Assembly (NCBI GenBank): GCA_003483065.1
Contig: DMWY01000001.1
Span: 8,606-72,605, forward strand
DNA: 64,000 nucleotides
Reading direction: 5' to 3'
Source: Candidatus Moraniibacteriota bacterium
GTDB lineage: Bacteria > Patescibacteriota > Minisyncoccia > Moranbacterales > UBA2206
Shown here: positions 1 to 64,000 of the stretch, in pieces
How the letters are laid out: every line of letters begins with the position of its first letter
How positions within the stretch are numbered: the first letter of the stretch is position 1
Notes under the pieces: model-generated
The model's input: the letters and a program-made list of their open reading frames with translations, nothing else
Told to the model about the DNA's origin: nothing
Database searches by the model: none
Position numbers and translations under genes: made by a program

Positions 1-201
1 GTCCTCACAAAGATCTAGTGTGGCTAATTTTTCTTCTACTTCTAACCAATTAGGGTTATCATATCGTCCATATCTGCCAACCTCTTCTTTTTTATCATGA
101 TATCGAATTACTTGCTCTGTATCTTCAAAAAAATAGGTAGCTGAAGTATGGATGGGATTGACTACATTATTATTAAAGTACGGTTTTCTTTTTTTGCTCA
201 T
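1..201 (-). CDS. 5'-partial CDS (start codon at 199-201, runs off the window edge): Cys/Met-metabolism PLP-dependent enzyme, O-acetylhomoserine sulfhydrylase / cystathionine gamma-synthase family
   Basis: My own reverse-strand translation gives MSKKRKPYFNNNVVNPIHTSATYFFEDTEQVIRYHDKKEEVGRYGRYDNPNWLEVEEKLATLD. This resembles the MetY/MetB/MetC N-terminus (PIYQTTSY.FDDTEH ... Y.R..NPT...LE..lAaLEG). It is not in the ORF track because it is truncated by the window edge. Confidence 0.5.
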   Translation of the reverse strand, partial: MSKKRKPYFNNNVVNPIHTSATYFFEDTEQVIRYHDKKEEVGRYGRYDNPNWLEVEEKLATLDLCED

Positions 202-317
202 AATTAATTTATATTTTATATAATTAGCAGATTGTGTATTTTGGTAAAATAAACTAGCTTCATACAAAGAATACCATATGATAATTTCGTGTCAATTTAT
301 TGTAGAGCCCATTTTAT

Positions 318-346
318 TTGACTAAATTTATTTTAAATTGTATTAT
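318..346 (+). promoter_or_regulatory. sigma70-like promoter: -35 TTGACT (318-323), 17-nt spacer, -10 TATTAT (341-346). Strong SD AGGAGG at 366-371 precedes the ATG at 379.
   Basis: Read directly from the sequence; this is canonical hexamer spacing. Confidence 0.5.
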
Positions 347-378
347 AAGTTAATCATTTTCAATTAGGAGGAAAGAAT

Positions 379-1329
379 ATGAAAGAGGTCTTTAAAAATC
401 TAAATAAAGGAGAAAAGGATATGAAAAAAGTCTTCAAAAATCACCAAGAGAGAGTTGGGAATACCCCAATTGTTAGATGGGGTATGTACAGAGATGTGGA
501 AATTTTTTTAAAGCTGGAGGGAACAAACCCGACCGGAAGTTTAAAAGACCGCTCTGCTTTGGCCATCATTAAAAACAAATTGGAAAACGGCGAACTCAAA
601 AAGGGGATGAGATTGCTGGATGCTTCAAGCGGAAGTTTTGCTTGCTCAATGGCATATTTTGGCAACCGGTTCGGATTCAAGTCAGTGGTTGTAGTGAACA
701 AAAAATTGACGAGAATCAATGACATGTTTCTTCAGGGACAGGAAGCGGAGATAATCCATTACGGTGATGTTACGGGTGATGGCTACAGACGTTGTCTGGA
801 AATGATTCAGGAATCTCCTGGAAAATATTGTTTCCTAGACCAATTGAACAACTGGGCAAGTCCACAGGCTCATTATGATTCAACCGCGCCTGAAATTATT
901 GAAGCAATGCCAGATGTCGATTTTATAGCGGCCAGTATGGGGTCAGGTGCCACATTATGTGGCATATCAACTTTTATAAATGAAAAAAAACCCGAAGTGA
1001 AGATTATTGCTTCGAATGGAAAAATGGGTGGCAAAAAAATCGCCGGTACATTTGTAGAAGGACCGGATTATATTACGCCTTTCATTAAATCTTTGCAGGA
1101 GAAAAAACTGATCGATTTCATTGGCTATGTTTCTTATGAGCAGGCTATAAATCATGTTAGGCAAGATTTGATGACAAAAGGATTCAATGTTGGTCCTCAG
1201 ACTGGTGGTGTGTTTGAAGCAGTCATTCAGGCAATCGATACACTTAATCTTAGGGGAAATCTTGTCATTATTTCTGGAGATCACTCTTGGAAGAATATGG
1301 ACAAGCTTTTTCCGGAAATGTTTTCTTAA
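379..1329 (+). CDS. Cysteine synthase / cystathionine beta-synthase family (fold-type II PLP) enzyme. An alternative start at 421 is possible.
   Basis: GNTPIV and NPTGSLKDRSA (PLP-lysine motif) are present, with SSGSFACSMA and GSGATLCG glycine-rich loops. There are two in-frame ATGs (379 and 421), each with its own SD. Confidence 0.7.
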   Translation: MKEVFKNLNKGEKDMKKVFKNHQERVGNTPIVRWGMYRDVEIFLKLEGTNPTGSLKDRSALAIIKNKLENGELKKGMRLLDASSGSFACSMAYFGNRFGFKSVVVVNKKLTRINDMFLQGQEAEIIHYGDVTGDGYRRCLEMIQESPGKYCFLDQLNNWASPQAHYDSTAPEIIEAMPDVDFIAASMGSGATLCGISTFINEKKPEVKIIASNGKMGGKKIAGTFVEGPDYITPFIKSLQEKKLIDFIGYVSYEQAINHVRQDLMTKGFNVGPQTGGVFEAVIQAIDTLNLRGNLVIISGDHSWKNMDKLFPEMFS

Positions 1330-1471
1330 TCTTCAAACAGAGCTTCCTCTTAACGAATTGTCGTTAGGAGGAAGTTTTATTTTTCGAGTGGGATTTACTT
1401 CGTATGTTTTAAATGTTAAAATAAAAGTGGTAATAACTAAAAAATAATAAGCTTTAAATAATAAAATACAA

Positions 1472-3052
1472 ATGAACGAATATATAAAGAGTGGTGCATA
1501 TAAATGGAAAGTATGCATTTCTTTAAATTATGACTCAAAGCCAATAGAGTGCTTTGGCCAAGCGCGTCTGGAAAAAAGACCTGACGGGACACTTATTACA
1601 GTTCCTAGTTTTCAAAATGGCGACAAGCACATTCTAGTTTCAATTGACATGCAAAAGCAAATTAAGGTTCATACCTTTTCAGTAAATATTCAGCGTTGTT
1701 ATGCTCGGATTGATGGAGATGATCTTATTTTGAGTAATATTGCGATAGATTTATTTAAAAAAAATGAAAAAATCAAAATAAGAGGAGAAGTTTTGTTGAG
1801 ACAAATTTCCAATTTAATTGTTCCATTAGATGATTTATTTGTGGATATTAAATTGTTAGATGCTTCATCGATTTATAAAATACAAGATGGCAAGATTGTT
1901 TTTGACGAATCAAAAATTAAATTTATTAAAAGTACTCCTTCTTCGATTCAGGAGTATGCATTCAATAGTTTTGAAAATATATGCAAAGGAGGAAAACCAC
2001 TAGCCGTGCTTCTTAGTGCAGGCATTGATTCTCGCCTAAATATTGCCTTAGCTTATCATTTTTCAAAAAAATACAAAAACAAAATCATAGCCTATCATGA
2101 GTACAAAGATAAAAAAGAATATGAAATTGCGAAGCAGGTAGCGGATAGTTTGAAAATTCCCTTTATATGTGTTTCAAGGGATATGTTTCGAGAAGATCCT
2201 CTAGAATATGTTTTATCTCCTGAATTTATAGATTTTCATGGAGGTATTTATAGGGATACTCTTGCTCGATGGTATAGCTATATGGATTTAATGCGATTCA
2301 ATGATCCAGACTGTATAATAATAGGAATGGGAGCTGACGCCCACAAAGGAAGATATTATAGGGATATACATAAATTACCGGAGGATGCCAACAGAATTAT
2401 GGGATACAAAATCCAAAAAAAGGACATTCAGAATGAAAAAGACTTTGTGTCGTATTTTTCGAATGAATTAATCGATGAATTTTTTTCGGATATTACTAAG
2501 CGGTCCTTAATTTTTAATAGTATTCATTCTAGGACTGATTTTATTTTTTATCATGTTCGTACAGTTAAACAATCTGCATCGCGAACCCCCTTTTTTCATA
2601 TGAATTATGGAGTTCAATTTCCGCTTAAGGATGATAATTTTTTATCCCAAGCTTTTAGTTTACCTATGAAAGATAAGATGGACGGAGCCATTCCTTTGCG
2701 CTTTATTCAAAAACTGAATCCAGAAATTGACAGTATTCCTTATAATAGTGGAAATAGAAAATGCTATAGAAGACAATATATTAATTTAATCAGGCATCGA
2801 ATTAAATGCGTGTTATCAAAATTCCCCAATACTGATCGCCGAAATGAAAAAATAGCATGGGATCATCCGATGGTTATGGATCGACTTGACGGAGCTTCTA
2901 GCGAAATAACCGCAAAGCTTGAAAAATTTATTAAAGAAAATTTAGGAAAGAAAAAACCAAACGGACAAATCAAACCAGAATGTGCTTTGAGAGTATATTT
3001 ATTCTTAAGGCAGGCCGAAAAAAAACTGGGGGTTGAATTTATTTGTAAATAA
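1472..3052 (+). CDS. Asparagine-synthetase-like (AsnB C-terminal synthetase domain, PP-loop ATP pyrophosphatase) amidoligase lacking the N-terminal class-II glutaminase Cys
   Basis: LAVLLSAGIDSRL matches the AsnB LSGGLDSS PP-loop. The N-terminus MNEYIKSG has no Cys2 nucleophile. It follows the cysteine-synthase-like gene in the same orientation. Confidence 0.5.
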   Translation: MNEYIKSGAYKWKVCISLNYDSKPIECFGQARLEKRPDGTLITVPSFQNGDKHILVSIDMQKQIKVHTFSVNIQRCYARIDGDDLILSNIAIDLFKKNEKIKIRGEVLLRQISNLIVPLDDLFVDIKLLDASSIYKIQDGKIVFDESKIKFIKSTPSSIQEYAFNSFENICKGGKPLAVLLSAGIDSRLNIALAYHFSKKYKNKIIAYHEYKDKKEYEIAKQVADSLKIPFICVSRDMFREDPLEYVLSPEFIDFHGGIYRDTLARWYSYMDLMRFNDPDCIIIGMGADAHKGRYYRDIHKLPEDANRIMGYKIQKKDIQNEKDFVSYFSNELIDEFFSDITKRSLIFNSIHSRTDFIFYHVRTVKQSASRTPFFHMNYGVQFPLKDDNFLSQAFSLPMKDKMDGAIPLRFIQKLNPEIDSIPYNSGNRKCYRRQYINLIRHRIKCVLSKFPNTDRRNEKIAWDHPMVMDRLDGASSEITAKLEKFIKENLGKKKPNGQIKPECALRVYLFLRQAEKKLGVEFICK

Positions 3053-3061
3053 GATAATTTT

Positions 3062-4651
3062 ATGAAGCTATTGAATTTTCCAAAAAAAATTTATCACAAT
3101 ATTGTTGGATATAAATTAACAAATGATATTCAAAAATTTATCAATATAAACAAAAAATATTGGGGTGATTTTCATGGAGATTCAAAAAATGGATATGTTT
3201 TAATAACTGGTTTGAAAAATTCTGCCTCTAATTTTGTGTCGTCAGGAAGAGTCGCAAAATCAATCGAAGAGGAAACTGGTTGCTTACCAATCGTATTAGT
3301 GGATGCACTTAGCTTTTCTTCAAAATATTGGAAGAAAATATATGGATCATATAATATCGACAATTTTTTGTTTTACAGAAATTATCGGAGCAATATTTTT
3401 TTTATAGCTAAATCATTAGTTCTAACTGCAAAATTTTATTTCAAGCAAAAAAGCGTAAATGATTTGTTGAAATTGGAATTTGAAAATATCCGCATAGGAG
3501 ATTTGATATACGATACTATTTTGAGGTTTAATGTTGGATTGTATACAATAGATAAGGTTAAAATAACTTATTTTGGCGATATCTACTCAGCTTTTTTGCT
3601 GGTTATGATATATAAAAAAATATTTAAAAAATATAACATAAAATATATATGTCCAGATCTTTCTGTTTTCATAAGAGGAGGTATTCCACTGAGAATTGCA
3701 GATAAAAATGGTGCGACTGTGATATTGGCTAGTAGAAGAACAATGAAGAGTTATGAAGGATTGGATATTTTCGAAGGAAAACATCGGCCAAGAATGGCAG
3801 AGGTTAATGCTCTTAGGAAAAATACAAATTTGTATAATGATATCGATGGATATTTCGAAAATCGTTTTTCCGGTAATGTCAATGAAATGGATGTTCTAAA
3901 ATCCTATAAAGGAAAAATTGAGTACAATAAAGAATCCTTTTGTAAATACTTAAATTTGGATGAAAATAAACCGATAGTTTTCATAATGCCACACGCTTTT
4001 TCTGATGGACCTCATCATACTCCTATGCATAAGCTATTATTTAGAGATTTTTATGTTTGGCTGGTGGAAACTTTAAAATGCGTTTCTCGTATAAATGATG
4101 TTAACTGGGTTATTAAACCGCATCCAATGTCTTTCAAATATAGAGAAGAAGGAGAAGTGGAAAAATTAGTCAAATTATATGGCAAGAACAACATCCATAT
4201 TGTTCCTGAAGATTTTAACACAAAAAGCATAAAGAATATAGCGGATGTTTTGGTTACTGTACAAGGGAAATCTGGATTAGAATTCAGTTGCTTTGGCATT
4301 CCTGCTATTATTACATCACAAGCATCTTATAGCGGATTTGGATTCACGATTGAGCCAAAAACAGTTAACGAATATTTTGATTTGCTAAAAAATATACCTT
4401 CTATACAAAAATTAAATGAAGACCAAGTAAAAAGCGCAAAAGTTTTATCGGCGATAATGTTTCTTTATTCGCGTACTGACGACCCACTGTTTCCTAAGGG
4501 AGAAGATATTTTATATTTCAGATATAATGAGAAAGCAAGATGGAAACAGAATTGTTTACTTATGGAAAAATATAATAGATCCAAGGATGAATTTTACTTA
4601 AGAGTAAAGGATCTTATAAATTTAAATCTATATAAAAAATATCTAAACTGA
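3062..4651 (+). CDS. GT-B-like 'HP-motif' polymer glycosyl/phosphotransferase, KpsC/KpsS (Capsule_synth) or TagF-like
   Basis: VIKPHPMS ... TVQGKSGLEFSCFGIPAI resembles the Capsule_synth / glycerophosphotransferase C-terminal domain (catalytic His-Pro followed by a T.NS..G.EAl..G.P block). The family assignment is tentative. Confidence 0.35.
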   Translation: MKLLNFPKKIYHNIVGYKLTNDIQKFININKKYWGDFHGDSKNGYVLITGLKNSASNFVSSGRVAKSIEEETGCLPIVLVDALSFSSKYWKKIYGSYNIDNFLFYRNYRSNIFFIAKSLVLTAKFYFKQKSVNDLLKLEFENIRIGDLIYDTILRFNVGLYTIDKVKITYFGDIYSAFLLVMIYKKIFKKYNIKYICPDLSVFIRGGIPLRIADKNGATVILASRRTMKSYEGLDIFEGKHRPRMAEVNALRKNTNLYNDIDGYFENRFSGNVNEMDVLKSYKGKIEYNKESFCKYLNLDENKPIVFIMPHAFSDGPHHTPMHKLLFRDFYVWLVETLKCVSRINDVNWVIKPHPMSFKYREEGEVEKLVKLYGKNNIHIVPEDFNTKSIKNIADVLVTVQGKSGLEFSCFGIPAIITSQASYSGFGFTIEPKTVNEYFDLLKNIPSIQKLNEDQVKSAKVLSAIMFLYSRTDDPLFPKGEDILYFRYNEKARWKQNCLLMEKYNRSKDEFYLRVKDLINLNLYKKYLN

Positions 4652-5649
4652 TGAAAAAAACAAAAATCTTTTTTGCGTATAAGCATACGGATAATCCATG
4701 GGGCGGAGCGAATAATTTTATCCGGGCATTATATAATGAAATAAAAATCAATCCTGAATTTGATGTGCATCATAACATCAACTTAAAAAGTGACATTATT
4801 TTTTTTAGTCAATTATCTTGTGGGCCAGGGAATGTTTTATTTGGTAGTAAAAAACGCTATCGTTTTTCGGATATAAAAAAATTGAAAAATAAAAGTAAGG
4901 CCAAGCTAGTCGTTAGAGCAGTCAATCTCAATATAAATTCTCATCCTCCCAAGAGTCTGGGATCAATACTGGCGTATATAAGAACTGGTTTATGGTTGGA
5001 TATTGAAACAATAAAACTGGTTAATTTAGCTGATTTTGTTATTTTCCAAAGTGAATTTCAAAAAGAATTTTTCAAGAGATGGGGATACAAAGGAAAAAAT
5101 AATACAGTTATTCATAATGGAGCACCATTAATTTTTAAAAATAATAATTTTTTTGTTAAAGAAGTTAATAATCCATTGAAACTTGTGTCAAATTCAAATT
5201 ACAAGGAATTCAAAAAACATGACATAATTGCCAAGATATCTCTACTAAAAGAAGTAAGTGTAATTCATGTTGGGACTTGGTCTGATAAAATAAAAAATCA
5301 CAAAGTTGATATTAGAGGAACCTTAAGTCACGAAGAAATTGTGGAAATATATAAAAATTCAGACTATCTTTTGCATCCTGCCTTAAGTGATCCATGTCCA
5401 AATTCGGTTATCGAGGCTTTGTATTTTGGTTTGCCGGTTATTTATAATAACAGAAAAGGAAGTAGTCAAGAATTGGTCAAGGGTAACGGAATTTCACTTG
5501 ATGAAAATAACCTAGAAAAAACAATTCGAATTGCAAAGAATAATTTTACAGCATTAAAACAAAAACTTTCCAGTGCTCGTGACTATTATTCAATAAAGAG
5601 AGGAGTTTCTATGTATGCGGAAGTGTTTAATAAATTTAAAAATGAATAA
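4651..5649 (+). CDS. Glycosyltransferase, GT-B fold (GT4-like C-terminal motif)
   Basis: LHPALSDPCPNSVIEALYFGLPVIYN resembles the GT4 E..G..x.EA.a.G.PVI motif. The start overlaps the upstream stop (TGATG). Confidence 0.45.
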   Translation: MKKTKIFFAYKHTDNPWGGANNFIRALYNEIKINPEFDVHHNINLKSDIIFFSQLSCGPGNVLFGSKKRYRFSDIKKLKNKSKAKLVVRAVNLNINSHPPKSLGSILAYIRTGLWLDIETIKLVNLADFVIFQSEFQKEFFKRWGYKGKNNTVIHNGAPLIFKNNNFFVKEVNNPLKLVSNSNYKEFKKHDIIAKISLLKEVSVIHVGTWSDKIKNHKVDIRGTLSHEEIVEIYKNSDYLLHPALSDPCPNSVIEALYFGLPVIYNNRKGSSQELVKGNGISLDENNLEKTIRIAKNNFTALKQKLSSARDYYSIKRGVSMYAEVFNKFKNE

Positions 5650-5651
5650 TT

Positions 5652-6602
5652 ATGGAAGATGCAAAAAAAGAGAATATTTTTAGTAGTATTAACTGTCCAG
5701 TCTGCAAAAATAATAAGTTTAAAATTGTTATTGAATTAACACCAGATCAATTTCTAAACAAAGAAAGAAAAGAGTATTATAATTTAAAAGTGCTGGGAGT
5801 TGATGATAATACAAAATTTTTTATAAAAAAATGCAAAAAATGCGGATTTGTATTTGTTAATCCTAGGTTAAGAAGCGATCTTTATTCAGTAGTTTATAAC
5901 GAAGCTAAAGTTAGTCAAAATGAGGTTAAAAACTGGGAATTTAAAGAAGATGATCTGGGTAATTTATATAATTTATATAGTAAATATAGAGAAATATTTC
6001 CATTTCTAAGCGCCCTGCAGTTTTTCAGGGAATATTTTAAAAAAGCAAAAAATGATGGCTATAAACAGCTGAGATTATTGGATTATGGATGTGGACAAGG
6101 GCATATCTTGGATTTATGCAAAGTTTTTGGAATTGATGGAATTGGAGTGGATATTGATTCTTTTAGATTGAATTATTGTAAACAAAAAGATTTAAATGTC
6201 ATGCTTCCCTCAGAATTGCCAAGTTCGGAGAAATTTCATATTATCATTTCTGATGCTGTTATTGAGCATATTGATGATTTAGACGCATATTTCAAATATG
6301 CGAGCGAAAGACTTTCAAAAAATGGGATTTTTTATCTTACTGGATTAACCCCCAGCATTATAAGAATTGAAAAGAGGGATGGTTGTTATAAGCGGGTAAT
6401 GCCCTTAGAGCATATAAATTATTTTACTCGCAAAAACCTATTAAGATTAGCAGGTAGGTATGAATTTAAGGAAGCTAAAAGAAGCATAGGAGTTTTTGCC
6501 ACAAAAAACATTATGCAATACAGCTATCCCATCTTAAAGAAGTTTATATTCAGAGGGTTTTATCCAACTGGATATTTTGAAATAACACTAATAAAAAAAT
6601 AA
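5652..6602 (+). CDS. Class I SAM-dependent methyltransferase with N-terminal C4 zinc ribbon
   Basis: CPVCKNNKF...CKKCGFVFVNP forms the zinc ribbon, and LLDYGCGQGHILD is a SAM motif I. It is a paralog of 11192..12133. Confidence 0.6.
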   Translation: MEDAKKENIFSSINCPVCKNNKFKIVIELTPDQFLNKERKEYYNLKVLGVDDNTKFFIKKCKKCGFVFVNPRLRSDLYSVVYNEAKVSQNEVKNWEFKEDDLGNLYNLYSKYREIFPFLSALQFFREYFKKAKNDGYKQLRLLDYGCGQGHILDLCKVFGIDGIGVDIDSFRLNYCKQKDLNVMLPSELPSSEKFHIIISDAVIEHIDDLDAYFKYASERLSKNGIFYLTGLTPSIIRIEKRDGCYKRVMPLEHINYFTRKNLLRLAGRYEFKEAKRSIGVFATKNIMQYSYPILKKFIFRGFYPTGYFEITLIKK

Positions 6603-6606
6603 TAAA

Positions 6607-7983
6607 ATGAGAAGAAATGATCCATGGTTATATATACCAATTGAAACAAAGGCGCGTGATCTTTATGGGAAAACACTTCTAGCTTCTTTTGTCGCCATAA
6701 ATGGATTTAATGTTGTGCTTGGTTCCAAAAAAGATATTAACTCTAGGAGTCTATTTTTTCCAAAGGGAATTATTTTTAATGTCGGCTTGGCAAGGAATTT
6801 ATCCAATAATTCTAAAAGATTCAAAAAGGAAGGTCACAAGGTAGTGGTTATGGATGAGGAAGGTCTTGTTACATTGAGAGACGATATCTATCTTCATCAG
6901 CGAGTTTCCAAAGAAGGACTGGAAAATGCTGATTTATTTTTTTGTTGGGGAGAGAGGCAGGCTTGTATAGTTGAAGAAAAAGCCAGAAAAATGAACTGCA
7001 AAATATCTATCACAGGCAATCCTCGTTTTGATATGCTAAGAAAGGAATATAGAGTTATTTTTAATAAGGATGTTGAAGAAATTAAAAAAAAATACGGAAA
7101 ATTTATTTTGGTAAATACGAATTTCGGACGCGGAAATCATTTTGCTGGGGATAATTTTTTGCTAGATTCCTTGAAAGAAAAAGGATGGATGAATAATCCA
7201 GATGATAAAAAATATATTCTTGCTAATGTTGATTGGCAAAAGAAAATGTTTAAGGAATTTCAACAGATTATTTCAGAAATAGCTGAAAAATTTAAAGAGT
7301 ATAATATTATCATTCGGCCTCATCCTTCGGAGAAATATGAAATATGGGAAAAAATAGCTCAAACTTTTCCTAATGTTTTTGTCGTTCATTCTAGCAACGC
7401 CGTGCCTTGGATAATGGCGACCGATATACTGATACATAATGGCTGTACTACGGCAGTAGAAGCTTTTGTTCTAGGAACTGAAGCAGTAACATATCGTCCT
7501 TTTATCATTAAAGAACAAGAAACTGAATTTCCCAATAAAATTAGCTGGGAAGCGTTCAATTCAAAAGAGCTGATGGAGATAATTGAAAAAAAAATTAATA
7601 ACCCCATTATTAATGTTGAAGATCATAATATCAAGAAGAGATATTTAGACAATTTTATTTCTGGTGTAGAAGGAAAAATGGCTTCAGAACAGATTTCTTT
7701 TTATCTTAAGTCAATAGCGCAACCTAATCATAAAAAAATGAACATCCCTTTAATATTGTTATTTGATATCTATGAGCGAGTTATATTGATGCTAAAAAGG
7801 ATTGTATCTGGAAAAAATAGGGGCAGTGTTTCATTAGCTTATCAATTGCACAAAAATCCTGGCTTAGTGAAAAAGGATTTTCAGGATTTTATTGAAAAAA
7901 TATCCAGAATCGATAAAAAATTCGCTAATTTGAAAGTAAAAAGAATTGGATTGAGTTGCTATCAAATTTATGAAAATAAATAG
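6607..7983 (+). CDS. GT-B-like 'HP-motif' protein, KpsC/KpsS (Capsule_synth)-like
   Basis: IIIRPHPSEKYEIW ... HNGCTTAVEAFVLGTEAVTY is the same motif arrangement as in 3062..4651. The assignment is tentative. Confidence 0.35.
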   Translation: MRRNDPWLYIPIETKARDLYGKTLLASFVAINGFNVVLGSKKDINSRSLFFPKGIIFNVGLARNLSNNSKRFKKEGHKVVVMDEEGLVTLRDDIYLHQRVSKEGLENADLFFCWGERQACIVEEKARKMNCKISITGNPRFDMLRKEYRVIFNKDVEEIKKKYGKFILVNTNFGRGNHFAGDNFLLDSLKEKGWMNNPDDKKYILANVDWQKKMFKEFQQIISEIAEKFKEYNIIIRPHPSEKYEIWEKIAQTFPNVFVVHSSNAVPWIMATDILIHNGCTTAVEAFVLGTEAVTYRPFIIKEQETEFPNKISWEAFNSKELMEIIEKKINNPIINVEDHNIKKRYLDNFISGVEGKMASEQISFYLKSIAQPNHKKMNIPLILLFDIYERVILMLKRIVSGKNRGSVSLAYQLHKNPGLVKKDFQDFIEKISRIDKKFANLKVKRIGLSCYQIYENK

Positions 7984-9250
7984 TTTTATTTTGAGAATAA
8001 TAAGGTTGTTTGATGCTTTTTCCCCAAAAATTTTGGTAAGTTTCAGGATAAAAATTTTTCAGTTAGTGGGAAATCCTTTTTTTTCTCAAATTATTTCAAA
8101 TGATGAAATAATTAATTTTGGTGAAAAAAATAAGCATATTTTTTTTGGTTATTACGATGTGACTCCTTTTAATGATAGCGATAAATCATTATTAGTTATG
8201 CAGGCGTCACTTATGAATAGGGCTCCAAAAGAGAATGATTATGCTGAAATTGGTTATTATCATATTAACGAATTAAACCGAAGTTTTGTTTTTTTGGGAA
8301 AAACAAATACTTGGTGTTGGCAACAAGGATGTAGATTGCAATGGTATGGCGGAGGAAAAAATCAGATTATTTATAATTGCCTAGTTGATGGAGAATATGG
8401 ATCAATGATAAAAGAAATTTCTAGCGGAAATATAATAAAAAAAATAAATAAGTCGCTATATGCAATAAGCAAGGATGGAGAATGGGGGATTTCTTTGGAT
8501 TTTTCTCGTCTCCAGCGTCTCAGGCCGGGATATGGGTATGGAACCTTGCCAGACAAAAGCATTGGTGACCCATGTCCAGATTATAATGGCATAGAATTAG
8601 TTAATTTGAAAACAAATGAATCGCACCAGCTTTTTTCACTGAAAGAAATTTCCAAGATAGAACCGCACAATTCTATGAATGGAGCCCAGCATTATTTTAA
8701 CCATTTAATGTTTAATCCTTCTGGGAATAGATTTCTTTTTTTTCATTTATGGATGGATAAAAATAAAAAAAGATATTCAAGGCTGTTTGTAGCTGATAAG
8801 AATGGAGAAAATATAAAACTATTAAACAATAGTGGATCTATTTCCCATTATAATTGGATTTCAGAAGATGAAATAATTCTATACAGTTTAATAAAAGAAA
8901 AAAAAGAATATGCGTATGCTATTTTCGACAGTCGAAATGGTGGAATTAAATATTTTGGAAAAAATATTCCCAAAAGTGATGGGCATCCAACTTTATTGAA
9001 AAATAGTAAAATCATTATTACTGATACTTATCCTGATTTATTTTCGCAAAGAAAGCTACTCGCTTATAAAACAAAGGAAGATGAAACTAAGATTCTAGCG
9101 AGATTTGATAGTCCAAAAAATTTCGCAGGAGAATTTAGATGTGATTTGCATCCAAGAATCAGCAATAATGGGAAAATTATATGTGTCGACAGAATTATTG
9201 ATGGAAAAAGAAATATTTCCCTGATGCCATTTGATGCTAAATTATTGTAG
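7970..9250 (+). CDS. Hypothetical protein, possibly a beta-propeller (TolB / oligogalacturonate-lyase-like C-terminal region)
   Basis: The ORF overlaps the upstream gene by 14 nt. The C-terminal CDLHPRISNNGKIICVD resembles propeller-blade motifs. Confidence is very low. Confidence 0.25.
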   Translation: MKINSFILRIIRLFDAFSPKILVSFRIKIFQLVGNPFFSQIISNDEIINFGEKNKHIFFGYYDVTPFNDSDKSLLVMQASLMNRAPKENDYAEIGYYHINELNRSFVFLGKTNTWCWQQGCRLQWYGGGKNQIIYNCLVDGEYGSMIKEISSGNIIKKINKSLYAISKDGEWGISLDFSRLQRLRPGYGYGTLPDKSIGDPCPDYNGIELVNLKTNESHQLFSLKEISKIEPHNSMNGAQHYFNHLMFNPSGNRFLFFHLWMDKNKKRYSRLFVADKNGENIKLLNNSGSISHYNWISEDEIILYSLIKEKKEYAYAIFDSRNGGIKYFGKNIPKSDGHPTLLKNSKIIITDTYPDLFSQRKLLAYKTKEDETKILARFDSPKNFAGEFRCDLHPRISNNGKIICVDRIIDGKRNISLMPFDAKLL

Positions 9251-9256
9251 TCTTTT

Positions 9257-10342
9257 TTAATTTTTCATTAATAGAATTATTTTTCGTGCTCTTTCTTTCC
9301 AAGTATATTTTTTAGATTTTTCAAAAGCTTTTAAGGTTTTAAGATTTACAATATCCTTATTTTTGATTATTTCTTTTATTTTTGAGGCAATATCAGCACT
9401 GTTTTCGCTTTCATAAAAATAAACTTCGCTTTCATCAAGAACTTCTCTTATTCTTGGAAAATCGGCGACAATTATCGATCGCTTCGTTGCCATATATTCA
9501 AAAATTTTCAAAGGAGACATATAATTAATCGTAGGAACTTTTTTAGTGTAGCCTGCGAATAGAATATCGGCGGCTTTATAAACCAGAGCTGGATTATCGG
9601 TATAGCCCTTGAATAATAAATTAGACATTTCAGTGGTTGCTTTTCGAATATATTCTTGATCTTTTCCGAAGATAACAAAACAAATCCCAGGCATTTTTTT
9701 TGCAGTTTCGATTAGTGTTGGAATATCTCGATCTTCTTTGGTTGATCCAACATAAGTAACAATGATTTTTTCTGGCGGTAAATCTATTTTTTTTCGGGCA
9801 TCTTCTTTGAATATAGGGATATCAAATTCAGATAGATTTACGCCGTCTTGCAATATTTTGAAATTATTTTGGTCCAAGCCAAGTTTTATGAGTCCATCCT
9901 TAAGTCCTTGGCTTATTAAAATAACATGGTCAAGTTTTGAGGAAAATCTTTTGTGTATCCATTTCCACCAGCATCTTTCTGGGACATCATGCATTTCATA
10001 AAACACCTTTTTATTTTTGAAAAATAATTTTACCAAAAGTGCAAAAGTAATGTCTCTGGTATATATATATTCAAAGATTCTATATTTTATTATAAATAAA
10101 AAAAATAACACAATATCATCAAACACAAAAAATCCAATTTTTTGTTTTAGAAATATTGTTTGAAAATTGTTTTTTATCTTGTATTTCTCTTTTATTTTTT
10201 CTGGATTTTTACTAAAAGCTAATAGAGTTGTTTTGTAGCCATTTTCTTGAAATGCTTGGCACATCTTAACAACTTGGACTCGATTGGCTTGATCAATATC
10301 AAAATCAGCGTTTCTGGCATATAGAATTTTGTAGTTACTCAT
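9257..10342 (-). CDS. Glycosyltransferase family 4-like (GT-B)
   Basis: IFEYMATKRSIIVADFP is a GT4-like E-x7-E region, and the size fits. Confidence 0.55.
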   Translation of the reverse strand: MSNYKILYARNADFDIDQANRVQVVKMCQAFQENGYKTTLLAFSKNPEKIKEKYKIKNNFQTIFLKQKIGFFVFDDIVLFFLFIIKYRIFEYIYTRDITFALLVKLFFKNKKVFYEMHDVPERCWWKWIHKRFSSKLDHVILISQGLKDGLIKLGLDQNNFKILQDGVNLSEFDIPIFKEDARKKIDLPPEKIIVTYVGSTKEDRDIPTLIETAKKMPGICFVIFGKDQEYIRKATTEMSNLLFKGYTDNPALVYKAADILFAGYTKKVPTINYMSPLKIFEYMATKRSIIVADFPRIREVLDESEVYFYESENSADIASKIKEIIKNKDIVNLKTLKAFEKSKKYTWKERARKIILLMKN

Positions 10343-10416
10343 AATTGTTATTTGAGAATAATTTTAAATAGTGCTAATATTGTTATATTACCATAAATAA
10401 AATAATTGTTAAATCT

Positions 10417-11187
10417 ATGAATAAAATTGAATTAAAATATTTTTTTAAGTTAAAAAATATAGGTAAAATAGTAAAAAAATTGATTATGCAACACTGGAAT
10501 CAGAAAAAGAAAATTCCAGAATATAAAAATATTATAGATGGTCTCACTGAGAATTCAATAACAGTATTTACAAGTATTATAGGAGACAAAGATATTCTTT
10601 TAGATAATCAAATCACCGAAGGCGCGAATTTTATAGCTTTTACTAATCAGAAAAGTGATGTATGGAAAACAATAAAACCGTATGATAAGTTTAAGGACGA
10701 CAGAAGAAATTCGCGGATCTATAAAATAATGCCTCATATGTTTTTTGATACGGAGTATTCTATCTGGATGGATGGGAATGTAAAATTAAAAGTTCCGGCA
10801 AAAGAAGTAGTCGATAAATTTCTCAAAGATAAAAACATTGCTTTATGGAAGCATAAAAATAGAGATTGTATTTATGCTGAGGCGGAAGCATGCTACGAGC
10901 AAAATAGAGAAACTCCAGAAGCTCTAGGAGAGCAAATAGAGGCGTATAGAAAACTAGATACCCCAGAACATAACGGACTTTATGCGGCTACAGTTATAAT
11001 TAGACGGCATACAAAAAAAATAAATGAATTAAATGAAAAATGGTGGGCGCATTATTCAAGATATTCAAAAAGAGACCAGATAAGTTTTCCGGTGGTGTTT
11101 CCTAAGGAAGAAATAAATTGCATAGAGGATGGAGAAATGTGGAAAAATAAATATTTTGAAAGAATAGAACATATTACAGAAGTATAA
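10417..11187 (+). CDS. Putative glycosyltransferase-like protein (DUF616 / TOD1-MUCI70-like?)
   Basis: YKIMPHMFFDTEYSIWMDGNVKL is reminiscent of the DUF616 core. The call is from memory and is low confidence. Confidence 0.3.
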   Translation: MNKIELKYFFKLKNIGKIVKKLIMQHWNQKKKIPEYKNIIDGLTENSITVFTSIIGDKDILLDNQITEGANFIAFTNQKSDVWKTIKPYDKFKDDRRNSRIYKIMPHMFFDTEYSIWMDGNVKLKVPAKEVVDKFLKDKNIALWKHKNRDCIYAEAEACYEQNRETPEALGEQIEAYRKLDTPEHNGLYAATVIIRRHTKKINELNEKWWAHYSRYSKRDQISFPVVFPKEEINCIEDGEMWKNKYFERIEHITEV

Positions 11188-11191
11188 AAAT

Positions 11192-12133
11192 ATGGAAAAA
11201 ATAAACTGCCCAATTTGCGATAATAGTAAATTTACCTTCGTACTGAGCGGAAGCGATACTTTGCATAATATCGAAGGAAATTTCAATGTTGTGAAATGTG
11301 AAAAATGTTCGTTGATGTTAACTAATCCACGACCAGATTTCTATGAAATAAAAAAATACTATCCGGATGATTATACACCCTATAAATTAAATTTTAATCG
11401 TGCTGAAAAAATAGCTAAAATAAGAAAAAAATACAAATGGTTTTTTAGAATAATTGATCCAAAAATGACGCTAGATTTAAATACGAATCAAGAGAATGCT
11501 AATGTTTTAGAAATTGGATGTGGAGCAGGAAATTTTCTTTATGAATTAAAATTATTACACCCAAAATGGAATATAATGGGGGTAGATTTTAATGTAAAAA
11601 GCATAGATGTCTTAAAAAAATATGGGATGAATGTTTTTGCTTCTGATTTAATAAATCTTAATATTGAATCGAGCAGTGTGGATATTGTTTATGGTTGGAT
11701 GATTATGGAACATGTACACGAGATAAATAAAACTTTATCAGAAGTGCGTCGAGTTTTGAAAGATGATGGGAAATTTTGCTTTTCGATTCCAAATGCTAAA
11801 AGTTGGGAGCTTAGATTTTTTAGTAAAAATTGGTTCGCTTTGCAACTGCCAACTCACTTGTATCATTTTACGGAAAATACCATATCGAAAATTCTGGAAA
11901 AAAATGGCCTTGAAGTGGAAAAAATAATTCATCAAAAAAGCGTAACTAATATTTTTCTAAGTCTCAGAATAATTGCAGAAAAAAGTTTTTTGCCAAAAAT
12001 AATGAAGAAATTTTTGAGTCGACTTTTAAGTTGGAATATTGTATGTTTTATTTTAACATTGCCAATTGCATCTATTCTTGCAATAAGTAAGCAATCTGGT
12101 CGCTTAACGATTATTGCAAATAAAAAATTATGA
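11192..12133 (+). CDS. Class I SAM-dependent methyltransferase with N-terminal zinc ribbon and a C-terminal hydrophobic segment
   Basis: CPICDNSKF...CEKCSLMLTNP forms the zinc ribbon, and VLEIGCGAGNFL is a SAM motif I. Confidence 0.6.
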   Translation: MEKINCPICDNSKFTFVLSGSDTLHNIEGNFNVVKCEKCSLMLTNPRPDFYEIKKYYPDDYTPYKLNFNRAEKIAKIRKKYKWFFRIIDPKMTLDLNTNQENANVLEIGCGAGNFLYELKLLHPKWNIMGVDFNVKSIDVLKKYGMNVFASDLINLNIESSSVDIVYGWMIMEHVHEINKTLSEVRRVLKDDGKFCFSIPNAKSWELRFFSKNWFALQLPTHLYHFTENTISKILEKNGLEVEKIIHQKSVTNIFLSLRIIAEKSFLPKIMKKFLSRLLSWNIVCFILTLPIASILAISKQSGRLTIIANKKL

Positions 12134-12942
12134 ACAATAGCACCGGGATGGTGAGTATTATATTAGTTACTTATAACGCTGAAAAATTTATTTTTCAGAC
12201 TATTGAAAGTTGCCTTAATCAATCTTATGAAAATACAGAGATACTTATTTTAGATAATGCCTCAAGTGATAAAACTTTGGAAATATTGAAAACTTTTAAC
12301 GATCAACGGATAAATATTTTTGAAAAAGAAAAAAATATTGGTCCTTATGCTGGACTAAATTTTCTTCTTGACCAGGCCAAAGGGGAATACATAGCTATTC
12401 AGGATCATGATGATATTTGGTTTCCGGAAAAAATAGAAAAACAAATAGAATTTTTAGATAAAAATCAACAAATTTTAGCATGTGGAACGGAAACTTTTTA
12501 TTATTATGAAAAAAGAGAAATTTTCTTATTGGATAAATGTCAAGGTTTTGTAGATTTTGTCAATCACACCTCGCTCGTTTTTCGCAACAATGAATTTAGA
12601 TATGACACAAGTTATGTTTTGGCGGATGAGTATTTTGAGAGAAAAGTATTGGGAAAAAATAGCAAGATATTTTGCATAAGTGAACCACTTACGATTCATA
12701 GAATAAGAAATGACGGAAACAATCTTTCGCATAGTAGATTTTCATTTACTAAAAAGAATTTAAAAGATTTTTTTGAAATTAATGGTTTTAGCGTGAGAGC
12801 TATTCTATATATAGGCAGTCTATTGCTTGTTAAGTATTTCAATGAAAAGATAGTTTGGTTTATTATTAATATTATAAAAATAAAATCAAAAAGAATTAGT
12901 AAGCATAAATTTGCCTTGAAATATCCCGAAATAATAACTTAA
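12130..12942 (+). CDS. Glycosyltransferase family 2 (GT-A)
   Basis: VSIILVTYNAEKFI, LDNASSDKT and DHDDIW (DxD) are present. The ATG overlaps the upstream TGA (ATGA). Confidence 0.7.
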   Translation: MNNSTGMVSIILVTYNAEKFIFQTIESCLNQSYENTEILILDNASSDKTLEILKTFNDQRINIFEKEKNIGPYAGLNFLLDQAKGEYIAIQDHDDIWFPEKIEKQIEFLDKNQQILACGTETFYYYEKREIFLLDKCQGFVDFVNHTSLVFRNNEFRYDTSYVLADEYFERKVLGKNSKIFCISEPLTIHRIRNDGNNLSHSRFSFTKKNLKDFFEINGFSVRAILYIGSLLLVKYFNEKIVWFIINIIKIKSKRISKHKFALKYPEIIT

Positions 12943-12944
12943 GA

Positions 12945-14837
12945 TTATTTATCAAAATATTCCCTAAACCAAAGTTCTAAGGTAATAAGAGCCCAAATAC
13001 GATAAGCATGGCTGATTTGCGTATTTACATGTTCATCTAGAAGGGCTCGCACAGCTTCTTTTTTAAATAACTTTCTATTTATTGCTTTCTCAGATAAAAG
13101 AGTGTCATAAGCGAAATTCTTGAGTTCAGCGCGAAACCAGACATCAATAGGAATACCAAAGCCCATTTTTGGGCGAAACATTACCTCATCTGGCACAAGG
13201 CCACGCAAAGCTTCTTTGAGAATGTATTTTTTATTATTCAGACCTTTGATTTTTAGATTGAATGGAATCTGAGCGGTGAGTTCGAGCAGTTCATGGTCAA
13301 GAAAAGGGGATCGGCCTTCGAGGGCAACTGCCATCGAATCGATGTCAACTTTCACCATCAAATCATCTGGGAGATAGGTTGAAAAATCAGCGAAAAGGCA
13401 TTGATCCATTTTATTTTTCGTTTCAGCTTCGCCAAATTTTTCCGCGACGATATTATAAGAGTCAATATTTTTAGTTTTTTCTTTGAAACTGTCAGTATAA
13501 ATTTCATTTTTAAGTTCATTGGAGAAATAACGGATATAATTTACATATCTATAATCGTATTTTTGAGAAAGTGTATTTGAAAAAACATAAGCTCGATCAA
13601 AAAAAGTATTCTTAATATTTTTTGCTAAAAATTTGGCAATCGGCAAGATGATTTGTTTGTGAAAGGGAATCAATTTATTATAAAGTATTCCAAATTTTTG
13701 CACGCTATATCTCCCATACCCAGCAAAATTTTCATCCCCACCATCGCCGTTAAGTGCCACTGTCACGAAATCTCTGGTCATCTTGGAAACATAATATGTC
13801 GGCAGGGCGCTGGAATCAGCAAAAGGTTCTTCGTATTGTTTCACTAGCATCGGCAAAAGTTCAATAGCATTTGGTTTCACAACAAATTCCTTGTGATCAG
13901 TTTTGAATTTTTCTGCAACAATGCGGGCGTATTTCAATTCATTATATTTTTCTTCTTCAAAACCGATGGAAAAAGTTTTCACTGGCTTGTTTGAGAGCTT
14001 ACTCATGAGAGCCACAATGGCGCTAGAATCAATTCCTCCAGAAAGAAAAGTTCCGAGTGGAACATCGGAAATCATCCTCAGTCTGACTGATTCTTCTAAC
14101 TTTTTCATTATTCTTTTTTTCCATTCGTCTTCCGACATGTCTAATTTTTTAGAATAATCCAATTTCCAATATCTCTCTTTTTCTACCTTTTTTGTTTTTA
14201 GATTAATCAAAAGATAGTGTGCTGGTTCTAATTTTTTGAGATCTTTAAATCCAGTAAGAGGAGTAGGACAGTATTGCAAAGTAAGATAATGATGAATGGC
14301 AACATAATCCGGTTCCTTTCGATATTCTTTTTGTGTGAGAATGGCTTTGAGCTCGGAAGCGAAAATAAAAACATTTTCATTAAGATAATATTTGAAAGGT
14401 TTTTTCCCCACGCGATCACGCGCACAAAAAATCGTTTTTTCTTTTTCGTCATAGATTGCGAAAGAAAACATTCCGCGCAAATGTTCCAAGCATTTTTTTC
14501 CGAATTTATCATAAAGTGCCAAAAGCACCTCCGTGTCTGCTTTGGATTTGAAAGTGTAGCCTTCTTTGATTAACATCTCCCGTTTTTCTTGAAAATTATA
14601 TATCTCTCCATTGAAAACTATCCAATAGCGATTTAGGTAATTCATTGGTTGGTGGCCAAGAGGGGAGAGATCGATAATGGAAAGTCGTCGATGCCCAAGT
14701 CCAATTTTTTTATCTTGTGAGATATATACTCCGCCATCATCCGGACCGCGGTGCAGAATTTTTTCGTTCATAGCCAAAATATCCTGCTCCGAAACAGAAT
14801 CATTTTCAAAATAAATTTTACCAGTTATTCCACACAT
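12945..14837 (-). CDS. asnB: Asparagine synthase (glutamine-hydrolysing) family amidotransferase; in this context possibly a WbpS-like uronic-acid amidotransferase
   Basis: MCGITG supplies the N-terminal Cys nucleophile. LSGGIDSSAIVALM is the PP-loop. The protein is 630 aa. Confidence 0.85.
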   Translation of the reverse strand: MCGITGKIYFENDSVSEQDILAMNEKILHRGPDDGGVYISQDKKIGLGHRRLSIIDLSPLGHQPMNYLNRYWIVFNGEIYNFQEKREMLIKEGYTFKSKADTEVLLALYDKFGKKCLEHLRGMFSFAIYDEKEKTIFCARDRVGKKPFKYYLNENVFIFASELKAILTQKEYRKEPDYVAIHHYLTLQYCPTPLTGFKDLKKLEPAHYLLINLKTKKVEKERYWKLDYSKKLDMSEDEWKKRIMKKLEESVRLRMISDVPLGTFLSGGIDSSAIVALMSKLSNKPVKTFSIGFEEEKYNELKYARIVAEKFKTDHKEFVVKPNAIELLPMLVKQYEEPFADSSALPTYYVSKMTRDFVTVALNGDGGDENFAGYGRYSVQKFGILYNKLIPFHKQIILPIAKFLAKNIKNTFFDRAYVFSNTLSQKYDYRYVNYIRYFSNELKNEIYTDSFKEKTKNIDSYNIVAEKFGEAETKNKMDQCLFADFSTYLPDDLMVKVDIDSMAVALEGRSPFLDHELLELTAQIPFNLKIKGLNNKKYILKEALRGLVPDEVMFRPKMGFGIPIDVWFRAELKNFAYDTLLSEKAINRKLFKKEAVRALLDEHVNTQISHAYRIWALITLELWFREYFDK

Positions 14838-16194
14838 GAGCGTTTAGAAATTTTTGTAAACCAAAAAGTAAGTCGGTATTAATACCATAAGAATAGAGAA
14901 GATTAATGAGGATAAAAAAGAATAACCCTAAATATAAAAATATTTTTATAATTATATGATGAAGTTTGTTCTTAATTAGCTCATCATTTAGTTTAAAGGA
15001 GAGCCATACACCATAGGCATATATGAGAAATGTAATTGGCCAAATAAAAACAAGAGATCTATCAGCATGTTCATTAATAGAGGATAATAATGTAAAAGTT
15101 AAAGCAGAAAAATAAAGAGAGAGAATTTTATATTGCTTATAATGAAATAAAATAAAGATTACATATATAAATATTATCACAAATGCAAAGTTAAAAAAAA
15201 TCCAATTAAAATATCTATCCTCAATAATCGCAAATCCAGGGAATAAGTCACTATATTTATAATGGTTTGTTTGTTTGCTTATTGCTGTTGTTGATGGCGA
15301 AGATGATGGTGATGGCGATGGCGAGAATGATGAAGAAGAAGATGAAGAAGATGAAGCTGAGGATGATAAAGATGATGAAGAAGATAAGACGGGACTTGTT
15401 TTTGGTGATTCAATAGTGGAATTAATAATATTAGAATTTATGATAAATGATTTGATGCCATAAGGATTATCCCCATCTAAATAATAAGATGTTGGAAGAT
15501 AAAAAATAAATAAAATGAAAATTGAAAGGGCTATTTTTTTTAGCATAAGCAAATCGATTTTTTTTATAAAAAAAGAATAAAAAATATAAAAAAGAGCTAG
15601 AGTTATCATTAAATATAAAAAGATTGTATGAGTATATAGTCCTAGCGGAATCAATACTAACAATATTATTTTCCAATGTTTATAATTGCCCAATATAATT
15701 GCAAATATAACAAATATTAATAAAACAGCAAAAAATCCAGGTACTATCCACCAAAATCCATGGTACCGGCCACCATTATATAGGGCGAGAAAAAAAAGCA
15801 AGAAAGCAATTAGCTTTTTGTCTGTTTCTATATTTTTTAAAAAAATAATCAACGAAGGCAATAGAATCAAAATTCCAATATAGAAGCTTAAATGAAAAAC
15901 ATCCACAGCCTTTATGTTTAGTAATTGACCAATAGAACCGAAAAATAATCGATAAGACAAATGTTCAAATCCAAAATAATCATTAAAAGAAGATAGAAAC
16001 TCTTCACAAGAAAAAAGAGAAGGACATTTAATAATTGAATTTATATGATATATGTATGTTTGAGCTTCCTCTCCTCTTGACCACTCGTGATCAAATAGAA
16101 CAGAAATTAAGAAAAATTTCCATCCAATAAAAAATAAGGAGGATAATAAAATCCACTTATTGCTTTTGATGAAAATTATAATTCTCTCAATCAT
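14818..16194 (-). CDS. Polytopic membrane protein with an internal Ser/Pro/Thr-rich low-complexity loop
   Basis: The sequence is highly hydrophobic and contains SSSSSLSSSASSSSSSSSSFSPSPSPSSSPSTT. It overlaps the asnB start by 20 nt. Confidence 0.45.
   Translation of the reverse strand: MIERIIIFIKSNKWILLSSLFFIGWKFFLISVLFDHEWSRGEEAQTYIYHINSIIKCPSLFSCEEFLSSFNDYFGFEHLSYRLFFGSIGQLLNIKAVDVFHLSFYIGILILLPSLIIFLKNIETDKKLIAFLLFFLALYNGGRYHGFWWIVPGFFAVLLIFVIFAIILGNYKHWKIILLVLIPLGLYTHTIFLYLMITLALFYIFYSFFIKKIDLLMLKKIALSIFILFIFYLPTSYYLDGDNPYGIKSFIINSNIINSTIESPKTSPVLSSSSSLSSSASSSSSSSSSFSPSPSPSSSPSTTAISKQTNHYKYSDLFPGFAIIEDRYFNWIFFNFAFVIIFIYVIFILFHYKQYKILSLYFSALTFTLLSSINEHADRSLVFIWPITFLIYAYGVWLSFKLNDELIKNKLHHIIIKIFLYLGLFFFILINLLYSYGINTDLLFGLQKFLNAHVWNNW
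15290..15440 (-). repeat. Trinucleotide-biased low-complexity DNA encoding the poly-Ser/Pro linker (coordinates approximate)
   Basis: (GAW)n-like runs on the + strand; the + strand mirror ORF 15275..15463 is poly-Asp/Glu. Confidence 0.6.
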
Positions 16195-17332
16195 TTTTTA
16201 GTATTTCTAGGTATTTTTCAATGGAATTTTCCCAACCAAAATTAATATTTAACTTAATTTTATTATTCTTTTTGTATCTTTTAATTTTTTCTTTATCTAA
16301 AATAAGCTCTGTTATTTTTTTTGCTACTAATTCTTTTTCTGATTTTTCAATCAAGAGTCCATTTTGATTATCTTGGATAACTTCATCCGCACCTTCATTG
16401 GGCGTAGCAATGATTGCACAGCCACAAGCCATTGCTTCCAGAAGGGAAGTTGAAAGTCCTCCCCCTGGCATTGAAGAATGCAGATAAATGTCAGAAATTT
16501 TTAGAATACTGATAACTTTTTCTCGTGGTAAATTCCCAAACATTTTTACGCAACTTTCTTTTTTGGATATTTTTTCTAGATATTGAAAATCTTCCCCGTC
16601 GCCAATTATCAAAAAAACAATTTTTTCTTTCAAGTCTTTGGGCAGAAGTTTTATTGCTTCGATACTATTTTCAACCCCTTTCCATTTGTATAATCTTCCA
16701 ATAAAAGAAATTATTATCTTATTTTCAAATTCTTTTTTTGTTTCTAAATCAGGAATAATTTTTTCAATAGCTTCAAAATCTAAACCGCGATAAATAATCG
16801 GCGACTCTCTTTTGTCGAACTTGAAAACAAATTTTTGAACAGCCTTGGAAATGGAAATGTTTAAATCGGAAAATCTAAAAATTAAAAATCCAAAAGTATA
16901 ATCATATGATTTTGCAATAGCCGTTTTGAAATTGCTTGAGAGTTTTACAAAATCTGAGCCATGCTCAATGTGGATCCAACGAACTTTTTTTATTTTAGCA
17001 TAAATAAGAGTGAGAAGCGAGGTATTGAAAAATCTAGTGCGAGAAATTGTGATATCAAATTTTTGATTGAATAATCTCAGAAAAAGCGACCAGAATTTCA
17101 ACGACCAAAATTTTGGCAGGGGATAATTGGAAATAATTTCAAAAGCTGGAAAACGAATAATTTTTACATTGTTGTATAGTATTTCAGATTCAGGAGAATT
17201 TTTTGGTAATTTCGGCGTAAAAACAGTTATATCTATCCCTCTTTGAGATAGATATTTATTGAATTCATCAGCGTGTGATTCTAGCCCGCCAGTATGAGGC
17301 GGGTAATATGGGCAAAATATTAGAAGTTTCAT
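16187..17332 (-). CDS. Glycosyltransferase family 4
   Basis: LEAMACGCAIIATPNEGADEVIQDNQNGLLIE is present. Confidence 0.7.
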   Translation of the reverse strand: MKLLIFCPYYPPHTGGLESHADEFNKYLSQRGIDITVFTPKLPKNSPESEILYNNVKIIRFPAFEIISNYPLPKFWSLKFWSLFLRLFNQKFDITISRTRFFNTSLLTLIYAKIKKVRWIHIEHGSDFVKLSSNFKTAIAKSYDYTFGFLIFRFSDLNISISKAVQKFVFKFDKRESPIIYRGLDFEAIEKIIPDLETKKEFENKIIISFIGRLYKWKGVENSIEAIKLLPKDLKEKIVFLIIGDGEDFQYLEKISKKESCVKMFGNLPREKVISILKISDIYLHSSMPGGGLSTSLLEAMACGCAIIATPNEGADEVIQDNQNGLLIEKSEKELVAKKITELILDKEKIKRYKKNNKIKLNINFGWENSIEKYLEILKND

Positions 17333-17676
17333 TTTTTATTATTTATTTCTTTTAAGCTTTCTTTTCTGGTCAAAATCGATATATTTTGTTCTAATCTTTC
17401 GATAGAATTGAGGAGCTTAAAGATGATAAGGAAAATTAGAATGAATCCAACTAAAATAACAGCGTTGATGTTACCTTCAATTCCTATAAGTGTGGCCAGG
17501 CTTATGCTGGCTTTGGGATAAATAACAATTGCAATCATTCCACCCCACACAATTAGCCTAATGAGAAGTTTCAAAAAAGTTTGTTGGCGTTGTTTTTTGA
17601 AATATCGATCCGCACCCTGATAAATCATCAAGGCGGAAATTATTATAACTGCAATTTGGTACAAATGGATGTTCAT
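17329..17676 (-). CDS. DUF2304-like small membrane protein (typical partner of GtrB-like GT2)
   Basis: The protein is 115 aa with two or three TM helices and a C-terminal amphipathic LEQNISILTRK segment. Confidence 0.5.
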   Translation of the reverse strand: MNIHLYQIAVIIISALMIYQGADRYFKKQRQQTFLKLLIRLIVWGGMIAIVIYPKASISLATLIGIEGNINAVILVGFILIFLIIFKLLNSIERLEQNISILTRKESLKEINNKK

Positions 17677-17685
17677 AATATTAGT

Positions 17686-17711
17686 AATTTTAAATTTTTA
17701 ATTTTAAATTT
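17686..17711. repeat. Left inverted-repeat arm (2x AATTTTAAATTT) flanking the four-helix-bundle gene
   Basis: Its reverse complement AAATTTAAAATT occurs twice at 18141-18159. Confidence 0.5.
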
Positions 17712-17742
17712 GAAATGAAATATTAATTATTAAATTTTAAAT

Positions 17743-18111
17743 CTATTCTTTTTTATTCTCAATAGTTTTAATGATTTTTGAGAAAATTAATGTTAATTCT
17801 TGGGCTTCTTTCCAATAAATTCTACATTCTTCAGTTACGCTAGGTATAGATTTGGAAATAAGTTGCAACCAATATTTTGTTTCTTTTGCTTCTTTTTTAC
17901 AAATATAAATTTTATTTTTAAAATCTTTTTTTGAACTAGCTCCATTTGCTTCACAATAATTAGCGCCAATACTAGTTGCCGATCTAACTAGTTGGCTTAT
18001 AATCGGGATTGTTATTATATTTTTTTCTATTCCAGAAAGAAATACGATCATATCCTCACTAAATTTTGAAGTTCTATCTTCTAGGTCGTATTGTTTTTTG
18101 TTTTCGTTCAT
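17743..18111 (-). CDS. Four-helix-bundle protein (TIGR02436-type, '23S rRNA intervening-sequence protein' family)
   Basis: SIGANYCEANGASSKKDFKNKIYICKKEAKETKYWLQLI matches the IAEG.GR.S..DF..FL.IA.GS..E core of that family. Confidence 0.7.
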   Translation of the reverse strand: MNENKKQYDLEDRTSKFSEDMIVFLSGIEKNIITIPIISQLVRSATSIGANYCEANGASSKKDFKNKIYICKKEAKETKYWLQLISKSIPSVTEECRIYWKEAQELTLIFSKIIKTIENKKE

Positions 18112-18140
18112 TTATAAATTTGATATTGATTAAAAATTAT

Positions 18141-18159
18141 AAATTTAAAATTTAAAATT
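18141..18159. repeat. Right inverted-repeat arm (AAATTTAAAATT x2, overlapping)
   Basis: Reverse complement of the left arm. It lies 2 nt downstream of the GT2 stop. Confidence 0.5.
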
Positions 18160-18161
18160 GT

Positions 18162-18839
18162 TCAAGAAATTATACTCCAAATCATTTTATATAATGTTTT
18201 GAGACCGGTGAGAAAATCTTGTTTTTGAATTTTGCCCATTGAATATTCGGTGTAGCGAACAGTGATTGGAACTTCCTTGTATTTTAGCTTATATTTTCTA
18301 ATTTCGCGAATTACTTCGCTGTCATATTCATAACGATCAGACTTAGTATTGATAACTTCGGCAGCGTGACGAGAGTAGGCGCGAAAGCCGGACTGGGAAT
18401 CGGTCACCCAAAGGCCATAGAGGTACCAGGTGAAAAAATTTCCAATTTTGTTGGCTAGAATTTTGTGTGCCGGCATACCTTTGGGGTTGAGAAGTCGAGT
18501 GCCGAGCACTACATCAAAATTTTCAAATTCAATCGGCGCGGTCAACCTAGCAATGTCGGCTGGATCATGCTGTCCATCACCGTCAAGTGTGACAATAATA
18601 TCCGCGCCCAAAATTTTGGCCGCTTCAATGCCGGTTTTAGTAGCGGCGCCTTTCCCGCGATTTAGGCGATGGCGAAAAACCAAACCACCCAAGATTTCTT
18701 GGGCTTTGGAAAAAGTGTCATCGACGCTTCCGTCATCAACTACGACGATGTTTTCATAACCGGACTTTTTGATTTCAGCTATGACATCGCAAATGACTTT
18801 TCCTTCATTGTAGGCCGGAATAACAATATATATTTTCAT
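18162..18839 (-). CDS. Glycosyltransferase family 2, soluble polyprenyl-phosphate sugar synthase-like (DPM1-like)
   Basis: IVIPAYNEGKVI, VVVDDGSVDDT and TLDGDGQHDP are present. The gene has markedly higher GC than its surroundings. Confidence 0.8.
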   Translation of the reverse strand: MKIYIVIPAYNEGKVICDVIAEIKKSGYENIVVVDDGSVDDTFSKAQEILGGLVFRHRLNRGKGAATKTGIEAAKILGADIIVTLDGDGQHDPADIARLTAPIEFENFDVVLGTRLLNPKGMPAHKILANKIGNFFTWYLYGLWVTDSQSGFRAYSRHAAEVINTKSDRYEYDSEVIREIRKYKLKYKEVPITVRYTEYSMGKIQKQDFLTGLKTLYKMIWSIIS

Positions 18840-18952
18840 TTTTCCAGTATAACATAAAAGCTGATTTTGGATAATTGCCGTTTTTTTGAAATTATAGTAT
18901 TATTTATTCATAGGGAGATAAGCAGCATCTTTAATTTTTTAAGTTTATTTTT

Positions 18953-19891
18953 ATGTCAGAAAACAAAAAAATATCAGTGGTAGTGCCGTTGTATAACGAA
19001 GAGGGGAATGTCAAAAATTTGCATGCTAAGATTCTGAGTGCTTGTCAGAATCTTGGTCGAGAATTTGAAATTATTTTTATTGATGATGGATCGAAAGATA
19101 AGACAGTGGAAAACTGCCAAGGACTTTCGCCATTGAAGCTGATTGAATTTAGAAGAAATTTTGGCCAAACCGCTGCTTTTGATGCGGGGATAAAAAATGC
19201 CGAAGGAGATATTATTATCACGATGGATGGTGATTTACAAAATGATCCGGCAGATATTGGGTTGCTTTTAGAAGAAATGGAAAAAGGTTTTGATATTGTT
19301 TCCGGTTGGAGATTTAACAGAAAAGATAATTTTTCTAAAAAGTTCTTTTCACGGGGAGCTAATCTGCTTCGAAAGATTTTGATTCACGACAAAATACATG
19401 ACAGTGGCTGTTCTTTGAAAGCTTATCGAAAAGAGTGTTTTGCGGACGTGGATCTTTTTGGTGAAATGCATCGTTTTATCCCGGCACTTTTAGAATTGCA
19501 GGGGTATAAGGTGGGAGAAGTGAAAGTCTCGCATCATCCACGAGTCAGTGGAGTGACGAAATATAATTGGAAGAGGGGAATGAAAGGTTTTGTGGATATG
19601 GTTTCTATTTGGTTTTGGGGAAAATATTCCAACAGGCCGTTGCATCTTTTTGGCGGTTCAGGAATAATTTTGTCCTTGGCTGGTTTTGGAATCTTGACTT
19701 GGATGGCGATTGGAAAGATATTTTTTGCTATGTCACTTTCACAAAAAATTTGGCCACTGATGGGTGTGTTTTTTATCATGATTGGCATCCAACTTTTCAT
19801 TTTCGGACTTTTAGCTGATATTCTTGTTAAGAATTATTACAAAAGCCAAAATAGAATGAACTACTCGATTAAAGAGATAAAAGAATCATGA
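18953..19891 (+). CDS. GtrB/ArnC-like GT2 polyprenyl-phosphate glycosyltransferase with two C-terminal TM helices
   Basis: VVPLYNEEGNV, IFIDDGSKDKT, TMDGDLQNDP and a C-terminal hydrophobic pair are present. Confidence 0.8.
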   Translation: MSENKKISVVVPLYNEEGNVKNLHAKILSACQNLGREFEIIFIDDGSKDKTVENCQGLSPLKLIEFRRNFGQTAAFDAGIKNAEGDIIITMDGDLQNDPADIGLLLEEMEKGFDIVSGWRFNRKDNFSKKFFSRGANLLRKILIHDKIHDSGCSLKAYRKECFADVDLFGEMHRFIPALLELQGYKVGEVKVSHHPRVSGVTKYNWKRGMKGFVDMVSIWFWGKYSNRPLHLFGGSGIILSLAGFGILTWMAIGKIFFAMSLSQKIWPLMGVFFIMIGIQLFIFGLLADILVKNYYKSQNRMNYSIKEIKES

Positions 19892-19979
19892 AGCATGAAG
19901 CATATAACATGAAACATAAAATTAATTAAAAAATAATTCGTAATTCGTACATTTGTATGGATTCGTAATTCGTAAGGGA

Positions 19980-21314
19980 ATGAAAATTGCAATTATTGGA
20001 ACGGGTTATGTGGGATCAGTGACGGGGGCTTGTTTTGCTGAAATGGGCAACACTGTCATTTGCGTGGATAATAATCCACAAAAAGTTGAACAATTCAGAA
20101 GTGGAAAAGTTCCACTGCACGAAAAAGGATTGGATGAGTTGGTGGCGCGAAACTTGAAAAATGAAACTTTGAATTTTACCACTAATTTGAAAGAGGCACT
20201 GGACGCTAGTGACATAGTTTTTATCGCGGTTGGTACTCCGCCCAATGAAGATGGCAGTGCTGACTTGAGTCACGTAATTGGTGTGGCAAAATCAATCGGA
20301 CAAATGATAGAACATGAACTGATTATTGTGGACAAATCAACTGTGCCAGTGGGAACGGCAGAATTAGTCAAAAAAACCATCAAAGAGGAACAAGAAATGC
20401 GGGGAGTGAATATTCCCTTTCATGTTGTGAGTAATCCTGAGTTTTTGGCGCAAGGAACGGCAGTAAAGGACTTTCTTGAGCCTAGTCGCATTGTGGTGGG
20501 GGCAGATGATGAGAAGACCCTAAAAGCAATGGAAGAGCTGTATGCGCCTTTTATGCGCCGGGAGGGTCGTTTTTATGCTATGGATCCAAAAACTGCTGAA
20601 ACAGTGAAGTATGCGGCTAACAGCTTTTTGGCAGCTAAGATATCAATCAACAATGAATTAGCTAATATTTGTGCCAGAGTGGGTGCGGATTTTGATTTAG
20701 TGAGGAAGGCAATGGGGGCCGATCCGAGAATTGGTGAGCCTTTTATGTATGCTGGTCCGGGGTTTGGTGGGAGTTGTTTTCCAAAGGATGTCAAAGCTCT
20801 CATTAAGATTGCCAAAGATTATGGCTATACAGCAGAAATGTTTTTGCAGACATTGGAAACTAATGAGAAACAAAAACATGTTCTGGCGGATATGGTGATA
20901 GAAAAATTTCCCGATAATTTAGAAGGCAAAATTTTCTCTGTTTGGGGTTTGGCTTTCAAGGCGGGGACAGATGATATGCGAGAATCTTCGGCGCTTACAA
21001 TCATCAACAAACTTATCGACAATGGCGCAAAAATTCAAGCCTATGATCCGGAAGCGATGAAGATGGCGAAAACTTCGGAGTATTTCGGCGACAATTCTGC
21101 AATTACTTATTTTGAAAATAAATATGAAGCGCTCAGTGGAACGGATGGACTTTTGATCATTACAGAATGGAAAGAATTTCGTACCCCGGATTTTTCTCAA
21201 ATGAAAAAAAATCTAAAACAGCCGTTGATTTTTGATGGCCGACTTATGTATGACGTCAAAAAGATGCAAGAGCTTGGTTTTGAATATCGTTCAATTGGAA
21301 GAAGAGTTGAATAA
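19980..21314 (+). CDS. ugd: UDP-glucose 6-dehydrogenase
   Basis: MKIAIIGTGYVGSVTGACFAEMGN is the Rossmann N-terminus. GGSCFPKDV contains the catalytic Cys. The ORF-track start at 19953 is a TTG extension. Confidence 0.9.
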   Translation: MKIAIIGTGYVGSVTGACFAEMGNTVICVDNNPQKVEQFRSGKVPLHEKGLDELVARNLKNETLNFTTNLKEALDASDIVFIAVGTPPNEDGSADLSHVIGVAKSIGQMIEHELIIVDKSTVPVGTAELVKKTIKEEQEMRGVNIPFHVVSNPEFLAQGTAVKDFLEPSRIVVGADDEKTLKAMEELYAPFMRREGRFYAMDPKTAETVKYAANSFLAAKISINNELANICARVGADFDLVRKAMGADPRIGEPFMYAGPGFGGSCFPKDVKALIKIAKDYGYTAEMFLQTLETNEKQKHVLADMVIEKFPDNLEGKIFSVWGLAFKAGTDDMRESSALTIINKLIDNGAKIQAYDPEAMKMAKTSEYFGDNSAITYFENKYEALSGTDGLLIITEWKEFRTPDFSQMKKNLKQPLIFDGRLMYDVKKMQELGFEYRSIGRRVE

Positions 21315-21316
21315 AA

Positions 21317-21736
21317 TTATTTTCTGAAAACTAATTTTTTTCGCATAAAGAAATTCCAAAAAAGAACAAAAATAACAGCGATAATTTTGGCTAGCATTAC
21401 GGGGAGGCCGAGTTTGTCAGACAGCGACCAAAGGATGAATTCTGTCCAAAGAAGTCCAATAGCACCAACAGAGGCAAAGATAATAAATTCTTTTTTGATT
21501 CTGCCACTACTTTCAAAAACAAAAAGAACATTAATGGTGAAATTAGTTAGTATCCCACAACAATAGCTCACTGCGGCTGCGACAAGGTGGTTGATATGCA
21601 AGAATTGGTACAGAGCGAAAAGAACTGAAAGATCAACAAGTGTGGCTGTTCCGCCCGCCACTAAATACCGGAGAAATTGATGAAAAGTCTTCTCCGGCTT
21701 TTTTTTGAGGAAATTTTTTATATCTTCAATTTGCAT
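21317..21736 (-). CDS. GtrA-family small membrane protein (polyprenyl-P-sugar flippase family)
   Basis: FLRYLVAGGTATLVDLSVLF is present, with 4 TM helices and ~140 aa. The ATG at 21734-21736 is preferred over the TTG at 21748. Confidence 0.65.
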   Translation of the reverse strand: MQIEDIKNFLKKKPEKTFHQFLRYLVAGGTATLVDLSVLFALYQFLHINHLVAAAVSYCCGILTNFTINVLFVFESSGRIKKEFIIFASVGAIGLLWTEFILWSLSDKLGLPVMLAKIIAVIFVLFWNFFMRKKLVFRK

Positions 21737-23639
21737 TTTGTTTTTCAATTAGTGGACTATTCTTTATCACTTTAACGAAATTTATTTCTCGTTGTCCGAT
21801 GATAACTTCAAATTCTGAACTTTTTGTGGAATATAGTTTTTCAAAATCAATTTTACCCACACCGCCATTGGACATCTTGAGGCTTCGACTCATTCGATCG
21901 GTAGAAATTACAAAATAGTCGAAATTATTTTCTTTGAAAGTTTTATTTTTAAAATCAATATAGCATTTGCCGACAAAAGCTTCACACACCGCTCCTTTGT
22001 CCGACCAAATTGTCATTTCGTGAGCACCTGGTAGATTATTGAGATAGCTTCCTACTTCGAAACTGCCTTCGCCCATTCCTTTCAAATTAACGATGTAATC
22101 TCTTGGTAATATTTCCGAAGCATAGGCGAGAAAATCAGGCTTAATTTGAAAAAGGCTAAACAAAAGAATTAGAATTGAAAAAACATAAGCGACGGGAAGT
22201 TTCCAATCTTCTTTTATTTTTATATATTTCAGAAGTTGAACCATTCCGATGGCGGCCATAACAAAAGTTAATGGATAAGTCATAATTTGATAGCGCACAG
22301 TTGTGGTGACATTGTTAAGGGCGGAACCGAGATAGAAAAATAAAATGAAAATAATTATATAGATGACCGTGATTAGATCGCGATCCATTTCTTTTTTGCG
22401 AAAAATGAAAAATATTGGCGCAAGCATTAATACTAAAATGAATGGCGAAATACTAAACATTAGACTGTATAGATCAGCAATCATAGAGCCGACGTATTGA
22501 TTGGCGATAATCCAAAAGGAACCCATTTTTTGAGTGGAAGTGATAGTTTTTACGCTGGCGTCAATTGTGTCAAGATCAATGCCGATTCCTTTGGGTGAAG
22601 AAATAAATTCTTGAATGTTATATATATCTATTTTTAAAAATACGTTCAGAAAAACAATGACGGTAAAGATGACAAAAATTGCAACAATTGAGCGGGAAAG
22701 AATTTTTTTGTAGCGAATTAGAAATTTGAAAATAAAAGCAAATATTCTGTTTTTCAAGAGAAATGTATCAATACCCAAAAGGAAAATTATTCCCACAAAA
22801 ATCGGCCAAGTTGAAGAAAAAACCGGATTGCCGATTGTAGCATTGAACAAAACGGAAATTTTTACCCAAGTAGCGGGGAAAAAAATAAAAGCAGTGGCAA
22901 TGGCGGTGGCAAACAAGGTCAAATAATTGACAAAAGATTGTTTTAGATATTTTTCAATTTCAATTTTTTGGTGGGCATACAGAATATATTCCAAAAAGAA
23001 AAGCAGAAAAAAATAGATAAAAAGCATATTGGCGACATATTTAGTGATGACCGAAAGCCCAAGAAAGACTCCTGACAAAATCAAATATTTTTTTTCGCCG
23101 GATTTGAAAAAATTGAACAAACTTAGCGTTGAAAGCGCAGTGAGGATCCAAAGTATGGCATCAGAATTGATGATGAGTGAAATTCCAAGCAGAATAGGGG
23201 AGAGGCCAATGAAAATCAAAGCAAAATTAGCGGTGTTTTCTCCTAATAATTTCTTGATAAGAAAATAGAAAATCGGTAAAACCAGAAGCGTGAAGATAAA
23301 AACTGGAAAACGAAGTTTGTGATAGATGTCGCGAATAGCATTGAGCTCAGAAACAGTTTTGGGTTCATAGCGAAGCTTGCCTAAATCTTTTATGTCTTGA
23401 GAAATGAATGGCAATCCAGCACCGGAAATTATCGCCAAGGGTATCCCAGGTTTGTCGCAGATATTGGTACTTTTCCAGTTTTGAGTTTTTATGCTTTTCC
23501 AAAATTGCGGTACGCGATCATATGACCAATATGGTTCATCCACACCAGAAAAATTTCGAAGACGTGGAAGTCCGAAATATAGACTGGAGATTATAACTAC
23601 GGCGAAAATTAGGATGGCGGTTATTTTTTTCTGATTCAT
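21726..23639 (-). CDS. GT-C fold glycosyltransferase, ArnT/PMT-like (COG1807-like), DE-type
   Basis: VDEPYWSY lies directly after TM1, then CDKPGIPLAI (compare hPPLgk of PMT/ArnT); there are more than 10 TM helices and a soluble C-terminal domain. Confidence 0.5.
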   Translation of the reverse strand: MNQKKITAILIFAVVIISSLYFGLPRLRNFSGVDEPYWSYDRVPQFWKSIKTQNWKSTNICDKPGIPLAIISGAGLPFISQDIKDLGKLRYEPKTVSELNAIRDIYHKLRFPVFIFTLLVLPIFYFLIKKLLGENTANFALIFIGLSPILLGISLIINSDAILWILTALSTLSLFNFFKSGEKKYLILSGVFLGLSVITKYVANMLFIYFFLLFFLEYILYAHQKIEIEKYLKQSFVNYLTLFATAIATAFIFFPATWVKISVLFNATIGNPVFSSTWPIFVGIIFLLGIDTFLLKNRIFAFIFKFLIRYKKILSRSIVAIFVIFTVIVFLNVFLKIDIYNIQEFISSPKGIGIDLDTIDASVKTITSTQKMGSFWIIANQYVGSMIADLYSLMFSISPFILVLMLAPIFFIFRKKEMDRDLITVIYIIIFILFFYLGSALNNVTTTVRYQIMTYPLTFVMAAIGMVQLLKYIKIKEDWKLPVAYVFSILILLFSLFQIKPDFLAYASEILPRDYIVNLKGMGEGSFEVGSYLNNLPGAHEMTIWSDKGAVCEAFVGKCYIDFKNKTFKENNFDYFVISTDRMSRSLKMSNGGVGKIDFEKLYSTKSSEFEVIIGQREINFVKVIKNSPLIEKQNAN

Positions 23640-23651
23640 TTTTTTGAATAT

Positions 23652-25526
23652 TTATTTATTTGCCGATTGGGCACTGGTTATTTTAACATAATTATTAGTT
23701 CGTCCGCCAATGATAATTTTAAAGTCGCTAGATTCCTTTCCAGAATACATTTTTGTGAGATTTACTAATTCTGTGCCAATTTTGTAGTCTTGTGTTCCCA
23801 CTACCTTCGCTTCGCTAAATACCTCGTCTCTCTCACTTCGCGAAGTTACAAAGTAGTCAAAAGTGAGATTATCTTTCGCTTGCTGAGAACACTTACCAAT
23901 AAATTTTTCGCAAACTTGTTTCTTATCTGAAAAAATAACTAAATCTTTCGCATCAGGCAAAGCATTGAGATATTCTGATGCTTCCCAAGATCCGTCGGCC
24001 ATATCTCTAGGGTTGACAATGTATTTTTGTGGTAGAATTTCTGAAGAATAGGAAAGAAAAAATGGTCTAATGGATCGAAGTGAAATAATTGAAGTTAAAA
24101 TAAGTAAGGTTATTAGGATATAAAAAGTAGTTTCAGGAAGATATTTCTGGATGCTTTTTGACTTTATGAATTCATGAAGTCCAATAGCGGCAAGAATTGA
24201 GGCGAGGGGATAGATAACAATTTGATAGCGGACAGTCGAACTTATATGTGCTATAGAATTAGCTAAATAGAAAACTAAAATAAATGAAAGTAGATTGAAG
24301 GCCATTAAGAGATTATTTTTTTCTTTGATATTCTTGGAGAAAATCAGAAAGAAAACAGCTGAAATGAGAAATAGCGTAGTTATTGGTGGAATACCATAAA
24401 TTAAAGGGTAAAAAGCTGATAATAGACTGCTTAAAAATTCTGCAAAGGATGATGTGTCAGCTTTAGGCATGAAATGAATTGTTTCAAAATCGTAGTACTT
24501 CATTTCCTGAATGACATTTATAAAAACAAAAAATATTAAAAATAATACAAAAGAACTGATGATTTTTATGAATATTGATTTGTGAGTGCGAAAAGGAGCG
24601 CATATTTTTTGGACAAAAAAGCTTTTGAGTATGAATATATCAGCTGAAATTATAGCTAACATCGCTAGAAACATTGGCCATATTCTTTCAAAAGCCATAC
24701 TGAGAATAGTCGTTTCAAGGAGGCTTTTTATCGGTTTTATCCAGGCATTGGGATAAAAAATCAAAATAGTCGCGATTGAAATTAGAACGAGAATAAAATA
24801 ATCCCGCATTGATTTTTTGAAATACTGAATATTTTCTTCCTTAGAACAATCATCTAGGATATATTTTAGAAAAATCAAAGCTAGAAAAAAAGGAAAAAGC
24901 AAATTTGCAACAAATTTATTCAAAATTGAAAAACCAAGAATAATTCCGGCAAGATATAGAAACTTTCTGTTATTCTCTTTTTGATAAACCAAAAAACTCA
25001 AAAGAGAAAAAGGCATCAAAATCCAAAGAATGGCATCAGTGTTTACGATTAGGGAAATGCCCAGGAGAATTGGGGAGAGTCCGATAAAAATGATTGATAG
25101 CAGGGCGATTTTTTCATTCCATAATCTTTTGATGAAAAAATAAAAAAATGGCAAGGATAACAATGTGAATATATATACCGGTAATCGCAAAACGAGATAG
25201 ATTTTCTTAATAGTAGCTAATTGTTCCGGTGTTTTTGCTTGGGAGCGTATTTTTTCATATTTCTGCGGATCAGGAATAAAAGGTAACCCGATACCGGAAA
25301 TAGCAGCCAATGTTACGCCTGGTTTGTCGCATAAGCTAGTGCCTTTCCAGTTACCCTTTTTTATACTTTTCCAAAATCTCGGCACTCGATCATATGACCA
25401 AAGCGCTTCGTCGATTGCGCTGAATTTTTCAATTCTAGGAATGCCAAAATAGAGGTTTACAGAAATCACTGCGATAAACACAAGAATAGCTGGTATTTCT
25501 TTTTTTATTTTTGAAAATTTAACCAT
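23652..25526 (-). CDS. GT-C fold glycosyltransferase, tandem paralog of 21726..23639
   Basis: IDEALWSYDRVPRFWKSIKKGNWKGTSLCDKPGVTLAAISGIGLPF is collinear with its neighbour. Confidence 0.5.
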   Translation of the reverse strand: MVKFSKIKKEIPAILVFIAVISVNLYFGIPRIEKFSAIDEALWSYDRVPRFWKSIKKGNWKGTSLCDKPGVTLAAISGIGLPFIPDPQKYEKIRSQAKTPEQLATIKKIYLVLRLPVYIFTLLSLPFFYFFIKRLWNEKIALLSIIFIGLSPILLGISLIVNTDAILWILMPFSLLSFLVYQKENNRKFLYLAGIILGFSILNKFVANLLFPFFLALIFLKYILDDCSKEENIQYFKKSMRDYFILVLISIATILIFYPNAWIKPIKSLLETTILSMAFERIWPMFLAMLAIISADIFILKSFFVQKICAPFRTHKSIFIKIISSFVLFLIFFVFINVIQEMKYYDFETIHFMPKADTSSFAEFLSSLLSAFYPLIYGIPPITTLFLISAVFFLIFSKNIKEKNNLLMAFNLLSFILVFYLANSIAHISSTVRYQIVIYPLASILAAIGLHEFIKSKSIQKYLPETTFYILITLLILTSIISLRSIRPFFLSYSSEILPQKYIVNPRDMADGSWEASEYLNALPDAKDLVIFSDKKQVCEKFIGKCSQQAKDNLTFDYFVTSRSERDEVFSEAKVVGTQDYKIGTELVNLTKMYSGKESSDFKIIIGGRTNNYVKITSAQSANK

Positions 25527-25561
25527 AGTAACAGTATAGTTTCAAAAAGCCAGTTTGTAAA

Positions 25562-27676
25562 CTATTTATTTTCAATTTTTCTTTTTTGAATATAGAAAAA
25601 TGAGCCAATAATAATTCCGGATATTAAGCTAAAAAATGTAGCAAAGTAGAAAGTTTTTGGGCAATAGCTGATTTCAATTAAATGATTGCCTTTTTCAAGT
25701 GGAAAATCAAAGAAAATTTCATTTTTTGTTATTTTGATTTTCCGACCATCAATTTTCACTTGCCAATTTTTATCATATTTTAGATAAGTGTTTATAATCT
25801 CATCAGAAGAATTGTTGATTTGCATAATCATATGCCCTTCTTCTTTTTTCAAGTAATGACCAGCTATGTTGTTTTTTATCAAATCGAGTTCATTATTATT
25901 ATCATTTAAATAAATAATTCTATCAGTATTGACTATGGAAGCGACTCCTGCCTTTTTTAAATTTTGGTAGTTTGGCGGTAATGCGTCATTGGAAGCAGGC
26001 ACTCCTCTTAACTTAATGCCTAATTTAGCATAATAATTAACATAGTTTTTTTCCTTGAGTTGGCTGTTTCCAAATGGACTCCAATTTTTATACAAAAGAG
26101 ACTCTGTTCCTACTATGGGAGTAGAATTTAATATAACTCTTTTGTTTTCTAATTCCTTAGGAATGGATGCTGTTTTATAATTGGATATATTATGTATTCT
26201 GGCGGACAGTACATCTTTACTAAAATAAATTAAATCAAAAAAAACTATTGCAATAAGAGCTATTTTGATTGATGGCAAGGCTTTGGCAAAAATGTGAGGG
26301 TGCCATTTTCTAAGAATAAATAACAAAAATAAAATACTAAACATTACTAGTACGATTATTTTGAGAATCGAAAAATATGGATAATTTTGAATATAATCAA
26401 ATGAGACATAGGAATTTATTTTTCTGGCAGTTCCTCCGGTTTCCGTACTTGCCAATACGAACATGTATATTATTGGAGATAATACAAGTAAAATGCCACT
26501 GCGTGTATTTCTAAAAGAAATCTCATTTAATTTTTCTATTAACATGGCCACCAAAAGAGCGATTCCGAAGCTGGAAAGTGCAGCGGTTCTTACCCATTCT
26601 CTAAAAAGTGTGATTATTGGCGTGTAGCTGGGAAATATTTTATTGTGATCCATAAAAGCAAATATCAAAAAAACCCATATAAATATAAAAGATAAAACAA
26701 TCTCCCTTGATTTTTTCAACATAAGTAAAGCCAAAACTGATAAAATCATAGAACTGATACCAAAATAGGTATATATTTCTCCATAACCAAAAGCATCAGT
26801 TATTTGTTGCCCTATGAAATTTTCATATTTTCCAAAGAGATAAGGAATAAAAGAAAAGACGGCCATGCGAGGGCTTAGGGAGCCCTTAAGATAATCTAGG
26901 TTGGAACTGCGCATACTTTGGTTGAATAACTCGTAAGTGGGTGCGAGTTGGGGAAGAGTTTCAAGAATAATTAGGGGAATGATAACTAAAAAATAAAAAA
27001 TAAATGTTCTAAGGGATATTTTTTTATAAGAAAAAACAATCATATATAAAAATATTCCTAAGCCAATAATGACTGCTGATTGCATATGCCCCCATAAAAT
27101 TGCATTGGCTATTACCAGAGATTGGAATAGAATATATCTGAATTTTTTCTTTTCAATAAAAAGATCCGCCAGGAGAAAGGCGGTCGGAATTAGATAAAGA
27201 GACATAGTCATATTGAAATGCACCTGATGATTAAGGAAAAAAGTGTTGAAATAAAATATTACATTTGCTGTGACAAAACCCAAAAGTCCAATGCCTCTGC
27301 GTTTTAACAGAAAATAAAGACTCAATGAGCCTAATAAATATTCGAATAAATGTAGTATCTTATAAGATAAGAGGGGACCAAAAATCAAAATACTCACATC
27401 ATTTAGCGGATTGAGAAAAGCGTTTTCCGGATCGGCATAAATAGGAAATCCAGAGTACATTCTTTCTGTCCAAAAAGGGAAGGAATGTTCCTGAGTAATT
27501 TTTTCATAAAAGTATGTTCTAGCAGGAACATGTTTTGTTTGTACATCAGATATTTTTCCCTCGCTACCCCAAAAAAAATTAGACGGAGTTAAGAATTGTC
27601 CAAAAAAAATAATGTATGTCAAGAATGAAAAACATACAGCGGATAAAAAAATTTTGTTACGAAGGATTATTCTCAT
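25562..27676 (-). CDS. YfhO-like large polytopic membrane glycosyltransferase (GT-C)
   Basis: The protein is 704 aa. The N-terminal FWTERMYSGFPIYADPENAFLNPLN resembles the YfhO W..g.P..a.p...f.P signature. Confidence 0.4.
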   Translation of the reverse strand: MRIILRNKIFLSAVCFSFLTYIIFFGQFLTPSNFFWGSEGKISDVQTKHVPARTYFYEKITQEHSFPFWTERMYSGFPIYADPENAFLNPLNDVSILIFGPLLSYKILHLFEYLLGSLSLYFLLKRRGIGLLGFVTANVIFYFNTFFLNHQVHFNMTMSLYLIPTAFLLADLFIEKKKFRYILFQSLVIANAILWGHMQSAVIIGLGIFLYMIVFSYKKISLRTFIFYFLVIIPLIILETLPQLAPTYELFNQSMRSSNLDYLKGSLSPRMAVFSFIPYLFGKYENFIGQQITDAFGYGEIYTYFGISSMILSVLALLMLKKSREIVLSFIFIWVFLIFAFMDHNKIFPSYTPIITLFREWVRTAALSSFGIALLVAMLIEKLNEISFRNTRSGILLVLSPIIYMFVLASTETGGTARKINSYVSFDYIQNYPYFSILKIIVLVMFSILFLLFILRKWHPHIFAKALPSIKIALIAIVFFDLIYFSKDVLSARIHNISNYKTASIPKELENKRVILNSTPIVGTESLLYKNWSPFGNSQLKEKNYVNYYAKLGIKLRGVPASNDALPPNYQNLKKAGVASIVNTDRIIYLNDNNNELDLIKNNIAGHYLKKEEGHMIMQINNSSDEIINTYLKYDKNWQVKIDGRKIKITKNEIFFDFPLEKGNHLIEISYCPKTFYFATFFSLISGIIIGSFFYIQKRKIENK

Positions 27677-27835
27677 TAGATTATAGAAATGTTATTGGAT
27701 TGATAAATTTTGTAACTATTAATATAATAGTAGGTATAGCTTACTCAGTCAATTTTCACCCTTTTTGCGCTTGCCGATATCGAAAGTTAATCCTATAATA
27801 AAAATGCAGTTTTAAATTTGAATTAAACTTAATTT

Positions 27836-29629
27836 ATGACAAACCTATTAACCAAAAAATATGCCGTTGCGATTGTTATGCTAGCGATAGTCATCGGCGC
27901 TTTTACTTTCCGTTTTTACAATTTTTCTGATTGGTTATATTTCAAGATGGACCAATCGCGCGACGCGCAACTCATTAGTCATGCTATAAACGAAGGACCG
28001 ATGATGCTATCACTTTTGGGACCGAGAGCGGGCGCAACCGAAGTGGATAATGGCTTTTTGCGACTTGGTCCGGCCTATTATTATTTTCAATACATTTCTG
28101 GTTTTGTTTTCAATTCTACCGCTCCACAAGTCTTTGCCTATCCGGATTTGTTTTTTTCGATTTTGGGGATAATTTTGCTCTATTTTTTCTCGAGAATTTA
28201 TTTTTCCAAAAATATTTCACTTCTCATTTCGGCGATGTACGCTTTTTCTTTTATTGTGATTCAGTATTCTCGTTTTGCTTGGAATCCTAACTCGTTGCAA
28301 TTTTTTGCCCTGCTAACTTTTTTGGGACTTTTGAAATTTTTGAGCGAACAAAAATTAAAAAGAAAAATAGGCTGGCTAATTGTTTGGGCACTCGGGCTCT
28401 CTATTGGATCACAACTACATTTTTTTGGTTTCTTTGTGCTCACAGCTATTTCTGGGTGTCTCATTTTTTTTCACAGTCAATTTTGGCGATTACAAAAAAT
28501 CAAAGATATATTTCAGAAAAATATTTTGCAAAAAATAGCCGTTTATTCTTTGATTTTCATCTCTGTCTTCGCTTTGATTTATTCGCCTGTGATCATAAGC
28601 GACATAATGAGAAAGGGTGAAAACGCCGGAAATTTCATTCAAGCTTTGAGTTCTAAGGCGAAAAACAAAACTTTCGCAGAAAAAATATCCAAGAATTTTT
28701 CTGAGAATACTAAATATTATTGTCTCATCACCACTTCTTTTTGCGGAGAAGGGGAACCGTTTGATAGCGCAAAAAGTGCCTTGGCGTCAATTTTTTCGCT
28801 CGCATTGATTTTTTCCGGTTTGATTTTGATTGGGAAAGCCTTGCAAAAAGAAAAGAGTATTGAGAGGAGAAATTTTTTGGCGTTGCTGTTTTTATGGGTA
28901 GGCATGTTTTTCATTTTTACTTTTCCGGTTTCTTTTCAGCTTCGTCCAAGATTTTTCATTCTAGTTTTTGCTGTGCCATTTTTGCTTAGCGGAATAATAT
29001 TTGATTTTTTTCAAGAAAAATGGACAAAAAAAGCAATGTATTTTATTTTGGTATTTGCAACTATGATAATTGGATTAAATATATATGGAACACTGGCATG
29101 GTTTTCGGAGATGAATCAATCTCAAACTAAGGATGTGGAAATAAGTCGTACGTTGATTTTGAAAAACCAAGATGGTGTGACTTTAGGTGAACTGCAAAAA
29201 GCATCGGATTTTATCTATGAAAAAAGAAAAATAGGCAAAGACGTTTATTATTATGTAAAACCTGAGCATATAAATCCGATAAAATATATTTTAGCGCAAA
29301 AGAAAGACGCTAATTTTGTTTATGCGACTTTAAGTTTAAATGAAAATCCTAATGCTCAGTATTTTGCGATTATTCCTTCTGATGCTGATCCAAAAAAAGT
29401 TTTGGAAAAAAAATATGAAGTGCCGGTTGAGATATTATCTTCTCAAAATTGTGGCCAAATTTCAGTTTATGAGATAACTTTTCCCGAAAGAACTATTTCT
29501 AAGAATTTCAGATTTAACAAAAAATATTCCAAAACCGATCGACTTTTTTGGAAAGATGTTTTTGGAATAAGGAAAAGTTCAATTGAGGACGAAGATGAAT
29601 TAACTGATGATATAAATATGAATGAGTAA
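27836..29629 (+). CDS. GT-C-like membrane glycosyltransferase, 'DQSRD' paralog 1
   Basis: RFYNFSDWLYFKMDQSRDAQL...LGPAYYYF...PDLFFSIL...QYSRFAWNPNS is present. Confidence 0.5.
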   Translation: MTNLLTKKYAVAIVMLAIVIGAFTFRFYNFSDWLYFKMDQSRDAQLISHAINEGPMMLSLLGPRAGATEVDNGFLRLGPAYYYFQYISGFVFNSTAPQVFAYPDLFFSILGIILLYFFSRIYFSKNISLLISAMYAFSFIVIQYSRFAWNPNSLQFFALLTFLGLLKFLSEQKLKRKIGWLIVWALGLSIGSQLHFFGFFVLTAISGCLIFFHSQFWRLQKIKDIFQKNILQKIAVYSLIFISVFALIYSPVIISDIMRKGENAGNFIQALSSKAKNKTFAEKISKNFSENTKYYCLITTSFCGEGEPFDSAKSALASIFSLALIFSGLILIGKALQKEKSIERRNFLALLFLWVGMFFIFTFPVSFQLRPRFFILVFAVPFLLSGIIFDFFQEKWTKKAMYFILVFATMIIGLNIYGTLAWFSEMNQSQTKDVEISRTLILKNQDGVTLGELQKASDFIYEKRKIGKDVYYYVKPEHINPIKYILAQKKDANFVYATLSLNENPNAQYFAIIPSDADPKKVLEKKYEVPVEILSSQNCGQISVYEITFPERTISKNFRFNKKYSKTDRLFWKDVFGIRKSSIEDEDELTDDINMNE

Positions 29630-31397
29630 TATTTTGGAAAAAATAAAAAAATATCAAATTGCAATAATATTATCGCTAATTATTATTGTCGGTATATTTT
29701 TGCGCACCTATCATTTTTCGGATTGGTTGTTTTTTCAATCTGACCAATCAAGGGATTTGAATTTGGTAAGTCATGCAGTTGAAAATGGTCCTGGTTGGCT
29801 ACCGCTTTTAGGGCCAAAAGCCGGAGGAACATTTTTGCGCTTGGGTCCGATTTTCTATTATTTTCTATATCTTTCCGGAAAAATTTTTGGACTGAGCGAA
29901 CCTTGGAAAGCTGCTTTTCCGGATTTGTTTTTTTCTGTTTTGACCATTCCACTTTTCTATTTTTTCCTCAAAGAATTTTTTTCCAAAAATTGGACACTTA
30001 TAATCACGGCTTCATACGCAGTTTGTTTTTTTGCGGTTCAATATTCTCGCTTTGCTTGGAATCCCAATTCTCTGCCTTTTTTCAATCTGCTTTTCTTTTA
30101 TGCTTTATTGAAATTTTTTGATGCTTCGGATAGACGAAGAATGATTTGCTGGACAATAGTTACGGGAATTTCTTATGCCATTGCTAGTCAACTTCATTTT
30201 GTTTGTTTTTTTAGTTTTCCGATTGCCACCTTGGCAATTATTTTATTTCGAAAAATTATTCTTAAATATTCAGTCGGTCAATTTTTCAAATATGTCCCGA
30301 TTGTTATTGCCATTTTTATTTTATTTTATATTCCAATGATACTTAGCGATATGCAAGCCGACGGGAATAATGCGATTAATTTTTTGGTTTCTTTTGAAAG
30401 TAAGAGTTCGGATTCTGGGATAGCAGAGCTTGCAAAGACAAATATTTTTAATTTTTCCAAGTACTTTGCAATTATTTGGTCGGGCGTGGTTGATGCGGAT
30501 AAAAAAACATACAAATTATTTTCATACTTTATGCTTGCCGGATTGATTGGTGGAGGCTTGCTTTTTAGAAAAGAAACAGACGTAAGAAAAAAAATGTTTA
30601 TATTTGCAATTTTTGCGTGGCTTATTTCTTATTTCATTGTTTATTTCCCTCTAGGATCAAAGGTTCAGCCGAGACATTTTTTGCCGATTTTGCCGTTGCC
30701 ATTTATCTTTTGGGGATTTTTGATTTTATTTATAAATAAAATCAGCTGGAAATATAAATCTTTGATCATTGGGTCAATGTTGTTTTTGCCTATCGCGCTT
30801 AACGCGTATAGCGTCAAAACTTGGTTTGGCGAGCTTGGCGATTCGCAAACTAAAATTTCTCATCCGAGAAAATCAGCGCTTTTGAAATCAGTAGAGGGTG
30901 AAGATTGGTGGCATTTGAAAAAAACGGCTGAATATATAAAAAATGATTGCTATGGAGAAGATAAAAAAATATTCATTATTCCGCTTAAGAAAAGCTATCG
31001 CGATCTTATTAGTTATTCACTGGAAAGTATTGGAGAAAAAAGGGAATACAGTATAAAACTCGGATCGATGGAATATTATCCGGACAGTTGCTATTATTTT
31101 ATGTATTTTATGAAAAATTATTCTCCTGATTATTTTGATGGGCAAATAAGAAAAATAAGCGAAAAAAGTTTTGGTGATATTGGCGTTGTGCATTTTAAAA
31201 TAAATTCACAAGCGATAGCAGGGGGGGATAAAATTGAAAATCCTTTCAGAAAAGAAGACGGAGGGCAAGAAAGAAAAGATAGTAATATTGAAAGTGGCTC
31301 AGATGACAATAGCTCAATCGATGGAAGTGAGGATAATTCATGGTTGATTCCAAAAAGAAGAGAAAGAATTTTCTGGAAAGATTTATTTAATCAATAA
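29622..31397 (+). CDS. GT-C-like membrane glycosyltransferase, 'DQSRD' paralog 2, with acidic/Ser-rich C-terminal tail
   Basis: RTYHFSDWLFFQSDQSRDLNL...QYSRFAWNPNS is present. The tail reads GGQERKDSNIESGSDDNSSIDGSEDNS. The ORF overlaps paralog 1 by 8 nt. Confidence 0.5.
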   Translation: MSNILEKIKKYQIAIILSLIIIVGIFLRTYHFSDWLFFQSDQSRDLNLVSHAVENGPGWLPLLGPKAGGTFLRLGPIFYYFLYLSGKIFGLSEPWKAAFPDLFFSVLTIPLFYFFLKEFFSKNWTLIITASYAVCFFAVQYSRFAWNPNSLPFFNLLFFYALLKFFDASDRRRMICWTIVTGISYAIASQLHFVCFFSFPIATLAIILFRKIILKYSVGQFFKYVPIVIAIFILFYIPMILSDMQADGNNAINFLVSFESKSSDSGIAELAKTNIFNFSKYFAIIWSGVVDADKKTYKLFSYFMLAGLIGGGLLFRKETDVRKKMFIFAIFAWLISYFIVYFPLGSKVQPRHFLPILPLPFIFWGFLILFINKISWKYKSLIIGSMLFLPIALNAYSVKTWFGELGDSQTKISHPRKSALLKSVEGEDWWHLKKTAEYIKNDCYGEDKKIFIIPLKKSYRDLISYSLESIGEKREYSIKLGSMEYYPDSCYYFMYFMKNYSPDYFDGQIRKISEKSFGDIGVVHFKINSQAIAGGDKIENPFRKEDGGQERKDSNIESGSDDNSSIDGSEDNSWLIPKRRERIFWKDLFNQ

Positions 31398-31412
31398 AAT
31401 AATAGTTAAATT

Positions 31413-33038
31413 ATGAATTTTTTGAAAAAAATTGGCAGAAAAGAAAAAATAATAGTCGTTATTAGTTTTCTTGTTTTTTTGGTTATTGGAATATTTTTGC
31501 GAACATACCATTTCTCTGATTGGCTTAGATTTAATATGGATCAGTCGCGTGATGCAGAATTGATAGAAAACTTGAGTGAAAACAATGATTTGCCAAAATT
31601 AGGCCCGGGAGCGGGCGGAACAGAATTTCAATTGGGCCCGGCATTTTATTATTTTCAATTAATTTCAGCAAAAATATTTGGCGTGGAGCCGGAAAAATTA
31701 GCTTATCCGGACTTGTTTTTTTCAATTTTGTCGATCGGCCTGTTCTTTCTTTTGGTAAAAATTTATTTTGAAATTCCCATCGCATTGACTTTGACTTGGC
31801 TGTATTCAATTTCATATTTTGTGGTTAAATTTTCTCGTTTTGCTTGGAATCCAAACTCTACGCCATTTTTTGTGATGTTTTTTATCTATGCGCTTTATAA
31901 TTTGGCAATTTCACAAAAAAGGAAAATTGTTTGGGCAATTTTGACAGGAGTGTCTTTGGGAATTTGCATTCAATTACACACCTCGCTTTTGATAATTCTG
32001 CCGATACTTTCTTTTTTTGTAGCTATTATTTTTATCAGGAAAAAAATAGTTTCGACAACTATAATAGTAATTGTTATCGCAACTACTATTTTTGCTAATG
32101 TTCCACAAATTGTCACGGAAATTAGAAGTGGCGGATTTAATTCCAAACAATTTATATTGGGGATTACTAATAAAAATGAGCGAAATAATAGCTGGGCGAA
32201 TAATCTTGCCTTGAATTTTTCTTGTCATATCAAAACCAATAATCACATCCTTACTTCCATGGGAAATGAAAATGAGTGCGGGTATGAAAATGATTGGAAA
32301 ACATTCAAGAAGTTGGATGGCAAAAGAATGACTATTGGAGAAAAAATATTTTTTGTTGCATCAATTTTGCTATCATTGATATTTTCATTGGGAGGATATT
32401 TTCTTCTATTTAAAAAAACTATAAAAGAAAGCGATAAGAATAAAAAACTTTTCTTGGGTTTTATAGTGGGTTATATATTTTTGTCTTTTGTTTTCTACAT
32501 AACTTGGGCTACTGAATTGGCAGTGCGTTTTTTCCTGCCATTGTCATTTGTTCCGTTTATAATCCTAGGTTTTTGGTTGAATTTTTTTGAGAAAAAATTC
32601 AAAAAAGGCCTATGGATTGTGGTAATAATCATTGCTAGCATTTCGTTTTTTAATTTGCAAAAAATATCACATACGTACAGGGATTTGCAATATGGCGGGA
32701 AGGAGATTAATGGCGATTTTGATTATCTGACTTTAGGAGAGGGAAAATATGTGGTTGATTTTGTCAAAAACAATACTGATAAAAAAACAAACGTTATCGA
32801 TGCGCAAGCTGGTTATCTTTTTAAATCAATTCGCTCACTTCAATTTTTGGCGGGGAAAGAAAATATCGAAATAATTCAACTGAAAAAAGAGATTGAATTA
32901 AATTCTGGAGACAGACTGTTTTATTTGAAAAATGCTGAGAATAAATGCGAACTCTCTCAAGAGATAGCAAAAAAATATGACATTGAAAAATGTTCAATTT
33001 TTCGCCAATTTTCAATTTTTGTATTAAAAGTTAAATAA
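31413..33038 (+). CDS. GT-C-like membrane glycosyltransferase, 'DQSRD' paralog 3
   Basis: RTYHFSDWLRFNMDQSRDAEL...KFSRFAWNPNS is present. Confidence 0.5.
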   Translation: MNFLKKIGRKEKIIVVISFLVFLVIGIFLRTYHFSDWLRFNMDQSRDAELIENLSENNDLPKLGPGAGGTEFQLGPAFYYFQLISAKIFGVEPEKLAYPDLFFSILSIGLFFLLVKIYFEIPIALTLTWLYSISYFVVKFSRFAWNPNSTPFFVMFFIYALYNLAISQKRKIVWAILTGVSLGICIQLHTSLLIILPILSFFVAIIFIRKKIVSTTIIVIVIATTIFANVPQIVTEIRSGGFNSKQFILGITNKNERNNSWANNLALNFSCHIKTNNHILTSMGNENECGYENDWKTFKKLDGKRMTIGEKIFFVASILLSLIFSLGGYFLLFKKTIKESDKNKKLFLGFIVGYIFLSFVFYITWATELAVRFFLPLSFVPFIILGFWLNFFEKKFKKGLWIVVIIIASISFFNLQKISHTYRDLQYGGKEINGDFDYLTLGEGKYVVDFVKNNTDKKTNVIDAQAGYLFKSIRSLQFLAGKENIEIIQLKKEIELNSGDRLFYLKNAENKCELSQEIAKKYDIEKCSIFRQFSIFVLKVK

Positions 33039-33042
33039 TTTG

Positions 33043-34647
33043 TCAATTTCGTTCCAAGTAAATAAAAAATCTTCCATACGAATCATATGTAATTGGTGGT
33101 AGCGGTTCATTTAGTACTTTATTTTTTTTCTTTGAGCTAGTTAAATAAAATATCTGATCTGAAGATGAATTTTTTGTAAGACCAGTATCGTCTTTATTAA
33201 TGGAGATTAAGTTTATATCAGATTTGGCCACGAAAAATTTGATTGAGTTTGATGATTTTCTGAGATATTGTTTCTTTCCTTCGATATAAGCCACACCTCC
33301 TTTATTTGAATTGTTAATAATAAATTGAGAAATTACCTCTATTTCTTTTAGCGTAACATTTTCTATGGTGGCGATATCTTGACGAAGACCACCATTTTCA
33401 ATTTTTTTAAAATCAGCGAAATAATTCAAGGTGAAAAAAATATTGGTTGCGATAAGTATGAATATTGATAAGAATGGGATATAAGCATAGTTGCCAAGCA
33501 ATCTATCTGTTAAAAATTTTATCCATAAGCCAAGTAAAATAAAAGGCAAAAAAATCAGAGGGAGAAAGAATCTCATTGAAATTTCATATGCCAGAGGCAC
33601 AAAAAGTAAATAAGCAATTCCTGAATACAGAAAGATTAGTATCAAGAAAGATTTTCTGTTCCAGTCCTGCTCTTGCAAAAAATATTTAATTCCAATCACT
33701 AAACCACCCACAGCAAAGACTAATCCAGACAAAAAAATTATCCAATCAGTTTTTTTGCTGGTTAGTTTGATGGTACATCCATCGGATATCGCATAGCCTG
33801 AAAGAGTGACAACACTGCTTTGTACCCAACAGCTTGAATCTTGTAGGACATTTCTCATCAATTTGTTTTTTGAATCTTTTCTGGCATTTACACCAGAAAA
33901 GAATTCGGCGATATTTTTGCCACCTGTTTGATATTCATTAATAAATTGAGGAATGTTTAGAAATAATGATATTGTTAAAATTATAAAAAAATATTTAAAT
34001 AGGTTTATTTTTTTAATAAATAAAAATCCAAAGACAATTATCGTAGTTATCGGAAGAAGCAATAGCGATGTTGTGTGTAATTGAACTCCGACGCCAATGG
34101 CTATACCGGTGATTATCGCCCAAAATGCTCTGTTGGTATTTTTTTGAGAAATAATATTGTGGATTCCATAAAGACTTAGAATTGTCCAAAATGGCGTAGA
34201 GTTGGGATTCCAAGCGAAACGGGCATATTGAATAGCATAAAAAGACATAGTCAATAAGGTAGCCATTGATAATGATATCTTGATATTAAAATATTTGCGA
34301 AGAAAAAAGAAAAGAAGTGGTATGCACAATATTGATGAAACTAAATCCGGATAAGCCATTTTATCAGGAAAGTTTCCGAATATCTTAGCGGAAATTATTT
34401 GAAAATAATAAGGCATTGGTCCAAGTTTGAAAAAAGTGCCACCCGCTTTAGATCCCAATAACGGAAGCGGGCTTGTTCCATCAACTACACTACCGATCAA
34501 AATGGCATCACGACCCTGATCCATATTAAAGCGAAGCCAATCATGAAATTTATAGGTGCGAAAAAAAATACCTACTATTAATATAAGGCCAAAAATCGCA
34601 TAAATAAATCGCTTAGAATTTAAAATTGTTTTTATTTGTTGGAACAT
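33043..34647 (-). CDS. GT-C-like membrane glycosyltransferase, 'DQGRD' paralog 4 (convergent)
   Basis: RTYKFHDWLRFNMDQGRDAIL...QYARFAWNPNS is present. Confidence 0.5.
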   Translation of the reverse strand: MFQQIKTILNSKRFIYAIFGLILIVGIFFRTYKFHDWLRFNMDQGRDAILIGSVVDGTSPLPLLGSKAGGTFFKLGPMPYYFQIISAKIFGNFPDKMAYPDLVSSILCIPLLFFFLRKYFNIKISLSMATLLTMSFYAIQYARFAWNPNSTPFWTILSLYGIHNIISQKNTNRAFWAIITGIAIGVGVQLHTTSLLLLPITTIIVFGFLFIKKINLFKYFFIILTISLFLNIPQFINEYQTGGKNIAEFFSGVNARKDSKNKLMRNVLQDSSCWVQSSVVTLSGYAISDGCTIKLTSKKTDWIIFLSGLVFAVGGLVIGIKYFLQEQDWNRKSFLILIFLYSGIAYLLFVPLAYEISMRFFLPLIFLPFILLGLWIKFLTDRLLGNYAYIPFLSIFILIATNIFFTLNYFADFKKIENGGLRQDIATIENVTLKEIEVISQFIINNSNKGGVAYIEGKKQYLRKSSNSIKFFVAKSDINLISINKDDTGLTKNSSSDQIFYLTSSKKKNKVLNEPLPPITYDSYGRFFIYLERN

Positions 34648-34660
34648 TATTTTGCATTAA

Positions 34661-36139
34661 TTATTTTTTCTTGCGGACGATATTTTTGAAATAAAGTATA
34701 TCGTCTTTTTTTATTTCTCCGAAGATATAAAGAATAAAAAGATAAAAACCAAAAAGAATTGCTGACCAAAAAAGGAAAGCGATTTCTCCCTGAGAGAAAA
34801 AGAGTGATGCGCCATACATCAGGATTCCAGCCAAAAGTGTTCTTATTAGACTCTTTAGTTTTATCAAAACTCCAAAATCGCGCCAGAGATAATAGAGCAT
34901 CCAGAGCATTATTATCAGGGATGTGATGGTGGTGGCAATGGCTGAACCGACAATACCATATTTTCCAATTAGAATATAATTTAAAATTGCATTGATAACA
35001 AAACCCAGAATGGAAATGAGCATGGTAATTTTGGTTTTGCCAGCGCCATTCATCGCAAAACTCATCACATAGAAGATTGTGAGAAATCCGACTCCATACT
35101 CCAAAATCGACATAGCTTGCGCTCCAGAGGCATATTTTGCCCCGTAGAAGTCCAAAAGAATGGGCTTGGCGAAAACGGACATCAAAATGATCATTGGCAC
35201 TAAAAGAATAAGCATAATGCGCAGTGAATCTCCCAAAATCTTGGCGGTTTTTTCGTGATTATTTTGTGAAGTTGATTTTGACACCATAGGCAAAAGAAAA
35301 ACTGTCATAGCATAAAAAACATAGTAGGGGATTCGACCGACCGTGAGGGCTGCGTTATAAATTCCAGTTAATTTGTCATCATGCAAAATGGCTTTTACCA
35401 AATAGAGATCAATGCTGATTAAAAGTTCATAAGCCAAAAAGAAAATGACAATTTGCCAGGCGTAATTTAGTAATTTTTTCCAAGGAAAAAAAATTTCAAC
35501 CTTATTTTCCTTTTGCGCTTGTTTTTCAAGTTGCGGAGAGATGTAAAATTTATCTATTAAAAAAGCTACCAAAAAAACTGATCCAGGAGCGACGATATAT
35601 CCAACTATCGAACCTTCTACTTTCCAAAAATAGGCCAGCGAAATCACAAAAGCAATTCGGAAAATTGAACGTAGTGTTTTGAGGGTAGCTTGAAGATTGA
35701 ATTTGTGTAGTCCGGTATAGAAGGAAAAATAAAAGGATGCGGCTGCGAAAGCTGGGATTATGAGGGTGGAAATGCGAAAAAGGGGAATGAGGGTTGGGTC
35801 GCCCAGTAGTCGGCAAATAAGCGGAATGGAAAAAAAGAAAATTATTGTAATACCCGCAATTATTATTGTTTGCAATATTATCGCTTGGTGTTTTATTTTT
35901 TGCACCATTCGAGAATTATTTTCAAAATATTCGCTAATATATTTGCTCATTGCCGTTGGAATGCCATTGCCGATGAGAATTATGACCATTGTGGTGAGTG
36001 TGATGACAAGCCCATATCGTCCATAATCTGCGGGGCCCAAAAATCTTCCCAAAACACTGTGAATAATGAAACCGGAAAGATTGAAAAAAATTTCCGAGAT
36101 TGTCACCCAGACGGCCGATTTAGCTAGATTGCTTTTCAT
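34661..36139 (-). CDS. Wzx-type oligosaccharide/polysaccharide flippase (MOP superfamily)
   Basis: The protein is 492 aa with ~12 TM helices. The N-terminal AKSAVWVTISEIFFNLSGFIIHSVLGRFLGPADYG is present. Confidence 0.65.
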   Translation of the reverse strand: MKSNLAKSAVWVTISEIFFNLSGFIIHSVLGRFLGPADYGRYGLVITLTTMVIILIGNGIPTAMSKYISEYFENNSRMVQKIKHQAIILQTIIIAGITIIFFFSIPLICRLLGDPTLIPLFRISTLIIPAFAAASFYFSFYTGLHKFNLQATLKTLRSIFRIAFVISLAYFWKVEGSIVGYIVAPGSVFLVAFLIDKFYISPQLEKQAQKENKVEIFFPWKKLLNYAWQIVIFFLAYELLISIDLYLVKAILHDDKLTGIYNAALTVGRIPYYVFYAMTVFLLPMVSKSTSQNNHEKTAKILGDSLRIMLILLVPMIILMSVFAKPILLDFYGAKYASGAQAMSILEYGVGFLTIFYVMSFAMNGAGKTKITMLISILGFVINAILNYILIGKYGIVGSAIATTITSLIIMLWMLYYLWRDFGVLIKLKSLIRTLLAGILMYGASLFFSQGEIAFLFWSAILFGFYLFILYIFGEIKKDDILYFKNIVRKKK

Positions 36140-36705
36140 AAAAAGGATTTTATTTTTTTATAAATTTCTTCTTGATTTTGATTGCCATCAATCAGTTTCA
36201 TGTTCCACGTGAGATATTTTTCGTCATATAATTCTTTTTTCTTTTGGAGATAATCAATTCCTTGATCAGGTTTTCTTTCTCGAGACATAATAATTTTTGG
36301 ATTAGCTTGAAGATAGATGGCTATGTCAGGAGATTTGATGAATTTTTCACAAGGAATGTTTTTTTGTGAATTACTTAGAAAATAAATATTAATTACACTG
36401 TCATAAAAATACCGATCAGAGAGAATATAATCATATTTTTCTTTTTCTAATTTTCTATATAATTTTTTGAAACGCCAAATATCAATCATCAGAAATATTC
36501 TTCGCAGGATAATTTGAAGGAAAGTGGCTTTCGTTACGCTCTTACTAGAGCCAATTTTTTTTCTTGCAAATTTATTAGCCAAAGAAAAAGCTATTGCATG
36601 AAAATAAAAAACCCGCTTATTTTGCGATTTCAAATATTCTTTTAGCAATTCTGCTTGAGTTGATTTTCCTGAGCCATCGAGGCCGGAAATTGTGATTAAT
36701 TTCAT
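36136..36705 (-). CDS. dTMP-kinase-like P-loop nucleotide kinase
   Basis: ISGLDGSGKSTQ is the P-loop, and LSDRYFYDSV is a DRY motif at the Tmk-typical position. The ORF overlaps the Wzx start by 4 nt. Confidence 0.45.
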   Translation of the reverse strand: MKLITISGLDGSGKSTQAELLKEYLKSQNKRVFYFHAIAFSLANKFARKKIGSSKSVTKATFLQIILRRIFLMIDIWRFKKLYRKLEKEKYDYILSDRYFYDSVINIYFLSNSQKNIPCEKFIKSPDIAIYLQANPKIIMSRERKPDQGIDYLQKKKELYDEKYLTWNMKLIDGNQNQEEIYKKIKSFL

Positions 36706-36734
36706 TTTATTTTTTACTAATTACGAATTGTATG

Positions 36735-38243
36735 TCAGTACATAATAACAGCTACGGGTTTCATTTTAGCAACAACATGAGCAATTTTATTAGCTTCAAT
36801 ACCTTCGATAACCTTATCAATATCTTTGTAACGAGAAGAATCTTGATTGATAACAATCGAAGATTTAGCATTATAAATTAGAATATTTTTTTCTTTCATT
36901 TTTGCGAAAAGTTCATCTTTATTAGAAATGGTTTTTTCATGAGAATTGGTGCCCTTACCTGTTCCATGAGGAGCTGAAAAAAAGCTGTCTTGATTTTCAT
37001 CTGTTCCAACGCAAATATAGGCATCAGTTGCCATTGAAGATGGAATGAAAACAGGCTCGCCAGTTTCTTTGTAGATTGAATGATTTTGCATTTTGCTAGG
37101 GCCATATGCTCTGGAAGTATTGCTTCTATGAACAAAGACATCACGCCCAAAATGCTCTTCTTTGGAAATTGAAATATGGGGCATGTCATAAAGCAAATCC
37201 ATTTCCGGATCACGTCCGAGAACTTTTTTTATCGTTTTGGAGATATTATGAGTGATGACTGCTCTGTTGGCTGTGCCGAAATTAGAAGCGGCCGCTCGAG
37301 CGTTCATATAAAGTTTTCCATCCGCTTCTTTTCCAGCGTAGCGAAGCAGGGAATTATTTTCTGATAAATGATTTTTTATCATCTCTTGCATTTTTTTGTA
37401 AGTCTCTTTTTTTCTAGAACGAAAAGTCATTTTTCCAAGTTCTACCATAAGAGCTTGTGAAAGATGCTCGCGTTTTTTTGCAGTATGAGTATACATTGTA
37501 TATTGACCCAAAATTCCTGAGCCTGTGTGAATCATAAAAAGATATTGTCCTTTTTCTATTCCCATTTTTTTGGCAATTTTTTCGTCAACAATCTCATCTA
37601 CTTTCATAAGATCCAGAAAATGATTACCCGCTGCACCCAAAATCCCTAGTCGATATTTAGCAAAGAATAAATATAGTTTTGGTATCACATCAAAGATATC
37701 TTGTTTCTCCATGGTTTTTGGAAAAAAATTTCCATCACCTTGAGTGTTTTCAAGCTCGTTTTTTGTTTTGATTCCGAGGTGTCTGATTATAGCAGATGTT
37801 CCTTCTCGACAAATATCAACTATAACATCAAAGGGGACTTTGGTTCCGACAAATTTTTTAGTTGGAACGGTAACTACTAATTCCTTGAAAATATTGTCAA
37901 TATCATTGCTAGTCAAATTATCTTCAGTTAAATTAGTTTTAATTAGACGCATTCCACAGTTTGGGTCTGAGTCATTGACTTGAGGCAGGATATAATTTTC
38001 GCTGACTATAGTTGTTCCGGAAGCATTTTTTCTGCCTGGTTTTGAACAAACATCCGGCATAGCGACTAAATTACGAAAAAGTGTATCTTGATTAGAAGCA
38101 ATATCTTCTAATTTTTCAAAAGAATCATCCTTAGGCATCAATTCTTCGCTCATAAAAAAAACGGCTGGAACAGACATTTTTGCTGTTTGAAATTTTTGTT
38201 TGTGCTCAGAAAGGTTGTTAATTTTATAATTATTATTGTCCAT
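36735..38243 (-). CDS. rtcB: RtcB-family RNA ligase
   Basis: AMPDVCSKPG, NCGMRL, HTGSGILGQ and SAPHGTGKG match conserved RtcB blocks. The start is set at the internal Met (38243), 4 nt after the upstream stop. Confidence 0.55.
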   Translation of the reverse strand: MDNNNYKINNLSEHKQKFQTAKMSVPAVFFMSEELMPKDDSFEKLEDIASNQDTLFRNLVAMPDVCSKPGRKNASGTTIVSENYILPQVNDSDPNCGMRLIKTNLTEDNLTSNDIDNIFKELVVTVPTKKFVGTKVPFDVIVDICREGTSAIIRHLGIKTKNELENTQGDGNFFPKTMEKQDIFDVIPKLYLFFAKYRLGILGAAGNHFLDLMKVDEIVDEKIAKKMGIEKGQYLFMIHTGSGILGQYTMYTHTAKKREHLSQALMVELGKMTFRSRKKETYKKMQEMIKNHLSENNSLLRYAGKEADGKLYMNARAAASNFGTANRAVITHNISKTIKKVLGRDPEMDLLYDMPHISISKEEHFGRDVFVHRSNTSRAYGPSKMQNHSIYKETGEPVFIPSSMATDAYICVGTDENQDSFFSAPHGTGKGTNSHEKTISNKDELFAKMKEKNILIYNAKSSIVINQDSSRYKDIDKVIEGIEANKIAHVVAKMKPVAVIMY

Positions 38244-38247
38244 AAAT

Positions 38248-39366
38248 TTAGATTTCTTTATAAATTTCTTGATAAATTTCGGCGATTTTTTTGATGTCGA
38301 AATTTTCCTCACAAAATTTTCGGGCATTTTTTCCAAGGAGGTTTCTTTTTTCCTTGTTTTGATATAAATCAGAAATCGCATCAGTTAATTGTTTTAGATT
38401 GTCTTTCTCAATTATAACAGAATTATTATTATTGCCCAATTCTTTTAGAATTTCCAGATTTGTTAGAATGACCGGTTTTTCGCAAGCCATCGTTTCAATA
38501 ACTGCTAGGGGAATATCAAATTTGCCGTGCATATTTTGCACTGGAAAAAGACTGATGTCGCAGAGATTATAAACTTCCCTCATGTCGTATTTTCCATCAT
38601 CAAAAAAAGAAACTTTTTCCAGGAGATTATTTTTTTTTATTTTTTCCATAACCTCTTCTTTTTTCTGCGCGTCTTTTTCGTTTTTAATTCTAACTGCCAG
38701 GGTGAGTTTAGCTTCGGGAATTTTTTTGGAAATTTCAATGAAACTATCAACAACTAAATCAATCGCGCCAAGGCGCACATATTCTCCAGAAAAATTTATC
38801 ACAAAATCATTCGGTGAAATATTTTTCTCTTTCATAAGCCCCAAGTTTTTTTCTTGAGGTTGATATTTTTCCAGATCAATTCCTGGGTAAACCCTTTTGA
38901 CATTTTGAAACCCAAGGGAATTTAATTTGCTCTTGGCATAATCGGAATAGGTGATGATAAGATCGGCAAACATCAAATTTTTTATGTCATCCGACGACCA
39001 TAAATCGTCGCGAAGAGAGGCGACAGTTTGAATAGTTTTAGTTTTAAAAGATTTGAAAAAATGCTTAATCAGGAAGGAGTTGAGTTTGGTTGGAGTGAAG
39101 AAATAATGATTGATATCAAACTGACCTTTAGTTTTGAATTGAAAAAAAAGAGCGCGAATTTTTTGAGAAAAGTTAAAATCGCGAATTTCTGAAGTTGAAT
39201 AAACCGAATGCTGGTGAACATTATCAGATAATTCAGGCAAAATTCCCTTGGTCATCAGATTAATTTCAAAACCCGCTAGGTTTTTTGCTAGGTAATATGC
39301 AAAATTTTTTGAACCTTCGTCCCACGGCGGGGCAATCGGCCTCGTTACTAGAAGTATCTTTTTCAT
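38248..39366 (-). CDS. Glycosyltransferase family 4
   Basis: VIETMACEKPVILTN is present. Confidence 0.65.
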   Translation of the reverse strand: MKKILLVTRPIAPPWDEGSKNFAYYLAKNLAGFEINLMTKGILPELSDNVHQHSVYSTSEIRDFNFSQKIRALFFQFKTKGQFDINHYFFTPTKLNSFLIKHFFKSFKTKTIQTVASLRDDLWSSDDIKNLMFADLIITYSDYAKSKLNSLGFQNVKRVYPGIDLEKYQPQEKNLGLMKEKNISPNDFVINFSGEYVRLGAIDLVVDSFIEISKKIPEAKLTLAVRIKNEKDAQKKEEVMEKIKKNNLLEKVSFFDDGKYDMREVYNLCDISLFPVQNMHGKFDIPLAVIETMACEKPVILTNLEILKELGNNNNSVIIEKDNLKQLTDAISDLYQNKEKRNLLGKNARKFCEENFDIKKIAEIYQEIYKEI

Positions 39367-39725
39367 AAATTTTTATAAATCTCTTTTTTCTCATCTCCTG
39401 AAATTACCTGAATGGTAATTTTTTTGTTTCTATAATTATCTTCAAAATTCACATTGGCAAAATAATTCTCTCCTTTTTTAACAGTCACATTAGCCTCGTT
39501 GATTTTATCATTACCAGACAAAACAATCCATTGGAAATTATCTTTATCGCTATGATTTTCAATTGTGAAATCTAAATCTTCCGATTTGGAATCAGAGAAA
39601 GACACTGACCACCAATTTTTTCCGACATTCGGATCAAGAATTTTTTCGCTCAGATAAAAAAGCCAAACAGAACTGGCGATGAATAAAATTATTAGAAAAA
39701 ATATAATCTTTTTTTGTTGAGACAT
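39363..39725 (-). CDS. Small N-terminally anchored hypothetical protein
   Basis: There is one TM helix followed by a ~90-aa soluble domain. The ORF overlaps its neighbour by 4 nt. Confidence 0.4.
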   Translation of the reverse strand: MSQQKKIIFFLIILFIASSVWLFYLSEKILDPNVGKNWWSVSFSDSKSEDLDFTIENHSDKDNFQWIVLSGNDKINEANVTVKKGENYFANVNFEDNYRNKKITIQVISGDEKKEIYKNL

Positions 39726-39737
39726 AAAATGTGAAAA

Positions 39738-41633
39738 TTATTTTTTATAATATACCGCTACGTCACCGTTGTTATAAACCTTGCTAAAATTTTTGAGTTT
39801 TGCAAATTGGGAGCTGTCAAATTTTGGATTAACTAGGATATAATTAGTTTTTGTTTCTTGAAAGCATTTTTGAGCGTCTTGACCGGCCGGATTGGAAATC
39901 ATATAGAGAGTGCACATTTCACGAGGTTTAGTGGGATCTTCATAACGCTTAAAATAGCCACGAGACTGAGGGTATCTATAGCCTTGCATAAAAAACAATT
40001 TTATCCAAGAATCTGCAGTGATATAATTATGATCTTTTAGAATCACATCTTCATTGTTAGTATTTTTCACTAGATAATTGGAGGCATCATAGGTTTCAAT
40101 AACGGGAGTGAAATCAGGGGCTTTTTTGAAAGCTTGAACGCTGTCGAGCAGTCCGCCAGTTAAAACAAAAATTAGGATAATTAAAAACGAACCATCCAGA
40201 AACTTTTTGGGAATTATTTTTTTTGAGTTGACCAAATTAGAATTGAAAATGGAGAATAATCCATAAGCAGAAAGAATCGCAAGGGGATAGCTCATATAAT
40301 TTCCAATACGAGAGCTGGGTAAGTTGATGAAAATTAATTCTGGTTTGGTGGACATGATAAAAAGCATAGCTGTCCAAGCGGAAACTAAAGTGAATCCAAA
40401 GTTTTTTCTTTTATAATTTAGAGCCAAAAGTAGAAGCCCTAGAAATCCAAGAGCCAAACGAACCTCACCAACGGAAGACTTTATGTTATCCATACTCAAT
40501 CCTTCGCGAGTGGCTTTCGAGGGTGTGCCGACAGCAGTTTCTACGGCGTTAGTACGCACATAATTTGGAGTGAAGATGAAAAAGAAAAAAATCAATCCGA
40601 TTGCAAAAGTTGTGATAACAGGAATGGAAAAAACCAAATCAAATATTTTTCCAAAGATATTTTTCAAATCCTTATAATTTAGAATTAAGAAAACAACAAT
40701 AAGAAAAGAAAAAATAAATAAGAATATAAAAGCAGTGAGATGATGTGTATAAAAAAGTCCGAAAGTGGAAAAAATTCCAAGTGAAAGAAATTTTCTTGAA
40801 TCAAAAAGTGAAACTGTGTCATAATTTAGAAGTTCGGAAGCTCTGAGATAAAAATAGAAGGCCATAGGCATCAAGAGATTTCCCAAAATATTTCCCATTA
40901 CGCCTCCACTAACAAATTTGGCTTGAGGAGAGGAAACAGCAAAAAGAACTCCCAAGAAAAGAATTGAAAGAATGGCAATGTTTTTGTTTTTGAAAACTCG
41001 TAAAGTCAAAACAAAAACAGTGAGAATACTAAGGAGATTAATGAGTAGTAAAAAAATAACTGGGAAAGCTGAAAAGAAACTTTTCCCACTAAGCATATTT
41101 ATCTCTGACAGGGCAATGTGTTCGCCAATGATAAAATCGGGCATTCCTTCATAAACAGGAAGTTTGTGTGTTTCAGACATTTCCTTGGCCCAATAGTTGT
41201 GATGTCCCATATCGGTGGCAGTTGGAGCAACTGTTCCGCTAAGGTAGGCAGTTTTGATAAAAATTGTCAAAAACAAAAGAAGTAAAAGGAGGAAAAATTG
41301 ATTCTTTGAAAAAGAAAATAATTCATCTTCTTTTACGTTAACATTTTCAATCTTTTTTAGTTTATAAAAAATAAAACAAGTTATCGAAAAAAATAAAACT
41401 CCTAAAACAGAAGAAATAGCAGTGATCGGAATGTTTAGTTTGGAATAAGCAAATGCTATAAAATCGACAACAATCAAACTTAGTCCAAAGGAAAAAATAA
41501 ATCTTTCCATTTTACTTATTTGATTTTCGCCTTTGCTAAAAACCGCCAAAAGCAAAAAATACCCCGGAACAAACAGAATTACTAAAATAGATATATAAAA
41601 TAAAACTTGACTGTAAATAAATTCAAATGTCAT
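39738..41633 (-). CDS. Large polytopic membrane protein (possible GT-C-like or polymerase); family not recognised
   Basis: The protein is 631 aa with more than 12 hydrophobic segments. Confidence 0.35.
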   Translation of the reverse strand: MTFEFIYSQVLFYISILVILFVPGYFLLLAVFSKGENQISKMERFIFSFGLSLIVVDFIAFAYSKLNIPITAISSVLGVLFFSITCFIFYKLKKIENVNVKEDELFSFSKNQFFLLLLLLFLTIFIKTAYLSGTVAPTATDMGHHNYWAKEMSETHKLPVYEGMPDFIIGEHIALSEINMLSGKSFFSAFPVIFLLLINLLSILTVFVLTLRVFKNKNIAILSILFLGVLFAVSSPQAKFVSGGVMGNILGNLLMPMAFYFYLRASELLNYDTVSLFDSRKFLSLGIFSTFGLFYTHHLTAFIFLFIFSFLIVVFLILNYKDLKNIFGKIFDLVFSIPVITTFAIGLIFFFFIFTPNYVRTNAVETAVGTPSKATREGLSMDNIKSSVGEVRLALGFLGLLLLALNYKRKNFGFTLVSAWTAMLFIMSTKPELIFINLPSSRIGNYMSYPLAILSAYGLFSIFNSNLVNSKKIIPKKFLDGSFLIILIFVLTGGLLDSVQAFKKAPDFTPVIETYDASNYLVKNTNNEDVILKDHNYITADSWIKLFFMQGYRYPQSRGYFKRYEDPTKPREMCTLYMISNPAGQDAQKCFQETKTNYILVNPKFDSSQFAKLKNFSKVYNNGDVAVYYKK

Positions 41634-41670
41634 ATTATTTCAAGTGTAATCATTTTAATCATTTGCTAAC

Positions 41671-41690
41671 CCGCCTACCGGCGAGGCAGG
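41671..41690. repeat. GC-rich hairpin element (reverse complement reads CCTGCCTCGCCGGTAGGCGG); supplies the last codons and stop of the GT4 gene
   Basis: It is near-identical to 44283-44303 and related to 57668-57687. Confidence 0.5.
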
Positions 41691-42811
41691 TCAGTGGTTC
41701 TGATTACTTTTTCCATCTCCTCCAAATATCTCTTCGAAATTTTTTCCCAGGTGAAATTTTCTTGTACATATTTTCCAGCCATTTCTCCGAAATTCTTGGC
41801 AAATTCCGGTCCAGCGGAAAAAATAGCGTTGATTTTTTTGATCCATTGTTCAGTGTTTTCACTTTCAACTAGAAAACCGTTCTTGCCATCCTTAATCGCG
41901 TCAGCCAAGCCTTGCATATTCGAAGCTATGATTACTCTTTCGCAAGCCGCAGCTTCAATTGCGTTTATGCCAAAACCTTCTGAGGAACTTTTATAATGAA
42001 TATTAGGAGAGACTACTAAATCAGCCGTGTTTAGCAAAACTCTCAAATCCTTTTGTGGAATGTTAGGGATAAGTTTTACTCTGTTTTCTAAATTGTTTTT
42101 TGTTATCTCTTTTTCACAATCGGAAAAATTGTCTGGATCGCCAGCGGTATTTCTATCAACACGACCTCCTACAGCGAATAGGATTATATTTTCTGGTAGG
42201 CGAGGCATTATATTTTTAATAAACCAAGCAGTGCCTTTATGCGGAACAAATCTGCCTAGACGCAAGATGACTTTTTTGTCTAAAGTATCTTTGCCCCAAA
42301 GAGCAGACAAGTCTTGTCGAGAAAATTCTTTTCTGAAATTTTCAATAAAAACTCCATTAGGAATAAAAACGCAATTTTCCTTAGGTACTCCAATTTTTAT
42401 AGCTTCTTCGACAGCAAAATTTCCCACCATAAAAAGTTTGTCCATTTTCTTTATCGAAGGAATATTTGTGAGGCTATAAATTTTTGGTAAAATTCCTTTC
42501 TTATGACAAAACGTTATATCGAGCGCATGGATAATTGAAAAAAACTTTTTTTTAGGATGAAAAAGTTTTAGGGAAAAAGCTAGGGGAGCTAAAACGCCAT
42601 TCCCTACGAGACAGGCGTCATAATTCATCATTAAAAAAAATGCGCGCAGGAAAGTTATTGGCACAAAAACCGGAAGCCACCATTTGCCACGACCATTGGC
42701 GATAATCTTAACTTGGGTGATTTTTGAAAGTCCTTGAGCTAAATTATAATTTTGACTTTCCACCCCACCAAGAATTGGAGGATAGGAGTGAGAGATGAAT
42801 AATATTTTCAT
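41675..42811 (-). CDS. Glycosyltransferase family 4
   Basis: GINAIEAAACERVIIASN is present. Confidence 0.7.
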   Translation of the reverse strand: MKILFISHSYPPILGGVESQNYNLAQGLSKITQVKIIANGRGKWWLPVFVPITFLRAFFLMMNYDACLVGNGVLAPLAFSLKLFHPKKKFFSIIHALDITFCHKKGILPKIYSLTNIPSIKKMDKLFMVGNFAVEEAIKIGVPKENCVFIPNGVFIENFRKEFSRQDLSALWGKDTLDKKVILRLGRFVPHKGTAWFIKNIMPRLPENIILFAVGGRVDRNTAGDPDNFSDCEKEITKNNLENRVKLIPNIPQKDLRVLLNTADLVVSPNIHYKSSSEGFGINAIEAAACERVIIASNMQGLADAIKDGKNGFLVESENTEQWIKKINAIFSAGPEFAKNFGEMAGKYVQENFTWEKISKRYLEEMEKVIRTTDLPRR

Positions 42812-42831
42812 TGACTTTATAACTTTTAACT

Positions 42832-43815
42832 TTATAACTTATTATATTTATCTTTTTTCCATTGATAGAAAAGTTCTTCGGTGAGTTGGCGGGCGGATTT
42901 GATCATGTCAGCAATGAGAGCAAAAACAACCAGTTGAATTCCAAGGAGCAAAGAGATAGCAGAAAAAACTATATAATGAAGATAGGGGGCGATTTTCAAA
43001 TCCTGAATATAATTAAAAAGGAAAATGAGAAATCCGATAATTCCGATTGACATCAAAAATATTCCTGGCCAACCGAAAAATTTAAGTGGCCTGACATCGC
43101 GAATAGCTTTTAGGATAATTTTGAAGGAGTTGCTAATGAATTTGAAAATAGATTTTGTAATTTTAGCTTCGCGGTTGTCAAAATAAGTGACAACTATCGG
43201 TATCCACTTTAGTTTTAGATTTTTTCCAATAGCATCAATAATAGTATCTTGTGTGTAGGTGAAATAAGTATTGGTTAAATTAAGGCGAAGTAATGTTTCG
43301 CGATTATGAGCGCGAAAACCACAAGTTAGGTCGTTAGTTTTATAATTTAGAAAAAATCCGATAATGGAAGCGGCAAAGCGATTAAAAAAACTTCGAACCC
43401 ATGGGATATTTTTAGCTTTGTGCTTACCAAAGCGATCGGCGATTGTCATATCCACTTCACCTTTGAGTATCGGAAGGAGAAGTTTAGGAATGTCATTAGG
43501 ATCGAACTGTCCGTCGGCGTCGATATTGACCATGAAGTCAGCGCCTTTCTCCAAGGAACTTTCTACGGCTTGTTTGAAAGAATAGGCGAGTCTTCGATTG
43601 GGTTTGTAGGAAATGACAATATCAGCTCCAGAATTTTTGGCAACTTCGGCGGTATTGTCGCTTGAGCCGTCGTCCACTACTTGAATTAATTTTTCAGTAA
43701 TACGCGCACCTTCCTCAGAATAGAAATCATTCGAAAGACTTTCCTTGATTCTGACAATTGTTTTTCCAAGATCCTTCTCTTCATTATAGGCTGGAATGTT
43801 GATGATTAATTTCAT
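42832..43815 (-). CDS. GtrB/ArnC-like GT2 polyprenyl-phosphate glycosyltransferase with C-terminal TM helices
   Basis: INIPAYNEEKDL, VVDDGSSDNT and NIDADGQFDP are present, with two C-terminal TM segments. Confidence 0.8.
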   Translation of the reverse strand: MKLIINIPAYNEEKDLGKTIVRIKESLSNDFYSEEGARITEKLIQVVDDGSSDNTAEVAKNSGADIVISYKPNRRLAYSFKQAVESSLEKGADFMVNIDADGQFDPNDIPKLLLPILKGEVDMTIADRFGKHKAKNIPWVRSFFNRFAASIIGFFLNYKTNDLTCGFRAHNRETLLRLNLTNTYFTYTQDTIIDAIGKNLKLKWIPIVVTYFDNREAKITKSIFKFISNSFKIILKAIRDVRPLKFFGWPGIFLMSIGIIGFLIFLFNYIQDLKIAPYLHYIVFSAISLLLGIQLVVFALIADMIKSARQLTEELFYQWKKDKYNKL

Positions 43816-43816
43816 A

Positions 43817-44047
43817 TTAGTTCTTTTTAATTATTAATTTCGGGTCGACACAATTGAAATCACATTTAGCGTTATCGACACCTTGATGAAAAACATCATT
43901 GGTGCATGCTTTCAATTTTTCTTCACATTGTTTTCTGGTGCCAGAAAAATAATCTCGGTTAACGTCATAACCGAAAAATTTTGCTACGAAATAGGCTGCG
44001 GCCAAAAAAAGGACAATCCAAATGGCAAATTTAACAATACTAAACAT
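43817..44047 (-). CDS. Small membrane protein with four Cys (hypothetical)
   Basis: The protein is 76 aa with one TM helix. The start abuts the stop of the upstream GT2. Confidence 0.3.
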   Translation of the reverse strand: MFSIVKFAIWIVLFLAAAYFVAKFFGYDVNRDYFSGTRKQCEEKLKACTNDVFHQGVDNAKCDFNCVDPKLIIKKN

Positions 44048-44161
44048 AAGTATTATAGGCTTAAAAATTAACTTTTATTATAACTTGATTATAGCCTAAA
44101 AGGGATTATCTGGCAATGCATAATTTCAACAGATGACATAATTTGATTTTGGCTTTACAAT

Positions 44162-45388
44162 ATGAGTATGAAAAAGAAAAAAATTGGAATCAATGCAAGT
44201 TATCTTCGAAAGCCTCACACTGGTATTGGGCAAGTGACAACCAACTTTTTAAAAATGTTGGTAAGAGACAAGATACAAGAAACCTGCCTCGCCGGCAGGC
44301 AGGCAAGATACAAGCAGGATGATTTGGAGTTTGTTTTGTATTTAGAAGAAGATATTCCAAAAGATTTTAAACTTCCTGATAATTTTAGCAAGAAAATATT
44401 CCTACCGGTTTATAAGCGTGATGATTTGATTCGAAAAATTTGGTGGGAAAAATTTCTTTTGCCGCGCCTCGTTAGAAAAGACGGTTGCGATGTTTTCATC
44501 AGTCTCTACCAAAGTCCGACTGTTTTGGATAAATCAATCCGTCACATTATGATAGTGCATGATATCATCCCAAAACTATTTTCGCAGTATTTGGATAATG
44601 CAAGAAAGAAATTATATTGGAAATTAATGGAATATGGCATAAAAATGGCGGACAAGATTATTGCTGTTTCCAAAAGGACAGAAAAAGATCTAATTGAACA
44701 CTTAAGTATAGGCGCAGACAAAATTACTACTGAATATATTGATGTGGATGATACATATAAGATAGAGGCGCAAAATTTTGCGTCTCTGCGAGAGCAAAAT
44801 ATTTTAAAGAAGTATAAAATAAATCCAGGATATATTTTGGCTGGTGGAGGATATGAAGTGCGCAAAAATGTTGAAGGAGCGGTGCGAGCATATAAATTAC
44901 TACTAGAAAGAAACAAAAAAGAAAATTTTTTGCCAAATTTTCCGCGCCTTGCGATATATGGAAAAGTTTTGCCGGAAAGTTTGAGTTTGGCGACGCCGAT
45001 AGAAAAAATATTGAGAGAATTAAACTTAACAAAACATGTGATTCTTTTGGGCGAAGTTCCGCAAAAAGATTTACCGGCTCTTTTTGAAAATGCTGTCATA
45101 TTTATTTATCCTTCTTTTTATGAAGGTTTCGGAATGCAAATTCTCGAAGCAATGAATGTTGGCACGCCTGCTATCACTTCAAAGGTTTCCTCATTGCCGG
45201 AAGTCGGTGGAGATAGTGTGTTATATTGTAATCCTGATGACATATCGGATATTGCGATGGTTTTGAAAAATGTTTTGACTAATTATGACTTGCGAGAACA
45301 ACTAAAAAACAGAGGTCAAGAACGAGCCAAGCAATTTTCGTGGGAAAAATTTAGTGAGAAGATTTTGAATATAATCGAAGAAATGTAA
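44162..45388 (+). CDS. Glycosyltransferase family 4
   Basis: EGFGMQILEAMNVGTPAITS is present. Confidence 0.75.
   Translation: MSMKKKKIGINASYLRKPHTGIGQVTTNFLKMLVRDKIQETCLAGRQARYKQDDLEFVLYLEEDIPKDFKLPDNFSKKIFLPVYKRDDLIRKIWWEKFLLPRLVRKDGCDVFISLYQSPTVLDKSIRHIMIVHDIIPKLFSQYLDNARKKLYWKLMEYGIKMADKIIAVSKRTEKDLIEHLSIGADKITTEYIDVDDTYKIEAQNFASLREQNILKKYKINPGYILAGGGYEVRKNVEGAVRAYKLLLERNKKENFLPNFPRLAIYGKVLPESLSLATPIEKILRELNLTKHVILLGEVPQKDLPALFENAVIFIYPSFYEGFGMQILEAMNVGTPAITSKVSSLPEVGGDSVLYCNPDDISDIAMVLKNVLTNYDLREQLKNRGQERAKQFSWEKFSEKILNIIEEM
44281..44303. repeat. GC-rich palindromic mini-insert AACCTGCCTCGCCGGCAGGCAGG inside the GT4 gene, flanked by an 11-bp direct repeat CAAGATACAAG (44269-44279 and 44304-44314)
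   Basis: Read directly from the sequence. It encodes the ETCLAGRQAR segment. Confidence 0.55.
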
Positions 45389-47032
45389 ATGAATTTATTT
45401 TTTGAAAAAATAATTAATAACCTCAACAAACCAAAGAGCTGGTTGATTTTGGTGAATGTGGCTTTAGTTTTATTTTTGATTATTTTTAATAATTTAGGGA
45501 TTATTCCTTTGCGAATAGGGGATTTTGTTTTCTTTGCAATTCTGACTTTGTTTTTGGCGCTATACCGTCCTGGGTGGGCGTTTTTGTTTTTCATTGGAAC
45601 GATTGCGCTAGAAAACATTAATCTGGCGCCGACCGAACTTGGAATTGCGATTAGGCCATACCAATTTATCGGCGCGCTTACAATTACGGCAATTATCATT
45701 CGCTTGTTATCAGGAAAACTGAATTTCAAGTTGATGAAACCAAAACGGTGTGACTGGTTGATTGTAATTATAGGTATTTCAAGTTTCCTAAGTATTGCCA
45801 ATGCAGAAAATAAAATAATTAGTCTGAAACTTTCTATAATCTTGGTGACTTTTGTGGCTTTATACTTTTTAGTGCGAAATTATATTCAAAATTTGGAAGA
45901 TTTGAAAAAAGTTATTCCATTTTTTCTAAGCTCTTCTTTGGTCGTTGTGATTTATGGAATCTGGCAAAATATTTGGTTCTTGCGGGGATTGAATGGTTTT
46001 GAGGTGATGCCTGGAAGGCCAAATGCCACATTTTCCGAGGCGGATTGGCTGGGAATTTATTTGATTTTAGTTATATCTGTTCTATATGGCTTAGTTTATA
46101 GCCGTCATTCTGAGCGAAGCGAAGCGGAGTCGAAGAATCTACTATTTAATAATACTAAAACTAAACAATTTGCAGATCCTTCGTATTCGCTCAGGATGAC
46201 GGGCTTATTTATATTTTTAACACTATCTTTTATATTATTAATTTTAACCGTAAGTAGAAGTGCATGGCTTGGTGCATTTGCCGTGACATTTATTTTTCTT
46301 TTCACTATTTTTACAAATTTAAAATTTTATCCAAAACATTGGCAATGGAAAAAAACAATTCAGATGAAGCTGATTATAGTTCCGGCGCTACTCGTTGCGA
46401 TTGGTGCCGTGTATATTTTTCATCTGACAAATTTCCAATTGTTTAATCGTGTTCAATCGACTGGTTCGGGAATGCAAAAAATAACCGTAAGTTGTGATGG
46501 GAATATAAACTTGCCGGAAAATATTGATAGTGTTTTAGAGCTAAAAAAATACAGTTGCCAGCATATTAATTTAGAAGAAATAAATCTTGAAAAATCTCAA
46601 GGAAAATATGTTACGGAAATTTATCGCAAAGATCCGAATGTGAGCATAAGAGCACAAATTTATCAAAAATCTTGGCAGGAAATAAAAAATCATTGGGTTT
46701 TGGGGATGGGTTGGGGGAGTATTGGGAAAATTCTAGGAGAGGATAGTCGAGGCACGAGTCTCAATTCTTCCAATATATTTTTGGAAATTTGGCTCGGTAG
46801 TGGAATTTTGGGTTTCGCGTCTTTTGTGATTATGCTATCGTATATACTAGTAAGTGCGATAAAGAAATATTATTTTGCTAAAAATAAAGAGGAAAGGATT
46901 TTTGGATTGTTTGTGATTATTTCTTGGTTTGCAATTATCATTCCCAACCTTTTTAATGCCGGAATATTCTTGGGATTTCTATGGCTCTGGCTTGCAATTT
47001 CTAACTTACGAATAGAGCGAAATTACGAATAA
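45389..47032 (+). CDS. O-antigen ligase / Wzy-like polymerase family membrane protein
   Basis: VSRSAWLGAFAV and NIFLEIWLGSGILGF resemble the Wzy_C blocks. There are ~12 TM helices. Confidence 0.55.
   Translation: MNLFFEKIINNLNKPKSWLILVNVALVLFLIIFNNLGIIPLRIGDFVFFAILTLFLALYRPGWAFLFFIGTIALENINLAPTELGIAIRPYQFIGALTITAIIIRLLSGKLNFKLMKPKRCDWLIVIIGISSFLSIANAENKIISLKLSIILVTFVALYFLVRNYIQNLEDLKKVIPFFLSSSLVVVIYGIWQNIWFLRGLNGFEVMPGRPNATFSEADWLGIYLILVISVLYGLVYSRHSERSEAESKNLLFNNTKTKQFADPSYSLRMTGLFIFLTLSFILLILTVSRSAWLGAFAVTFIFLFTIFTNLKFYPKHWQWKKTIQMKLIIVPALLVAIGAVYIFHLTNFQLFNRVQSTGSGMQKITVSCDGNINLPENIDSVLELKKYSCQHINLEEINLEKSQGKYVTEIYRKDPNVSIRAQIYQKSWQEIKNHWVLGMGWGSIGKILGEDSRGTSLNSSNIFLEIWLGSGILGFASFVIMLSYILVSAIKKYYFAKNKEERIFGLFVIISWFAIIIPNLFNAGIFLGFLWLWLAISNLRIERNYE
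46104..46200. mobile_element. ~97-bp palindromic mini-element with terminal inverted repeats GTCATTCTGAGCGAA / TTCGCTCAGGATGAC, inserted in-frame in the Wzy-like gene
   Basis: The TIR matches at 14 of 15 positions. It encodes SRHSERSEAESKNLL...SYSLRMTG. Related copies are at 54786-54862 and 56433-56476. Confidence 0.6.
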
Positions 47033-47080
47033 TAAATTTAATAAATTCGTACTTTCGTTTAATTCGTATTTTCGTAAATT

Positions 47081-48241
47081 ATGAAGATAGGCATCGACAT
47101 TCGACTTATAGGCAAAAAACAAACTGGTAGCGAAGCAGTGTTTTTTAATCTGGCTAAGAATTTAGCTAAGATTGATAGCGAAAATGAATACAAGCTATTT
47201 ACTGACATAACTGACACTACAGTATTACAGAATACTGGAGTAAGTCTTGGAATAGATAATCAGAAAAATTTTGAAATAATTTCACTTCCGACCAGAAATA
47301 AATTTAGCTGGAATTTTTGGACACTCCCAATATATTTGCGAAAAAAACCAGTCGATGTTTATCTCACACAATATATCACGCCTTGGTTTGTGCCAAAAAA
47401 AGTGAAAATAGTCACAATTATTCATGATATTTCTTTTGAATTTTATCCTCAATTTATCAAGTTTTGGGATTTGTTTTTTTTGAAATCATTGATTCCAAAA
47501 AGTCTCAAGCGCGCGGACAAGATAATGGCTGTTTCAAAATTTACTCAAGACGAGATAATTAAATATTATAAAGTCGATCCAAAAAAAGCTGATTGGTTTC
47601 ATAATGCGGTGTCCGAGGATTTTTCGATGCAAGATATATCGGAGGAAAAGATAAAAACAATCAAAAAGAAATATAATCTCCCAGAAAGATACATTCTATA
47701 TATTGGCACATTGCAACCAAGAAAGAATATTCCAGCGCTTATCGAAGCAGTTGCGCTACTAAAAACTGAGCCTAATTTAAAACTAAAACTTAATTCTTTG
47801 AAATTAGTTATCGCGGGAGGTAAGGGACATAATTATGACAAACTCATAGACGAAGTTGTTGGAAGGAACAATTTAGCCGAAGATGTTTTTTTCCCGGGAT
47901 ATATTGATGAAGAAGATAAGGCGGCAATCATGAAGGGTGCGGATATTTTTGTGTTTCCTTCATTTTATGAAGGTTTTGGTATGCCAATCATTGAGGCGAT
48001 GTCATTGGGCGTGCCAACTATTGTTTCTGATATTCCTCCACATAGAGAAATTGCAAACAACGCAACGCTATATTTCAAACCGGAAATTCCCGGTGAACTA
48101 ACCCAAAAAATCAAGGAAATAATTATCAATGAAATGGTGCGAGATAGTTTATCGAGAAATGGAAAGTTGCAAGCCGAAAAATTTTCTTGGCAAAAAACTG
48201 CGCAAAAATTGCTTAATATTTTCGTTGAAATGAATCATTGA
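47081..48241 (+). CDS. Glycosyltransferase family 4
   Basis: EGFGMPIIEAMSLGVPTIVSD is present. It is a paralog of 44162..45388. Confidence 0.75.
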   Translation: MKIGIDIRLIGKKQTGSEAVFFNLAKNLAKIDSENEYKLFTDITDTTVLQNTGVSLGIDNQKNFEIISLPTRNKFSWNFWTLPIYLRKKPVDVYLTQYITPWFVPKKVKIVTIIHDISFEFYPQFIKFWDLFFLKSLIPKSLKRADKIMAVSKFTQDEIIKYYKVDPKKADWFHNAVSEDFSMQDISEEKIKTIKKKYNLPERYILYIGTLQPRKNIPALIEAVALLKTEPNLKLKLNSLKLVIAGGKGHNYDKLIDEVVGRNNLAEDVFFPGYIDEEDKAAIMKGADIFVFPSFYEGFGMPIIEAMSLGVPTIVSDIPPHREIANNATLYFKPEIPGELTQKIKEIIINEMVRDSLSRNGKLQAEKFSWQKTAQKLLNIFVEMNH

Positions 48242-48327
48242 CTAAAAGTGTAAATATAAGTAGAATAATAGCAATTGCTAAATAATTATTTGGCAAGTAT
48301 TGGTTTTAATTTAAATAAACAAAAAAC

Positions 48328-49545
48328 ATGGCTTATCTAGAAAAAAATTTAGGGACAAGAGGAGAAGGAAATCAAAAATTTTATAAAAAAAGATGGTTTA
48401 AGGTTTTTGCAGTTGTTGTGATAATTTTGCTTTTGGGCGGAGGAATTTTCGCTTGGAAAACCGGAGGCGTACTGAACAAAATTTCTAAAGGCGGATTATT
48501 GCAATCTCTAGTGAAAAATATTCCCGGAGTCAATAATGATCTAAAGGGTGAAAAGGATGGCAGAATCAATGTTTTGCTTTTGGGCATGCGAGGAGAAGGT
48601 GTGGTTGGTGGTGGAACCCTAGCTGACACTATTATGGTAGCTAGTATTAACATTAAGGATAATAAAGCCTCTTTAATTTCAATTCCACGGGATTTGTATG
48701 TGGATAATCCTGGCTGGGGAAATAAAACTAAAATTAATGCTGTCTATGCTGCCGGAGAAGAAAATGGCAAAAAAAAGGGAATGGAAGATATGAAAAAAAT
48801 TATCGGAGACGTGACGGGACTTCCAATTCAATATGGAGTGAGTATAAATTTTGCCGGCTTCAAACAGCTCATCGATGCTATTGGCGGAGTTGAGATAACA
48901 CTAGATAAGCCTTTCGAAGAGGCTATGCAGTTTAACGAACCGCACGTTTGTGATTCATTTTTCACTATCCCAACCGGAAAATATCAAGACAAAACAGTTA
49001 AATATTTTAGCAAAACTACGCAAACCTACAAAACTAGAATTGTGGCTAGCTATCCTTTATGCGCAGCACCGGAAAATACCTTGGAATGTGGTGGAAATTT
49101 CAAACTTCCAGCAGGAAAGCAAACGCTCAATGGCGATCAGGCCCTTTGCTATGCCAGATCTCGTGTGACCTCGAACGATTTTGAAAGAGCTAAGCGTCAA
49201 CAAATAATCGTTCAATTAGTTAAGGATAAAATGTTAAGCATTGGAACATTGGCTGATTTTTCCAAGGGCAGTGCTATGTTAAAAGCTTTGGGGGATAATG
49301 TTAAAACAGATATGCAAATTTGGGAAATGCAAAAATTCTATGATCTTTATAAAAAATTGGGAAATTTGCAAGTCTATCAGAGAGTTTTGGAAAATAGTGA
49401 AGAGGGGTTGCTTTATAACCCAACCGATATGCCAAAAGAAGTTGGCTATATTCTCTTACCAATTGGAGGAAATTATGATCGCATTCATCAAATGGCAAAA
49501 GATATTTTTACTTTACCAGCGCAATCAGACATAAAGCCTAAATAG
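48328..49545 (+). CDS. LytR-CpsA-Psr (LCP) family glycopolymer-peptidoglycan ligase
   Basis: There is an N-terminal TM helix, then NVLLLGMRGEG, ADTIMVASINIKDNKASLISIPRDLYVD and KINAVYAAGEENG. Confidence 0.8.
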   Translation: MAYLEKNLGTRGEGNQKFYKKRWFKVFAVVVIILLLGGGIFAWKTGGVLNKISKGGLLQSLVKNIPGVNNDLKGEKDGRINVLLLGMRGEGVVGGGTLADTIMVASINIKDNKASLISIPRDLYVDNPGWGNKTKINAVYAAGEENGKKKGMEDMKKIIGDVTGLPIQYGVSINFAGFKQLIDAIGGVEITLDKPFEEAMQFNEPHVCDSFFTIPTGKYQDKTVKYFSKTTQTYKTRIVASYPLCAAPENTLECGGNFKLPAGKQTLNGDQALCYARSRVTSNDFERAKRQQIIVQLVKDKMLSIGTLADFSKGSAMLKALGDNVKTDMQIWEMQKFYDLYKKLGNLQVYQRVLENSEEGLLYNPTDMPKEVGYILLPIGGNYDRIHQMAKDIFTLPAQSDIKPK

Positions 49546-49594
49546 GAAATCTTATTTTACAAAGCATAAACTTGAAGCACATTTGGCAATTTAA

Positions 49595-50440
49595 TTGTTT
49601 TATGTTTCATGTTTTATGTTTCATGATCCAATGGAATTATCCATCATCATTACTAATTATAAAAATCCGGAACTCTTGAAAGTTTGTATTGATTCGATTA
49701 GGGAAAATATCACATTGCATGATTATGAAATTATTGTGGCGGATAGTGAGACAGAAGAAAAAACCGAAATGATGATGAGAGAGGAATATCCCCAAATAGA
49801 ATTTATTCCATCGAAAAAAAACATTGGCTTTAGCGGAACTGTTAACGCTGGATATCAGAAAGCTAAAGGAGAATACATACTTATTCTCAATGGTGACACT
49901 ATAATAAAAAAAGATTCGATCGAAAAATTGTTAAGCTATATCAAAAATAATCCCAATGTTGGCATAGTCGGACCACGTCTTTTGGGTTTCAATGAAAAAC
50001 CACAAGATTCTTGTTTTCGCTTTTATACCCCGCTAACTATCGTGTATCGCCGGACATTTTTGGGTAAATTTGGTTTTGCTAAAAAACATTCAGATAATTT
50101 TCTTATGAAAGATTATGATCATAAGGAGATAAAAGAAGTTGATTGGATTCAGGGATCGGCGATGATGACAAAAAAAGAGATTATGGATAAGGTTGGTTTG
50201 ATGGATGAAAAATATAAGCTATATTTTGAAGATGTGGATTGGTGTCGAAGATTTTGGGAAAAAGGTTATAGCGTTGTTTATTATCCAGACTCCGAAATCT
50301 ATCATTATCATGGCAGAGGAAGCGCGGGCAGAAGCGTTATCCAGTCATTACTTTCTAACCGTTTAACTTGGTGGCACATAAAAAGTGCAGTGAGATATTT
50401 TTGGAAATATTGGGGTAAGCCATTACCAAAACATAACTAG
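49595..50440 (+). CDS. Glycosyltransferase family 2
   Basis: LSIIITNYKNPELL, DSETEE and NGDT are present. 49595 is a TTG; the ATG at 49631 (MELSIIIT) is the more plausible start. Confidence 0.75.
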   Translation: MFYVSCFMFHDPMELSIIITNYKNPELLKVCIDSIRENITLHDYEIIVADSETEEKTEMMMREEYPQIEFIPSKKNIGFSGTVNAGYQKAKGEYILILNGDTIIKKDSIEKLLSYIKNNPNVGIVGPRLLGFNEKPQDSCFRFYTPLTIVYRRTFLGKFGFAKKHSDNFLMKDYDHKEIKEVDWIQGSAMMTKKEIMDKVGLMDEKYKLYFEDVDWCRRFWEKGYSVVYYPDSEIYHYHGRGSAGRSVIQSLLSNRLTWWHIKSAVRYFWKYWGKPLPKHN

Positions 50441-50457
50441 CATACGAACAATAATTT

Positions 50458-51777
50458 ATGGAATTAGAAAATTTTGAAGAAAAAATAAAACAAGAGATAA
50501 CAGAAGGGAAGGAAAAAGAAGAAAAAGAAAATATGGAGAAAAATCTCCATCTTTTTAAGCGCTATTCATATTTTTTGGTGGTTATTTTTCTAGTGGCGGG
50601 TAGCTTCTTTTTAGGATACAAAAAGGGACAACCTAATGTGTCAGACAACAAAAACGTTCCACTGGAAAAAGCAATTATTGAAAATAAGGCATCGCAAAAC
50701 GAAGAAGTTGATTTCTCACTTTTTTGGAAAGTTTGGGATTTGGTCAAAGAAAAGCATGTTGAGAGAAACAGCCTAGATGCGCAAAAAATGGTTTATGGAG
50801 CAATCAATGGAATGCTTAGCGCTACTAGCGATCCATACTCAAGCTTTTTCAATCCGGAGGAAAGTAAGATGTTTTCTGAAGATATTGCAGGGTCATTTGA
50901 TGGAATAGGCGCCGAACTTGGGATGAAAGATAAGATCCTCACTGTTATCGCTCCACTAGATGGTTCTCCGGCACAAAAGGCTGGAATTCGTAGTGGGGAT
51001 AAAATATTGAAAATTGATGAAAAATCATCTTTGGAACTTTCAATTGATCAAGCAGTAGATTTGATAAGAGGCAAAAAAGGAACGCAAGTGAAACTCACAA
51101 TTTTGCATGATGGCGAACAAGAAACTGTTGAGATAAATGTGATTCGAGATACTATAAAATTAGATAGTGCCAAGGTAGAATTTAAGGATGACGATATTGC
51201 CTATCTAAAAATAATAAAATTTTCTGATGATGTTGATGTGCAGTTTGACAGTGCGATGAATAAAATAATTGCCCAACAAAGTAAGGGAATAATTCTGGAT
51301 TTACGTGATAATCCAGGTGGTCTTTTGGATAAATCAATAAAAGTAGCCAGTCGCATGATAGCCAAGGGTAGTGTTGTAGTATTGGAAGAAAATAATGCCG
51401 GAAAGAAAAATAGTTTATATACAATCGGAGGAGATAAGTTAAGCTCCATTCCAATGGTAGTTCTCATAAACGAAGGCAGTGCTAGTGCTTCAGAAATTTT
51501 GGCAGGAGCCCTGAAAGATGATCGTGGGCTAACCTTGATTGGAGAAAAAACTTTTGGCAAGGGTAGCGTTCAGCAACTTATGGATCTTCCTGGTGGTTCA
51601 AGCGTGAAAATTACGGTTGCAAAATGGCTCACCCCCAAAGGTGATTATATTATGGAAAAAGGAATTTCTCCAGATATTGAAGTCGAGATGACTAATGATG
51701 ATTACAAAAACGAACGCGATCCACAATTGGATAAGGCGATGGAAATAATTAAGGAAAAAATTCACCCTGTTAAATAA
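50458..51777 (+). CDS. Carboxyl-terminal processing protease (S41 family) with PDZ domain
   Basis: There is an N-terminal TM helix. GIRSGDKILKIDE is the PDZ domain, and DLRDNPGGLLDKSIKVASR is the S41 core. Confidence 0.85.
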   Translation: MELENFEEKIKQEITEGKEKEEKENMEKNLHLFKRYSYFLVVIFLVAGSFFLGYKKGQPNVSDNKNVPLEKAIIENKASQNEEVDFSLFWKVWDLVKEKHVERNSLDAQKMVYGAINGMLSATSDPYSSFFNPEESKMFSEDIAGSFDGIGAELGMKDKILTVIAPLDGSPAQKAGIRSGDKILKIDEKSSLELSIDQAVDLIRGKKGTQVKLTILHDGEQETVEINVIRDTIKLDSAKVEFKDDDIAYLKIIKFSDDVDVQFDSAMNKIIAQQSKGIILDLRDNPGGLLDKSIKVASRMIAKGSVVVLEENNAGKKNSLYTIGGDKLSSIPMVVLINEGSASASEILAGALKDDRGLTLIGEKTFGKGSVQQLMDLPGGSSVKITVAKWLTPKGDYIMEKGISPDIEVEMTNDDYKNERDPQLDKAMEIIKEKIHPVK

Positions 51778-51788
51778 ATTTTAATTAT

Positions 51789-52232
51789 ATGAAAATAATA
51801 TTATTACAAGATGTGAAAAGTTTAGGGAAGAAGGGGGATGTGAAAGATGTGGCGGAAGGGTATGCGCAAAATTTTTTGCTTCCCAAAAAAATAGCGAGCG
51901 TTGCAACAGAAAATGCAGTTAAGTTTTTTCAATCACAAAAAGAAAAAGAACAAAAAAATAAAATAGCTGAAACAGAAAGGTTGAGAAATTTAGCTAGCAC
52001 TCTGAAAGACAAAAAAATTACCATCGAAGCTAAGGAAAAAAAGGGTAAGCTCTTTGGTTCAATAACAGTCAAAAACATCAAGGAAAGCCTGGAAAAAGAA
52101 GGCTTGAACATTTTAGAAAATTCAATTATAATTAAACAAGCAATCAAGAAGGTAGGGGAATATGAAATTGAAATAAAATTGTCAGAAGAAATAAGAGAAA
52201 AAATTAAATTGGAAGTAAGGGGGATTGAGTAG
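51789..52232 (+). CDS. rplI: 50S ribosomal protein L9
   Basis: MKIILLQDVKSLGKKGDVKDVAEGYAQNFLLPKKIA is present. Confidence 0.85.
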   Translation: MKIILLQDVKSLGKKGDVKDVAEGYAQNFLLPKKIASVATENAVKFFQSQKEKEQKNKIAETERLRNLASTLKDKKITIEAKEKKGKLFGSITVKNIKESLEKEGLNILENSIIIKQAIKKVGEYEIEIKLSEEIREKIKLEVRGIE

Positions 52233-52254
52233 CAACCTTAATAAATTTATTTTT

Positions 52255-52281
52255 AAAAGTCGCGGGGAAGAGCGACTTTTT
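52255..52281 (+). terminator. Rho-independent terminator (stem GTCGC/GCGAC, loop GGGGAAGA, T-run)
   Basis: Located 52259-52281. It lies 14 nt upstream of the pyrG ATG. Confidence 0.65.
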
Positions 52282-52294
52282 GTCTGAAAAAAAT

Positions 52295-53947
52295 ATGAAA
52301 AACAGAAAATATATCTTTGTTGTTGGGGGTGTGATGAGTGGAGTGGGAAAGGGGATAACTACTTCAGCTATTGGCGCGATTCTTCAAGCGCGTGGATTTA
52401 ATGTGACGGCTATAAAAATTGATCCCTATATCAATGTTGACGCTGGTACAATGAACCCAACCGAACACGGAGAAGTTTTTGTTTTGGATGATGGAGATGA
52501 AACTGATCAAGACATGGGAAATTATGAAAGATTTTTAGGTATCACTTTGAATCGTGATAATTATATGACAACTGGCAGAGTGTATGAAACGGTGATTCAT
52601 AAGGAAAGAAATCTTGAATATAATGGAAAGTGTGTAGAGGTTGTGCCACATATTCCAATGGAAGTTATTGAAAGAATAGAAAAAGCTTCCAAGAAAGCTG
52701 ATTCAGATGTGACTATGATTGAAATTGGTGGAACTGTTGGAGAATATCAAAATATTCTTTTCTTGGAAGCGGCCAGAATGTTAAAGATAAAACATCCAGA
52801 TGATGTGTTGTTTGTGATGGTTAGCTATCTGCCAATTCCTTCCAAAGTGGGAGAAATGAAAACGAAACCAACTCAATATGCCGTGCGGACACTCAACAGC
52901 GCCGGAATTTTGCCGGATGTAATTGTGGCAAGAAGTGACACTCGGCTTGATCAAAAAAGAAAAGAAAAAATTGCGATGTTTTGCAATATTCCAGAAAGAT
53001 ATGTGATCAGCGCTCCGGACATTGAGAGTATCTATGAGGTCGGAATAAATTTTGAACGGGATGACTTGAGTCGGTTGCTTCTCAAGAAACTAGGTCTGCC
53101 ATACAAGAAAACCGACTTGAAAAAATGGTATGATCTTTTAGAGAAAATTAAAAATCCAAAGGGAGAAGTGAAGATTGGGATAGTGGGAAAATATTTTGGC
53201 ACAGGTGATTTCGTGCTTTCGGATGCTTATCTTAGTGTGATTGAAGCGATAAAGCATGCTGCTTATAAACTTCAATTGAAACCAATAATAAGTTGGGTTA
53301 ATAGTGAGGCCTTTGAAAAAGAGCCGGAAAAATTGGAAGAATTGAAAAATTATGATGGCGTAATTATCCCTGGCGGATTTGGTTCACGCGGAATTGAAGG
53401 GAAAATAAAAGCCATTAAATTTTTGCGAGAAAATGGAATTCCGTTTTTTGGACTTTGTTATGGAATGCAACTCGCCGTAGTGGAATATGCCAGAAATGTA
53501 TTGAATTTGAAAGACGCTAACACTACGGAAATCGACAGAAAAACAAAAAATCCAGTAATTGATATTATGCCAGAACAAAAGAAGAATCTAGCTGATCATA
53601 ATTTTGGAGCCACTATGCGACTGGGTGCCTATCCAGCGGTTATCAAAAAAGGAACGCTAGCTTATAAGGCTTATGGGAAAAACAAGATTTCAGAACGTCA
53701 CCGACATCGCTGGGAAGTTAATCCAGAGTATATTGAAAGATTAGAAAAAGCTGGTTTGGTTTTCTCTGGAAAATCAGCCGACGGAAAACTAATGGAAATA
53801 GCCGAGCTACCAAAAACCAAACATCCATTTTTTCTGGGGGCTCAATTTCATCCAGAATTCAAAACCGATCCAATTAATTCACATCCACTGTTTCTTGAAT
53901 TTATAAAAGCAAGCCACTCGCGAATTGTCGCGAATAAAAAACAATAA
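52295..53947 (+). CDS. pyrG: CTP synthase
   Basis: KYIFVVGGVMSGVGKGIT is present, with a C-terminal GATase domain (GLCYGMQ, HPEF). The start is set at the ATG at 52295 rather than the TTG at 52280. Confidence 0.95.
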   Translation: MKNRKYIFVVGGVMSGVGKGITTSAIGAILQARGFNVTAIKIDPYINVDAGTMNPTEHGEVFVLDDGDETDQDMGNYERFLGITLNRDNYMTTGRVYETVIHKERNLEYNGKCVEVVPHIPMEVIERIEKASKKADSDVTMIEIGGTVGEYQNILFLEAARMLKIKHPDDVLFVMVSYLPIPSKVGEMKTKPTQYAVRTLNSAGILPDVIVARSDTRLDQKRKEKIAMFCNIPERYVISAPDIESIYEVGINFERDDLSRLLLKKLGLPYKKTDLKKWYDLLEKIKNPKGEVKIGIVGKYFGTGDFVLSDAYLSVIEAIKHAAYKLQLKPIISWVNSEAFEKEPEKLEELKNYDGVIIPGGFGSRGIEGKIKAIKFLRENGIPFFGLCYGMQLAVVEYARNVLNLKDANTTEIDRKTKNPVIDIMPEQKKNLADHNFGATMRLGAYPAVIKKGTLAYKAYGKNKISERHRHRWEVNPEYIERLEKAGLVFSGKSADGKLMEIAELPKTKHPFFLGAQFHPEFKTDPINSHPLFLEFIKASHSRIVANKKQ

Positions 53948-53955
53948 ACACGAAT

Positions 53956-53990
53956 AAAAAACGAACTCATTAAGGGGTTCGTTTTTTTAG
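53956..53990. terminator. Bidirectional rho-independent terminator (AACGAAC / GTTCGTT stem, T-runs on both strands) between pyrG and rpmA
   Basis: Read from the sequence. Confidence 0.7.
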
Positions 53991-54014
53991 TTTATATTTG
54001 TTGTATGTTCGTGT

Positions 54015-54287
54015 CTATTCTACAGAAACAAATTTCTTTGAGATCATTTTACCAGTAAATTTTCGAACTTTTTTGGCAGTAAATTTAACTACGCCTTCTT
54101 TCAAAGCGAAGAGAGTGTCATCTTCCGCGCGCTTAACATCCTTGCCTGGTCGGAATTTTGTTCCCCGTTGGCGGATAATGATTTGTCCAGGAGTGACTTT
54201 TTCTCCCGCAAATTTTTTCACACCTAATCTTTTCGAAATTGAATCTCGTCCCAGTTGAGTGGAACCACCTGCTTTACGATGAGCCAT
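54015..54287 (-). CDS. rpmA: 50S ribosomal protein L27
   Basis: [31 protein letters not shown] is present. Confidence 0.9.
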
Positions 54288-54359
54288 ATAATTGAATTAC
54301 TAAATTGTTTATTATTACTTAAATAATCTTACTTTATTTGTGGTATAATGTCAACAGCT

Positions 54360-54779
54360 ATGGATAAAAACGTCATAAAAGCAAAAACTAAAGATTTTTG
54401 GCAAAAATATGAATATAAAATAATCCTGATTATAGGCTTTGTTTTAGTGGCTGTAATTTCTTTTGAAGGAGGAGTTTTGAAAAGCCAAAAAATGGCTCAA
54501 AATCCGCTTATTATTGAAAAGCCGGCCGATAACAACAATCAGGCTGTTTGCGGTGTCTCTCAAAGCCAAAATTTGCCCACTGAGACGAAAAAAGACCCAA
54601 ATGAGGTAAGTGCCCTGCCCCAAAATTGCGCTTTCGTAGGGTCAAAAAATTCCAATAAATATCATTTGTCGATTTGCCGTTATGCTAAGAATATAAGCCC
54701 GAAAAACCTAGTTTGCTTTTCTTCGAAAATTGAGGCAGAATCAAGAGGATACTTGCCGGATAAAAATTGTATAAAATAA
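54360..54779 (+). CDS. Membrane-anchored protein with C-terminal Ada-like Zn-binding domain
   Basis: KYHLSICRYAKNISPKNLVCFSSKIEAESRGYLPDKNC is comparable to the Ada N-terminal FCRPSCRAR...AGFRPCKRC. The ORF-track ATG at 54348 lies inside a TGnTATAAT box, so the ATG at 54360 is preferred. Confidence 0.4.
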   Translation: MDKNVIKAKTKDFWQKYEYKIILIIGFVLVAVISFEGGVLKSQKMAQNPLIIEKPADNNNQAVCGVSQSQNLPTETKKDPNEVSALPQNCAFVGSKNSNKYHLSICRYAKNISPKNLVCFSSKIEAESRGYLPDKNCIK

Positions 54780-54785
54780 ATATAT

Positions 54786-54862
54786 GTCATTGCGAGCGAA
54801 GCGAAGCAATCTCAGAATTAAGTTACGAGATCGCCGCAGTCGCTACGCTCCTTCGCAATAAC
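54786..54862. mobile_element. Second copy of the palindromic mini-element (GTCATTGCGAGCGAAGCGAAGC ... CCTTCGCAATAAC), intergenic
   Basis: The left terminus matches copy A at 20 of 22 positions. Confidence 0.55.
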
Positions 54863-54870
54863 AACCAAAT

Positions 54871-55572
54871 ATGAAAAATGATATCATTGTAATTTCTCTT
54901 GGAGGATCATTAATCGTTCCAAAAAGAATCGATTGGCAGTTTTTGAAAAAATTCAGAGAATTAATAATTTGCGAAATTAAGAAAGGAAAAAGATTTGCGA
55001 TCATCACGGGTGGAGGATATGCGGCGCGGGAATATGCGCAAGCAGCGAGCAAGGTGACAAAACTCACCAAAGATGATCAAGACTGGCTTGGAATTCATAC
55101 GACTAGACTCAACGCGCATCTTATTAAAACTATTTTTAGACAATATGCCAATCAACGAATCAACAAAAATCCGCGCACCAAAGAAGATTTAACGAGTCAC
55201 TTTGCTAATGGAGAGGGAATTATGGTGGCTGCCGGATGGAAACCAGGATGGTCAACGGACTATGTCGCCACAATTATCGCGGAAAGACTGGGCGCCAAAA
55301 AACTCATCAATCTTTCTAATATCAAATATGCTTGCGACAAAGATCCAAAAAAATATCCTGATGCAAGAATAATCAAAGAAATCAATTGGAAAAATTTTAG
55401 GCGTATTGTCGGCAACCGCTGGGACCCAGGACTTAATATGCCATTTGACCCAGTCGCTTCAAAACTGGCCCAAGAAAACAATCTCGAGGTTATCATTGCC
55501 GAGGGCAAAAATCTTAAGAATTTAAAAAACATTTTGGAGGAAAAGGAGTTTCAGGGGACGGTAATAAGATAG
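54871..55572 (+). CDS. Amino-acid-kinase-fold protein, archaeal-type UMP kinase-like
   Basis: IVISLGGSLI and AIITGGGYAAREYAQAAS (GGG..AR.Y) are present. The protein is 233 aa. Confidence 0.5.
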   Translation: MKNDIIVISLGGSLIVPKRIDWQFLKKFRELIICEIKKGKRFAIITGGGYAAREYAQAASKVTKLTKDDQDWLGIHTTRLNAHLIKTIFRQYANQRINKNPRTKEDLTSHFANGEGIMVAAGWKPGWSTDYVATIIAERLGAKKLINLSNIKYACDKDPKKYPDARIIKEINWKNFRRIVGNRWDPGLNMPFDPVASKLAQENNLEVIIAEGKNLKNLKNILEEKEFQGTVIR

Positions 55573-55611
55573 TGAATAGCAATTAGTTTATTGGTGAATA
55601 GTTTTTTTAAT

Positions 55612-55640
55612 TTGACATTTCTATTGCATTTTGCTTAAAT
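55612..55640 (+). promoter_or_regulatory. sigma70-like promoter (TTGACA, 17 nt, TTAAAT) bracketed by the 7-8-bp inverted repeat TTGACAT/ATGTCAA
   Basis: Read from the sequence. Downstream is a 5-bp hairpin (55672-55685), then SD AAGGAGGGG. Confidence 0.4.
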
Positions 55641-55702
55641 GTAATGTCAAATAGAGTACACAAACAATAACTGCCTAAAAAGGCAAAAAAGGAGGGGTAA
55701 TT

Positions 55703-55912
55703 ATGAAATTAAGAGTTAAAGAAATTTTTCATTCTTACAATCGTACTGTTGCGGAATTAGAAAAAAATACCGCCGAGGCAGCAACAAGGGGTGATGGTCA
55801 AATAAAAGATCTCGGGAGGCTTATTAATAAAATGGATATATTGGGAAGATTGTTGGGGGAGTGTGACCTGGAAATTAAAATCAATCCAAACGATGCTCAA
55901 TTTCTACAATAA
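55703..55912 (+). CDS. Small (69 aa) hypothetical helical protein, monocistronic
   Basis: It has a strong SD and its own promoter and terminator. No family is recognised. Confidence 0.45.
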   Translation: MKLRVKEIFHSYNRTVAELEKNTAEAATRGDGQIKDLGRLINKMDILGRLLGECDLEIKINPNDAQFLQ

Positions 55913-55933
55913 TCTTTCTGGATTTATCAAAAC

Positions 55934-55972
55934 TAAGGCATACGCAGTCCAAGATTGCGTATGCCTTTTAAA
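55934..55972. terminator. Strong rho-independent terminator (11-bp stem AGGCATACGCA/TGCGTATGCCT)
   Basis: Read from the sequence. It is bidirectional between convergent genes. Confidence 0.75.
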
Positions 55973-56422
55973 TTACCTAAAACTAACTTTTTTATACTTC
56001 AACAAAAAATAAATTAAAGAATAAAAAACCAAAGCGATGATTCCGGCAGTGATGAGGAAACCAACAATAAGGGGTAGAACTAATTCTAGAAAAATAATTT
56101 TGCTGAAAAAATATTCTAGTCCCAGATGATAGGTCGAGTTAAAATTATCAATCAATTCTTGCGAATTAGTTTTGAAAATAAAAGCTCCAATCCCAGCTGA
56201 GATTGGTAGAGTAACAACCGTCGCCCACATATTAAAAGCTAAGGCTCCGGCGGTAGCTGATAAGCGATTGAAGCGGAAAAGCGAAGCTAAAATTAGAGTA
56301 GCTAGGAGTCCTTCTCCCGGAATGATTCCTAAAAAAATTCCCAAAGATGCTCCTGCGGCAATTTTGTGCGGGGTGTCGTCGATAAGAAAGAATTTTTTGA
56401 TAAAGGTTTTTAGTTTTTTCAT
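55973..56422 (-). CDS. DUF2062-like small membrane protein
   Basis: KIAAGASLGIFLGIIPGEG...FNRLSATAGALAFN is present. The start is set at the internal Met, because the upstream 23 codons derive from repeat copy C. Confidence 0.45.
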   Translation of the reverse strand: MKKLKTFIKKFFLIDDTPHKIAAGASLGIFLGIIPGEGLLATLILASLFRFNRLSATAGALAFNMWATVVTLPISAGIGAFIFKTNSQELIDNFNSTYHLGLEYFFSKIIFLELVLPLIVGFLITAGIIALVFYSLIYFLLKYKKVSFR

Positions 56423-56432
56423 ATAACTAAGT

Positions 56433-56476
56433 AGATCCTTCGACTTCGTCCGAGTACGGACTTCGCTCAGGATGAC
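56433..56476. mobile_element. Partial (right-half) copy of the palindromic mini-element (...TTCGCTCAGGATGAC)
   Basis: It shares AGATCCTTCG...TTCGCTCAGGATGAC with copy A. Confidence 0.45.
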
Positions 56477-56487
56477 AACTGAGGTTG

Positions 56488-57642
56488 TCATTTTTTCTTT
56501 ACGCTTAAACTTTTGGTTTCTTTGTCGAGAACTTTGGCTTCTTCAATTTCCTTTTTGGCATCATACGGCAAAACGCCCAAAATATTTCGCAGTGCTATAC
56601 CATCTACTTTCAACACATCTTCCCAATGATCCAGCGGTTCCAAAACTTCACGCAATTTTTTCTCGTCGTATTTATAAGTCTTACGAAGTGACCTGGCAAT
56701 AACGCCTTGCGGACCAAAAACTCTTTCCACGCCTTCTTGATCCATATAGCCCAAAATATCTTCTTGTAATTTAGCCAAGCGATCCTTTGTCAGGGTAATA
56801 GCTGATTTTAGGTCGATATATTCTTCAATTGATTTATTTATTTCATCTGTGTCGATGTGACGCAATTCTTTGAATTTATGTTTCCACATCGGGCAAAGAT
56901 TTTGGTATCCGCACCAATCGCAAAGAGGGGATATTGTTGGTTCAAAATTGCCAGCCTCGATGACTTTTATAGTGTCCAAAAAAAGTTGTTCACTTTTTTT
57001 CAATTGTTCCAATGTCCGAGTGGCGGATAATTTCATGCCATGTTTCAAATAGTATAAACTTACTTTTATTTTGTCTAAGTTATTGATTTCTTTGGGATAT
57101 TGCGAAAGAAAAGCTTGCAGATAAACCGAAAGCTGAATGTCGTTGTCAACTTTTTCTTGATTGGGCATTTTCTTAGTAGTCTTATAATCGATAATCTCAA
57201 AACCATCTTCGGTTTTGTCGATACGGTCAATTATTCCGGAGATGATATGTCTTTCTTGGGCTTGCCCCGTGGTCGCCGTAGGTGACTTTGCGGGGCCAAT
57301 TTCAATTTGAAAGCGTGATTCTAAATTGATAATATTAAAATCCGCGGGATTATTTTTTTGGTAGTAATCTTGAATAATTTTGACGCCTTGGGAAAAGGCG
57401 GCGCGTTCTTCGGTTTCTCCGTCAAAAACTGCTGGGTTCCAAGCATTGGAAAAATGCTCCATGGCTTGATCCAAAGTGGGGGAGAGAATGCCTGGTGTGT
57501 GGATAAATTTCATTGTTTCATGAATTGTCGAGCCAAAAACCGCCTCCTTAGATTTAGGCACCTTAATGTGGTCAATATTTTGAAATTTATATTTCAGCGG
57601 ACAATTTTGATAGGCATCAAAGGCCGAGTATGATATGCGCAT
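56488..57642 (-). CDS. PD-(D/E)XK nuclease with Cas4/AddB-like Fe-S cysteines (1 N-terminal + 3 C-terminal)
   Basis: GIIDRIDK...EIIDYKT is the D/ExK motif, and QLSVY follows. C14 plus CDWCGYQNLC supply the cysteines. Confidence 0.6.
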   Translation of the reverse strand: MRISYSAFDAYQNCPLKYKFQNIDHIKVPKSKEAVFGSTIHETMKFIHTPGILSPTLDQAMEHFSNAWNPAVFDGETEERAAFSQGVKIIQDYYQKNNPADFNIINLESRFQIEIGPAKSPTATTGQAQERHIISGIIDRIDKTEDGFEIIDYKTTKKMPNQEKVDNDIQLSVYLQAFLSQYPKEINNLDKIKVSLYYLKHGMKLSATRTLEQLKKSEQLFLDTIKVIEAGNFEPTISPLCDWCGYQNLCPMWKHKFKELRHIDTDEINKSIEEYIDLKSAITLTKDRLAKLQEDILGYMDQEGVERVFGPQGVIARSLRKTYKYDEKKLREVLEPLDHWEDVLKVDGIALRNILGVLPYDAKKEIEEAKVLDKETKSLSVKKK

Positions 57643-57667
57643 AAAATTATTATTTAGTAGTAAGCTT

Positions 57668-57687
57668 GTCTGCCGATGAGGCAGGTA
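57668..57687. repeat. GC-rich hairpin GTCTGCC-GATGA-GGCAGGTA in the divergent intergenic region
   Basis: It has the same CTGCC-N5-GGCAG architecture as 41671-41690 and 44283-44303. Confidence 0.4.
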
Positions 57688-57709
57688 TTATGTAGTAAGT
57701 ATAAGGTAT

Positions 57710-57737
57710 TTGACAGTTTTTTAAAAGGCGCTATAAT
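57710..57737 (+). promoter_or_regulatory. sigma70-like promoter TTGACA, 16 nt, TATAAT, followed by a near-palindrome TACTAAATTAGTA (57745-57757) before the Rrf2 start
   Basis: Read from the sequence. The palindrome is a candidate Rrf2/IscR autoregulatory site. Confidence 0.5.
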
Positions 57738-57770
57738 TAAAGCATACTAAATTAGTAGGATATAAACAAT

Positions 57771-58157
57771 ATGAAGTTTTCTACAAAAGCAGAATACGGG
57801 CTTAGAGCAATGGTTAATTTAGCCAGCTGTTTTCCTGAACTCAAAAATATTAAAAGTATTTCCCAAGAAGAAAAAATATCAGCCAAGTATTTAGAGAGAT
57901 TAATTGGAGAATTGCGAGAAAGAAAAATAGTGAAAAGTTTGAAAGGAAAAAATGGGGGATATGTTTTAGCACGAAAGCCGGAGCAAATAACCGCTGGGGA
58001 AATTATTGAAATTATGGATGGCTCGATGGTACCGAAATGTTATGGCAATCAATGTACTCACATGAAGACTTGTGCTTCCAGTTTCGTGTGGATAAAATTA
58101 GGTGAGCAAATTAGAAAAACTTTGTATGGGATTAAGTTAGGTGATTTAATAAAATAA
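57771..58157 (+). CDS. iscR: Rrf2-family transcriptional regulator (IscR-like, 3-Cys cluster ligands)
   Basis: MKFSTKAEYGLRAM is the HTH. CYGNQCTHMKTC supplies the cysteines. Confidence 0.8.
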   Translation: MKFSTKAEYGLRAMVNLASCFPELKNIKSISQEEKISAKYLERLIGELRERKIVKSLKGKNGGYVLARKPEQITAGEIIEIMDGSMVPKCYGNQCTHMKTCASSFVWIKLGEQIRKTLYGIKLGDLIK

Positions 58158-58169
58158 ATAATAATTTTT

Positions 58170-59387
58170 ATGAAACAAATATATTTCGATCACGCGGCAA
58201 CTACGCCCGTAGACAAAAAAGTATTGCAAGAAATGATGCCATATTTTAATCAGAATTTTGGCAATGCTTCATCGATTCATTCTTTTGGTCAGGAAGCATT
58301 GCTGGCAGTGGAAAAAGCCAGAATGCAAGTGGCTAAATATTTCAATGCTAATCTAAACGAAATTATTTTTACTAGCGGAGCGACAGAATCAAATAATTTA
58401 GCGATAAAAGGGACAGACAGAGCTTATTTTAAAAAAGAGAAAAAGAAACCACATATTATCACAACTACCTTTGAACATCATTGTGTTCTGGAGACTGTGA
58501 AAAAAATGGAAAAAGAAAATTTAATCGAAGCAACTTTTATAAATCCAAAAAAAGATGGAGTGATTGATGTTCGTGATATAAAAAATGCAATCAAGTCGAA
58601 TACAATTTTGGTTTCTGTGATGTATGTCAACAATGAAATCGGCACGGTGCAACCGATTTCTGAAATAGGAAGAATGATAAAATCAAAAAACAGTGAACAA
58701 GGAACAGGAGACAAGAAAATTATATTCCACACAGATGCGACTCAGGCAGTGGCTTATTTTGATTGTAATGTTGAAAAATTGGGAGTAGATTTGATGAGTA
58801 TGTCAGCGCATAAAATATATGGACCAAAAGGAGTGGGGGCGTTATATGTCAAGTTTGGGCTTGATATAGCCAAAATTCAAGATGGTGGAGCGCAAGAATT
58901 TGGACTGCGCGCAGGCACTCTAAATGTACCAGGGATAGTTGGACTAGGAAGTGCGATATCAATGATTAGAAATCAAGATTCAGTAAATACAAAAATAAGA
59001 GAACTGAGAGATTATTTAGTTGCAAAAATTCTCAAAGAAATTCCAGATTCAAGATTAAATGGTTCAAAGATAAAAAGATCACCGAATAATGTGAATGTAA
59101 ATTTTTCGCGAGTAGAAGGGGAGAGTCTTTTAATGATGCTTTCAGCGGAGGGAGTTTTTGCTTCAACCGGTTCAGCTTGTTCATCGGGATCGCTTTCGCC
59201 ATCACACGTGCTTTTGTCGCTTGGTTTGAAACCAGAAGAAACGCATGGCTCACTCAGATTGACACTGGGAAAAAATACGACCAAAAAAGAAATTGATTAT
59301 GCGGTGAAAGCAATTAAAAAATCAGTAGAAAAATTGAGAAAAGTTTCTGGCAATGTGCTTAAGGATTATTATAAAAATAAATCTTAA
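58170..59387 (+). CDS. iscS: Cysteine desulfurase (NifS/IscS)
   Basis: IYFDHAATTP is present. SAHKIYGPKG contains the PLP-Lys. SACSSGS contains the active Cys. Confidence 0.9.
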   Translation: MKQIYFDHAATTPVDKKVLQEMMPYFNQNFGNASSIHSFGQEALLAVEKARMQVAKYFNANLNEIIFTSGATESNNLAIKGTDRAYFKKEKKKPHIITTTFEHHCVLETVKKMEKENLIEATFINPKKDGVIDVRDIKNAIKSNTILVSVMYVNNEIGTVQPISEIGRMIKSKNSEQGTGDKKIIFHTDATQAVAYFDCNVEKLGVDLMSMSAHKIYGPKGVGALYVKFGLDIAKIQDGGAQEFGLRAGTLNVPGIVGLGSAISMIRNQDSVNTKIRELRDYLVAKILKEIPDSRLNGSKIKRSPNNVNVNFSRVEGESLLMMLSAEGVFASTGSACSSGSLSPSHVLLSLGLKPEETHGSLRLTLGKNTTKKEIDYAVKAIKKSVEKLRKVSGNVLKDYYKNKS

Positions 59388-59452
59388 TGTTTGTAAATTT
59401 ATTAAAGTTTCTTTATGAACTTTTAACTTTATAGACTTTTAACTTAACTTAT

Positions 59453-59839
59453 ATGTATTCAAAAAAAGTTCTGGAACATTTTACTCGTCCACACAATCAG
59501 GGTGTGATAAAAAATCCATCAGGAGTTGGAATGGTTGGCAATCCAACTTGCGGTGATATGATGAAAATTTATATCAAGGTAAAAAAAGATGTCAAAAAGA
59601 GGGAAGTGATAAGTGATATCAAATTTGAAACTCTGGGATGCGCTAGCGCGATTGCGACCTCATCTATGATCACCGATTTGGCAAAAAACAAGACTTTGGA
59701 GGAGGCATTAAAGATTACCAGGAATGATGTGGCGGAAGCTCTAGAGGGTTTGCCGCCAATAAAAATGCATTGTTCGAATTTAGCAGCTGATAGTTTGAGA
59801 GAAGCGGTAAGGGATTATAGAGATAAGAATAAAAAATAA
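59453..59839 (+). CDS. iscU: Fe-S cluster scaffold IscU/NifU
   Basis: NPTCGDMMK, LGCASAIATSSM and HCSNLAADS are present. Confidence 0.9.
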   Translation: MYSKKVLEHFTRPHNQGVIKNPSGVGMVGNPTCGDMMKIYIKVKKDVKKREVISDIKFETLGCASAIATSSMITDLAKNKTLEEALKITRNDVAEALEGLPPIKMHCSNLAADSLREAVRDYRDKNKK

Positions 59840-59867
59840 AATAAATTTATCAATAAAATTGTTTTTT

Positions 59868-59897
59868 AAAAACCGCTCTAAAAAAGCGGTTTTTATT
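59868..59897 (+). terminator. Rho-independent terminator (ACCGCT / AGCGGT stem + T-run)
   Basis: Read from the sequence. Confidence 0.75.
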
Positions 59898-60023
59898 AAA
59901 GGGGAGTGGGGCGAGAGAAATGTCTATAGTGTCGCACAATGATACTTATACGACACTATGTATTATCCTAGGCCCTACTGAATAGATTAAGGTCTGCATA
60001 CATCAATCTATCCTAATATAAAT

Positions 60024-60065
60024 AAAAACGGCTCTCAAGTTAATTTTGGAAGCCGTTTTTTTATT
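60024..60065. terminator. Hairpin AACGGCT...AGCCGTT with T-runs on both strands; terminator for the M23 peptidase gene
   Basis: Read from the sequence. Confidence 0.6.
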
Positions 60066-60069
60066 TTTC

Positions 60070-61302
60070 TTATTTTAAATATTTCATTGGATTGATTGAA
60101 GCGCCAACTGGAATCATAAGTCCTTTGACATATTTTGATTGGACTGTTTCAAAACTTTTTGAAGTGAAAACAGAAAAGTGAAGATGTGGGCCAGTTGAAT
60201 TTCCAGTATTGCCACTTTTTCCAATCTTGTCCCCTATTTTTAGAGTGCTACCTTTTGAAACGAGTTGACTACTAAGATGTCCATATAATGTGAGTAGTCC
60301 ATCATTATGGTCAACCGCAACCCATTTGCCATAAGCATATTTTCCATTGTTGCCGATTCCGACAACTTTTCCGCCTTTGGCTGTGAAAATATTATTACCA
60401 GTGCTAAGTCCAAAATCAACTCCGTTATGAGGTTTGCCACCATAAGCGCCTCGTTTGGCATAGGAAGTCATTCCATATCCCTGGGTGATTCTTACTGAAG
60501 AGACTGGATAGTTGAAATATCCGCCTTTAGCAGGAGGCAAATTACTATAATCAACGGCCTTGCTTGATTCTAGGCTATATATTTCATCTTCAATGTCGGA
60601 TAAAAGTTTTTCATACTTTGCTTTTTCTGCTTGAGTCTCGACGAGAATTTTTTGTTTTTGATTTTCACTTAATTGTAATTCATATTTGTCATCTTGCAAT
60701 TCTTTTTTTAGTTTTTCACTTTGCTCATAGGATCCTTGAAGTTCTTTTTGGTCATCAACTAATTCTTGCTGATTCTTTTTTATGGTGGCTAATAGGTCTG
60801 ACACTCTAACTCCGGATTGTCTGATATAATCCACTTGTCCAAAAGGATTTGTAAATGTATTATCCAGAAGAACTATATCTAAAATTCCCTGTTGGTCATA
60901 ATCATAATAGGACTGCATCAAGCCGGAAAGCATTTTCTTTTGATAGATGATATCCTTTTCTTTTTCTTCGATGCTATTTTCCAAGGTAGTTATTTTTTCA
61001 GAAATACTGGTTAGATTTTTAATTGTTTCAAGAAGGGTTTGTTGGTTTTGGGCTTGTTCTTTGTTTATATAACCAATTTGACTATTGACGACTTCTAGTT
61101 GCTTAGTTTTGACTTCTATTATTTTTTCATATTTTTCAATTTTATCGCAATCATCAGAACATTTTTTTTGTAATGTCTGGTCAGTTGGATAGAGAGTTTT
61201 GCACTTATCCTCACAATCAACAGCAAAAACTTTTTCCAAATTTAAAAATGAAAAAATTGCGATAAAAATAAAAAATATTAATTTTGTTTTTTTGTTTAAC
61301 AT
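60070..61302 (-). CDS. M23-family peptidoglycan metalloendopeptidase with N-terminal signal/TM and coiled-coil region
   Basis: HNGVDF and GPHLHFSV are present, with a Gln/Glu-rich coiled coil. Confidence 0.8.
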   Translation of the reverse strand: MLNKKTKLIFFIFIAIFSFLNLEKVFAVDCEDKCKTLYPTDQTLQKKCSDDCDKIEKYEKIIEVKTKQLEVVNSQIGYINKEQAQNQQTLLETIKNLTSISEKITTLENSIEEKEKDIIYQKKMLSGLMQSYYDYDQQGILDIVLLDNTFTNPFGQVDYIRQSGVRVSDLLATIKKNQQELVDDQKELQGSYEQSEKLKKELQDDKYELQLSENQKQKILVETQAEKAKYEKLLSDIEDEIYSLESSKAVDYSNLPPAKGGYFNYPVSSVRITQGYGMTSYAKRGAYGGKPHNGVDFGLSTGNNIFTAKGGKVVGIGNNGKYAYGKWVAVDHNDGLLTLYGHLSSQLVSKGSTLKIGDKIGKSGNTGNSTGPHLHFSVFTSKSFETVQSKYVKGLMIPVGASINPMKYLK

Positions 61303-61321
61303 GAGTTTTATTTTCTTTCTT

Positions 61322-62851
61322 TTATATTTTGCCTATTGTATTTTTTAATCTCGATGATGTTTCTTCTTTCCCAAGCACCCAAGCGCATTCAAAGGGTGAA
61401 GGTGATTTTTTCTCTCCCGTAAGCGTGGCGCGCAGTGGCCAGAGGAGCTCTCCCCTATTTTCTCCCGCAGATTCCATCAGAATTTTTTCCAAATTTTCGC
61501 GTGTCCAATTCTCGTCCGTTATATTTTCCAAAACGTTCAAAGATTTTTCCAGGGATTTTTTCAAGTCATCGTCCGACATATCTTTCCAGCGTAAAAGTTC
61601 CTTGTCAAAATTTGCGTCGTGAAAAAAGAACTGATTACTCTCCCCCACTTCTGACAAATTTTGTAAACGGTCTTGTTCGATTGACAAAACTTTCTTAATA
61701 TATTCGTCCGATTTTTTTTCTGCGCTAGTATTTTTATAAAACTCTTTTTCTTTGAAAAATTCCAAAGATTTTTCATACAATTCTTCAATGGAAAGTTTTT
61801 TTATCCACTGCGAATTTATCCAATCTAATTTTTTGATGTCAAAAACTGCGCCCGCTTTATGAACATGCGCCAAATCAAATTTTTCCACTAATTCATCAAG
61901 CGTGAAAATTTCCTGCGTTTCTCCTTTTCCTGGATTCCAACCGAGCATTGCCACGAAATTGATAATCGCTTCCTTGAGATAGCCTTTCTTTATATAATCT
62001 TCCACCGCCACATCACCTTGGCGTTTGGAAAGTTTGGATTTATCAGGATTAAGAAGAAGCGGTAGATGAGCGAATTTTGGAGCTTCCCAGCCAAAATAGC
62101 GATATAATAGAATATGAATCGGCATACTTGGAAGCCATTCTTCACCACGAATAACATGAGTAGTTTGCATATCATGATCATCTATAACACTAGCCAGATG
62201 ATAGGTTGGAAATCCATCAGATTTTAGAAGTATTTGATCGGTAACTAAATTAGTATTGAATTTAACACGTCCTCGAATTACGTCATCAACCTCAATCGTT
62301 TCATCTTGTGGAACTTTAATTCGAATAGTATAAGGACAATTATTTTTTAGATTTTTATTTATTTCTTCTTCACTAACATTTTGTAAGCAAAATCTATCAT
62401 AAATAGGGGGTTGTTTTTTGGCGGTTTGTTCTTTCCTCATTTCCTCGAGTCTTTCTGGTTCACAAAAACAATAGTAAGCATAACCATTTTTTACCAGCCC
62501 ATCAGCATATTTTTTGTAAATTTCTAATTTTTCTGATTGAATATATGGCCCATACTCGCCCACTTCAAAAACTCCAGGGTAATTTTTTGATTCCTGACTA
62601 TTTGCATTGTTACTTAACACTTTACTTAACATCACTCCTTCATTTCTTTCTAATCCCAGAAAATCCAGTGAATTTATTAATTTTTCCACCGCACCTTCGA
62701 CAAATCTTTTTCGATCAGTATCTTCAATTTTAAGTAGAAAATCGCCACTATTTTTTTTGGCAAATAAATAGGCATAAAGCGCAGTTCGAAGACCTCCTAC
62801 ATGTAAGTATCCGGTCGGCGACGGCGCAAATCTAGTTCTGATTTTGTTCAT
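61322..62851 (-). CDS. gltX: Glutamyl-tRNA synthetase
   Basis: RFAPSPTGYLHVGGLRTALYAY (HIGH region) and KLSKRQ (KMSKS-like) are present. Confidence 0.9.
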   Translation of the reverse strand: MNKIRTRFAPSPTGYLHVGGLRTALYAYLFAKKNSGDFLLKIEDTDRKRFVEGAVEKLINSLDFLGLERNEGVMLSKVLSNNANSQESKNYPGVFEVGEYGPYIQSEKLEIYKKYADGLVKNGYAYYCFCEPERLEEMRKEQTAKKQPPIYDRFCLQNVSEEEINKNLKNNCPYTIRIKVPQDETIEVDDVIRGRVKFNTNLVTDQILLKSDGFPTYHLASVIDDHDMQTTHVIRGEEWLPSMPIHILLYRYFGWEAPKFAHLPLLLNPDKSKLSKRQGDVAVEDYIKKGYLKEAIINFVAMLGWNPGKGETQEIFTLDELVEKFDLAHVHKAGAVFDIKKLDWINSQWIKKLSIEELYEKSLEFFKEKEFYKNTSAEKKSDEYIKKVLSIEQDRLQNLSEVGESNQFFFHDANFDKELLRWKDMSDDDLKKSLEKSLNVLENITDENWTRENLEKILMESAGENRGELLWPLRATLTGEKKSPSPFECAWVLGKEETSSRLKNTIGKI

Positions 62852-62852
62852 A

Positions 62853-63446
62853 TTATTTTATACTTTTTAATTTTTCCACAAACTCCGGAAATTCTTTTAG
62901 ATTAAAATGTCCCTTATCTTCAAAAATTACTTTTTCTGTATTAGGTAGGAGTTTAGAATATTTTTCTATTTCGGAAAATGGAACCATTGGATCATCCTTA
63001 GAATGATAAAGAAAAATTTTGGAACATTGAGTAGAAAATTTTTCTAAAGATTCTCCTAGTGCAAAATCTCCTAGGTAATCATCGCTATGTGGTGCAGCGA
63101 TTAAAAAAGCAGCTTTAATTTTAACTGGGAAATTATTTTCTGATAAATACTTAGTTAAGAAAAGCCCACCAAGTGATCCACCAATTAAGATTATATTGTC
63201 TTCTAAGAATTTAAAGCTTTTTTCAAACCATATTTTCCATTCGATATATTTGGCATTGTAAGCACTGGGCATCTGCGGCAAGAAAACTTCATAATTTTCA
63301 CCAAGATCTCTTTGCAAATTATCTCGCCATTTTTTTCGTCCAGTTAAATATTCTTTTGTAAATTCATGATTCCGAAGATAATCCAAGTACTCTTCATAGG
63401 TCTCAAAAACATCTCCTCCGTGAATAATAAGAATTTGTTGTGGCAT
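62853..63446 (-). CDS. Alpha/beta-hydrolase-fold serine esterase (YdeN/RBBP9-like)
   Basis: LIGGSLGG is the nucleophile elbow. The protein is ~197 aa. Confidence 0.5.
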   Translation of the reverse strand: MPQQILIIHGGDVFETYEEYLDYLRNHEFTKEYLTGRKKWRDNLQRDLGENYEVFLPQMPSAYNAKYIEWKIWFEKSFKFLEDNIILIGGSLGGLFLTKYLSENNFPVKIKAAFLIAAPHSDDYLGDFALGESLEKFSTQCSKIFLYHSKDDPMVPFSEIEKYSKLLPNTEKVIFEDKGHFNLKEFPEFVEKLKSIK

Positions 63447-63472
63447 AATTAGTTTATTTCGTAAATATTTGT

Positions 63473-63919
63473 TTATTTTGTGTCTTCTACGGCTTCTTTT
63501 TCCTCCTTGTCTTTTTTAATTATTCTCCAATGCAGAAGACAAAGTGGCAAAGCGACAAGAAGCATCGTGAATGAGTCAACGTAATTTGTTTGTCTTTCTC
63601 TTTTGAAACAAATATCTCCGGAATTATTTTCTTTCCAGTTTTTATAATCAACCAGAAGAGATGCTAGTTGATCTTTTTGTTCTTGAGTTGTTATTTCACT
63701 ATCTTTTGCATTTTCTATGGACTTGGAAGCTGTAAGCTCATACATCGGAGGCTCATTTCTGCACATTCCATATCCTCCTTTTTCCGCTTCCGGAAAAACA
63801 TATGCCTTTAGCGTCGTGTTTATAATTCTTCCAGCTCCGACTGCTACGAAAATAAGACTGATAAGTGCTGCTAGATACAAGTAGATAGAACGAATTAGTT
63901 TTGTTGTTTTTGTTGTCAT
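63473..63919 (-). CDS. Hypothetical membrane protein
   Basis: There are two hydrophobic segments. No motif is recognised. Confidence 0.3.
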   Translation of the reverse strand: MTTKTTKLIRSIYLYLAALISLIFVAVGAGRIINTTLKAYVFPEAEKGGYGMCRNEPPMYELTASKSIENAKDSEITTQEQKDQLASLLVDYKNWKENNSGDICFKRERQTNYVDSFTMLLVALPLCLLHWRIIKKDKEEKEAVEDTK

Positions 63920-64000
63920 AGTTTTTATTTATTAATTAATACAAATTCTAAATATTTTACATTTTAAAGAATTATTCTGTTCACATGTTGCCTTCCATTC

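Follow-up and report, generated by a model that had tools for sequence, protein, structure and literature searches.

The window, a 64-kb stretch of DNA from Candidatus Moranbacteria (CPR), carries near its 5' end a tightly packed block of co-oriented genes on the plus strand (1472-9250). All six open reading frames that a sequence-only reading had described between 379 and 7983 were present at the positions given, each in the broad family assigned to it there. Their description as a tightly spaced leading operon held for the spacing from 1472 onward, but the operon is not leading, as its proximal half lies 5' of the window, and the block does not end at 7983, since a gene for a 426-aa protein (7970-9250) belongs to it as well and is its last member. 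Just 5' of the window, the proximal half encodes a PglK-like ABC exporter, a PGDH-like D-2-hydroxyacid dehydrogenase, a SAM methyltransferase, a NeuB-like synthase, a hydrolysing NeuC epimerase and a PseF/NeuA-like CMP-sugar synthetase. Elsewhere in the window, ugd (19953-21314), a full glutamine-dependent AsnB (12945-14837) and an LCP ligase (48328-49545) were all confirmed.

The gene at 379-1329 (plus strand) encodes a CysM-like fold-type II PLP enzyme (PALP, E 1.3e-42), in agreement with its earlier placement in the cysteine synthase family, and forms a separate transcription unit. It is cut off from the block by an intrinsic-terminator-like hairpin of 18 bp (6 GC pairs) with a T-run behind it (1339-1378, also given as 1339-1385, read from the sequence) and by a promoter-like site, TTTACT-17-TAAAAT with an upstream TG (1394-1422, plus strand, a pattern match alone), which could restart transcription of the glycan operon past the inserted genes. 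Another promoter-like site, TTGACT-17-TATTAT, precedes the gene at 318-346 on the same strand (10/12 matches in a consensus scan, likewise a pattern match alone). Homologues of the enzyme begin near residues 15-17 and the start region is duplicated, so the true start is probably the ATG at 421. The gene is also a compositional outlier, with a GC of 0.395 and a GC3 of 0.382 against 0.28-0.36 and 0.20-0.30 in 18 neighbours, and it alone has an AGGAGG (Shine-Dalgarno) leader. It is a self-contained cassette, probably acquired horizontally, that carries a ribosome-binding site and a terminator of its own.

The alternative that this gene codes for an ordinary CysK did not survive the active-site comparison. 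The best NCBIfam match was cysKM (153.8 bits, cutoff 344), SbnA gave 146 bits (cutoff 350), and the scores were less than half of the curated CysK, CysM and CBS cutoffs. The PLP lysine is kept (K56), the Asn-loop TSGNT is changed to SSGSF, and S273 of CysK corresponds to Q274, an invariant Gln. Judged from these residues and scores the enzyme is not CysK; most likely, it makes a beta-substituted alanine. Its closest solved relatives are CysM (profile E 1e-57) and O-phosphoserine sulfhydrylase, and with these and SbnA it has in common the PLP lysine, the phosphate-binding loop and the overall fold. Its subfamily differs from the CysM group in the Asn loop, SSG(S/N)(F/M/Y) instead of TSGNT, in the invariant Gln, in a C-terminal SGDxGWKN and in its location, namely glycan loci that frequently also hold a GHMP kinase gene.

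Divergent from the PLP gene, the minus-strand gene at 1-201 had been read as MetY/MetB-like and indeed belongs to the cystathionine-gamma-synthase family of PLP enzymes. The window holds the first 67 of its 383 codons and the remainder lies 5' of it (L001 7579-8730, minus strand, matches the window up to position 201). Its best NCBIfam match was PRK08574 (287 bits, under the cutoff of 477), and it also matched the archaeal Ala/Glu racemase model NF041088 (208 bits). The two genes might be a sulfur-amino-acid unit, CysM/CBS-like plus cystathionine gamma-lyase-like, unrelated to the glycan and inserted by chance between the CMP-synthetase and ligase genes. The divergent pairing with a Cys_Met_Meta_PP gene is classic for transsulfuration, the solved relatives named above are sulfur enzymes, and the Shine-Dalgarno sequence, terminator and foreign GC of the PLP gene fit such an insertion, as does the observation that the AsnB-like ligase described below needs no PLP gene in L007 and other loci. 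Against this stand the low curated scores and the altered substrate loop. Moreover, relatives of the PLP enzyme at 41-57% identity were found in glycan or amide-ligase contexts in 6/6 loci examined, never beside a Cys_Met_Meta_PP gene, and in related loci other amino-acid enzymes occupy the slot of the PLP gene. We regard a sulfur unit as possible, though rather unlikely. Glycan loci account for 5/6 independent contexts of the PLP subfamily, which adjoins Cys-less AsnB-like proteins of a different subfamily in L010 and L014 and ATP-grasp ligases in L013, L118 and L120. The link of the PLP gene to the local ligase may also be coincidental, given its own terminator, its foreign composition and its absence from most loci related through the AsnB-like family.

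The first gene of the block within the window (1472-3052) encodes a Cys-less two-domain protein of the AsnB superfamily, 526 aa long. Its match to Asn_synthase is weak (E 1e-5), a PDB sequence search returned no match, and an NCBIfam scan at E<=0.01 gave asn_synth_AEB and LarE only, with no sugar amidotransferase model such as the WbuX/PseA family. An AF2 model (pLDDT 77.6, built on only 10 sequences) was compared with known structures by Foldseek, and full-length matches to TsnB9, AsnB, carbapenam synthetase and beta-lactam synthetase were obtained (E 7.6e-13 to 2e-9), which upheld the AsnB-like grouping. The glutaminase cysteine had been reported as lacking, and Cys2 is indeed absent: the protein begins MNEYIK, and 0/43 full-length family members start with MC. 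The description as a synthetase domain only was inexact, as an N-terminal domain rich in beta structure (about 160 aa) is also present and aligns with the Ntn domains of AsnB, beta-lactam synthetase and carbapenam synthetase. Across 44 sequences, with identity down to 18%, the PP-loop S182-x-G184-x-D186-S187-R188 is intact and conserved, together with H291-K292-G293, Y296, D356, R371 and K402. The family is rare: a search of 1.84 billion proteins yielded 54 representatives at E<1e-30. These data place the protein in a small, so far uncharacterised group within the asparagine-synthetase superfamily, in which the PP-loop domain for adenylation is retained and the Ntn-like N-domain is degenerate and devoid of the glutaminase nucleophile. 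With Cys-less superfamily members (beta-lactam and carbapenam synthetase) and TsnB9 it has in common the two-domain arrangement, the SxGxDS motif and, by implication, a chemistry proceeding through an acyl-adenylate to an amide; it differs in sequence (about 10-14% identity) and in a nonulosonic-acid context instead of an amino-acid or antibiotic pathway, and it has no Cys2.

The Cys-less two-domain architecture and the fold matches to carbapenam and beta-lactam synthetase would also suit a natural-product enzyme, of the beta-lactam/carbapenam synthetase or lasso-peptide cyclase type, with no role in sugar metabolism. In the fold search, however, the matches to AsnB and TsnB9 were as strong or stronger. 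Genes for a precursor peptide, a protease or a beta-lactam pathway were not found nearby, and without exception the surrounding genes are those of NeuB, NeuC, a cytidylyltransferase and glycosyltransferases. Such a function is hardly credible here.

The genomic neighbourhood of the family was also considered; the related loci are only partly independent, many having been recovered from a small number of metagenomes. NeuB and NeuC were present in 14/14 loci having at least 4 kb of upstream sequence, and a 2-hydroxyacid dehydrogenase in 13 of these 14. In the relatives a CTP_transf_3 gene lies directly 5' of the AsnB-like gene, often with overlapping start and stop codons, and a PglK-like ABC exporter is usually found downstream. 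Among related loci with enough flanking sequence, the family occurs only beside nonulosonic-acid genes. This pattern bears on the proposal that the Cys-less enzyme amidates the glucuronates of an LCP-anchored uronic-acid polymer, with an amine supplied by the PLP enzyme, a scheme resembling glucuronamide decoration in Campylobacter capsules. Ugd, the full AsnB and the LCP ligase do lie within the same 64-kb locus, and uronamide formation by AsnB-type enzymes has been proposed elsewhere, e.g. for T. forsythia ManNAcCONH2. Nevertheless, a Ugd or LCP homologue occurred in none of about 25 related loci, whereas NeuB, NeuC and a CMP-synthetase gene, the last coupled to the ligase gene, accompany the family wherever the flank is long enough. 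In addition, ugd is 17 kb away, past opposite-strand genes, and the full-length AsnB would be a more natural uronamide synthase. A glucuronate carboxylate target is thus very unlikely.

The slot just 5' of the AsnB-like gene is variable among relatives. It is empty in six loci (L006, L007, L105, L106, L113 and L114); in L007 just 22 nt, free of any insertion, separate the CMP-synthetase gene from the AsnB-like gene 3' of it. Elsewhere the slot is taken by a bona fide alanine racemase, in L103 (367 bits, cutoff 218) and in the P0010 locus, by a PLP decarboxylase in L005 (a group II decarboxylase fusion), or by an orphan protein of 399-404 aa in L008, L110 and L112. The idea of a PLP-derived amine joined by a Cys-less AsnB-type ligase is therefore plausible in its general form, with PLP enzymes in the slot and the PLP subfamily of the window beside ligases; an obligate pairing is contradicted by several relatives, L007 among them, with no PLP gene in the slot. 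The same logic is reportedly used in the C. jejuni HS:2 glucuronamide pathway, where PLP enzymes make a small amine that an ATP-grasp amidoligase joins to the glucuronate carboxylate; the PLP subfamily of the window likewise occurs with ATP-grasp ligases. There the ligase fold is ATP-grasp instead of AsnB-like, the PLP enzymes are different and the acceptor is glucuronate instead of a sugar in a nonulosonate context.

The frequent lack of a dedicated amine-making gene beside the ligase would also fit an ammonia-dependent amidotransferase that converts an N-acetyl into an acetamidino group on the nonulosonate and ligates no amino compound, as an analogue of PseA/PtmG (Cj1316c/Cj1324) of Campylobacter. 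Acetamidino nonulosonates are common, and their formation takes place on CMP-sugars, catalysed by ATP-dependent PP-loop enzymes which, like the AsnB-like protein, have no glutaminase domain of their own; the AsnB-like protein is proposed to act at the free or CMP-activated stage, and a full AsnB has been proposed for an acetamidino role in T. forsythia. However, PseA/PtmG belong to a different family, one with no match in the NCBIfam scan, and turn acetamido groups into amidines, while carboxylates, and not amides, are what enzymes of the AsnB fold activate. The 2-hydroxyacid dehydrogenase and the occasional alanine racemase or decarboxylase partners would also be left unexplained, and we consider amidine formation unlikely.

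Two further products of the block carry an HP motif. HP1 (3062-4651) is a GT-B glycosyltransferase with an invariant K352-P-H354-P355. In the Pfam scan its Capsule_synth score was 19.7 bits, just under the gathering cutoff of 20, and it matched BFO_1060_trans below the curated cutoff (E 6e-5). Its AF2 model (pLDDT 90.7) has KpsC as the nearest solved glycosyltransferase (E 2.6e-7, TM 0.45-0.48). The HP1 gene adjoins the AsnB-like gene in L005, L006 and L007. PF05159 is present in many HP1 homologues, which follow legionaminic-type (Leg or 8eLeg) genes; one lies after the 8-epilegionaminic-acid (8eLeg) genes in E. coli O108, a serogroup reported to be one expected glycosyltransferase short. HP1 is accordingly a predicted CMP-nonulosonate transferase. 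HP2 (6607-7983) is a TIGR04396 surface-carbohydrate protein (E 1e-117, 393.9 bits, cutoff 125) whose motif, R-P-H239-P240, aligns with that of HP1. It matched BFO_1060_trans over nearly its full length (E 3.9e-39) with 134.8 bits, under the curated cutoff of 200. Tannerella forsythia enzymes of the BFO_1060 family are nonulosonate transferases by genetic evidence (PMC5420450). HP2 resembles two Tannerella transferases, Tanf_01245 and TFUB4_00887, in the match to the BFO_1060 model, the HP motif and the nonulosonic-acid locus, and differs from them in being a TIGR04396 member scoring below the BFO_1060 cutoff; the match of HP1 is weak. Both proteins had been called KpsC/KpsS-like, which is fair for the fold of HP1, as it has the GT-B fold and HP motif of the beta-Kdo transferases (GT107, Capsule_synth). 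The local cytidylyltransferase, however, is PseF/NeuA-like (185 bits) and not KdsB-like (at most 59). The genomic context and, for HP2, the protein family indicate transfer of a nonulosonate rather than of Kdo.

Between HP1 and HP2, the GT-B protein at 4651-5649 is a GT4-family glycosyltransferase (Glycos_transf_1, E 1.2e-10) whose start overlaps the HP1 stop, as described before, and which is 69-70% identical to its counterparts in L005 and L006. It is followed at 5652-6602 by a SAM methyltransferase (Methyltransf_23, E 1.2e-17) with the zinc-ribbon-like N-terminal motif already noted, CxxC...CxxC, and with homologues in L005 (68% identity) and L102 (49%). The 426-aa protein encoded at 7970-9250 had no Pfam, NCBIfam or PDB sequence match, and its conservation (73% identity) is confined to L098 and L100 of the close clade; its gene is translationally coupled to that of HP2 through a 14-nt overlap.

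On the basis of these results, we favour with moderate confidence an overall explanation in which 1472-9250 forms the distal half of an operon for a nonulosonic-acid (NulO) glycan, through which a sialic-acid-like nine-carbon sugar would be made, probably decorated, and transferred. The AsnB-like ligase would adenylate a carboxylate and capture an externally supplied amine, leaving an amide on the nonulosonate, probably on the free or CMP-activated sugar; this stage is likely because the gene is usually translationally coupled to that of the cytidylyltransferase. The carboxylate might be the sugar's own C1 carboxylate, for whose amidation no precedent was found in the literature, or that of a hydroxy-acid from the conserved 2-hydroxyacid dehydrogenase. 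Aminoacyl and hydroxyacyl nonulosonates have precedents in Leg5Ac7Ala (E. coli O161), Pse5Am7Gra and the 2-hydroxyglutaryl bridge of Flexibacter. NeuC, NeuB and NeuA alone lead to a Neu5Ac-type sugar with no free amine, which limits N-acylation models. The amine may come from common metabolism or from the amino-acid enzyme of the variable slot: none in some loci, an alanine racemase or a decarboxylase in others, and the CysM-like PLP enzyme in the clade of the window. HP1 and HP2, as CMP-ulosonate-type GT-B transferases, would put the (modified) sugar on the growing glycan, which the GT4 enzyme would extend and the methyltransferase methylate.

Throughout the AsnB-like family, substrate and product are deduced solely from genomic context. 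With its chemistry deduced in this way, the protein is a predicted ATP-dependent, glutamine-independent amide ligase of nonulosonic-acid decoration. Its gene is the most interesting one of the locus, as it probably encodes a new ATP-dependent amide ligase.

All six open reading frames claimed by the sequence-only reading for the beginning of the window lie at exactly the coordinates it had assigned, and family scans bore out their broad labels. A fold-type II PLP enzyme (379-1329, +; PALP, E 1.3e-42) is followed on the same strand by the 526-aa AsnB-like protein (1472-3052, +), which showed a weak Asn_synthase match over residues 172-295 (E 1e-5), by the HP-motif protein HP1 (3062-4651, +; borderline Capsule_synth match), a GT4 glycosyltransferase (4651-5649, +), a Methyltransf_23 enzyme carrying an N-terminal CxxC...CxxC pattern (5652-6602, +) and a second HP-motif protein, HP2 (6607-7983, +), recognized by TIGR04396, "surface carbohydrate biosynthesis protein" (E 1e-117), and by the BFO_1060 glycosyltransferase model (E 3.9e-39). 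A seventh co-oriented reading frame (7970-9250, +) overlaps the sixth by 14 nt; among the loci encoding relatives of the AsnB-like protein, its 426-aa product is conserved in the closest relatives only, and, like the 458-aa product of 14818-16194 (-) in the same glycan locus, it matched no Pfam or NCBIfam model.

The grouping of the PLP gene with the other genes in a single leading operon did not hold. Directly 3' of this gene lies an 18-bp hairpin followed by a T-run (1339-1378), after which a pattern-based search located a promoter-like site (1394-1422). The gene is also a compositional outlier, with a GC content of 0.395 and a GC3 of 0.382 against 0.28-0.36 and 0.20-0.30 in 18 neighbouring genes, and it alone among the genes of the region bears an AGGAGG leader. 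Scanning the entire window for Rfam families and tRNAs returned nothing, and thus neither a riboswitch nor a T-box 5' of the PLP gene. The start region of its reading frame is duplicated (360-465): the two copies agree at 27 of 42 nt, and an AGGAG-type site lies before both ATG 379 and ATG 421. Judging from homologues, whose first residues align near positions 15-17, translation probably starts at ATG 421.

The genes upstream of the window were read from the Candidatus Moranbacteria (CPR/Parcubacteria) contig LBSI01000001 of GenBank (GCA_000991855.1), which is identical to the window across the 13 kb compared and on which the 526-aa protein is annotated as hypothetical. Co-oriented genes in the 8.5 kb 5' of the window encode the three components of a nonulosonic acid (NulO) biosynthesis locus together: a hydrolysing UDP-GlcNAc 2-epimerase (NeuC_NnaA, 343 bits, over the cutoff of 236), a NeuB-like synthase of 276 aa without SAF domain (NeuB_NnaB, 204.6 bits, under cutoff) and a PseF/NeuA-like cytidylyltransferase (PseF, 185 bits, just under the cutoff of 205.7; KdsB models, at most 59 bits). 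A PglK-like ABC exporter, a PGDH-like D-2-hydroxyacid dehydrogenase and a SAM methyltransferase are also encoded there. The series is interrupted by three genes, namely a 280-aa protein (-), a PLP enzyme of the cystathionine-gamma-synthase (CGS) family (-), whose first 67 codons correspond to window 1-201, and the PLP gene at 379-1329. Since L007, a locus whose ligase is 50% identical, retains the same gene order with the ligase gene 22 nt after the cytidylyltransferase gene and without the three inserted genes, the gene block appears from this comparison to be the distal half of a NulO operon split by insertion. As a side observation, the 280-aa protein, encoded between the CMP-synthetase and CGS-like genes (6680-7522, -, of locus L001, just 5' of the window), shows weak VanY/Peptidase_M15 (D-Ala-D-Ala peptidase) similarity (E 3e-4), and the CGS-like protein also matches an archaeal Ala/Glu racemase model (208 bits); the two genes may hint at a D-amino-acid supply.

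A sequence search of the PDB with the AsnB-like protein gave no match, and its fold was examined on an AlphaFold model (pLDDT 77.6, pTM 0.79). Full-length Foldseek matches were returned for TsnB9 (7ylz, E 7.6e-13), E. coli AsnB (1ct9, 5.6e-11), carbapenam synthetase (1q15, 4.5e-10) and beta-lactam synthetase (1mb9, 2e-9), as well as for human ASNS, while the single-domain PP-loop enzymes NAD synthetase and LarE reached only about 1e-4. Because the AsnB-class matches far outscore the single-domain enzymes, the modelled fold identifies 1472-3052 as a two-domain protein of the AsnB superfamily. Membership in a tRNA-modification type of PP-loop enzyme, which would have overturned the original interpretation, was discarded on the same search, as the AsnB-class enzymes lead NAD synthetase and LarE by 7-9 orders of magnitude. 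The PP-loop is SAGIDS (182-187), with G184, D186 and S187 conserved at 100%, and the adenylation core S182-x-G184-x-D186-S187-R188, H291-K292-G293, Y296, D356, R371 and K402 is kept across 44 sequences at identities down to 18%. The N-terminal domain is beta-rich, like an Ntn glutaminase domain, and lacks the Cys2 nucleophile, as originally proposed: the protein begins MNEYIK, and an MC start occurs in none of the 43 full-length family members. Its score against the AsnB model TIGR01536 was 24.5 bits (cutoff 267.1). The family is rare, with only 54 representatives at E<1e-30 when 1.84 billion representative proteins were searched exhaustively by HMM, and all members that were traced come from CPR or metagenomic sources.

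The genomic context of the ligase family was examined in about 25 loci, estimated to represent about 10 independent lineages as several share the same lakes or aquifers. Of these loci, 14 extend at least 4 kb upstream; every one of the 14 has NeuC and NeuB homologues, and 13 have the 2-hydroxyacid dehydrogenase. As a rule, a CTP_transf_3 cytidylyltransferase gene immediately precedes the ligase gene and in many cases runs into its start; the genes that follow are usually those of a methyltransferase and a PglK-like ABC exporter. The position between the cytidylyltransferase and ligase genes is variable. It is empty in six of the loci (L007, L006, L105, L106, L113 and L114). In L103 (367 bits, cutoff 218) and the P0010 locus it is filled by a genuine alanine racemase, in L005 by a fusion protein of 980 aa with a group II PLP decarboxylase, and in the clade of the window by the three inserted genes including the CysM-like one. 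In three further loci (L008 5873-7072, L110 137-1336 and L112 8634-9848) it is occupied by an orphan family of 399-404 aa, overlapping the AsnB-like gene, for which no Pfam, NCBIfam or PDB sequence match was found.

Ugd, the full glutamine-dependent AsnB and the LCP protein reported elsewhere in the window are indeed present; no Ugd or LCP homologue was found in the approximately 25 ligase-family loci. The glucuronate or uronamide target suggested for the AsnB-like ligase was therefore rejected, as Ugd co-occurs in none of these loci. If a uronamide is made at all, the full-length AsnB and Ugd of the window would be its natural candidates, in parallel with Tannerella, where an AsnB-type uronamide role has been proposed.

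The AsnB fold, the intact adenylation core, the missing glutaminase nucleophile, the strict genomic linkage to NeuB, NeuC, a CMP-synthetase and a 2-hydroxyacid dehydrogenase, and the two CMP-ulosonate-type GT-B enzymes encoded downstream are the basis of a model in which the ligase would adenylate a carboxylate and join it to an external amine, yielding a decorated nonulosonate. Since the ligase gene is translationally coupled to the cytidylyltransferase gene, the enzyme would act near the CMP-activation step. The C1 carboxylate of the sugar might be amidated with an amino compound, or a hydroxy-acid of glycerate or 2-hydroxyglutarate type, produced by the conserved dehydrogenase, might be attached. 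Groups known on nonulosonates include those of Pse5Am7Gra and of Leg5Ac7Ala in E. coli O161, and a 2-hydroxyglutaryl group bridges to a nonulosonate in Flexibacter. Against an N-acyl decoration by the ligase, however, the NeuC/NeuB/NeuA pathway alone gives a sugar without a free amine. A simple ammonia-dependent amidine formation in the style of PseA/PtmG is a live if less likely alternative; an NCBIfam scan of the ligase (E<=0.01) returned only asn_synth_AEB and LarE, and no match to the PseA/PtmG/WbpG N-acetyl sugar amidotransferase model. More speculatively, the 526-aa protein may represent an unrecognised family of glutamine-independent AsnB-type ligases that would make amino- or hydroxy-acid amide conjugates of sialic-acid-like sugars, with the donor set by a swappable adjoining gene (alanine racemase, decarboxylase or CysM-like).

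The description of HP1 and HP2 as KpsC/KpsS-like GT-B enzymes proved structurally fair. The HP1 model (pLDDT 90.7) has a GT-B fold whose nearest solved glycosyltransferase is KpsC (8fux, 6mgc and 6mgb; E 2.6e-7 to 7e-6, TM 0.45-0.48), followed at lower rank by TagF and a polysialyltransferase, and its K352-P-H354-P355 motif is invariant across 33 homologues. PDB sequence searches with the HP1 profile, HP2 and the 426-aa protein gave no match. With respect to the KpsC/KpsS family PF05159 Capsule_synth (GT107), HP1 falls just below the gathering score (19.7 versus 20 bits) and HP2 gave no match in the Pfam scan; many members of the widespread HP1 family carry this domain. HP2 matches TIGR04396 over its full length with 393.9 bits (cutoff 125), and a full-text literature search for this model found nothing. 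Both proteins are below the cutoff of 200 of the BFO_1060 model NF046086 (134.8 bits for HP2, 22.3 for HP1), and the two align with each other around the HP motif. HP2 shares with BFO_1060 an HP motif (R-P-H239-P240) and a location in a NulO locus, having NeuB, NeuC and a CMP-synthetase upstream. Members of the BFO_1060 family in Tannerella forsythia carry sialyltransferase D/E-D/E-G and HP motifs and are genetically required to transfer Pse/Leg derivatives (PMC5420450).

CMP-nonulosonate rather than CMP-Kdo is the best-supported prediction for the donor of HP1 and HP2: a KdsB-type synthetase is absent from the context, the local cytidylyltransferase scoring as PseF rather than KdsB, and NeuB and NeuC are present. 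HP1 is also the gene immediately 3' of the ligase in L005, L006 and L007. The O108 O-antigen cluster of E. coli contains a homologue of HP1 with 33% identity (L016 10001-11590; annotation hypothetical or "KpsS family"), placed directly after a complete legionaminic-type gene set and beside the O108 wzx. The O108 antigen contains 8-epilegionaminic acid and its cluster is reported to be one glycosyltransferase short of expectation (PMC7685785), which suggests the HP1 homologue as a candidate for the missing nonulosonate transferase.

Concerning the PLP enzyme, the alternative that it is an ordinary CysK was ruled out by scores, substrate loop and context. Its scores did not reach half of any curated cutoff (cysKM TIGR01136, 153.8 versus 344; TIGR01139, 135.9 versus 351; CysM TIGR01138, 125.7 versus 394), including that of SbnA of the 2,3-diaminopropionate pathway (TIGR03945, 146.3 versus 349.95 bits), and no SbnB-like neighbour was seen on L001. 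The Schiff-base lysine, K56 in GSLKDR, is invariant across 120 subfamily sequences and the phosphate loop is retained. The substrate (Asn) loop TSGNT is replaced by SSGSF, or SSG(S/N)(F/M/Y) in the subfamily, the position of E. coli CysK S273 is an invariant Gln (Q274), and a distinct C-terminal motif, SGDxGWKN, is present. The nearest solved relatives are CysM and O-phosphoserine sulfhydrylase. The subfamily comprises proteins of about 300 aa with 41-57% identity from several phyla; a scan of genome contigs with its profile returned mostly generic CysM-like genes, because the NPTGSxKDR pattern is common to both, with L018 and L019 as the sole subfamily members.

In L010-12 and L014/15 the homologue of the PLP gene is flanked by genes for a Wzx flippase and a Cys-less AsnB-like protein. 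The partners in L010 and L014 belong to a different subfamily from the window ligase, as BLASTP gave no match and hhalign a probability of 2%. The L014 partner (7409-9694, -; 761 aa) is extended at its C-terminus by about 190 aa, which include LDGSHRYAY; a ParB/Srx-type motif noticed there by eye was dismissed, no Pfam domain being found in the extension. Unrelated bacteria share a recurring glycan-locus cassette (L013 2810-8587; L118 1184-9694, in L118/119; L120 3793-9675, in L120/121) encoding a DegT aminotransferase, an ATP-grasp ligase, a methyltransferase, the CysM-like PALP, a GHMP kinase and a sulfotransferase. Together these enzymes may build an amide-linked decoration, possibly a phospho- or sulfo-amino acid. 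Given how often the GHMP kinase occurs, the PLP enzyme might use an O-phospho-amino acid as substrate. In L018 the homologue adjoins a stand-alone NRPS condensation domain and a GT4 gene.

Because the subfamily pairs repeatedly with three kinds of amide-forming enzymes, the general idea that the PLP enzyme works with an amide ligase is supported; the pairing in the window is its weakest link. There the gene forms a separate unit of foreign composition that faces the CGS-family gene, an arrangement in keeping with a housekeeping or transsulfuration role, while a Cys_Met_Meta_PP neighbour occurred in none of the six independent subfamily contexts read. Such a role is possible but judged less likely than not.

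Further features of the glycan locus were recorded. The reading frame of an RtcB RNA ligase of 548 aa (36136-38381, -), extended at its N-terminus by about 100 aa, overlaps the upstream GT4 reading frame (38248-39366, -) by 134 nt, and a 189-aa thymidylate-kinase-like protein is likewise embedded in the locus. Seven large membrane proteins with GT-C type domains (PMT_2, PMT, YfhO) are encoded in a row on both strands at 21726-34647, a set that looks like an unusual paralogue array of lipid-linked-sugar transferases. A 256-aa protein (10417-11187, +) matches the TOD1/MUCI70 glycosyltransferase-like domain (E 1.4e-23), a family mainly known from plants.

The components described here come from known superfamilies (AsnB, GT-B/KpsC-like, TIGR04396 and CysM-like). 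Neither the ligase family nor the PLP subfamily has been characterised, and the functions predicted for them from context are absent from the literature searched; a full-text search for Patescibacteria and nonulosonic found nothing. The comparative signal is strong, and the ligase chemistry is predicted from it. Nonulosonic acids (sialic, legionaminic and pseudaminic) shape the recognition of bacterial surfaces by hosts, phages and neighbours. Few of the enzymes that add their many N-acyl, amidino and amino-acid decorations have been identified, as work on Tannerella states explicitly (PMC5378307). A rare AsnB-type ligase family strictly linked to NeuB, NeuC and CMP-synthetase genes is a candidate NulO-modifying enzyme and places sialic-acid-like glycans in CPR/Patescibacteria. 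The CysM-like subfamily, seen repeatedly beside amide ligases in glycan loci, would form a second candidate enzyme class. If true, the proposed function would identify one long-missing class of nonulosonate-modifying enzymes and would point to a modular diversification of the surface nonulosonate in candidate-phyla-radiation bacteria.

Follow-up and report, generated by a model that had tools for sequence, protein, structure and literature searches.

A four-helix-bundle gene between inverted heptad arms, built like an rRNA intervening sequence, separates the GT2 and DUF2304 genes of a Candidatus Moranbacteria genome

Positions 17686-18159 of the 64-kb stretch of DNA that we analysed (the window) make up a single cassette of about 474 bp, complete in itself, in which a gene for a four-helix-bundle (4HB) protein is flanked by inverted arrays of heptanucleotides. 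In this genome, the cassette has been inserted at the junction between a glycosyltransferase (GT2) gene and a DUF2304 gene. The inverted heptad arms are a feature of the cassette family as a whole, and they form the two ends of what is copied. We read the element, with a rough probability of 0.55, as a 4HB cassette with the build of an rRNA intervening sequence (IVS), inserted or exchanged at a hot spot, whose arms would by analogy with the IVSs pair in the transcript and be processed by RNase III.

The locus and the 4HB protein

Three genes follow one another on the minus strand. The upstream neighbour (18162..18839; PF00535, E = 5.7e-23) encodes a PpgS-like GT2 glycosyltransferase of 225 aa, whose best NCBIfam match is PpgS at 148.5 bits, under the equivalog cut-off of 370. 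The downstream neighbour (17329..17676; PF10066, E = 2.7e-15) encodes DUF2304, a small membrane protein of 115 aa and the usual partner of GT2. The pair is separated by 485 nt in the window, and the 4HB gene (17743..18111) stands between them. The host genome, of Candidatus Moranbacteria in the candidate phyla radiation (CPR), has 33% G+C.

An ORF for 122 aa of the TIGR02436 type had been noticed in this place from the sequence alone, and the profile bears it out (E = 1.7e-21, 76.4 bits, cut-off 24). The protein also matches PF05635 (E = 5.8e-15, 55.9 bits, cut-off 33.8) and, over its full length (residues 2-119), the solved family member PDB 2RLD (E = 6.3e-14). Judged by these matches, its assignment to the four-helix-bundle family PF05635/TIGR02436 (S23p / 23S_rRNA_IVP / Avd-like) is unambiguous. 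Members of the family are about 120 aa long and share the motif GxxRxxxSxxxNxxE (PMC3936711). In the 122-aa protein, the motif appears as R43-x3-S47-x3-N51-x2-E54 within QLVRSATSIGANYCEA, and its leading G is missing. Membership of the family in the HEPN superfamily was considered and dropped, the family being absent from the HEPN survey (PMC3710099). The 4HB protein is under strong purifying selection, with dN/dS of 0.07-0.09 between the window and relatives. By this ratio the gene is functional, unlike the decaying ORF of the Coxiella IVS.

The heptad arms of this copy

On the coding strand, four units of the form AATTTTN precede the ATG of the 4HB gene, and complementary units follow its stop codon. 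The first heptad begins 2 nt after the TGA stop of GT2. The 5' arm (18129..18159, minus strand) has about four heptads and reads AATTTTA, AATTTTA, AATTTAT, AATTTTT and a final AAT. It is joined to the ATG by the conserved leader CAATATCAAATTTATAA (18112..18128, minus strand), which lacks a Shine-Dalgarno motif and contains a unit, AATCAAT(A/T)T(C/T)AAAT, that is recurrent in CPR cassettes. The 3' arm (17686..17742, minus strand ATTTAAAATTTAATAATTAATATTTCATTTCAAATTTAAAATTAAAAATTTAAAATT) is a period-7 array of about eight units, and a 9-nt remainder, ACTAATATT (17677..17685, minus strand), leads from its last heptad to the start codon of DUF2304. TRF reports period 7 on both sides, with 8.4 copies at 17686-17742 and 4.1 copies at 18130-18159, and both arms take part in the inverted repeats I1 and I6.

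The sequence-only reading had placed two copies of a 12-mer on one side of the ORF and two copies of its reverse complement on the other, and re-reading finds them exactly there: AATTTTAAATTT lies on the plus strand at 17686-17697 and 17700-17711, and its reverse complement at 18141-18152 and 18148-18159, where the copies overlap by 5 nt, which is a 7-nt register. That reading had been silent on the nature of the arms as heptad arrays, and on the other inserts at the junction in relatives that are described below. Of the five exact copies of the 12-mer in the 64-kb window, four flank the ORF in inverted orientation; 1.04 occurrences per window are expected, and five were reached in 0/100 shuffles. 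With one mismatch allowed, it shows no excess across the window (17 found vs 18.6 expected). The idea that the repeat might be no more frequent than expected for AT-only sequence is at odds with the exact 12-mer and agrees with its one-mismatch form.

The arms are 92% complementary over 24 nt (17686-17709 / 18129-18152) and 74% over 50 nt (17686-17735 / 18110-18159), the best complement of the 5' arm being the distal part of the 3' arm (17686-17709). The two spacers consist of 94-95% A+T. Their best ungapped complementarity scores 18, compared to 10.4 +/- 1.7 in 3000 dinucleotide-preserving shuffles (p = 0.002), and mononucleotide shuffles also give p = 0.002.

In homologs at 74-79% protein identity (the groups P0011, P0013 and P0017), the 50-nt leader is almost unchanged and the trailer is similar. 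Identity of the 5' arm is 92% (46/50 nt, by direct reading) where the homologous ORFs differ at 67% of synonymous sites, and its sequence is therefore constrained beyond the need for pairing. In P0011, the closest other group (e.g. L006, L009), the 3' array is partly in direct register, with A3T4 instead of A4T3. A promoter-like TTGAAC-18-TATAAT overlaps the 5' arm and is kept in the closest cassette subgroup only, as judged by direct reading. We give it no weight, because promoter-like sites are not enriched over shuffles.

A family of cassettes in CPR genomes

The scan of species-representative genomes yielded 80 further loci from many CPR lineages, almost all of which have heptad arrays upstream of the 4HB gene and complementary arrays downstream. 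The build common to the 82 distinct CPR cassettes is about four heptads, the ORF and about four complementary heptads, with a modal arm of 4 heptads (28 nt) and a distance of 0-20 nt from the 5' array to the ATG. Further copies of the ORF with its flanks, for which the sequence-only reading had suggested a search that would include rRNA operons, exist in number as distinct cassettes. Of the related loci, 0/95 lie in or beside an rRNA gene. A scan of viral contigs for close relatives found none.

The heptad sequence varies by locus and the complementarity is maintained. The pair AATTTTC / GAAAATT is common, other cassettes use AAGTCTA / TAGACTT (L039) or AAATCCC / GGGATTT (L065), and one (L052) has a perfect inverted repeat of 31 bp that includes the odd unit AATTACC / GGTAATT. 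Across the 82 cassettes, the score of a 5' arm is 18.0 with the 3' arm of the same cassette, 12.6 with those of other loci and 7.9 with shuffles, and the own arm has a median rank of 7/82. A G or C in the 5' arm is opposite its complement in 59% of own vs 42% of cross pairings. Inverted similarity of the arms exceeds direct similarity in 74/82 cassettes (p = 3e-13). The flanking inverted-repeat score is 17.2 for the 4HB genes vs 8.5 for other genes of the same loci with comparable spacers (Mann-Whitney p = 1e-18). As the arms recur with co-varying sequence, the flanks are part of the cassette and not AT-rich noise.

A chance inverted repeat in A/T-only, low-complexity spacers, around an ORF that is an ordinary resident gene, would agree with the A+T content of this copy's spacers, with the lack of enrichment of the one-mismatch 12-mer in the window and with a duplex energy that is not significant for this copy. 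It is hardly credible in view of the dinucleotide shuffles, of the same build with G/C-containing heptads in the 82 cassettes and in other phyla, and of close relatives without the gene; the arm scores of the cassettes, and the preference for inverted similarity, contradict it.

The cassettes are oriented like their upstream neighbour in 64/69 cases and like their downstream neighbour in 60/69 cases. As a test of dependence on read-through, this shows no excess over the baseline of 0.88. Downstream neighbours elsewhere include DnaJ, MetK, YchF and epimerases, as read from their first codons.

The GT2-DUF2304 junction in relatives

Relatives were sampled by a metagenome scan with GT2, which gave 29 loci. 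Where GT2 is 82-94% and DUF2304 about 81% identical, there is no 4HB gene between the two. Ten loci have them directly adjacent, with a spacer of 10 nt in L101, which is syntenic with the window including the divergent GT2b and UGDH genes, and of 20-35 nt in L104-L107, L111, L113-L115 and L119. The claim that the cassette splits a normally adjacent GT2-DUF2304 pair is supported by these loci: since close relatives have the pair adjacent and lack the 4HB gene, the cassette has been inserted, at a junction that varies.

Other relatives have other content in the same place. An ORF-less hairpin of 94-98 nt with short-period repeats (z = -5.4) occupies the junction in L096-L098 and L108, a similar one is found in L120 (z = -6.9), and L100 and L102 have a hairpin of 80 nt (z = -2.9). 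The junction holds a gene for an AAA_14+DUF4143 ATPase in L109, L110 and L103, and a Schlafen/AlbA_2 gene in L112 and L099. Given this range of states, adjacency of GT2 and DUF2304 is to be seen as the ground state, and their junction as a hot spot for insertions.

The order GT2-4HB-DUF2304 is found again in the P0011 and P0013 lineages. In P0017, the 4HB gene has a GtrB-like GT2 gene on one side and a UDP-glucose dehydrogenase gene on the other; the same pair is adjacent in the window (18953-21314), with no 4HB gene in between. These recurrences could be taken to mean that the 4HB protein is a dedicated partner of GT2/DUF2304 glycosylation, and the relation of the 4HB family to Avd could be taken to mean that it is the accessory protein of a diversity-generating retroelement (DGR). 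Both roles are very improbable. The closer relatives do without the 4HB gene, and its neighbours elsewhere are unrelated, including those named above and, on plasmids, a helicase and a methylase. With regard to a DGR, the gene table within +/-6 kb contains glycosylation genes, an Asn synthase and a methyltransferase only, with no reverse transcriptase, and the protein has no bAvd Pfam match. Taken together, the relatives without the gene, the diverse neighbours and the lack of a reverse transcriptase contradict the two roles.

The copied unit

Two contigs of one genome (L074 and L076) share 476 nt at 95% identity, a stretch that comprises exactly the ORF and its two arms, and their similarity ends at the outer heptads. 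This defines the copied unit, and the same criterion gives 17686-18159 in the window. The proposal that inverted-repeat flanks bound a cassette is thereby upheld twice, by arms that co-vary in 82 cassettes and by paralogs that are alike only from arm to arm. In the one informative paralog pair, no target-site duplication is seen (CTAA|...|GTCT and ATCC|...|ATTA), and the gene tables around the copies contain no transposase or recombinase. Like MITEs and transposons with cargo, the cassette has inverted repeats at its ends and is found in many copies whose sites are unrelated. At the GT2-DUF2304 junction, it was inserted or exchanged.

Likeness to rRNA intervening sequences

The IVS of the Coxiella burnetii 23S rRNA has 428 nt, with a terminal inverted-repeat stem of 28 bp, an S23p ORF in the loop, and three tandem heptamers and a degenerate one directly ahead of the ORF; RNase III cleaves it at the first heptamer (PMC4990558). 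Kinship of the cassette with the rRNA IVSs, which had been claimed from the sequence alone, is supported by this stem, by the position of the ORF and by the heptamers. The Coxiella heptamers as published are direct repeats on one side only, and they are compared here by description (PMC4990558). Like the ORF-bearing 23S IVSs of Coxiella burnetii, Leptospira, Xanthomonas and Brucella (PMC4990558), which have about 430-480 nt and an S23p/PF05635 ORF in the loop, the cassette ends in inverted repeats of about 28 nt, has tandem heptamers directly ahead of an ORF whose Shine-Dalgarno motif is poor or missing, and is distributed sporadically, which suggests horizontal spread. Terminal repeats able to enclose the element are found in this copy (24 nt at 92%, 50 nt at 74%, p = 0.002), and so is an S23p-family ORF that would lie in the loop after tandem heptamers of the Coxiella type.

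The location is different. A position inside the 23S rRNA gene, at helix 25 or 45, is not found, and unlike a 23S IVS, the cassette lies between two protein-coding cistrons. Rfam has no match in the 64-kb window, and a search of the window and the candidate loci for 23S/16S motifs was also empty. In contrast to the Coxiella IVS, the arms of this copy are A/T-only heptads, and RNase III processing is a proposal here. Since none of the 95 loci is in rRNA, the claim of a shared element rests on the architecture and on the literature. PF05635 ORFs have been reported within 16S and 23S rRNA insertions of CPR bacteria (PMC11270868). Together with the build of the Coxiella IVS, this makes the architecture common to rRNA-resident and operon-resident copies, as had been proposed from the sequence alone.

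Pairing in the transcript or a role at the DNA level

By analogy with the rRNA IVSs, the arms would pair in the operon transcript to give a stem of about 24-30 bp whose loop holds the ORF. RNase III would act on this stem, and its cut would free the 4HB message from those of GT2 and DUF2304, so that the insertion would be tolerated. The sequence-only reading had proposed that the flanks could pair in the transcript and excise or insulate the insert. In this copy, a long-range stem between the flanks is indeed present in the MFE and centroid structures, with the 5' arm pairing to the stop-proximal part of the 3' array, but it is not significant over shuffles: RNAduplex gives -14.6 kcal/mol vs -11.8 +/- 2.9 (p = 0.16), and the partition function 23 expected flank-to-flank pairs vs 11.7 +/- 7.3 (p = 0.07). 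The fold of the whole cassette has z = -1.7. Excision of this copy from the transcript is doubtful.

Family-wide, own arms give a duplex energy of -25.7 kcal/mol, compared to -18.7 in cross pairings and -14.2 in shuffles. A modal arm of 28 nt fits a dsRNA substrate. The mismatches in the arms of the 82 cassettes show no excess of G·U over A·C (67 vs 69 overall). Mismatches of the transversion type dominate, and the isolated mismatches (GU 19, AC 27, other 63) have no wobble preference. The lack of wobble bias, the A/U-only arms of this copy, which are not significantly stable, and the baseline co-orientation together make a purely DNA-level role a serious rival.

In such a role, the arms would serve a mobile but non-autonomous cassette as terminal repeats or as sites of recombination, or they would be sites that are bound in pairs on dsDNA. 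Movement could be due to a trans-acting enzyme, or to recombination with pre-existing intergenic heptad arrays as landing pads. G·U and A·C mismatches in equal numbers are as expected under a strand-symmetric constraint, the paralogs of one genome are identical exactly to the outer heptads, and the 5' arm is conserved well past the need for pairing. Moreover, the junction in relatives carries ORF-less heptad hairpins or other cargo, and period-7 arrays also occur away from 4HB genes, several of them in the window. However, no copy is associated with a target-site duplication, a transposase or a recombinase, the characterised relative in Coxiella undergoes RNase III cleavage of its RNA, in the stem that bears the heptamers, and the modal arm length suits a dsRNA substrate. 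We regard an exclusive role at the DNA level as somewhat unlikely. A DNA-level role is also compatible with one in RNA, and the two readings do not exclude each other.

Heptad arrays in other phyla and away from 4HB genes

A tblastn search of plasmids found 4HB family members in four other phyla, and eight copies were examined. Plasmid copies of Nostoc and Dolichospermum have the perfect build (AATTCGT)4 - ORF - (ACGAATT)4, and another Nostoc copy has (AATTCAA)4 / (TTTTGAA)4. The heptads are inverted and imperfect in Planktothrix and Chlorohelix. The copies of Treponema, Bernardetia and Pseudanabaena are flanked on either side by short-period arrays, of which most are in direct orientation. 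Several plasmid copies lie between annotated helicase and methylase genes. We infer that the cassette of the window is a member of a large family that resides in intercistronic spacers at many unrelated CPR sites, and also in other phyla.

In the CPR loci, period-7 arrays are ten-fold enriched beside 4HB genes: 41/75 strong arrays fall within the 5.6% of sequence that adjoins a 4HB ORF. Away from 4HB genes, their density is about 1 per 13 kb. Other heptad arrays in spacers of the window are found at 19883-19975, 36706-36734, 47033-47080, 49596-49625 and 59388-59452.

Intergenic tandem heptanucleotide repeats of cyanobacteria (STRR) were reportedly described by Mazel in 1990. Beggiatoaceae have ORF-less intergenic repeats of the heptanucleotide TAACTGA (PMC4679880), and Geobacter metallireducens has heptanucleotide sites between operon genes, arranged as inverted pairs about 100 nt apart and read as binding sites of a regulator (PMC2700814). 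The 4HB family is not mentioned in the Beggiatoaceae (PMC4679880) or Geobacter (PMC2700814) repeat reports. All these repeats resemble the arms of the cassette in being tandem 7-nt units, in about 4-5 copies, in intergenic positions within operons. Unlike these arrays, which were reported without an ORF, those of the cassette bracket a gene. With respect to a link between 4HB genes and heptad arrays, the Coxiella heptamers alone were found in the literature.

The gene is in every case accompanied by arrays, whose sequences differ widely, in CPR, Cyanobacteriota, Chloroflexota, Spirochaetota and the Coxiella IVS, which is a pointer to a protein and a site that have evolved together. The heptad arrays may then be putative binding sites of the encoded 4HB protein, for autoregulation or as an aid in copying or processing the element. 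The modal number of four units per arm, the strong purifying selection on the protein and the position of the 5' array, which abuts the ATG, are in line with this. Members of the 4HB family are described as homopentamers, in the form of pentameric rings, where PMC4990558 cites Lin 2006, and Avd binds nucleic acid or reverse transcriptase (PMC10053308). On the other hand, heptad arrays also occur far from any 4HB gene, and co-inheritance of arm and ORF accounts for the co-variation on its own. We consider such binding quite unlikely.

Discussion

The 4HB cassette, which we prefer to see as an IVS-type element with arms that may pair in the transcript, shares features with several other known systems. 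The bAvd protein of diversity-generating retroelements has a homologous four-helix-bundle fold, and PF05635 resembles Avd (PMC10053308). Unlike bAvd, the cassette has no reverse transcriptase and no template or variable repeats nearby, and its protein misses the bAvd model. Like MITEs and hairpins of the REP/BIME type, the cassette is a short inverted-repeat element in operon intergenic spacers, its presence varies between relatives, and versions without an ORF occupy the same site in L096, L100 and L120. Unlike them, it has a conserved protein gene and arms of tandem heptads, with no target-site duplication seen. Integron gene cassettes are also small, promoter-poor units with a single ORF that are found at many sites. 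They have one 3' attC, whereas the cassette has two complementary arms around the ORF, and no integrase or array context.

The 4HB family, the rRNA IVSs and the intergenic heptamer repeats are each known separately. For their combination, an IVS-type cassette with heptad arms that lies between cistrons and recurs across phyla, we found no earlier description in the literature. ORF-bearing rRNA intervening sequences have been recognised since the early 1990s. The 4HB family is among the commonest of the small bacterial proteins annotated as hypothetical, and is scattered in polysaccharide, restriction-modification and cas loci.

It is tempting to regard the 4HB (S23p/Avd-like) proteins and the heptad arrays as one widespread two-part system, in which a pentameric protein would recognise about 4-5 tandem heptads, and which would be mobile or regulatory and could reside either in rRNA, as an IVS, or between the cistrons of operons. 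This idea is speculative, and we think it unlikely. If true, it would account for the origin of ORF-bearing rRNA IVSs and for what the very large PF05635/TIGR02436 family does. It would also explain the intergenic heptamers, namely the STRR, the TAACTGA repeats of Beggiatoa, the paired sites of Geobacter and the arrays of CPR bacteria.

For annotation, the finding is a caution that 4HB genes have been inserted into the operons that surround them and do not belong to them. It also offers a lead on the intergenic heptamer repeats, which have been unexplained for decades. Finally, if the copies outside rRNA retain the build of an IVS, then the IVS would be no more than the form taken in rRNA by a general cassette, one that settles in transcribed spacers.

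The junction between the GT2 and DUF2304 genes

In the window, the junction between the GT2 and DUF2304 genes is occupied by the cassette of the four-helix-bundle (4HB, PF05635) gene. Among relatives from the metagenome scan, the cargo at this junction varies. In L109 (2342-3583) and L103 (from about 1007) it is an ATPase with AAA_14 and DUF4143 domains, and in L112 (552-1928) and L099 (from about 1278) a protein combining Schlafen/AlbA_2, HATPase_c_4 and HTH domains, the L099 copy of its gene containing an in-frame TGA. The GT2-DUF2304 junction is an insertion hot spot.

Hairpins devoid of an ORF are found at the same junction in L096 (2270-2366, fold z = -5.4), L120 (202-307, z = -6.9) and L100 (662-744, z = -2.9). 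They are made of short-period repeats, begin exactly at the GT2 stop codon, and have a repeat flavour (AAGTCC / GGACTT) similar to that of the arms of a 4HB cassette in another CPR locus, L039.

Repeat arrays elsewhere in the window

Arrays of 7-nt repeats (heptads) also occur without a 4HB gene. The spacer between a GtrB-like GT2 gene (18953-19891) and the UDP-glucose dehydrogenase gene lacks a 4HB gene and carries two such arrays (19883-19975), in the order (ATGAARC)4, then (AATTCGT)2 ... (ATTCGTA)2. The array is kept in part in the syntenic relative L101 and missing from L117. The AATTCGT unit is also the arm unit of the Nostoc and Dolichospermum 4HB cassettes (L126, L127), and units like AATTCGTA recur in two further window spacers (36706-36734 and 47033-47080).

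The 5' leader of another GT2 gene contains an (ATGTTTY)4 array (49596-49625). The unit at 19883-19921, at a distance of 30 kb, is its reverse complement. This gene's likely start is the ATG near position 49633; the TTG listed as the start (49595) probably lies too far upstream. An intercistronic hairpin (59388-59452, z = -2.5) is built of (AACTTTNN)n units. These are similar to the 3' half of the hairpin without an ORF that lies at the GT2-DUF2304 junction in L096-L098.

The glycosylation cluster of the window also contains a 458-aa multi-pass membrane ORF (14818-16194, minus strand), which includes a long Ser/Pro-rich tract and matches no Pfam family.

4HB cassettes in other genomes

One MAG (CAJVXI01) contains paralogous cassettes, L074 and L076, with 95% identity across 476 nt. 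Their flanks are unrelated, no target-site duplication was found at either, and the heptads extend into the final codons of the ORF. In L024, L028, L060 and L065, an additional heptad array, similar to the 5' arm, separates the 4HB stop codon from the true 3' arm, and would allow a local hairpin to compete with the long-range stem.

The 4HB genes of L127, L128 and L129, on cyanobacterial and Chloroflexota plasmids, have a helicase-related gene on one side and, on the other, either an N6-DNA-methylase gene or another large gene, and so interrupt what appear to be restriction or defence operons. Locus L075 carries a second, divergent PF05635 gene (4126-4482, E = 4.8e-26), with a weak bAvd-like match. 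Since this gene bears inverted (AAAATCA)n arms of its own, the arm-ORF-arm architecture spans distant branches of the PF05635 family.

What the first reader, a model, noticed from the sequence alone, without database searches (positions are those of the whole stretch)
18162..34647. Complete three-component (GtrB synthase / GtrA flippase / GT-C transferase) extracytoplasmic glycosylation module with an unusually large GT-C expansion
Within ~16 kb the sequence encodes a soluble DPM1-like GT2 and a TM-anchored GtrB/ArnC-like GT2 (a second GtrB-like GT2 is at 42832-43815). It also encodes a GtrA-family flippase (21317-21736) and seven polytopic GT-C-like membrane proteins: two DE-type ArnT/PMT-like, one YfhO-like, and four DQSRD-type. 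This matches the established logic of CsbB/YfhO and GtlA/GtlB-type systems, where a sugar is loaded on undecaprenyl-P in the cytoplasm, flipped, and transferred outside to a polymer or protein. Seven or more candidate outside-acting transferases for two candidate lipid-sugar synthases is far beyond the usual 1:1 pairing. It suggests combinatorial or substrate-diversified surface glycosylation, which is notable in a reduced genome.
Basis: partly seen in the sequence, partly recalled or inferred. Interest (0 to 1): 0.8.

Follow-up and report, generated by a model that had tools for sequence, protein, structure and literature searches.

The report
Tandem GT-C glycosyltransferase array in Moranbacteria
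A tiny-genome groundwater bacterium (Candidatus Moranbacteria) carries seven membrane enzymes in a row that probably add sugars to its surface from outside the cell; the machinery is of a known kind, but this clade-wide, anciently diverged array has not been described in any paper I could find.

Summary

- a UDP-glucose dehydrogenase beside the ArnC-like GT2;
- a DUF2304 (GacJ-like) partner for the "soluble" GT2;
- an adjacent Wzx flippase;
- two further possible GT-C genes outside its range.

The locus looks like two or three transmembrane glycosylation systems merged, not one module. It is not peculiar to this genome. Of 48 related loci, the median holds six GT-C genes per ~21 kb. Each window DQxRD paralog has its own single-copy orthogroup. 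The catalytic loop is conserved (54%) and the acceptor-side regions have diverged (15-17%). This favours fixed, specialised transferases over combinatorial glycosylation. Sugars and acceptors remain inferred. Many transferases per donor is already known in mycobacteria, rhizobia and the eukaryotic ER. Verdict: new variant of a known kind, moderate interest.

The parts
17329..17676 (-). DUF2304 small membrane protein (GacJ/Rv3632-like); proposed activating partner of GT2a
   Evidence: Pfam DUF2304, 57 bits, with 3 predicted TM helices. GacJ and Rv3632 are DUF2304 proteins that stimulate GacI and PpgS. It lies directly next to the GT2a ortholog in L048.
18162..18839 (-). GT2a: soluble 225-aa GT2; candidate polyprenyl-phosphate-sugar synthase of the GacI/PpgS type
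   Evidence: Pfam GT2, 82 bits. Best NCBIfam hit is PpgS, full length, 148 bits, below the equivalog cutoff of 370. No TM segment.
18953..19891 (+). GT2b: GT2 with two C-terminal TM helices (ArnC/GtrB/CsbB architecture); candidate undecaprenyl-phosphate-sugar synthase
   Evidence: Pfam GT2, 113 bits. Full-length matches to ArnC PRK10714 (173 bits) and PgfS (148 bits), both below equivalog cutoffs. TM helices at 238-256 and 269-287. Directly upstream of DE-type GT-C plus GtrA in L028, L030, L054 and L056.
19953..21314 (+). UDP-glucose 6-dehydrogenase-like nucleotide-sugar dehydrogenase (NCBI gene call 19980-21314)
   Evidence: Three UDPG_MGDP_dh Pfam domains. TuaD 487 bits; passes the NDP-sugar dehydrogenase subfamily cutoff. 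Adjacent to the GT2b ortholog in 7 of 11 loci.
21317..21736 (-). GtrA-family small membrane protein; candidate flippase for polyprenyl-phosphate-sugar
   Evidence: Pfam GtrA_DPMS_TM, 88 bits. Four TM helices with strong positive-inside bias. Overlaps the end of C1 by 11 nt. Immediately downstream of the C1 ortholog in 9 of 9 loci that have GtrA.
21726..23639 (-). C1: DE-type GT-C (PMT_2/PMT), 637 aa
   Evidence: Pfam PMT_2 44.5 and PMT 30.6 bits. DEPYW motif after TM1. Orthologs are 57-65% identical across Moranbacteria. hhalign to the DQ family gives 95.8% probability.
23652..25526 (-). C2: DE-type GT-C, 624 aa, paralog of C1
   Evidence: Pfam PMT_2, 43.1 bits. 41% identical to C1 over the full length.
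25562..27676 (-). C3: YfhO-like GT-C, 704 aa, with a large extracytoplasmic beta-rich domain and a C-terminal TM anchor
27836..29629 (+). C4: DQxRD-type GT-C, 597 aa; the most widely conserved orthogroup
   Evidence: Pfam PMT, 35.1 bits. All invariant residues present. Exclusive clade covering 33 loci.
29622..31397 (+). C5: DQxRD-type GT-C, 591 aa
   Evidence: Pfam PMT_2 only 22.4 bits, below the cutoff. 38% identical to C4 with all invariant residues present. Own orthogroup, 20 loci.
31413..33038 (+). C6: DQxRD-type GT-C, 541 aa (the modelled paralog)
33043..34647 (-). C7: DQxRD-type GT-C, 534 aa; last gene of a long minus-strand operon
   Evidence: Pfam PMT_2, 36.5 bits. Own orthogroup, 31 loci. 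13-nt gap to Wzx.
34661..36139 (-). Wzx/MOP-family flippase; either the repeat-unit flippase or a GacK-like flippase of the monophosphate donor
   Evidence: Pfam Polysacc_synt, 107 bits. Next to the DQ-type array in 33 of 48 loci. GacK is a Wzx-type flippase in the GacIJKL system.
39738..41633 (-). C8: DUF6541/DUF1616 polytopic membrane protein; a possible eighth GT-C, unproven
   Evidence: Pfam. hhalign to the YfhO-like profile gives 69.7% probability, E 4e-5. Conserved C8-GT4-GT2c triad in 7 loci.
42832..43815 (-). GT2c: GT2 with two C-terminal TM helices (AglJ-like); third candidate polyprenyl-phosphate-sugar synthase
   Evidence: Pfam GT2, 68 bits. AglJ full length, 114 bits, below cutoff. 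TM helices at 252-270 and 282-300.
45389..47032 (+). Wzy_C (O-antigen polymerase/ligase family) membrane protein; context for the acceptor polymer
   Evidence: Pfam Wzy_C, 60.5 bits.
48328..49545 (+). LCP (LytR-CpsA-Psr) glycopolymer-to-peptidoglycan transferase; context for the acceptor polymer
   Evidence: Pfam 118 bits. NCBIfam LCP domain 97.8 bits against a cutoff of 62.3.

Best explanation
The region is the core of a conserved Moranbacteria envelope-glycan locus. It merges two, perhaps three, multi-component transmembrane glycosylation systems.

Step 1 (inferred from homology). On the cytoplasmic face, GT2 enzymes load single sugars onto undecaprenyl phosphate.
- GT2b (ArnC/CsbB architecture) probably uses a uronic acid made by the adjacent UDP-glucose dehydrogenase.
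- GT2a works with the small DUF2304 protein, as GacI does with GacJ.
- GT2c (AglJ-like) makes a third donor.

Step 2 (inferred). GtrA, translationally coupled to C1, and/or the Wzx protein flip the lipid-linked sugars.

Step 3 (fold and topology shown in silico; chemistry inferred). Seven GT-C enzymes of three families transfer the sugar outside the membrane. Their active site is built around an Asp in the first external loop. Each enzyme serves its own acceptor position.

The most likely acceptor is the wall glycopolymer made by the flanking GT4/GT2, Wzx, Wzy and LCP genes. Surface proteins are the alternative.

The paralogs are ancient and individually retained. The array is therefore a fixed set of specialised transferases, not a variable or combinatorial one.
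For: - Families and folds.
- Topology: with the 11 helices of the C6 model and the N-terminus inside, short cytoplasmic loops hold 8 K/R in 27 residues against 0 in 14 outside. All 13 invariant polar residues (D43, R46, D47, D100, R142, W145-N148, Q187, H189, N243, R372) face outside.
- Operon structure: C3-C2-C1-GtrA, C4-C5-C6, and GT2c-GT4-C8-hyp-GT4-RtcB-Tmk-Wzx-C7, with gaps of -11 to 41 nt.
- Conserved linkage: GtrA follows the C1 ortholog in 9 of 9 loci. GT2b-C2-C1-GtrA are co-oriented in L054 and L056, and GT2b-C1-GtrA in L028 and L030. GT2b is next to UGDH in 7 of 11 loci. Wzx is next to the DQ array in 33 of 48 loci.
- Specialisation: each of C4-C7 sits in its own clade with one member per locus, covering 33, 20, 11 and 31 loci. 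Identity among the four is 54% in external loop 1, 17% in external loop 4 and 15% in the C-terminal domain.
- Published precedents for both architectures, with the remark that combinations might exist: PMC8035078 and bioRxiv 10.1101/180810.
- Wzy_C and LCP genes lie in the same island.
Against: - No biochemical data exist for any of these proteins or for any cultured Moranbacteria.
- All GT2 matches are below NCBIfam equivalog cutoffs, so donor sugars are guesses.
- The DQ-type array has no consistently adjacent GT2, so its donor is unassigned.
- Wzx could be the ordinary repeat-unit flippase.
- No initiating phosphoglycosyltransferase was found among ORFs of at least 100 aa in the window, so the acceptor pathway is incomplete here.
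- Topology of C1/C2 rests on homology only. A crude hydropathy and positive-inside test was inconclusive.
- The AF2 models are predictions.
Confidence: 0.7

Rival explanations
1. Extracytoplasmic assembly line. Instead of decorating a polymer made in the cytoplasm, the GT-C enzymes act in sequence outside the membrane. They would build most of an envelope glycan from polyprenyl-phosphate-monosaccharide donors. Mycobacterial Emb/Aft and Mpt enzymes build arabinan and mannan this way.
For: - There are many GT-C genes for few donors.
- Each paralog is a conserved single-copy orthogroup, as expected for linkage-specific steps.
- C3's best structural match is AftD, and AftA and AftB also score.
- The array is phylum-wide and core, with a median of 6 genes per locus.
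Against: - The island also holds seven GT4 and several GT2 cytoplasmic transferases plus Wzx, Wzy_C and LCP. These already account for a conventional repeat-unit polymer.
- Copy number varies from 1 to 7 DQ-type genes between genomes, which suits optional decoration better than an obligatory pathway.
Confidence: 0.2
2. Protein O-glycosylation. Some or all of the PMT_2-type enzymes glycosylate Ser/Thr of secreted or surface proteins such as S-layer proteins or pilins. Actinobacterial Pmt and eukaryotic PMTs do this.
For: - Pfam PMT and PMT_2 hits.
- NCBI names these proteins 'glycosyltransferase family 39'.
Against: - No MIR domain is present.
- The PMT DE motif is replaced by DQxRD in four of the seven proteins.
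- The genomic context is polysaccharide synthesis with Wzx, Wzy and LCP.
- PDB sequence searches with the family profiles found no PMT.
Confidence: 0.15
3. Membrane-lipid modification. The ArnT-like enzymes add charged sugars such as uronic acids to a membrane glycolipid or lipid anchor. ArnT and rhizobial RgtA-D/F do this on lipid A.
For: - ArnT is the best fold match for C6.
- GT2b's best match is ArnC.
- The UDP-glucose dehydrogenase sits beside GT2b.
- In the Rgt system one bactoprenyl-phosphate-GalA synthase serves several GT-C enzymes (plus established knowledge).
Against: - The window contains no LPS/lipid A genes and does contain an LCP gene. CPR bacteria are generally held to have a Gram-positive-like envelope.
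- ArnA, ArnB and ArnD are absent from the window.
- No NCBIfam ArnT or Rgt model matches any of the GT-C proteins.
Confidence: 0.1
4. Redundant or decaying duplicates. The array is a by-product of tandem duplication and most copies have no distinct function.
For: The genes are in tandem and belong to one family.
Against: - The paralogs are only 30-38% identical, while their orthologs in other genomes score far higher.
- All four keep every invariant residue.
- About 89% of 224 family members keep a DxxRD/DxxKD motif in the N-terminal region; 80% have DQxRD itself.
- The orthogroups are single-copy and widely retained.
Confidence: 0.03

Closest known systems
Three-component LTA/WTA glycosylation systems of Firmicutes (CsbB/GtlA + GtcA + YfhO/GtlB)
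   Same: A membrane-anchored GT2 with two C-terminal TM helices (GT2b), a GtrA-family protein and GT-C transferases, one of them YfhO-like (C3). GtrA is tightly linked to a GT-C gene.
   Different: In Firmicutes the GT-A and GT-C come as 1:1 pairs: three pairs in B. subtilis, and three pairs plus one flippase in L. lactis. Here there are 7-8 GT-C genes for 3 GT2 genes. The GT-C next to GtrA is PMT_2-type, not YfhO. The acceptor is unknown, and no teichoic-acid synthesis genes were identified in the window.
GacI/GacJ/GacK/GacL of Streptococcus pyogenes, and PpgS/Rv3632/Rv3779 of M. tuberculosis
   Same: A soluble GT2 of about 225 aa whose best match is PpgS, a DUF2304 small membrane partner in the same operon, a Wzx-type flippase candidate and GT-C transferases.
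   Different: An unrelated Avd-like gene lies between GT2a and DUF2304. The Wzx gene is 16 kb away in another operon. The cognate GT-C is not identified; the unclassified membrane protein at 14818-16194 is a candidate. The GT2a score is far below the PpgS equivalog cutoff.
ArnC/ArnT (GT83) and rhizobial RgtE / RgtA-D,F
   Different: Only 9% identity to ArnT. There is no hit by sequence profile against the PDB or to any NCBIfam ArnT model. The motif is DQxRD. No lipid A pathway is evident in the window, and ArnA, ArnB and ArnD are absent.
Mycobacterial/corynebacterial GT-C sets (EmbA-C, AftA-D, MptA-C, PimE, Pmt)
   Same: Many GT-C enzymes draw on one or two polyprenyl-phosphate-sugar donors. 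Each is linkage-specific and they are partly clustered. AftD is the best structural match of C3.
   Different: There is no sequence-level relationship. The phylum is different and the genome is about 1 Mb. Here four to seven members of a single narrow family sit in a tandem array.

Membership tests
GT-C fold glycosyltransferase superfamily | Predicted 3D structure superposes on solved GT-C enzymes | tested here: met
GT-C fold glycosyltransferase superfamily | Conserved acidic residue in the first extracytoplasmic loop after TM1, with the N-terminus cytoplasmic | tested here: met
   DQxRD type: D43 and D47 are invariant in 29 sequences. They lie in the loop after TM1, with K/R bias of 8 inside against 0 outside. 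DE type: D34 and E35 are invariant, but topology from hydropathy alone was inconclusive. C3: D44 is invariant.
GT-C fold glycosyltransferase superfamily | Uses a polyprenyl-phosphate-linked sugar donor | not testable with these tools
   Only circumstantial: co-located GT2 synthase candidates and flippase candidates.
Pfam PMT_2 / PMT (CAZy GT39/GT83-like) | Score at or above the Pfam gathering threshold | tested here: met
   Met for C1, C2, C6 and C7 (PMT_2) and for C4 (PMT). Not met for C5 (22.4 against 26.1 bits).
ArnT proper (Ara4N-lipid A transferase) | Sequence-level membership: NCBIfam equivalog, or a profile hit to solved ArnT | tested here: not met
   No NCBIfam hit for any GT-C except a 16.8-bit Agl23 match for C4. 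PDB profile searches with A1 and A3 found nothing at E <= 1.
YfhO family (Pfam PF09586) | Gathering threshold, and full-length architecture with a large external domain and a C-terminal TM helix | tested here: inconclusive
   The score of 43.2 exceeds the 28.5 cutoff, but only model positions 760-833 of 835 align. The AF2 model shows a polytopic GT-C core, a beta-rich domain at 494-671 and a terminal helix at 674-703.
GtrA family | Pfam GtrA_DPMS_TM, about 120-140 aa, 4 TM helices | tested here: met
   88.3 bits against a cutoff of 26.1. Four TM helices, K/R 16 inside against 1 outside. Flippase activity is not testable here.
GtrB/ArnC/CsbB-type polyprenyl-phosphate glycosyltransferase | GT2 catalytic domain followed by two C-terminal TM helices, with a full-length match to characterised members | tested here: met
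   GT2b matches ArnC model positions 5-311 of 316 and PgfS 2-304 of 308 and has two TM helices. GT2c matches AglJ 4-286 of 293 and has two TM helices. All scores are below equivalog cutoffs, so neither is an ortholog of a named enzyme.
GacI/GacJ (PpgS/Rv3632) two-protein synthase | Soluble GT2 of about 225 aa plus an adjacent DUF2304 membrane protein | tested here: met
   GT2a matches PpgS model positions 2-215 of 226 at 148 bits. DUF2304 lies two genes downstream in the same operon and is directly adjacent in L048. Stimulation of activity is not testable here.
DUF6541 protein (C8) as a GT-C | Detectable homology to GT-C families | tested here: inconclusive
   hhalign gives 69.7% probability to the YfhO-like profile and 8-43% in the earlier run. 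None of 15 members hits a GT-C Pfam family.

The most novel reading that the evidence does not exclude
Moranbacteria, and perhaps other Parcubacteria, build a major envelope polymer largely outside the membrane. A dedicated, lineage-specific family of GT-C enzymes (the DQxRD family) would work as a linkage-specific assembly line, possibly as hetero-oligomers. It would be fed by only two or three polyprenyl-phosphate-sugar donors. This would be an independent invention of the mycobacterial arabinogalactan/lipoarabinomannan strategy in a bacterium with a genome of about 1 Mb.
Probability: 0.2. Interest if true: 0.7.

Novelty: new variant of a known kind. Interest (0 to 1): 0.45.

Why it matters
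CPR/Patescibacteria are thought to live attached to host cells, and little is established about their envelope chemistry. In this ~64-kb window, about 13 kb goes to seven outside-acting glycosyltransferases. That is roughly 1.2% of a genome the size of the one complete Moraniibacteriota chromosome seen here (1.05 Mb).

The same array is kept as separate orthogroups across dozens of species-level genomes. This argues that elaborate extracytoplasmic glycosylation is a core trait of the lineage, not an accessory one.

The DQxRD family is narrow. Only 677 clusters score E <= 1e-30 among 1.84 billion representatives. It has no solved or characterised member. Its invariant residues and conserved gene neighbours give concrete targets for heterologous reconstitution.

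The finding does not overturn any principle. Every component belongs to a known class.

Tried and rejected
- Sequence and profile searches of the PDB with the DQxRD (A1), DE (A3) and YfhO-like (A2) alignments found nothing meaningful. Only fold comparison linked them to solved GT-C enzymes.
- A crude Kyte-Doolittle TM prediction with positive-inside counting was inconclusive for the GT-C proteins, because it misses amphipathic helices. For C6 it was replaced by helices from the AF2 model.
- Five literature searches found no description of these arrays. The 'ArnT' hits were the surname Arntzen.
- The afdb50 fold library was unavailable.
- A search for phase-variation tracts found only G7 at 31221-31227 and T9 at 38630-38638. 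This is weak evidence against on/off switching of the kind reported for Gtr systems.
- tRNA and Rfam scans of the window were empty. GC content is uniform. Nothing marks the locus as a mobile island.
- C8 (DUF6541) and the protein at 14818-16194 were considered as further GT-C enzymes. The evidence is only suggestive, so they are not counted.
- Recent tandem amplification was rejected on paralog divergence and orthogroup structure.

Full report
**Source and setting.** The window is part of contig LBSI01000001.1 (137 kb) of assembly GCA_000991855.1. The organism is Candidatus Moranbacteria bacterium GW2011_GWF2_36_839 / GWF1_36_78. Its lineage is Patescibacteria group; Parcubacteria group; Candidatus Moraniibacteriota. 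GC content is 29-39% throughout, with no discontinuity at the finding. No tRNA or Rfam family is present. Positions 1 to about 50 kb form one large surface-glycan island. It holds seven GT4 and several GT2 transferases, methyltransferases, two AsnB-type amidotransferases, a Wzx, a Wzy_C protein and an LCP transferase. Housekeeping genes follow: L9, CTP synthase and GltX.

**Check of the observation.**
- GT2a, 18162-18839(-): 225 aa, GT2, no TM segment.
- GT2b, 18953-19891(+): 312 aa, GT2, two C-terminal TM helices.
- GtrA, 21317-21736(-): 88 bits.
- C1 and C2: PMT_2, and for C1 also PMT, above the gathering thresholds.
- C3: YfhO above threshold, but through its last ~70 residues only.
- C4: PMT above threshold.
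- C6 and C7: PMT_2 above threshold.
- C5: PMT_2 at 22.4 bits, below threshold.

C5 is nevertheless 38% identical to C4 and keeps all invariant residues. The three classes proposed from motifs are real. C1/C2 are 41% identical with DE[PA]xW. C4-C7 are 30-38% identical with DQ[SG]RD. C3 is separate. Profile-profile comparison joins the classes: DQ against DE 95.8%, DQ against YfhO-like 78%, DE against YfhO-like 84%.

**Topology.** Taking the 11 membrane helices of the C6 model with the N-terminus inside gives a clear result. The short cytoplasmic loops carry 8 Lys/Arg in 27 residues. The short external loops carry none in 14. The 13 invariant polar residues of the family all fall on the external face. 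These are D43, R46, D47, D100, R142, W145-N146-P147-N148, Q187, H189, N243 and R372. A Cys pair conserved in at least 90% of the 29 aligned family members, and present in C6 and C7 but not in C4 or C5, lies in external loop 4. For C1/C2 a crude hydropathy test was inconclusive, so their topology rests on homology.

1. A UDP-glucose 6-dehydrogenase-type enzyme lies between GT2b and GtrA.
2. GT2a is best matched, over its full length, by PpgS. A DUF2304 protein lies two genes downstream in the same operon. DUF2304 proteins GacJ and Rv3632 bind or stimulate the soluble synthases GacI and PpgS (bioRxiv 10.1101/180810).
3. A Wzx-family protein abuts C7. In the GacIJKL system the flippase of the monophosphate donor is a Wzx-type protein.
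4. GT2c is AglJ-like with two TM helices. It heads a long minus-strand operon: GT2c-GT4-C8-hyp-GT4-RtcB-Tmk-Wzx-C7.

The window therefore holds three candidate lipid-sugar synthases and two kinds of candidate flippase. The review PMC8035078 describes two architectures. One is a TM-anchored GT-A with GtrA and a GT-C. The other is a soluble GT-A with a small TM protein, Wzx and a GT-C. The review notes that combinations might exist. This locus looks like such a combination.

**Comparative evidence.** A scan of one genome per species with family motifs returned 69 loci, nearly all Moranbacteria. I searched their ORFs with the window proteins and counted matches.
- Among 48 loci of at least 15 kb, the median is 6 GT-C genes per ~21 kb (range 1-9).
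- The median number of DQ-type genes is 4 (maximum 7).
- Wzx lies beside the array in 33 of 48 loci.
- GtrA lies immediately downstream of the C1 ortholog on the same strand in 9 of 9 loci that contain it.
- GT2b-C2-C1-GtrA form one co-oriented block in L054 and L056; L028 and L030 have GT2b-C1-GtrA.
- The GT2b ortholog neighbours the dehydrogenase in 7 of 11 loci.
- A C8-GT4-GT2c triad recurs in 7 loci.

The classical three-component unit here is therefore GT2b (with UGDH) + C1/C2 + GtrA. The DQ-type array travels with Wzx and has no fixed GT2 neighbour.

**Age and specialisation of the paralogs.** In a neighbour-joining tree of 227 DQ-type proteins, each of C4, C5, C6 and C7 sits in its own clade. 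The clades cover 33, 20, 11 and 31 loci, essentially one member per locus. The duplications are old and the copies are individually retained. Among the four window paralogs, identity is 54% in external loop 1 (the catalytic loop) and 36% in TM2-7. It is only 17% in external loop 4 and 15% in the C-terminal external domain. In solved GT-C enzymes the N-terminal module carries donor binding and catalysis and the variable part recognises the acceptor. That is established structural knowledge, not tested here. The pattern fits a shared reaction chemistry with different acceptors or linkages. About 89% of 224 family members keep a DxxRD/DxxKD motif in the N-terminal region (80% DQxRD itself), and 52 of 53 DE-type proteins keep DExxW. 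The DQxRD family is narrow. Of 1.84 billion cluster representatives, 5,418 score E <= 1e-3 and 677 score E <= 1e-30.

**Most likely mechanism.**
- Shown in silico: the folds, the topology of one class, the operon structure and the conserved linkage.
- Inferred: GT2 enzymes make undecaprenyl-phosphate-sugars on the inner face. GT2b possibly uses a uronic acid, given the linked dehydrogenase. GT2a is assisted by DUF2304. GtrA and/or Wzx flip the donors. The seven GT-C enzymes each transfer the sugar to a distinct external acceptor site.
- Acceptor: the wall glycopolymer implied by the flanking GT4/GT2, Wzx, Wzy_C and LCP genes is the most economical choice.

Rivals are an assembly-line synthesis of a polymer outside the membrane (mycobacterial style), protein O-glycosylation (PMT style), and lipid modification (ArnT/Rgt style). 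None is excluded, and they are not mutually exclusive across seven enzymes.

**Comparison with known systems and novelty.** Every component belongs to a known class, and NCBI already labels the PMT_2-type proteins 'glycosyltransferase family 39'. The 1:1 GT-A/GT-C pairing is typical of Firmicutes, but it is not universal. One donor serves many GT-C enzymes in Corynebacteriales, in the rhizobial Rgt system and in the eukaryotic ER.

Three things are new here. The first is a lineage-restricted GT-C family with a DQxRD catalytic loop. The second is its organisation as a conserved tandem array of anciently diverged orthogroups in genomes of about 1 Mb; a complete Moraniibacteriota chromosome of 1,048,819 bp appears. 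The third is the apparent fusion of both published system architectures in one locus. Five literature searches found no description of it. I rate it a new variant of a known kind and of moderate interest. Sugars, acceptors and biological role remain unknown.

Noticed in passing
window 17743-18111 (-): A 23S_rRNA_IVP family gene (four-helix bundle; from memory, this family includes the Avd proteins of diversity-generating retroelements) lies between GT2a and its DUF2304 partner. In the related locus L048 the two partners are directly adjacent. No reverse transcriptase was seen in the window.
   Followed up: partly
window 14818-16194 (-): A 458-aa polytopic membrane protein with no Pfam or NCBIfam hit, even at E <= 10. 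hhalign gives 82% probability (E 1e-5) to the core of the DQ-type GT-C profile. It sits in the same minus-strand operon as GT2a-DUF2304-GT4, so it could be the GacL-like GT-C partner of GT2a.
   Followed up: partly
window 39738-41633 (-): A DUF6541/DUF1616 membrane protein with invariant D141, H144 and H145. It forms a conserved triad with a GT4 and the AglJ-like GT2c. It shows weak profile similarity to the YfhO-like GT-C (69.7%). It may be an eighth GT-C.
   Followed up: partly
window 36136-38243 (-): Thymidylate-kinase-like and RtcB RNA-ligase genes are embedded, with gaps of -4 to 29 nt, in the long glycan operon between Wzx and a GT4. The spacing between Wzx and C8 is similar in related loci.
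   Followed up: no
window 31221-31227 and 38630-38638: A G7 run inside the 3' part of C5 and a T9 run inside a GT4 gene. These are the only long homopolymers found between 15 and 46 kb. The G7 run is unusual for a genome of about 33% GC and could be a slippage site.
   Followed up: no
window 1472-3052 (+), 12945-14837 (-): Two AsnB-type amidotransferases lie in the glycan island, one strong and one weak match. Together with the UDP-glucose dehydrogenase they hint at uronic acid or amidated uronic acid residues in the glycan.
   Followed up: no
window 6607-7983 (+), 7970-9250 (+): Two overlapping soluble ORFs of 458 and 426 aa inside the glycan island have no significant family hit in Pfam.
   Followed up: partly
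window 1-50000: No initiating phosphoglycosyltransferase (Bac_transf or MraY/WecA-like) was found among ORFs of at least 100 aa, although Wzx, Wzy_C, LCP and many GT4/GT2 genes are present. The priming enzyme must be encoded elsewhere.
   Followed up: partly
L022, L035, L045 (related loci): Some related genomes carry six or seven DQ-type GT-C genes in an uninterrupted same-strand run. Several loci have a different TM-anchored GT2 paralog (about 100 bits to GT2b) wedged between the array and Wzx. This paralog could be the missing donor synthase of the DQ-type enzymes.
   Followed up: no
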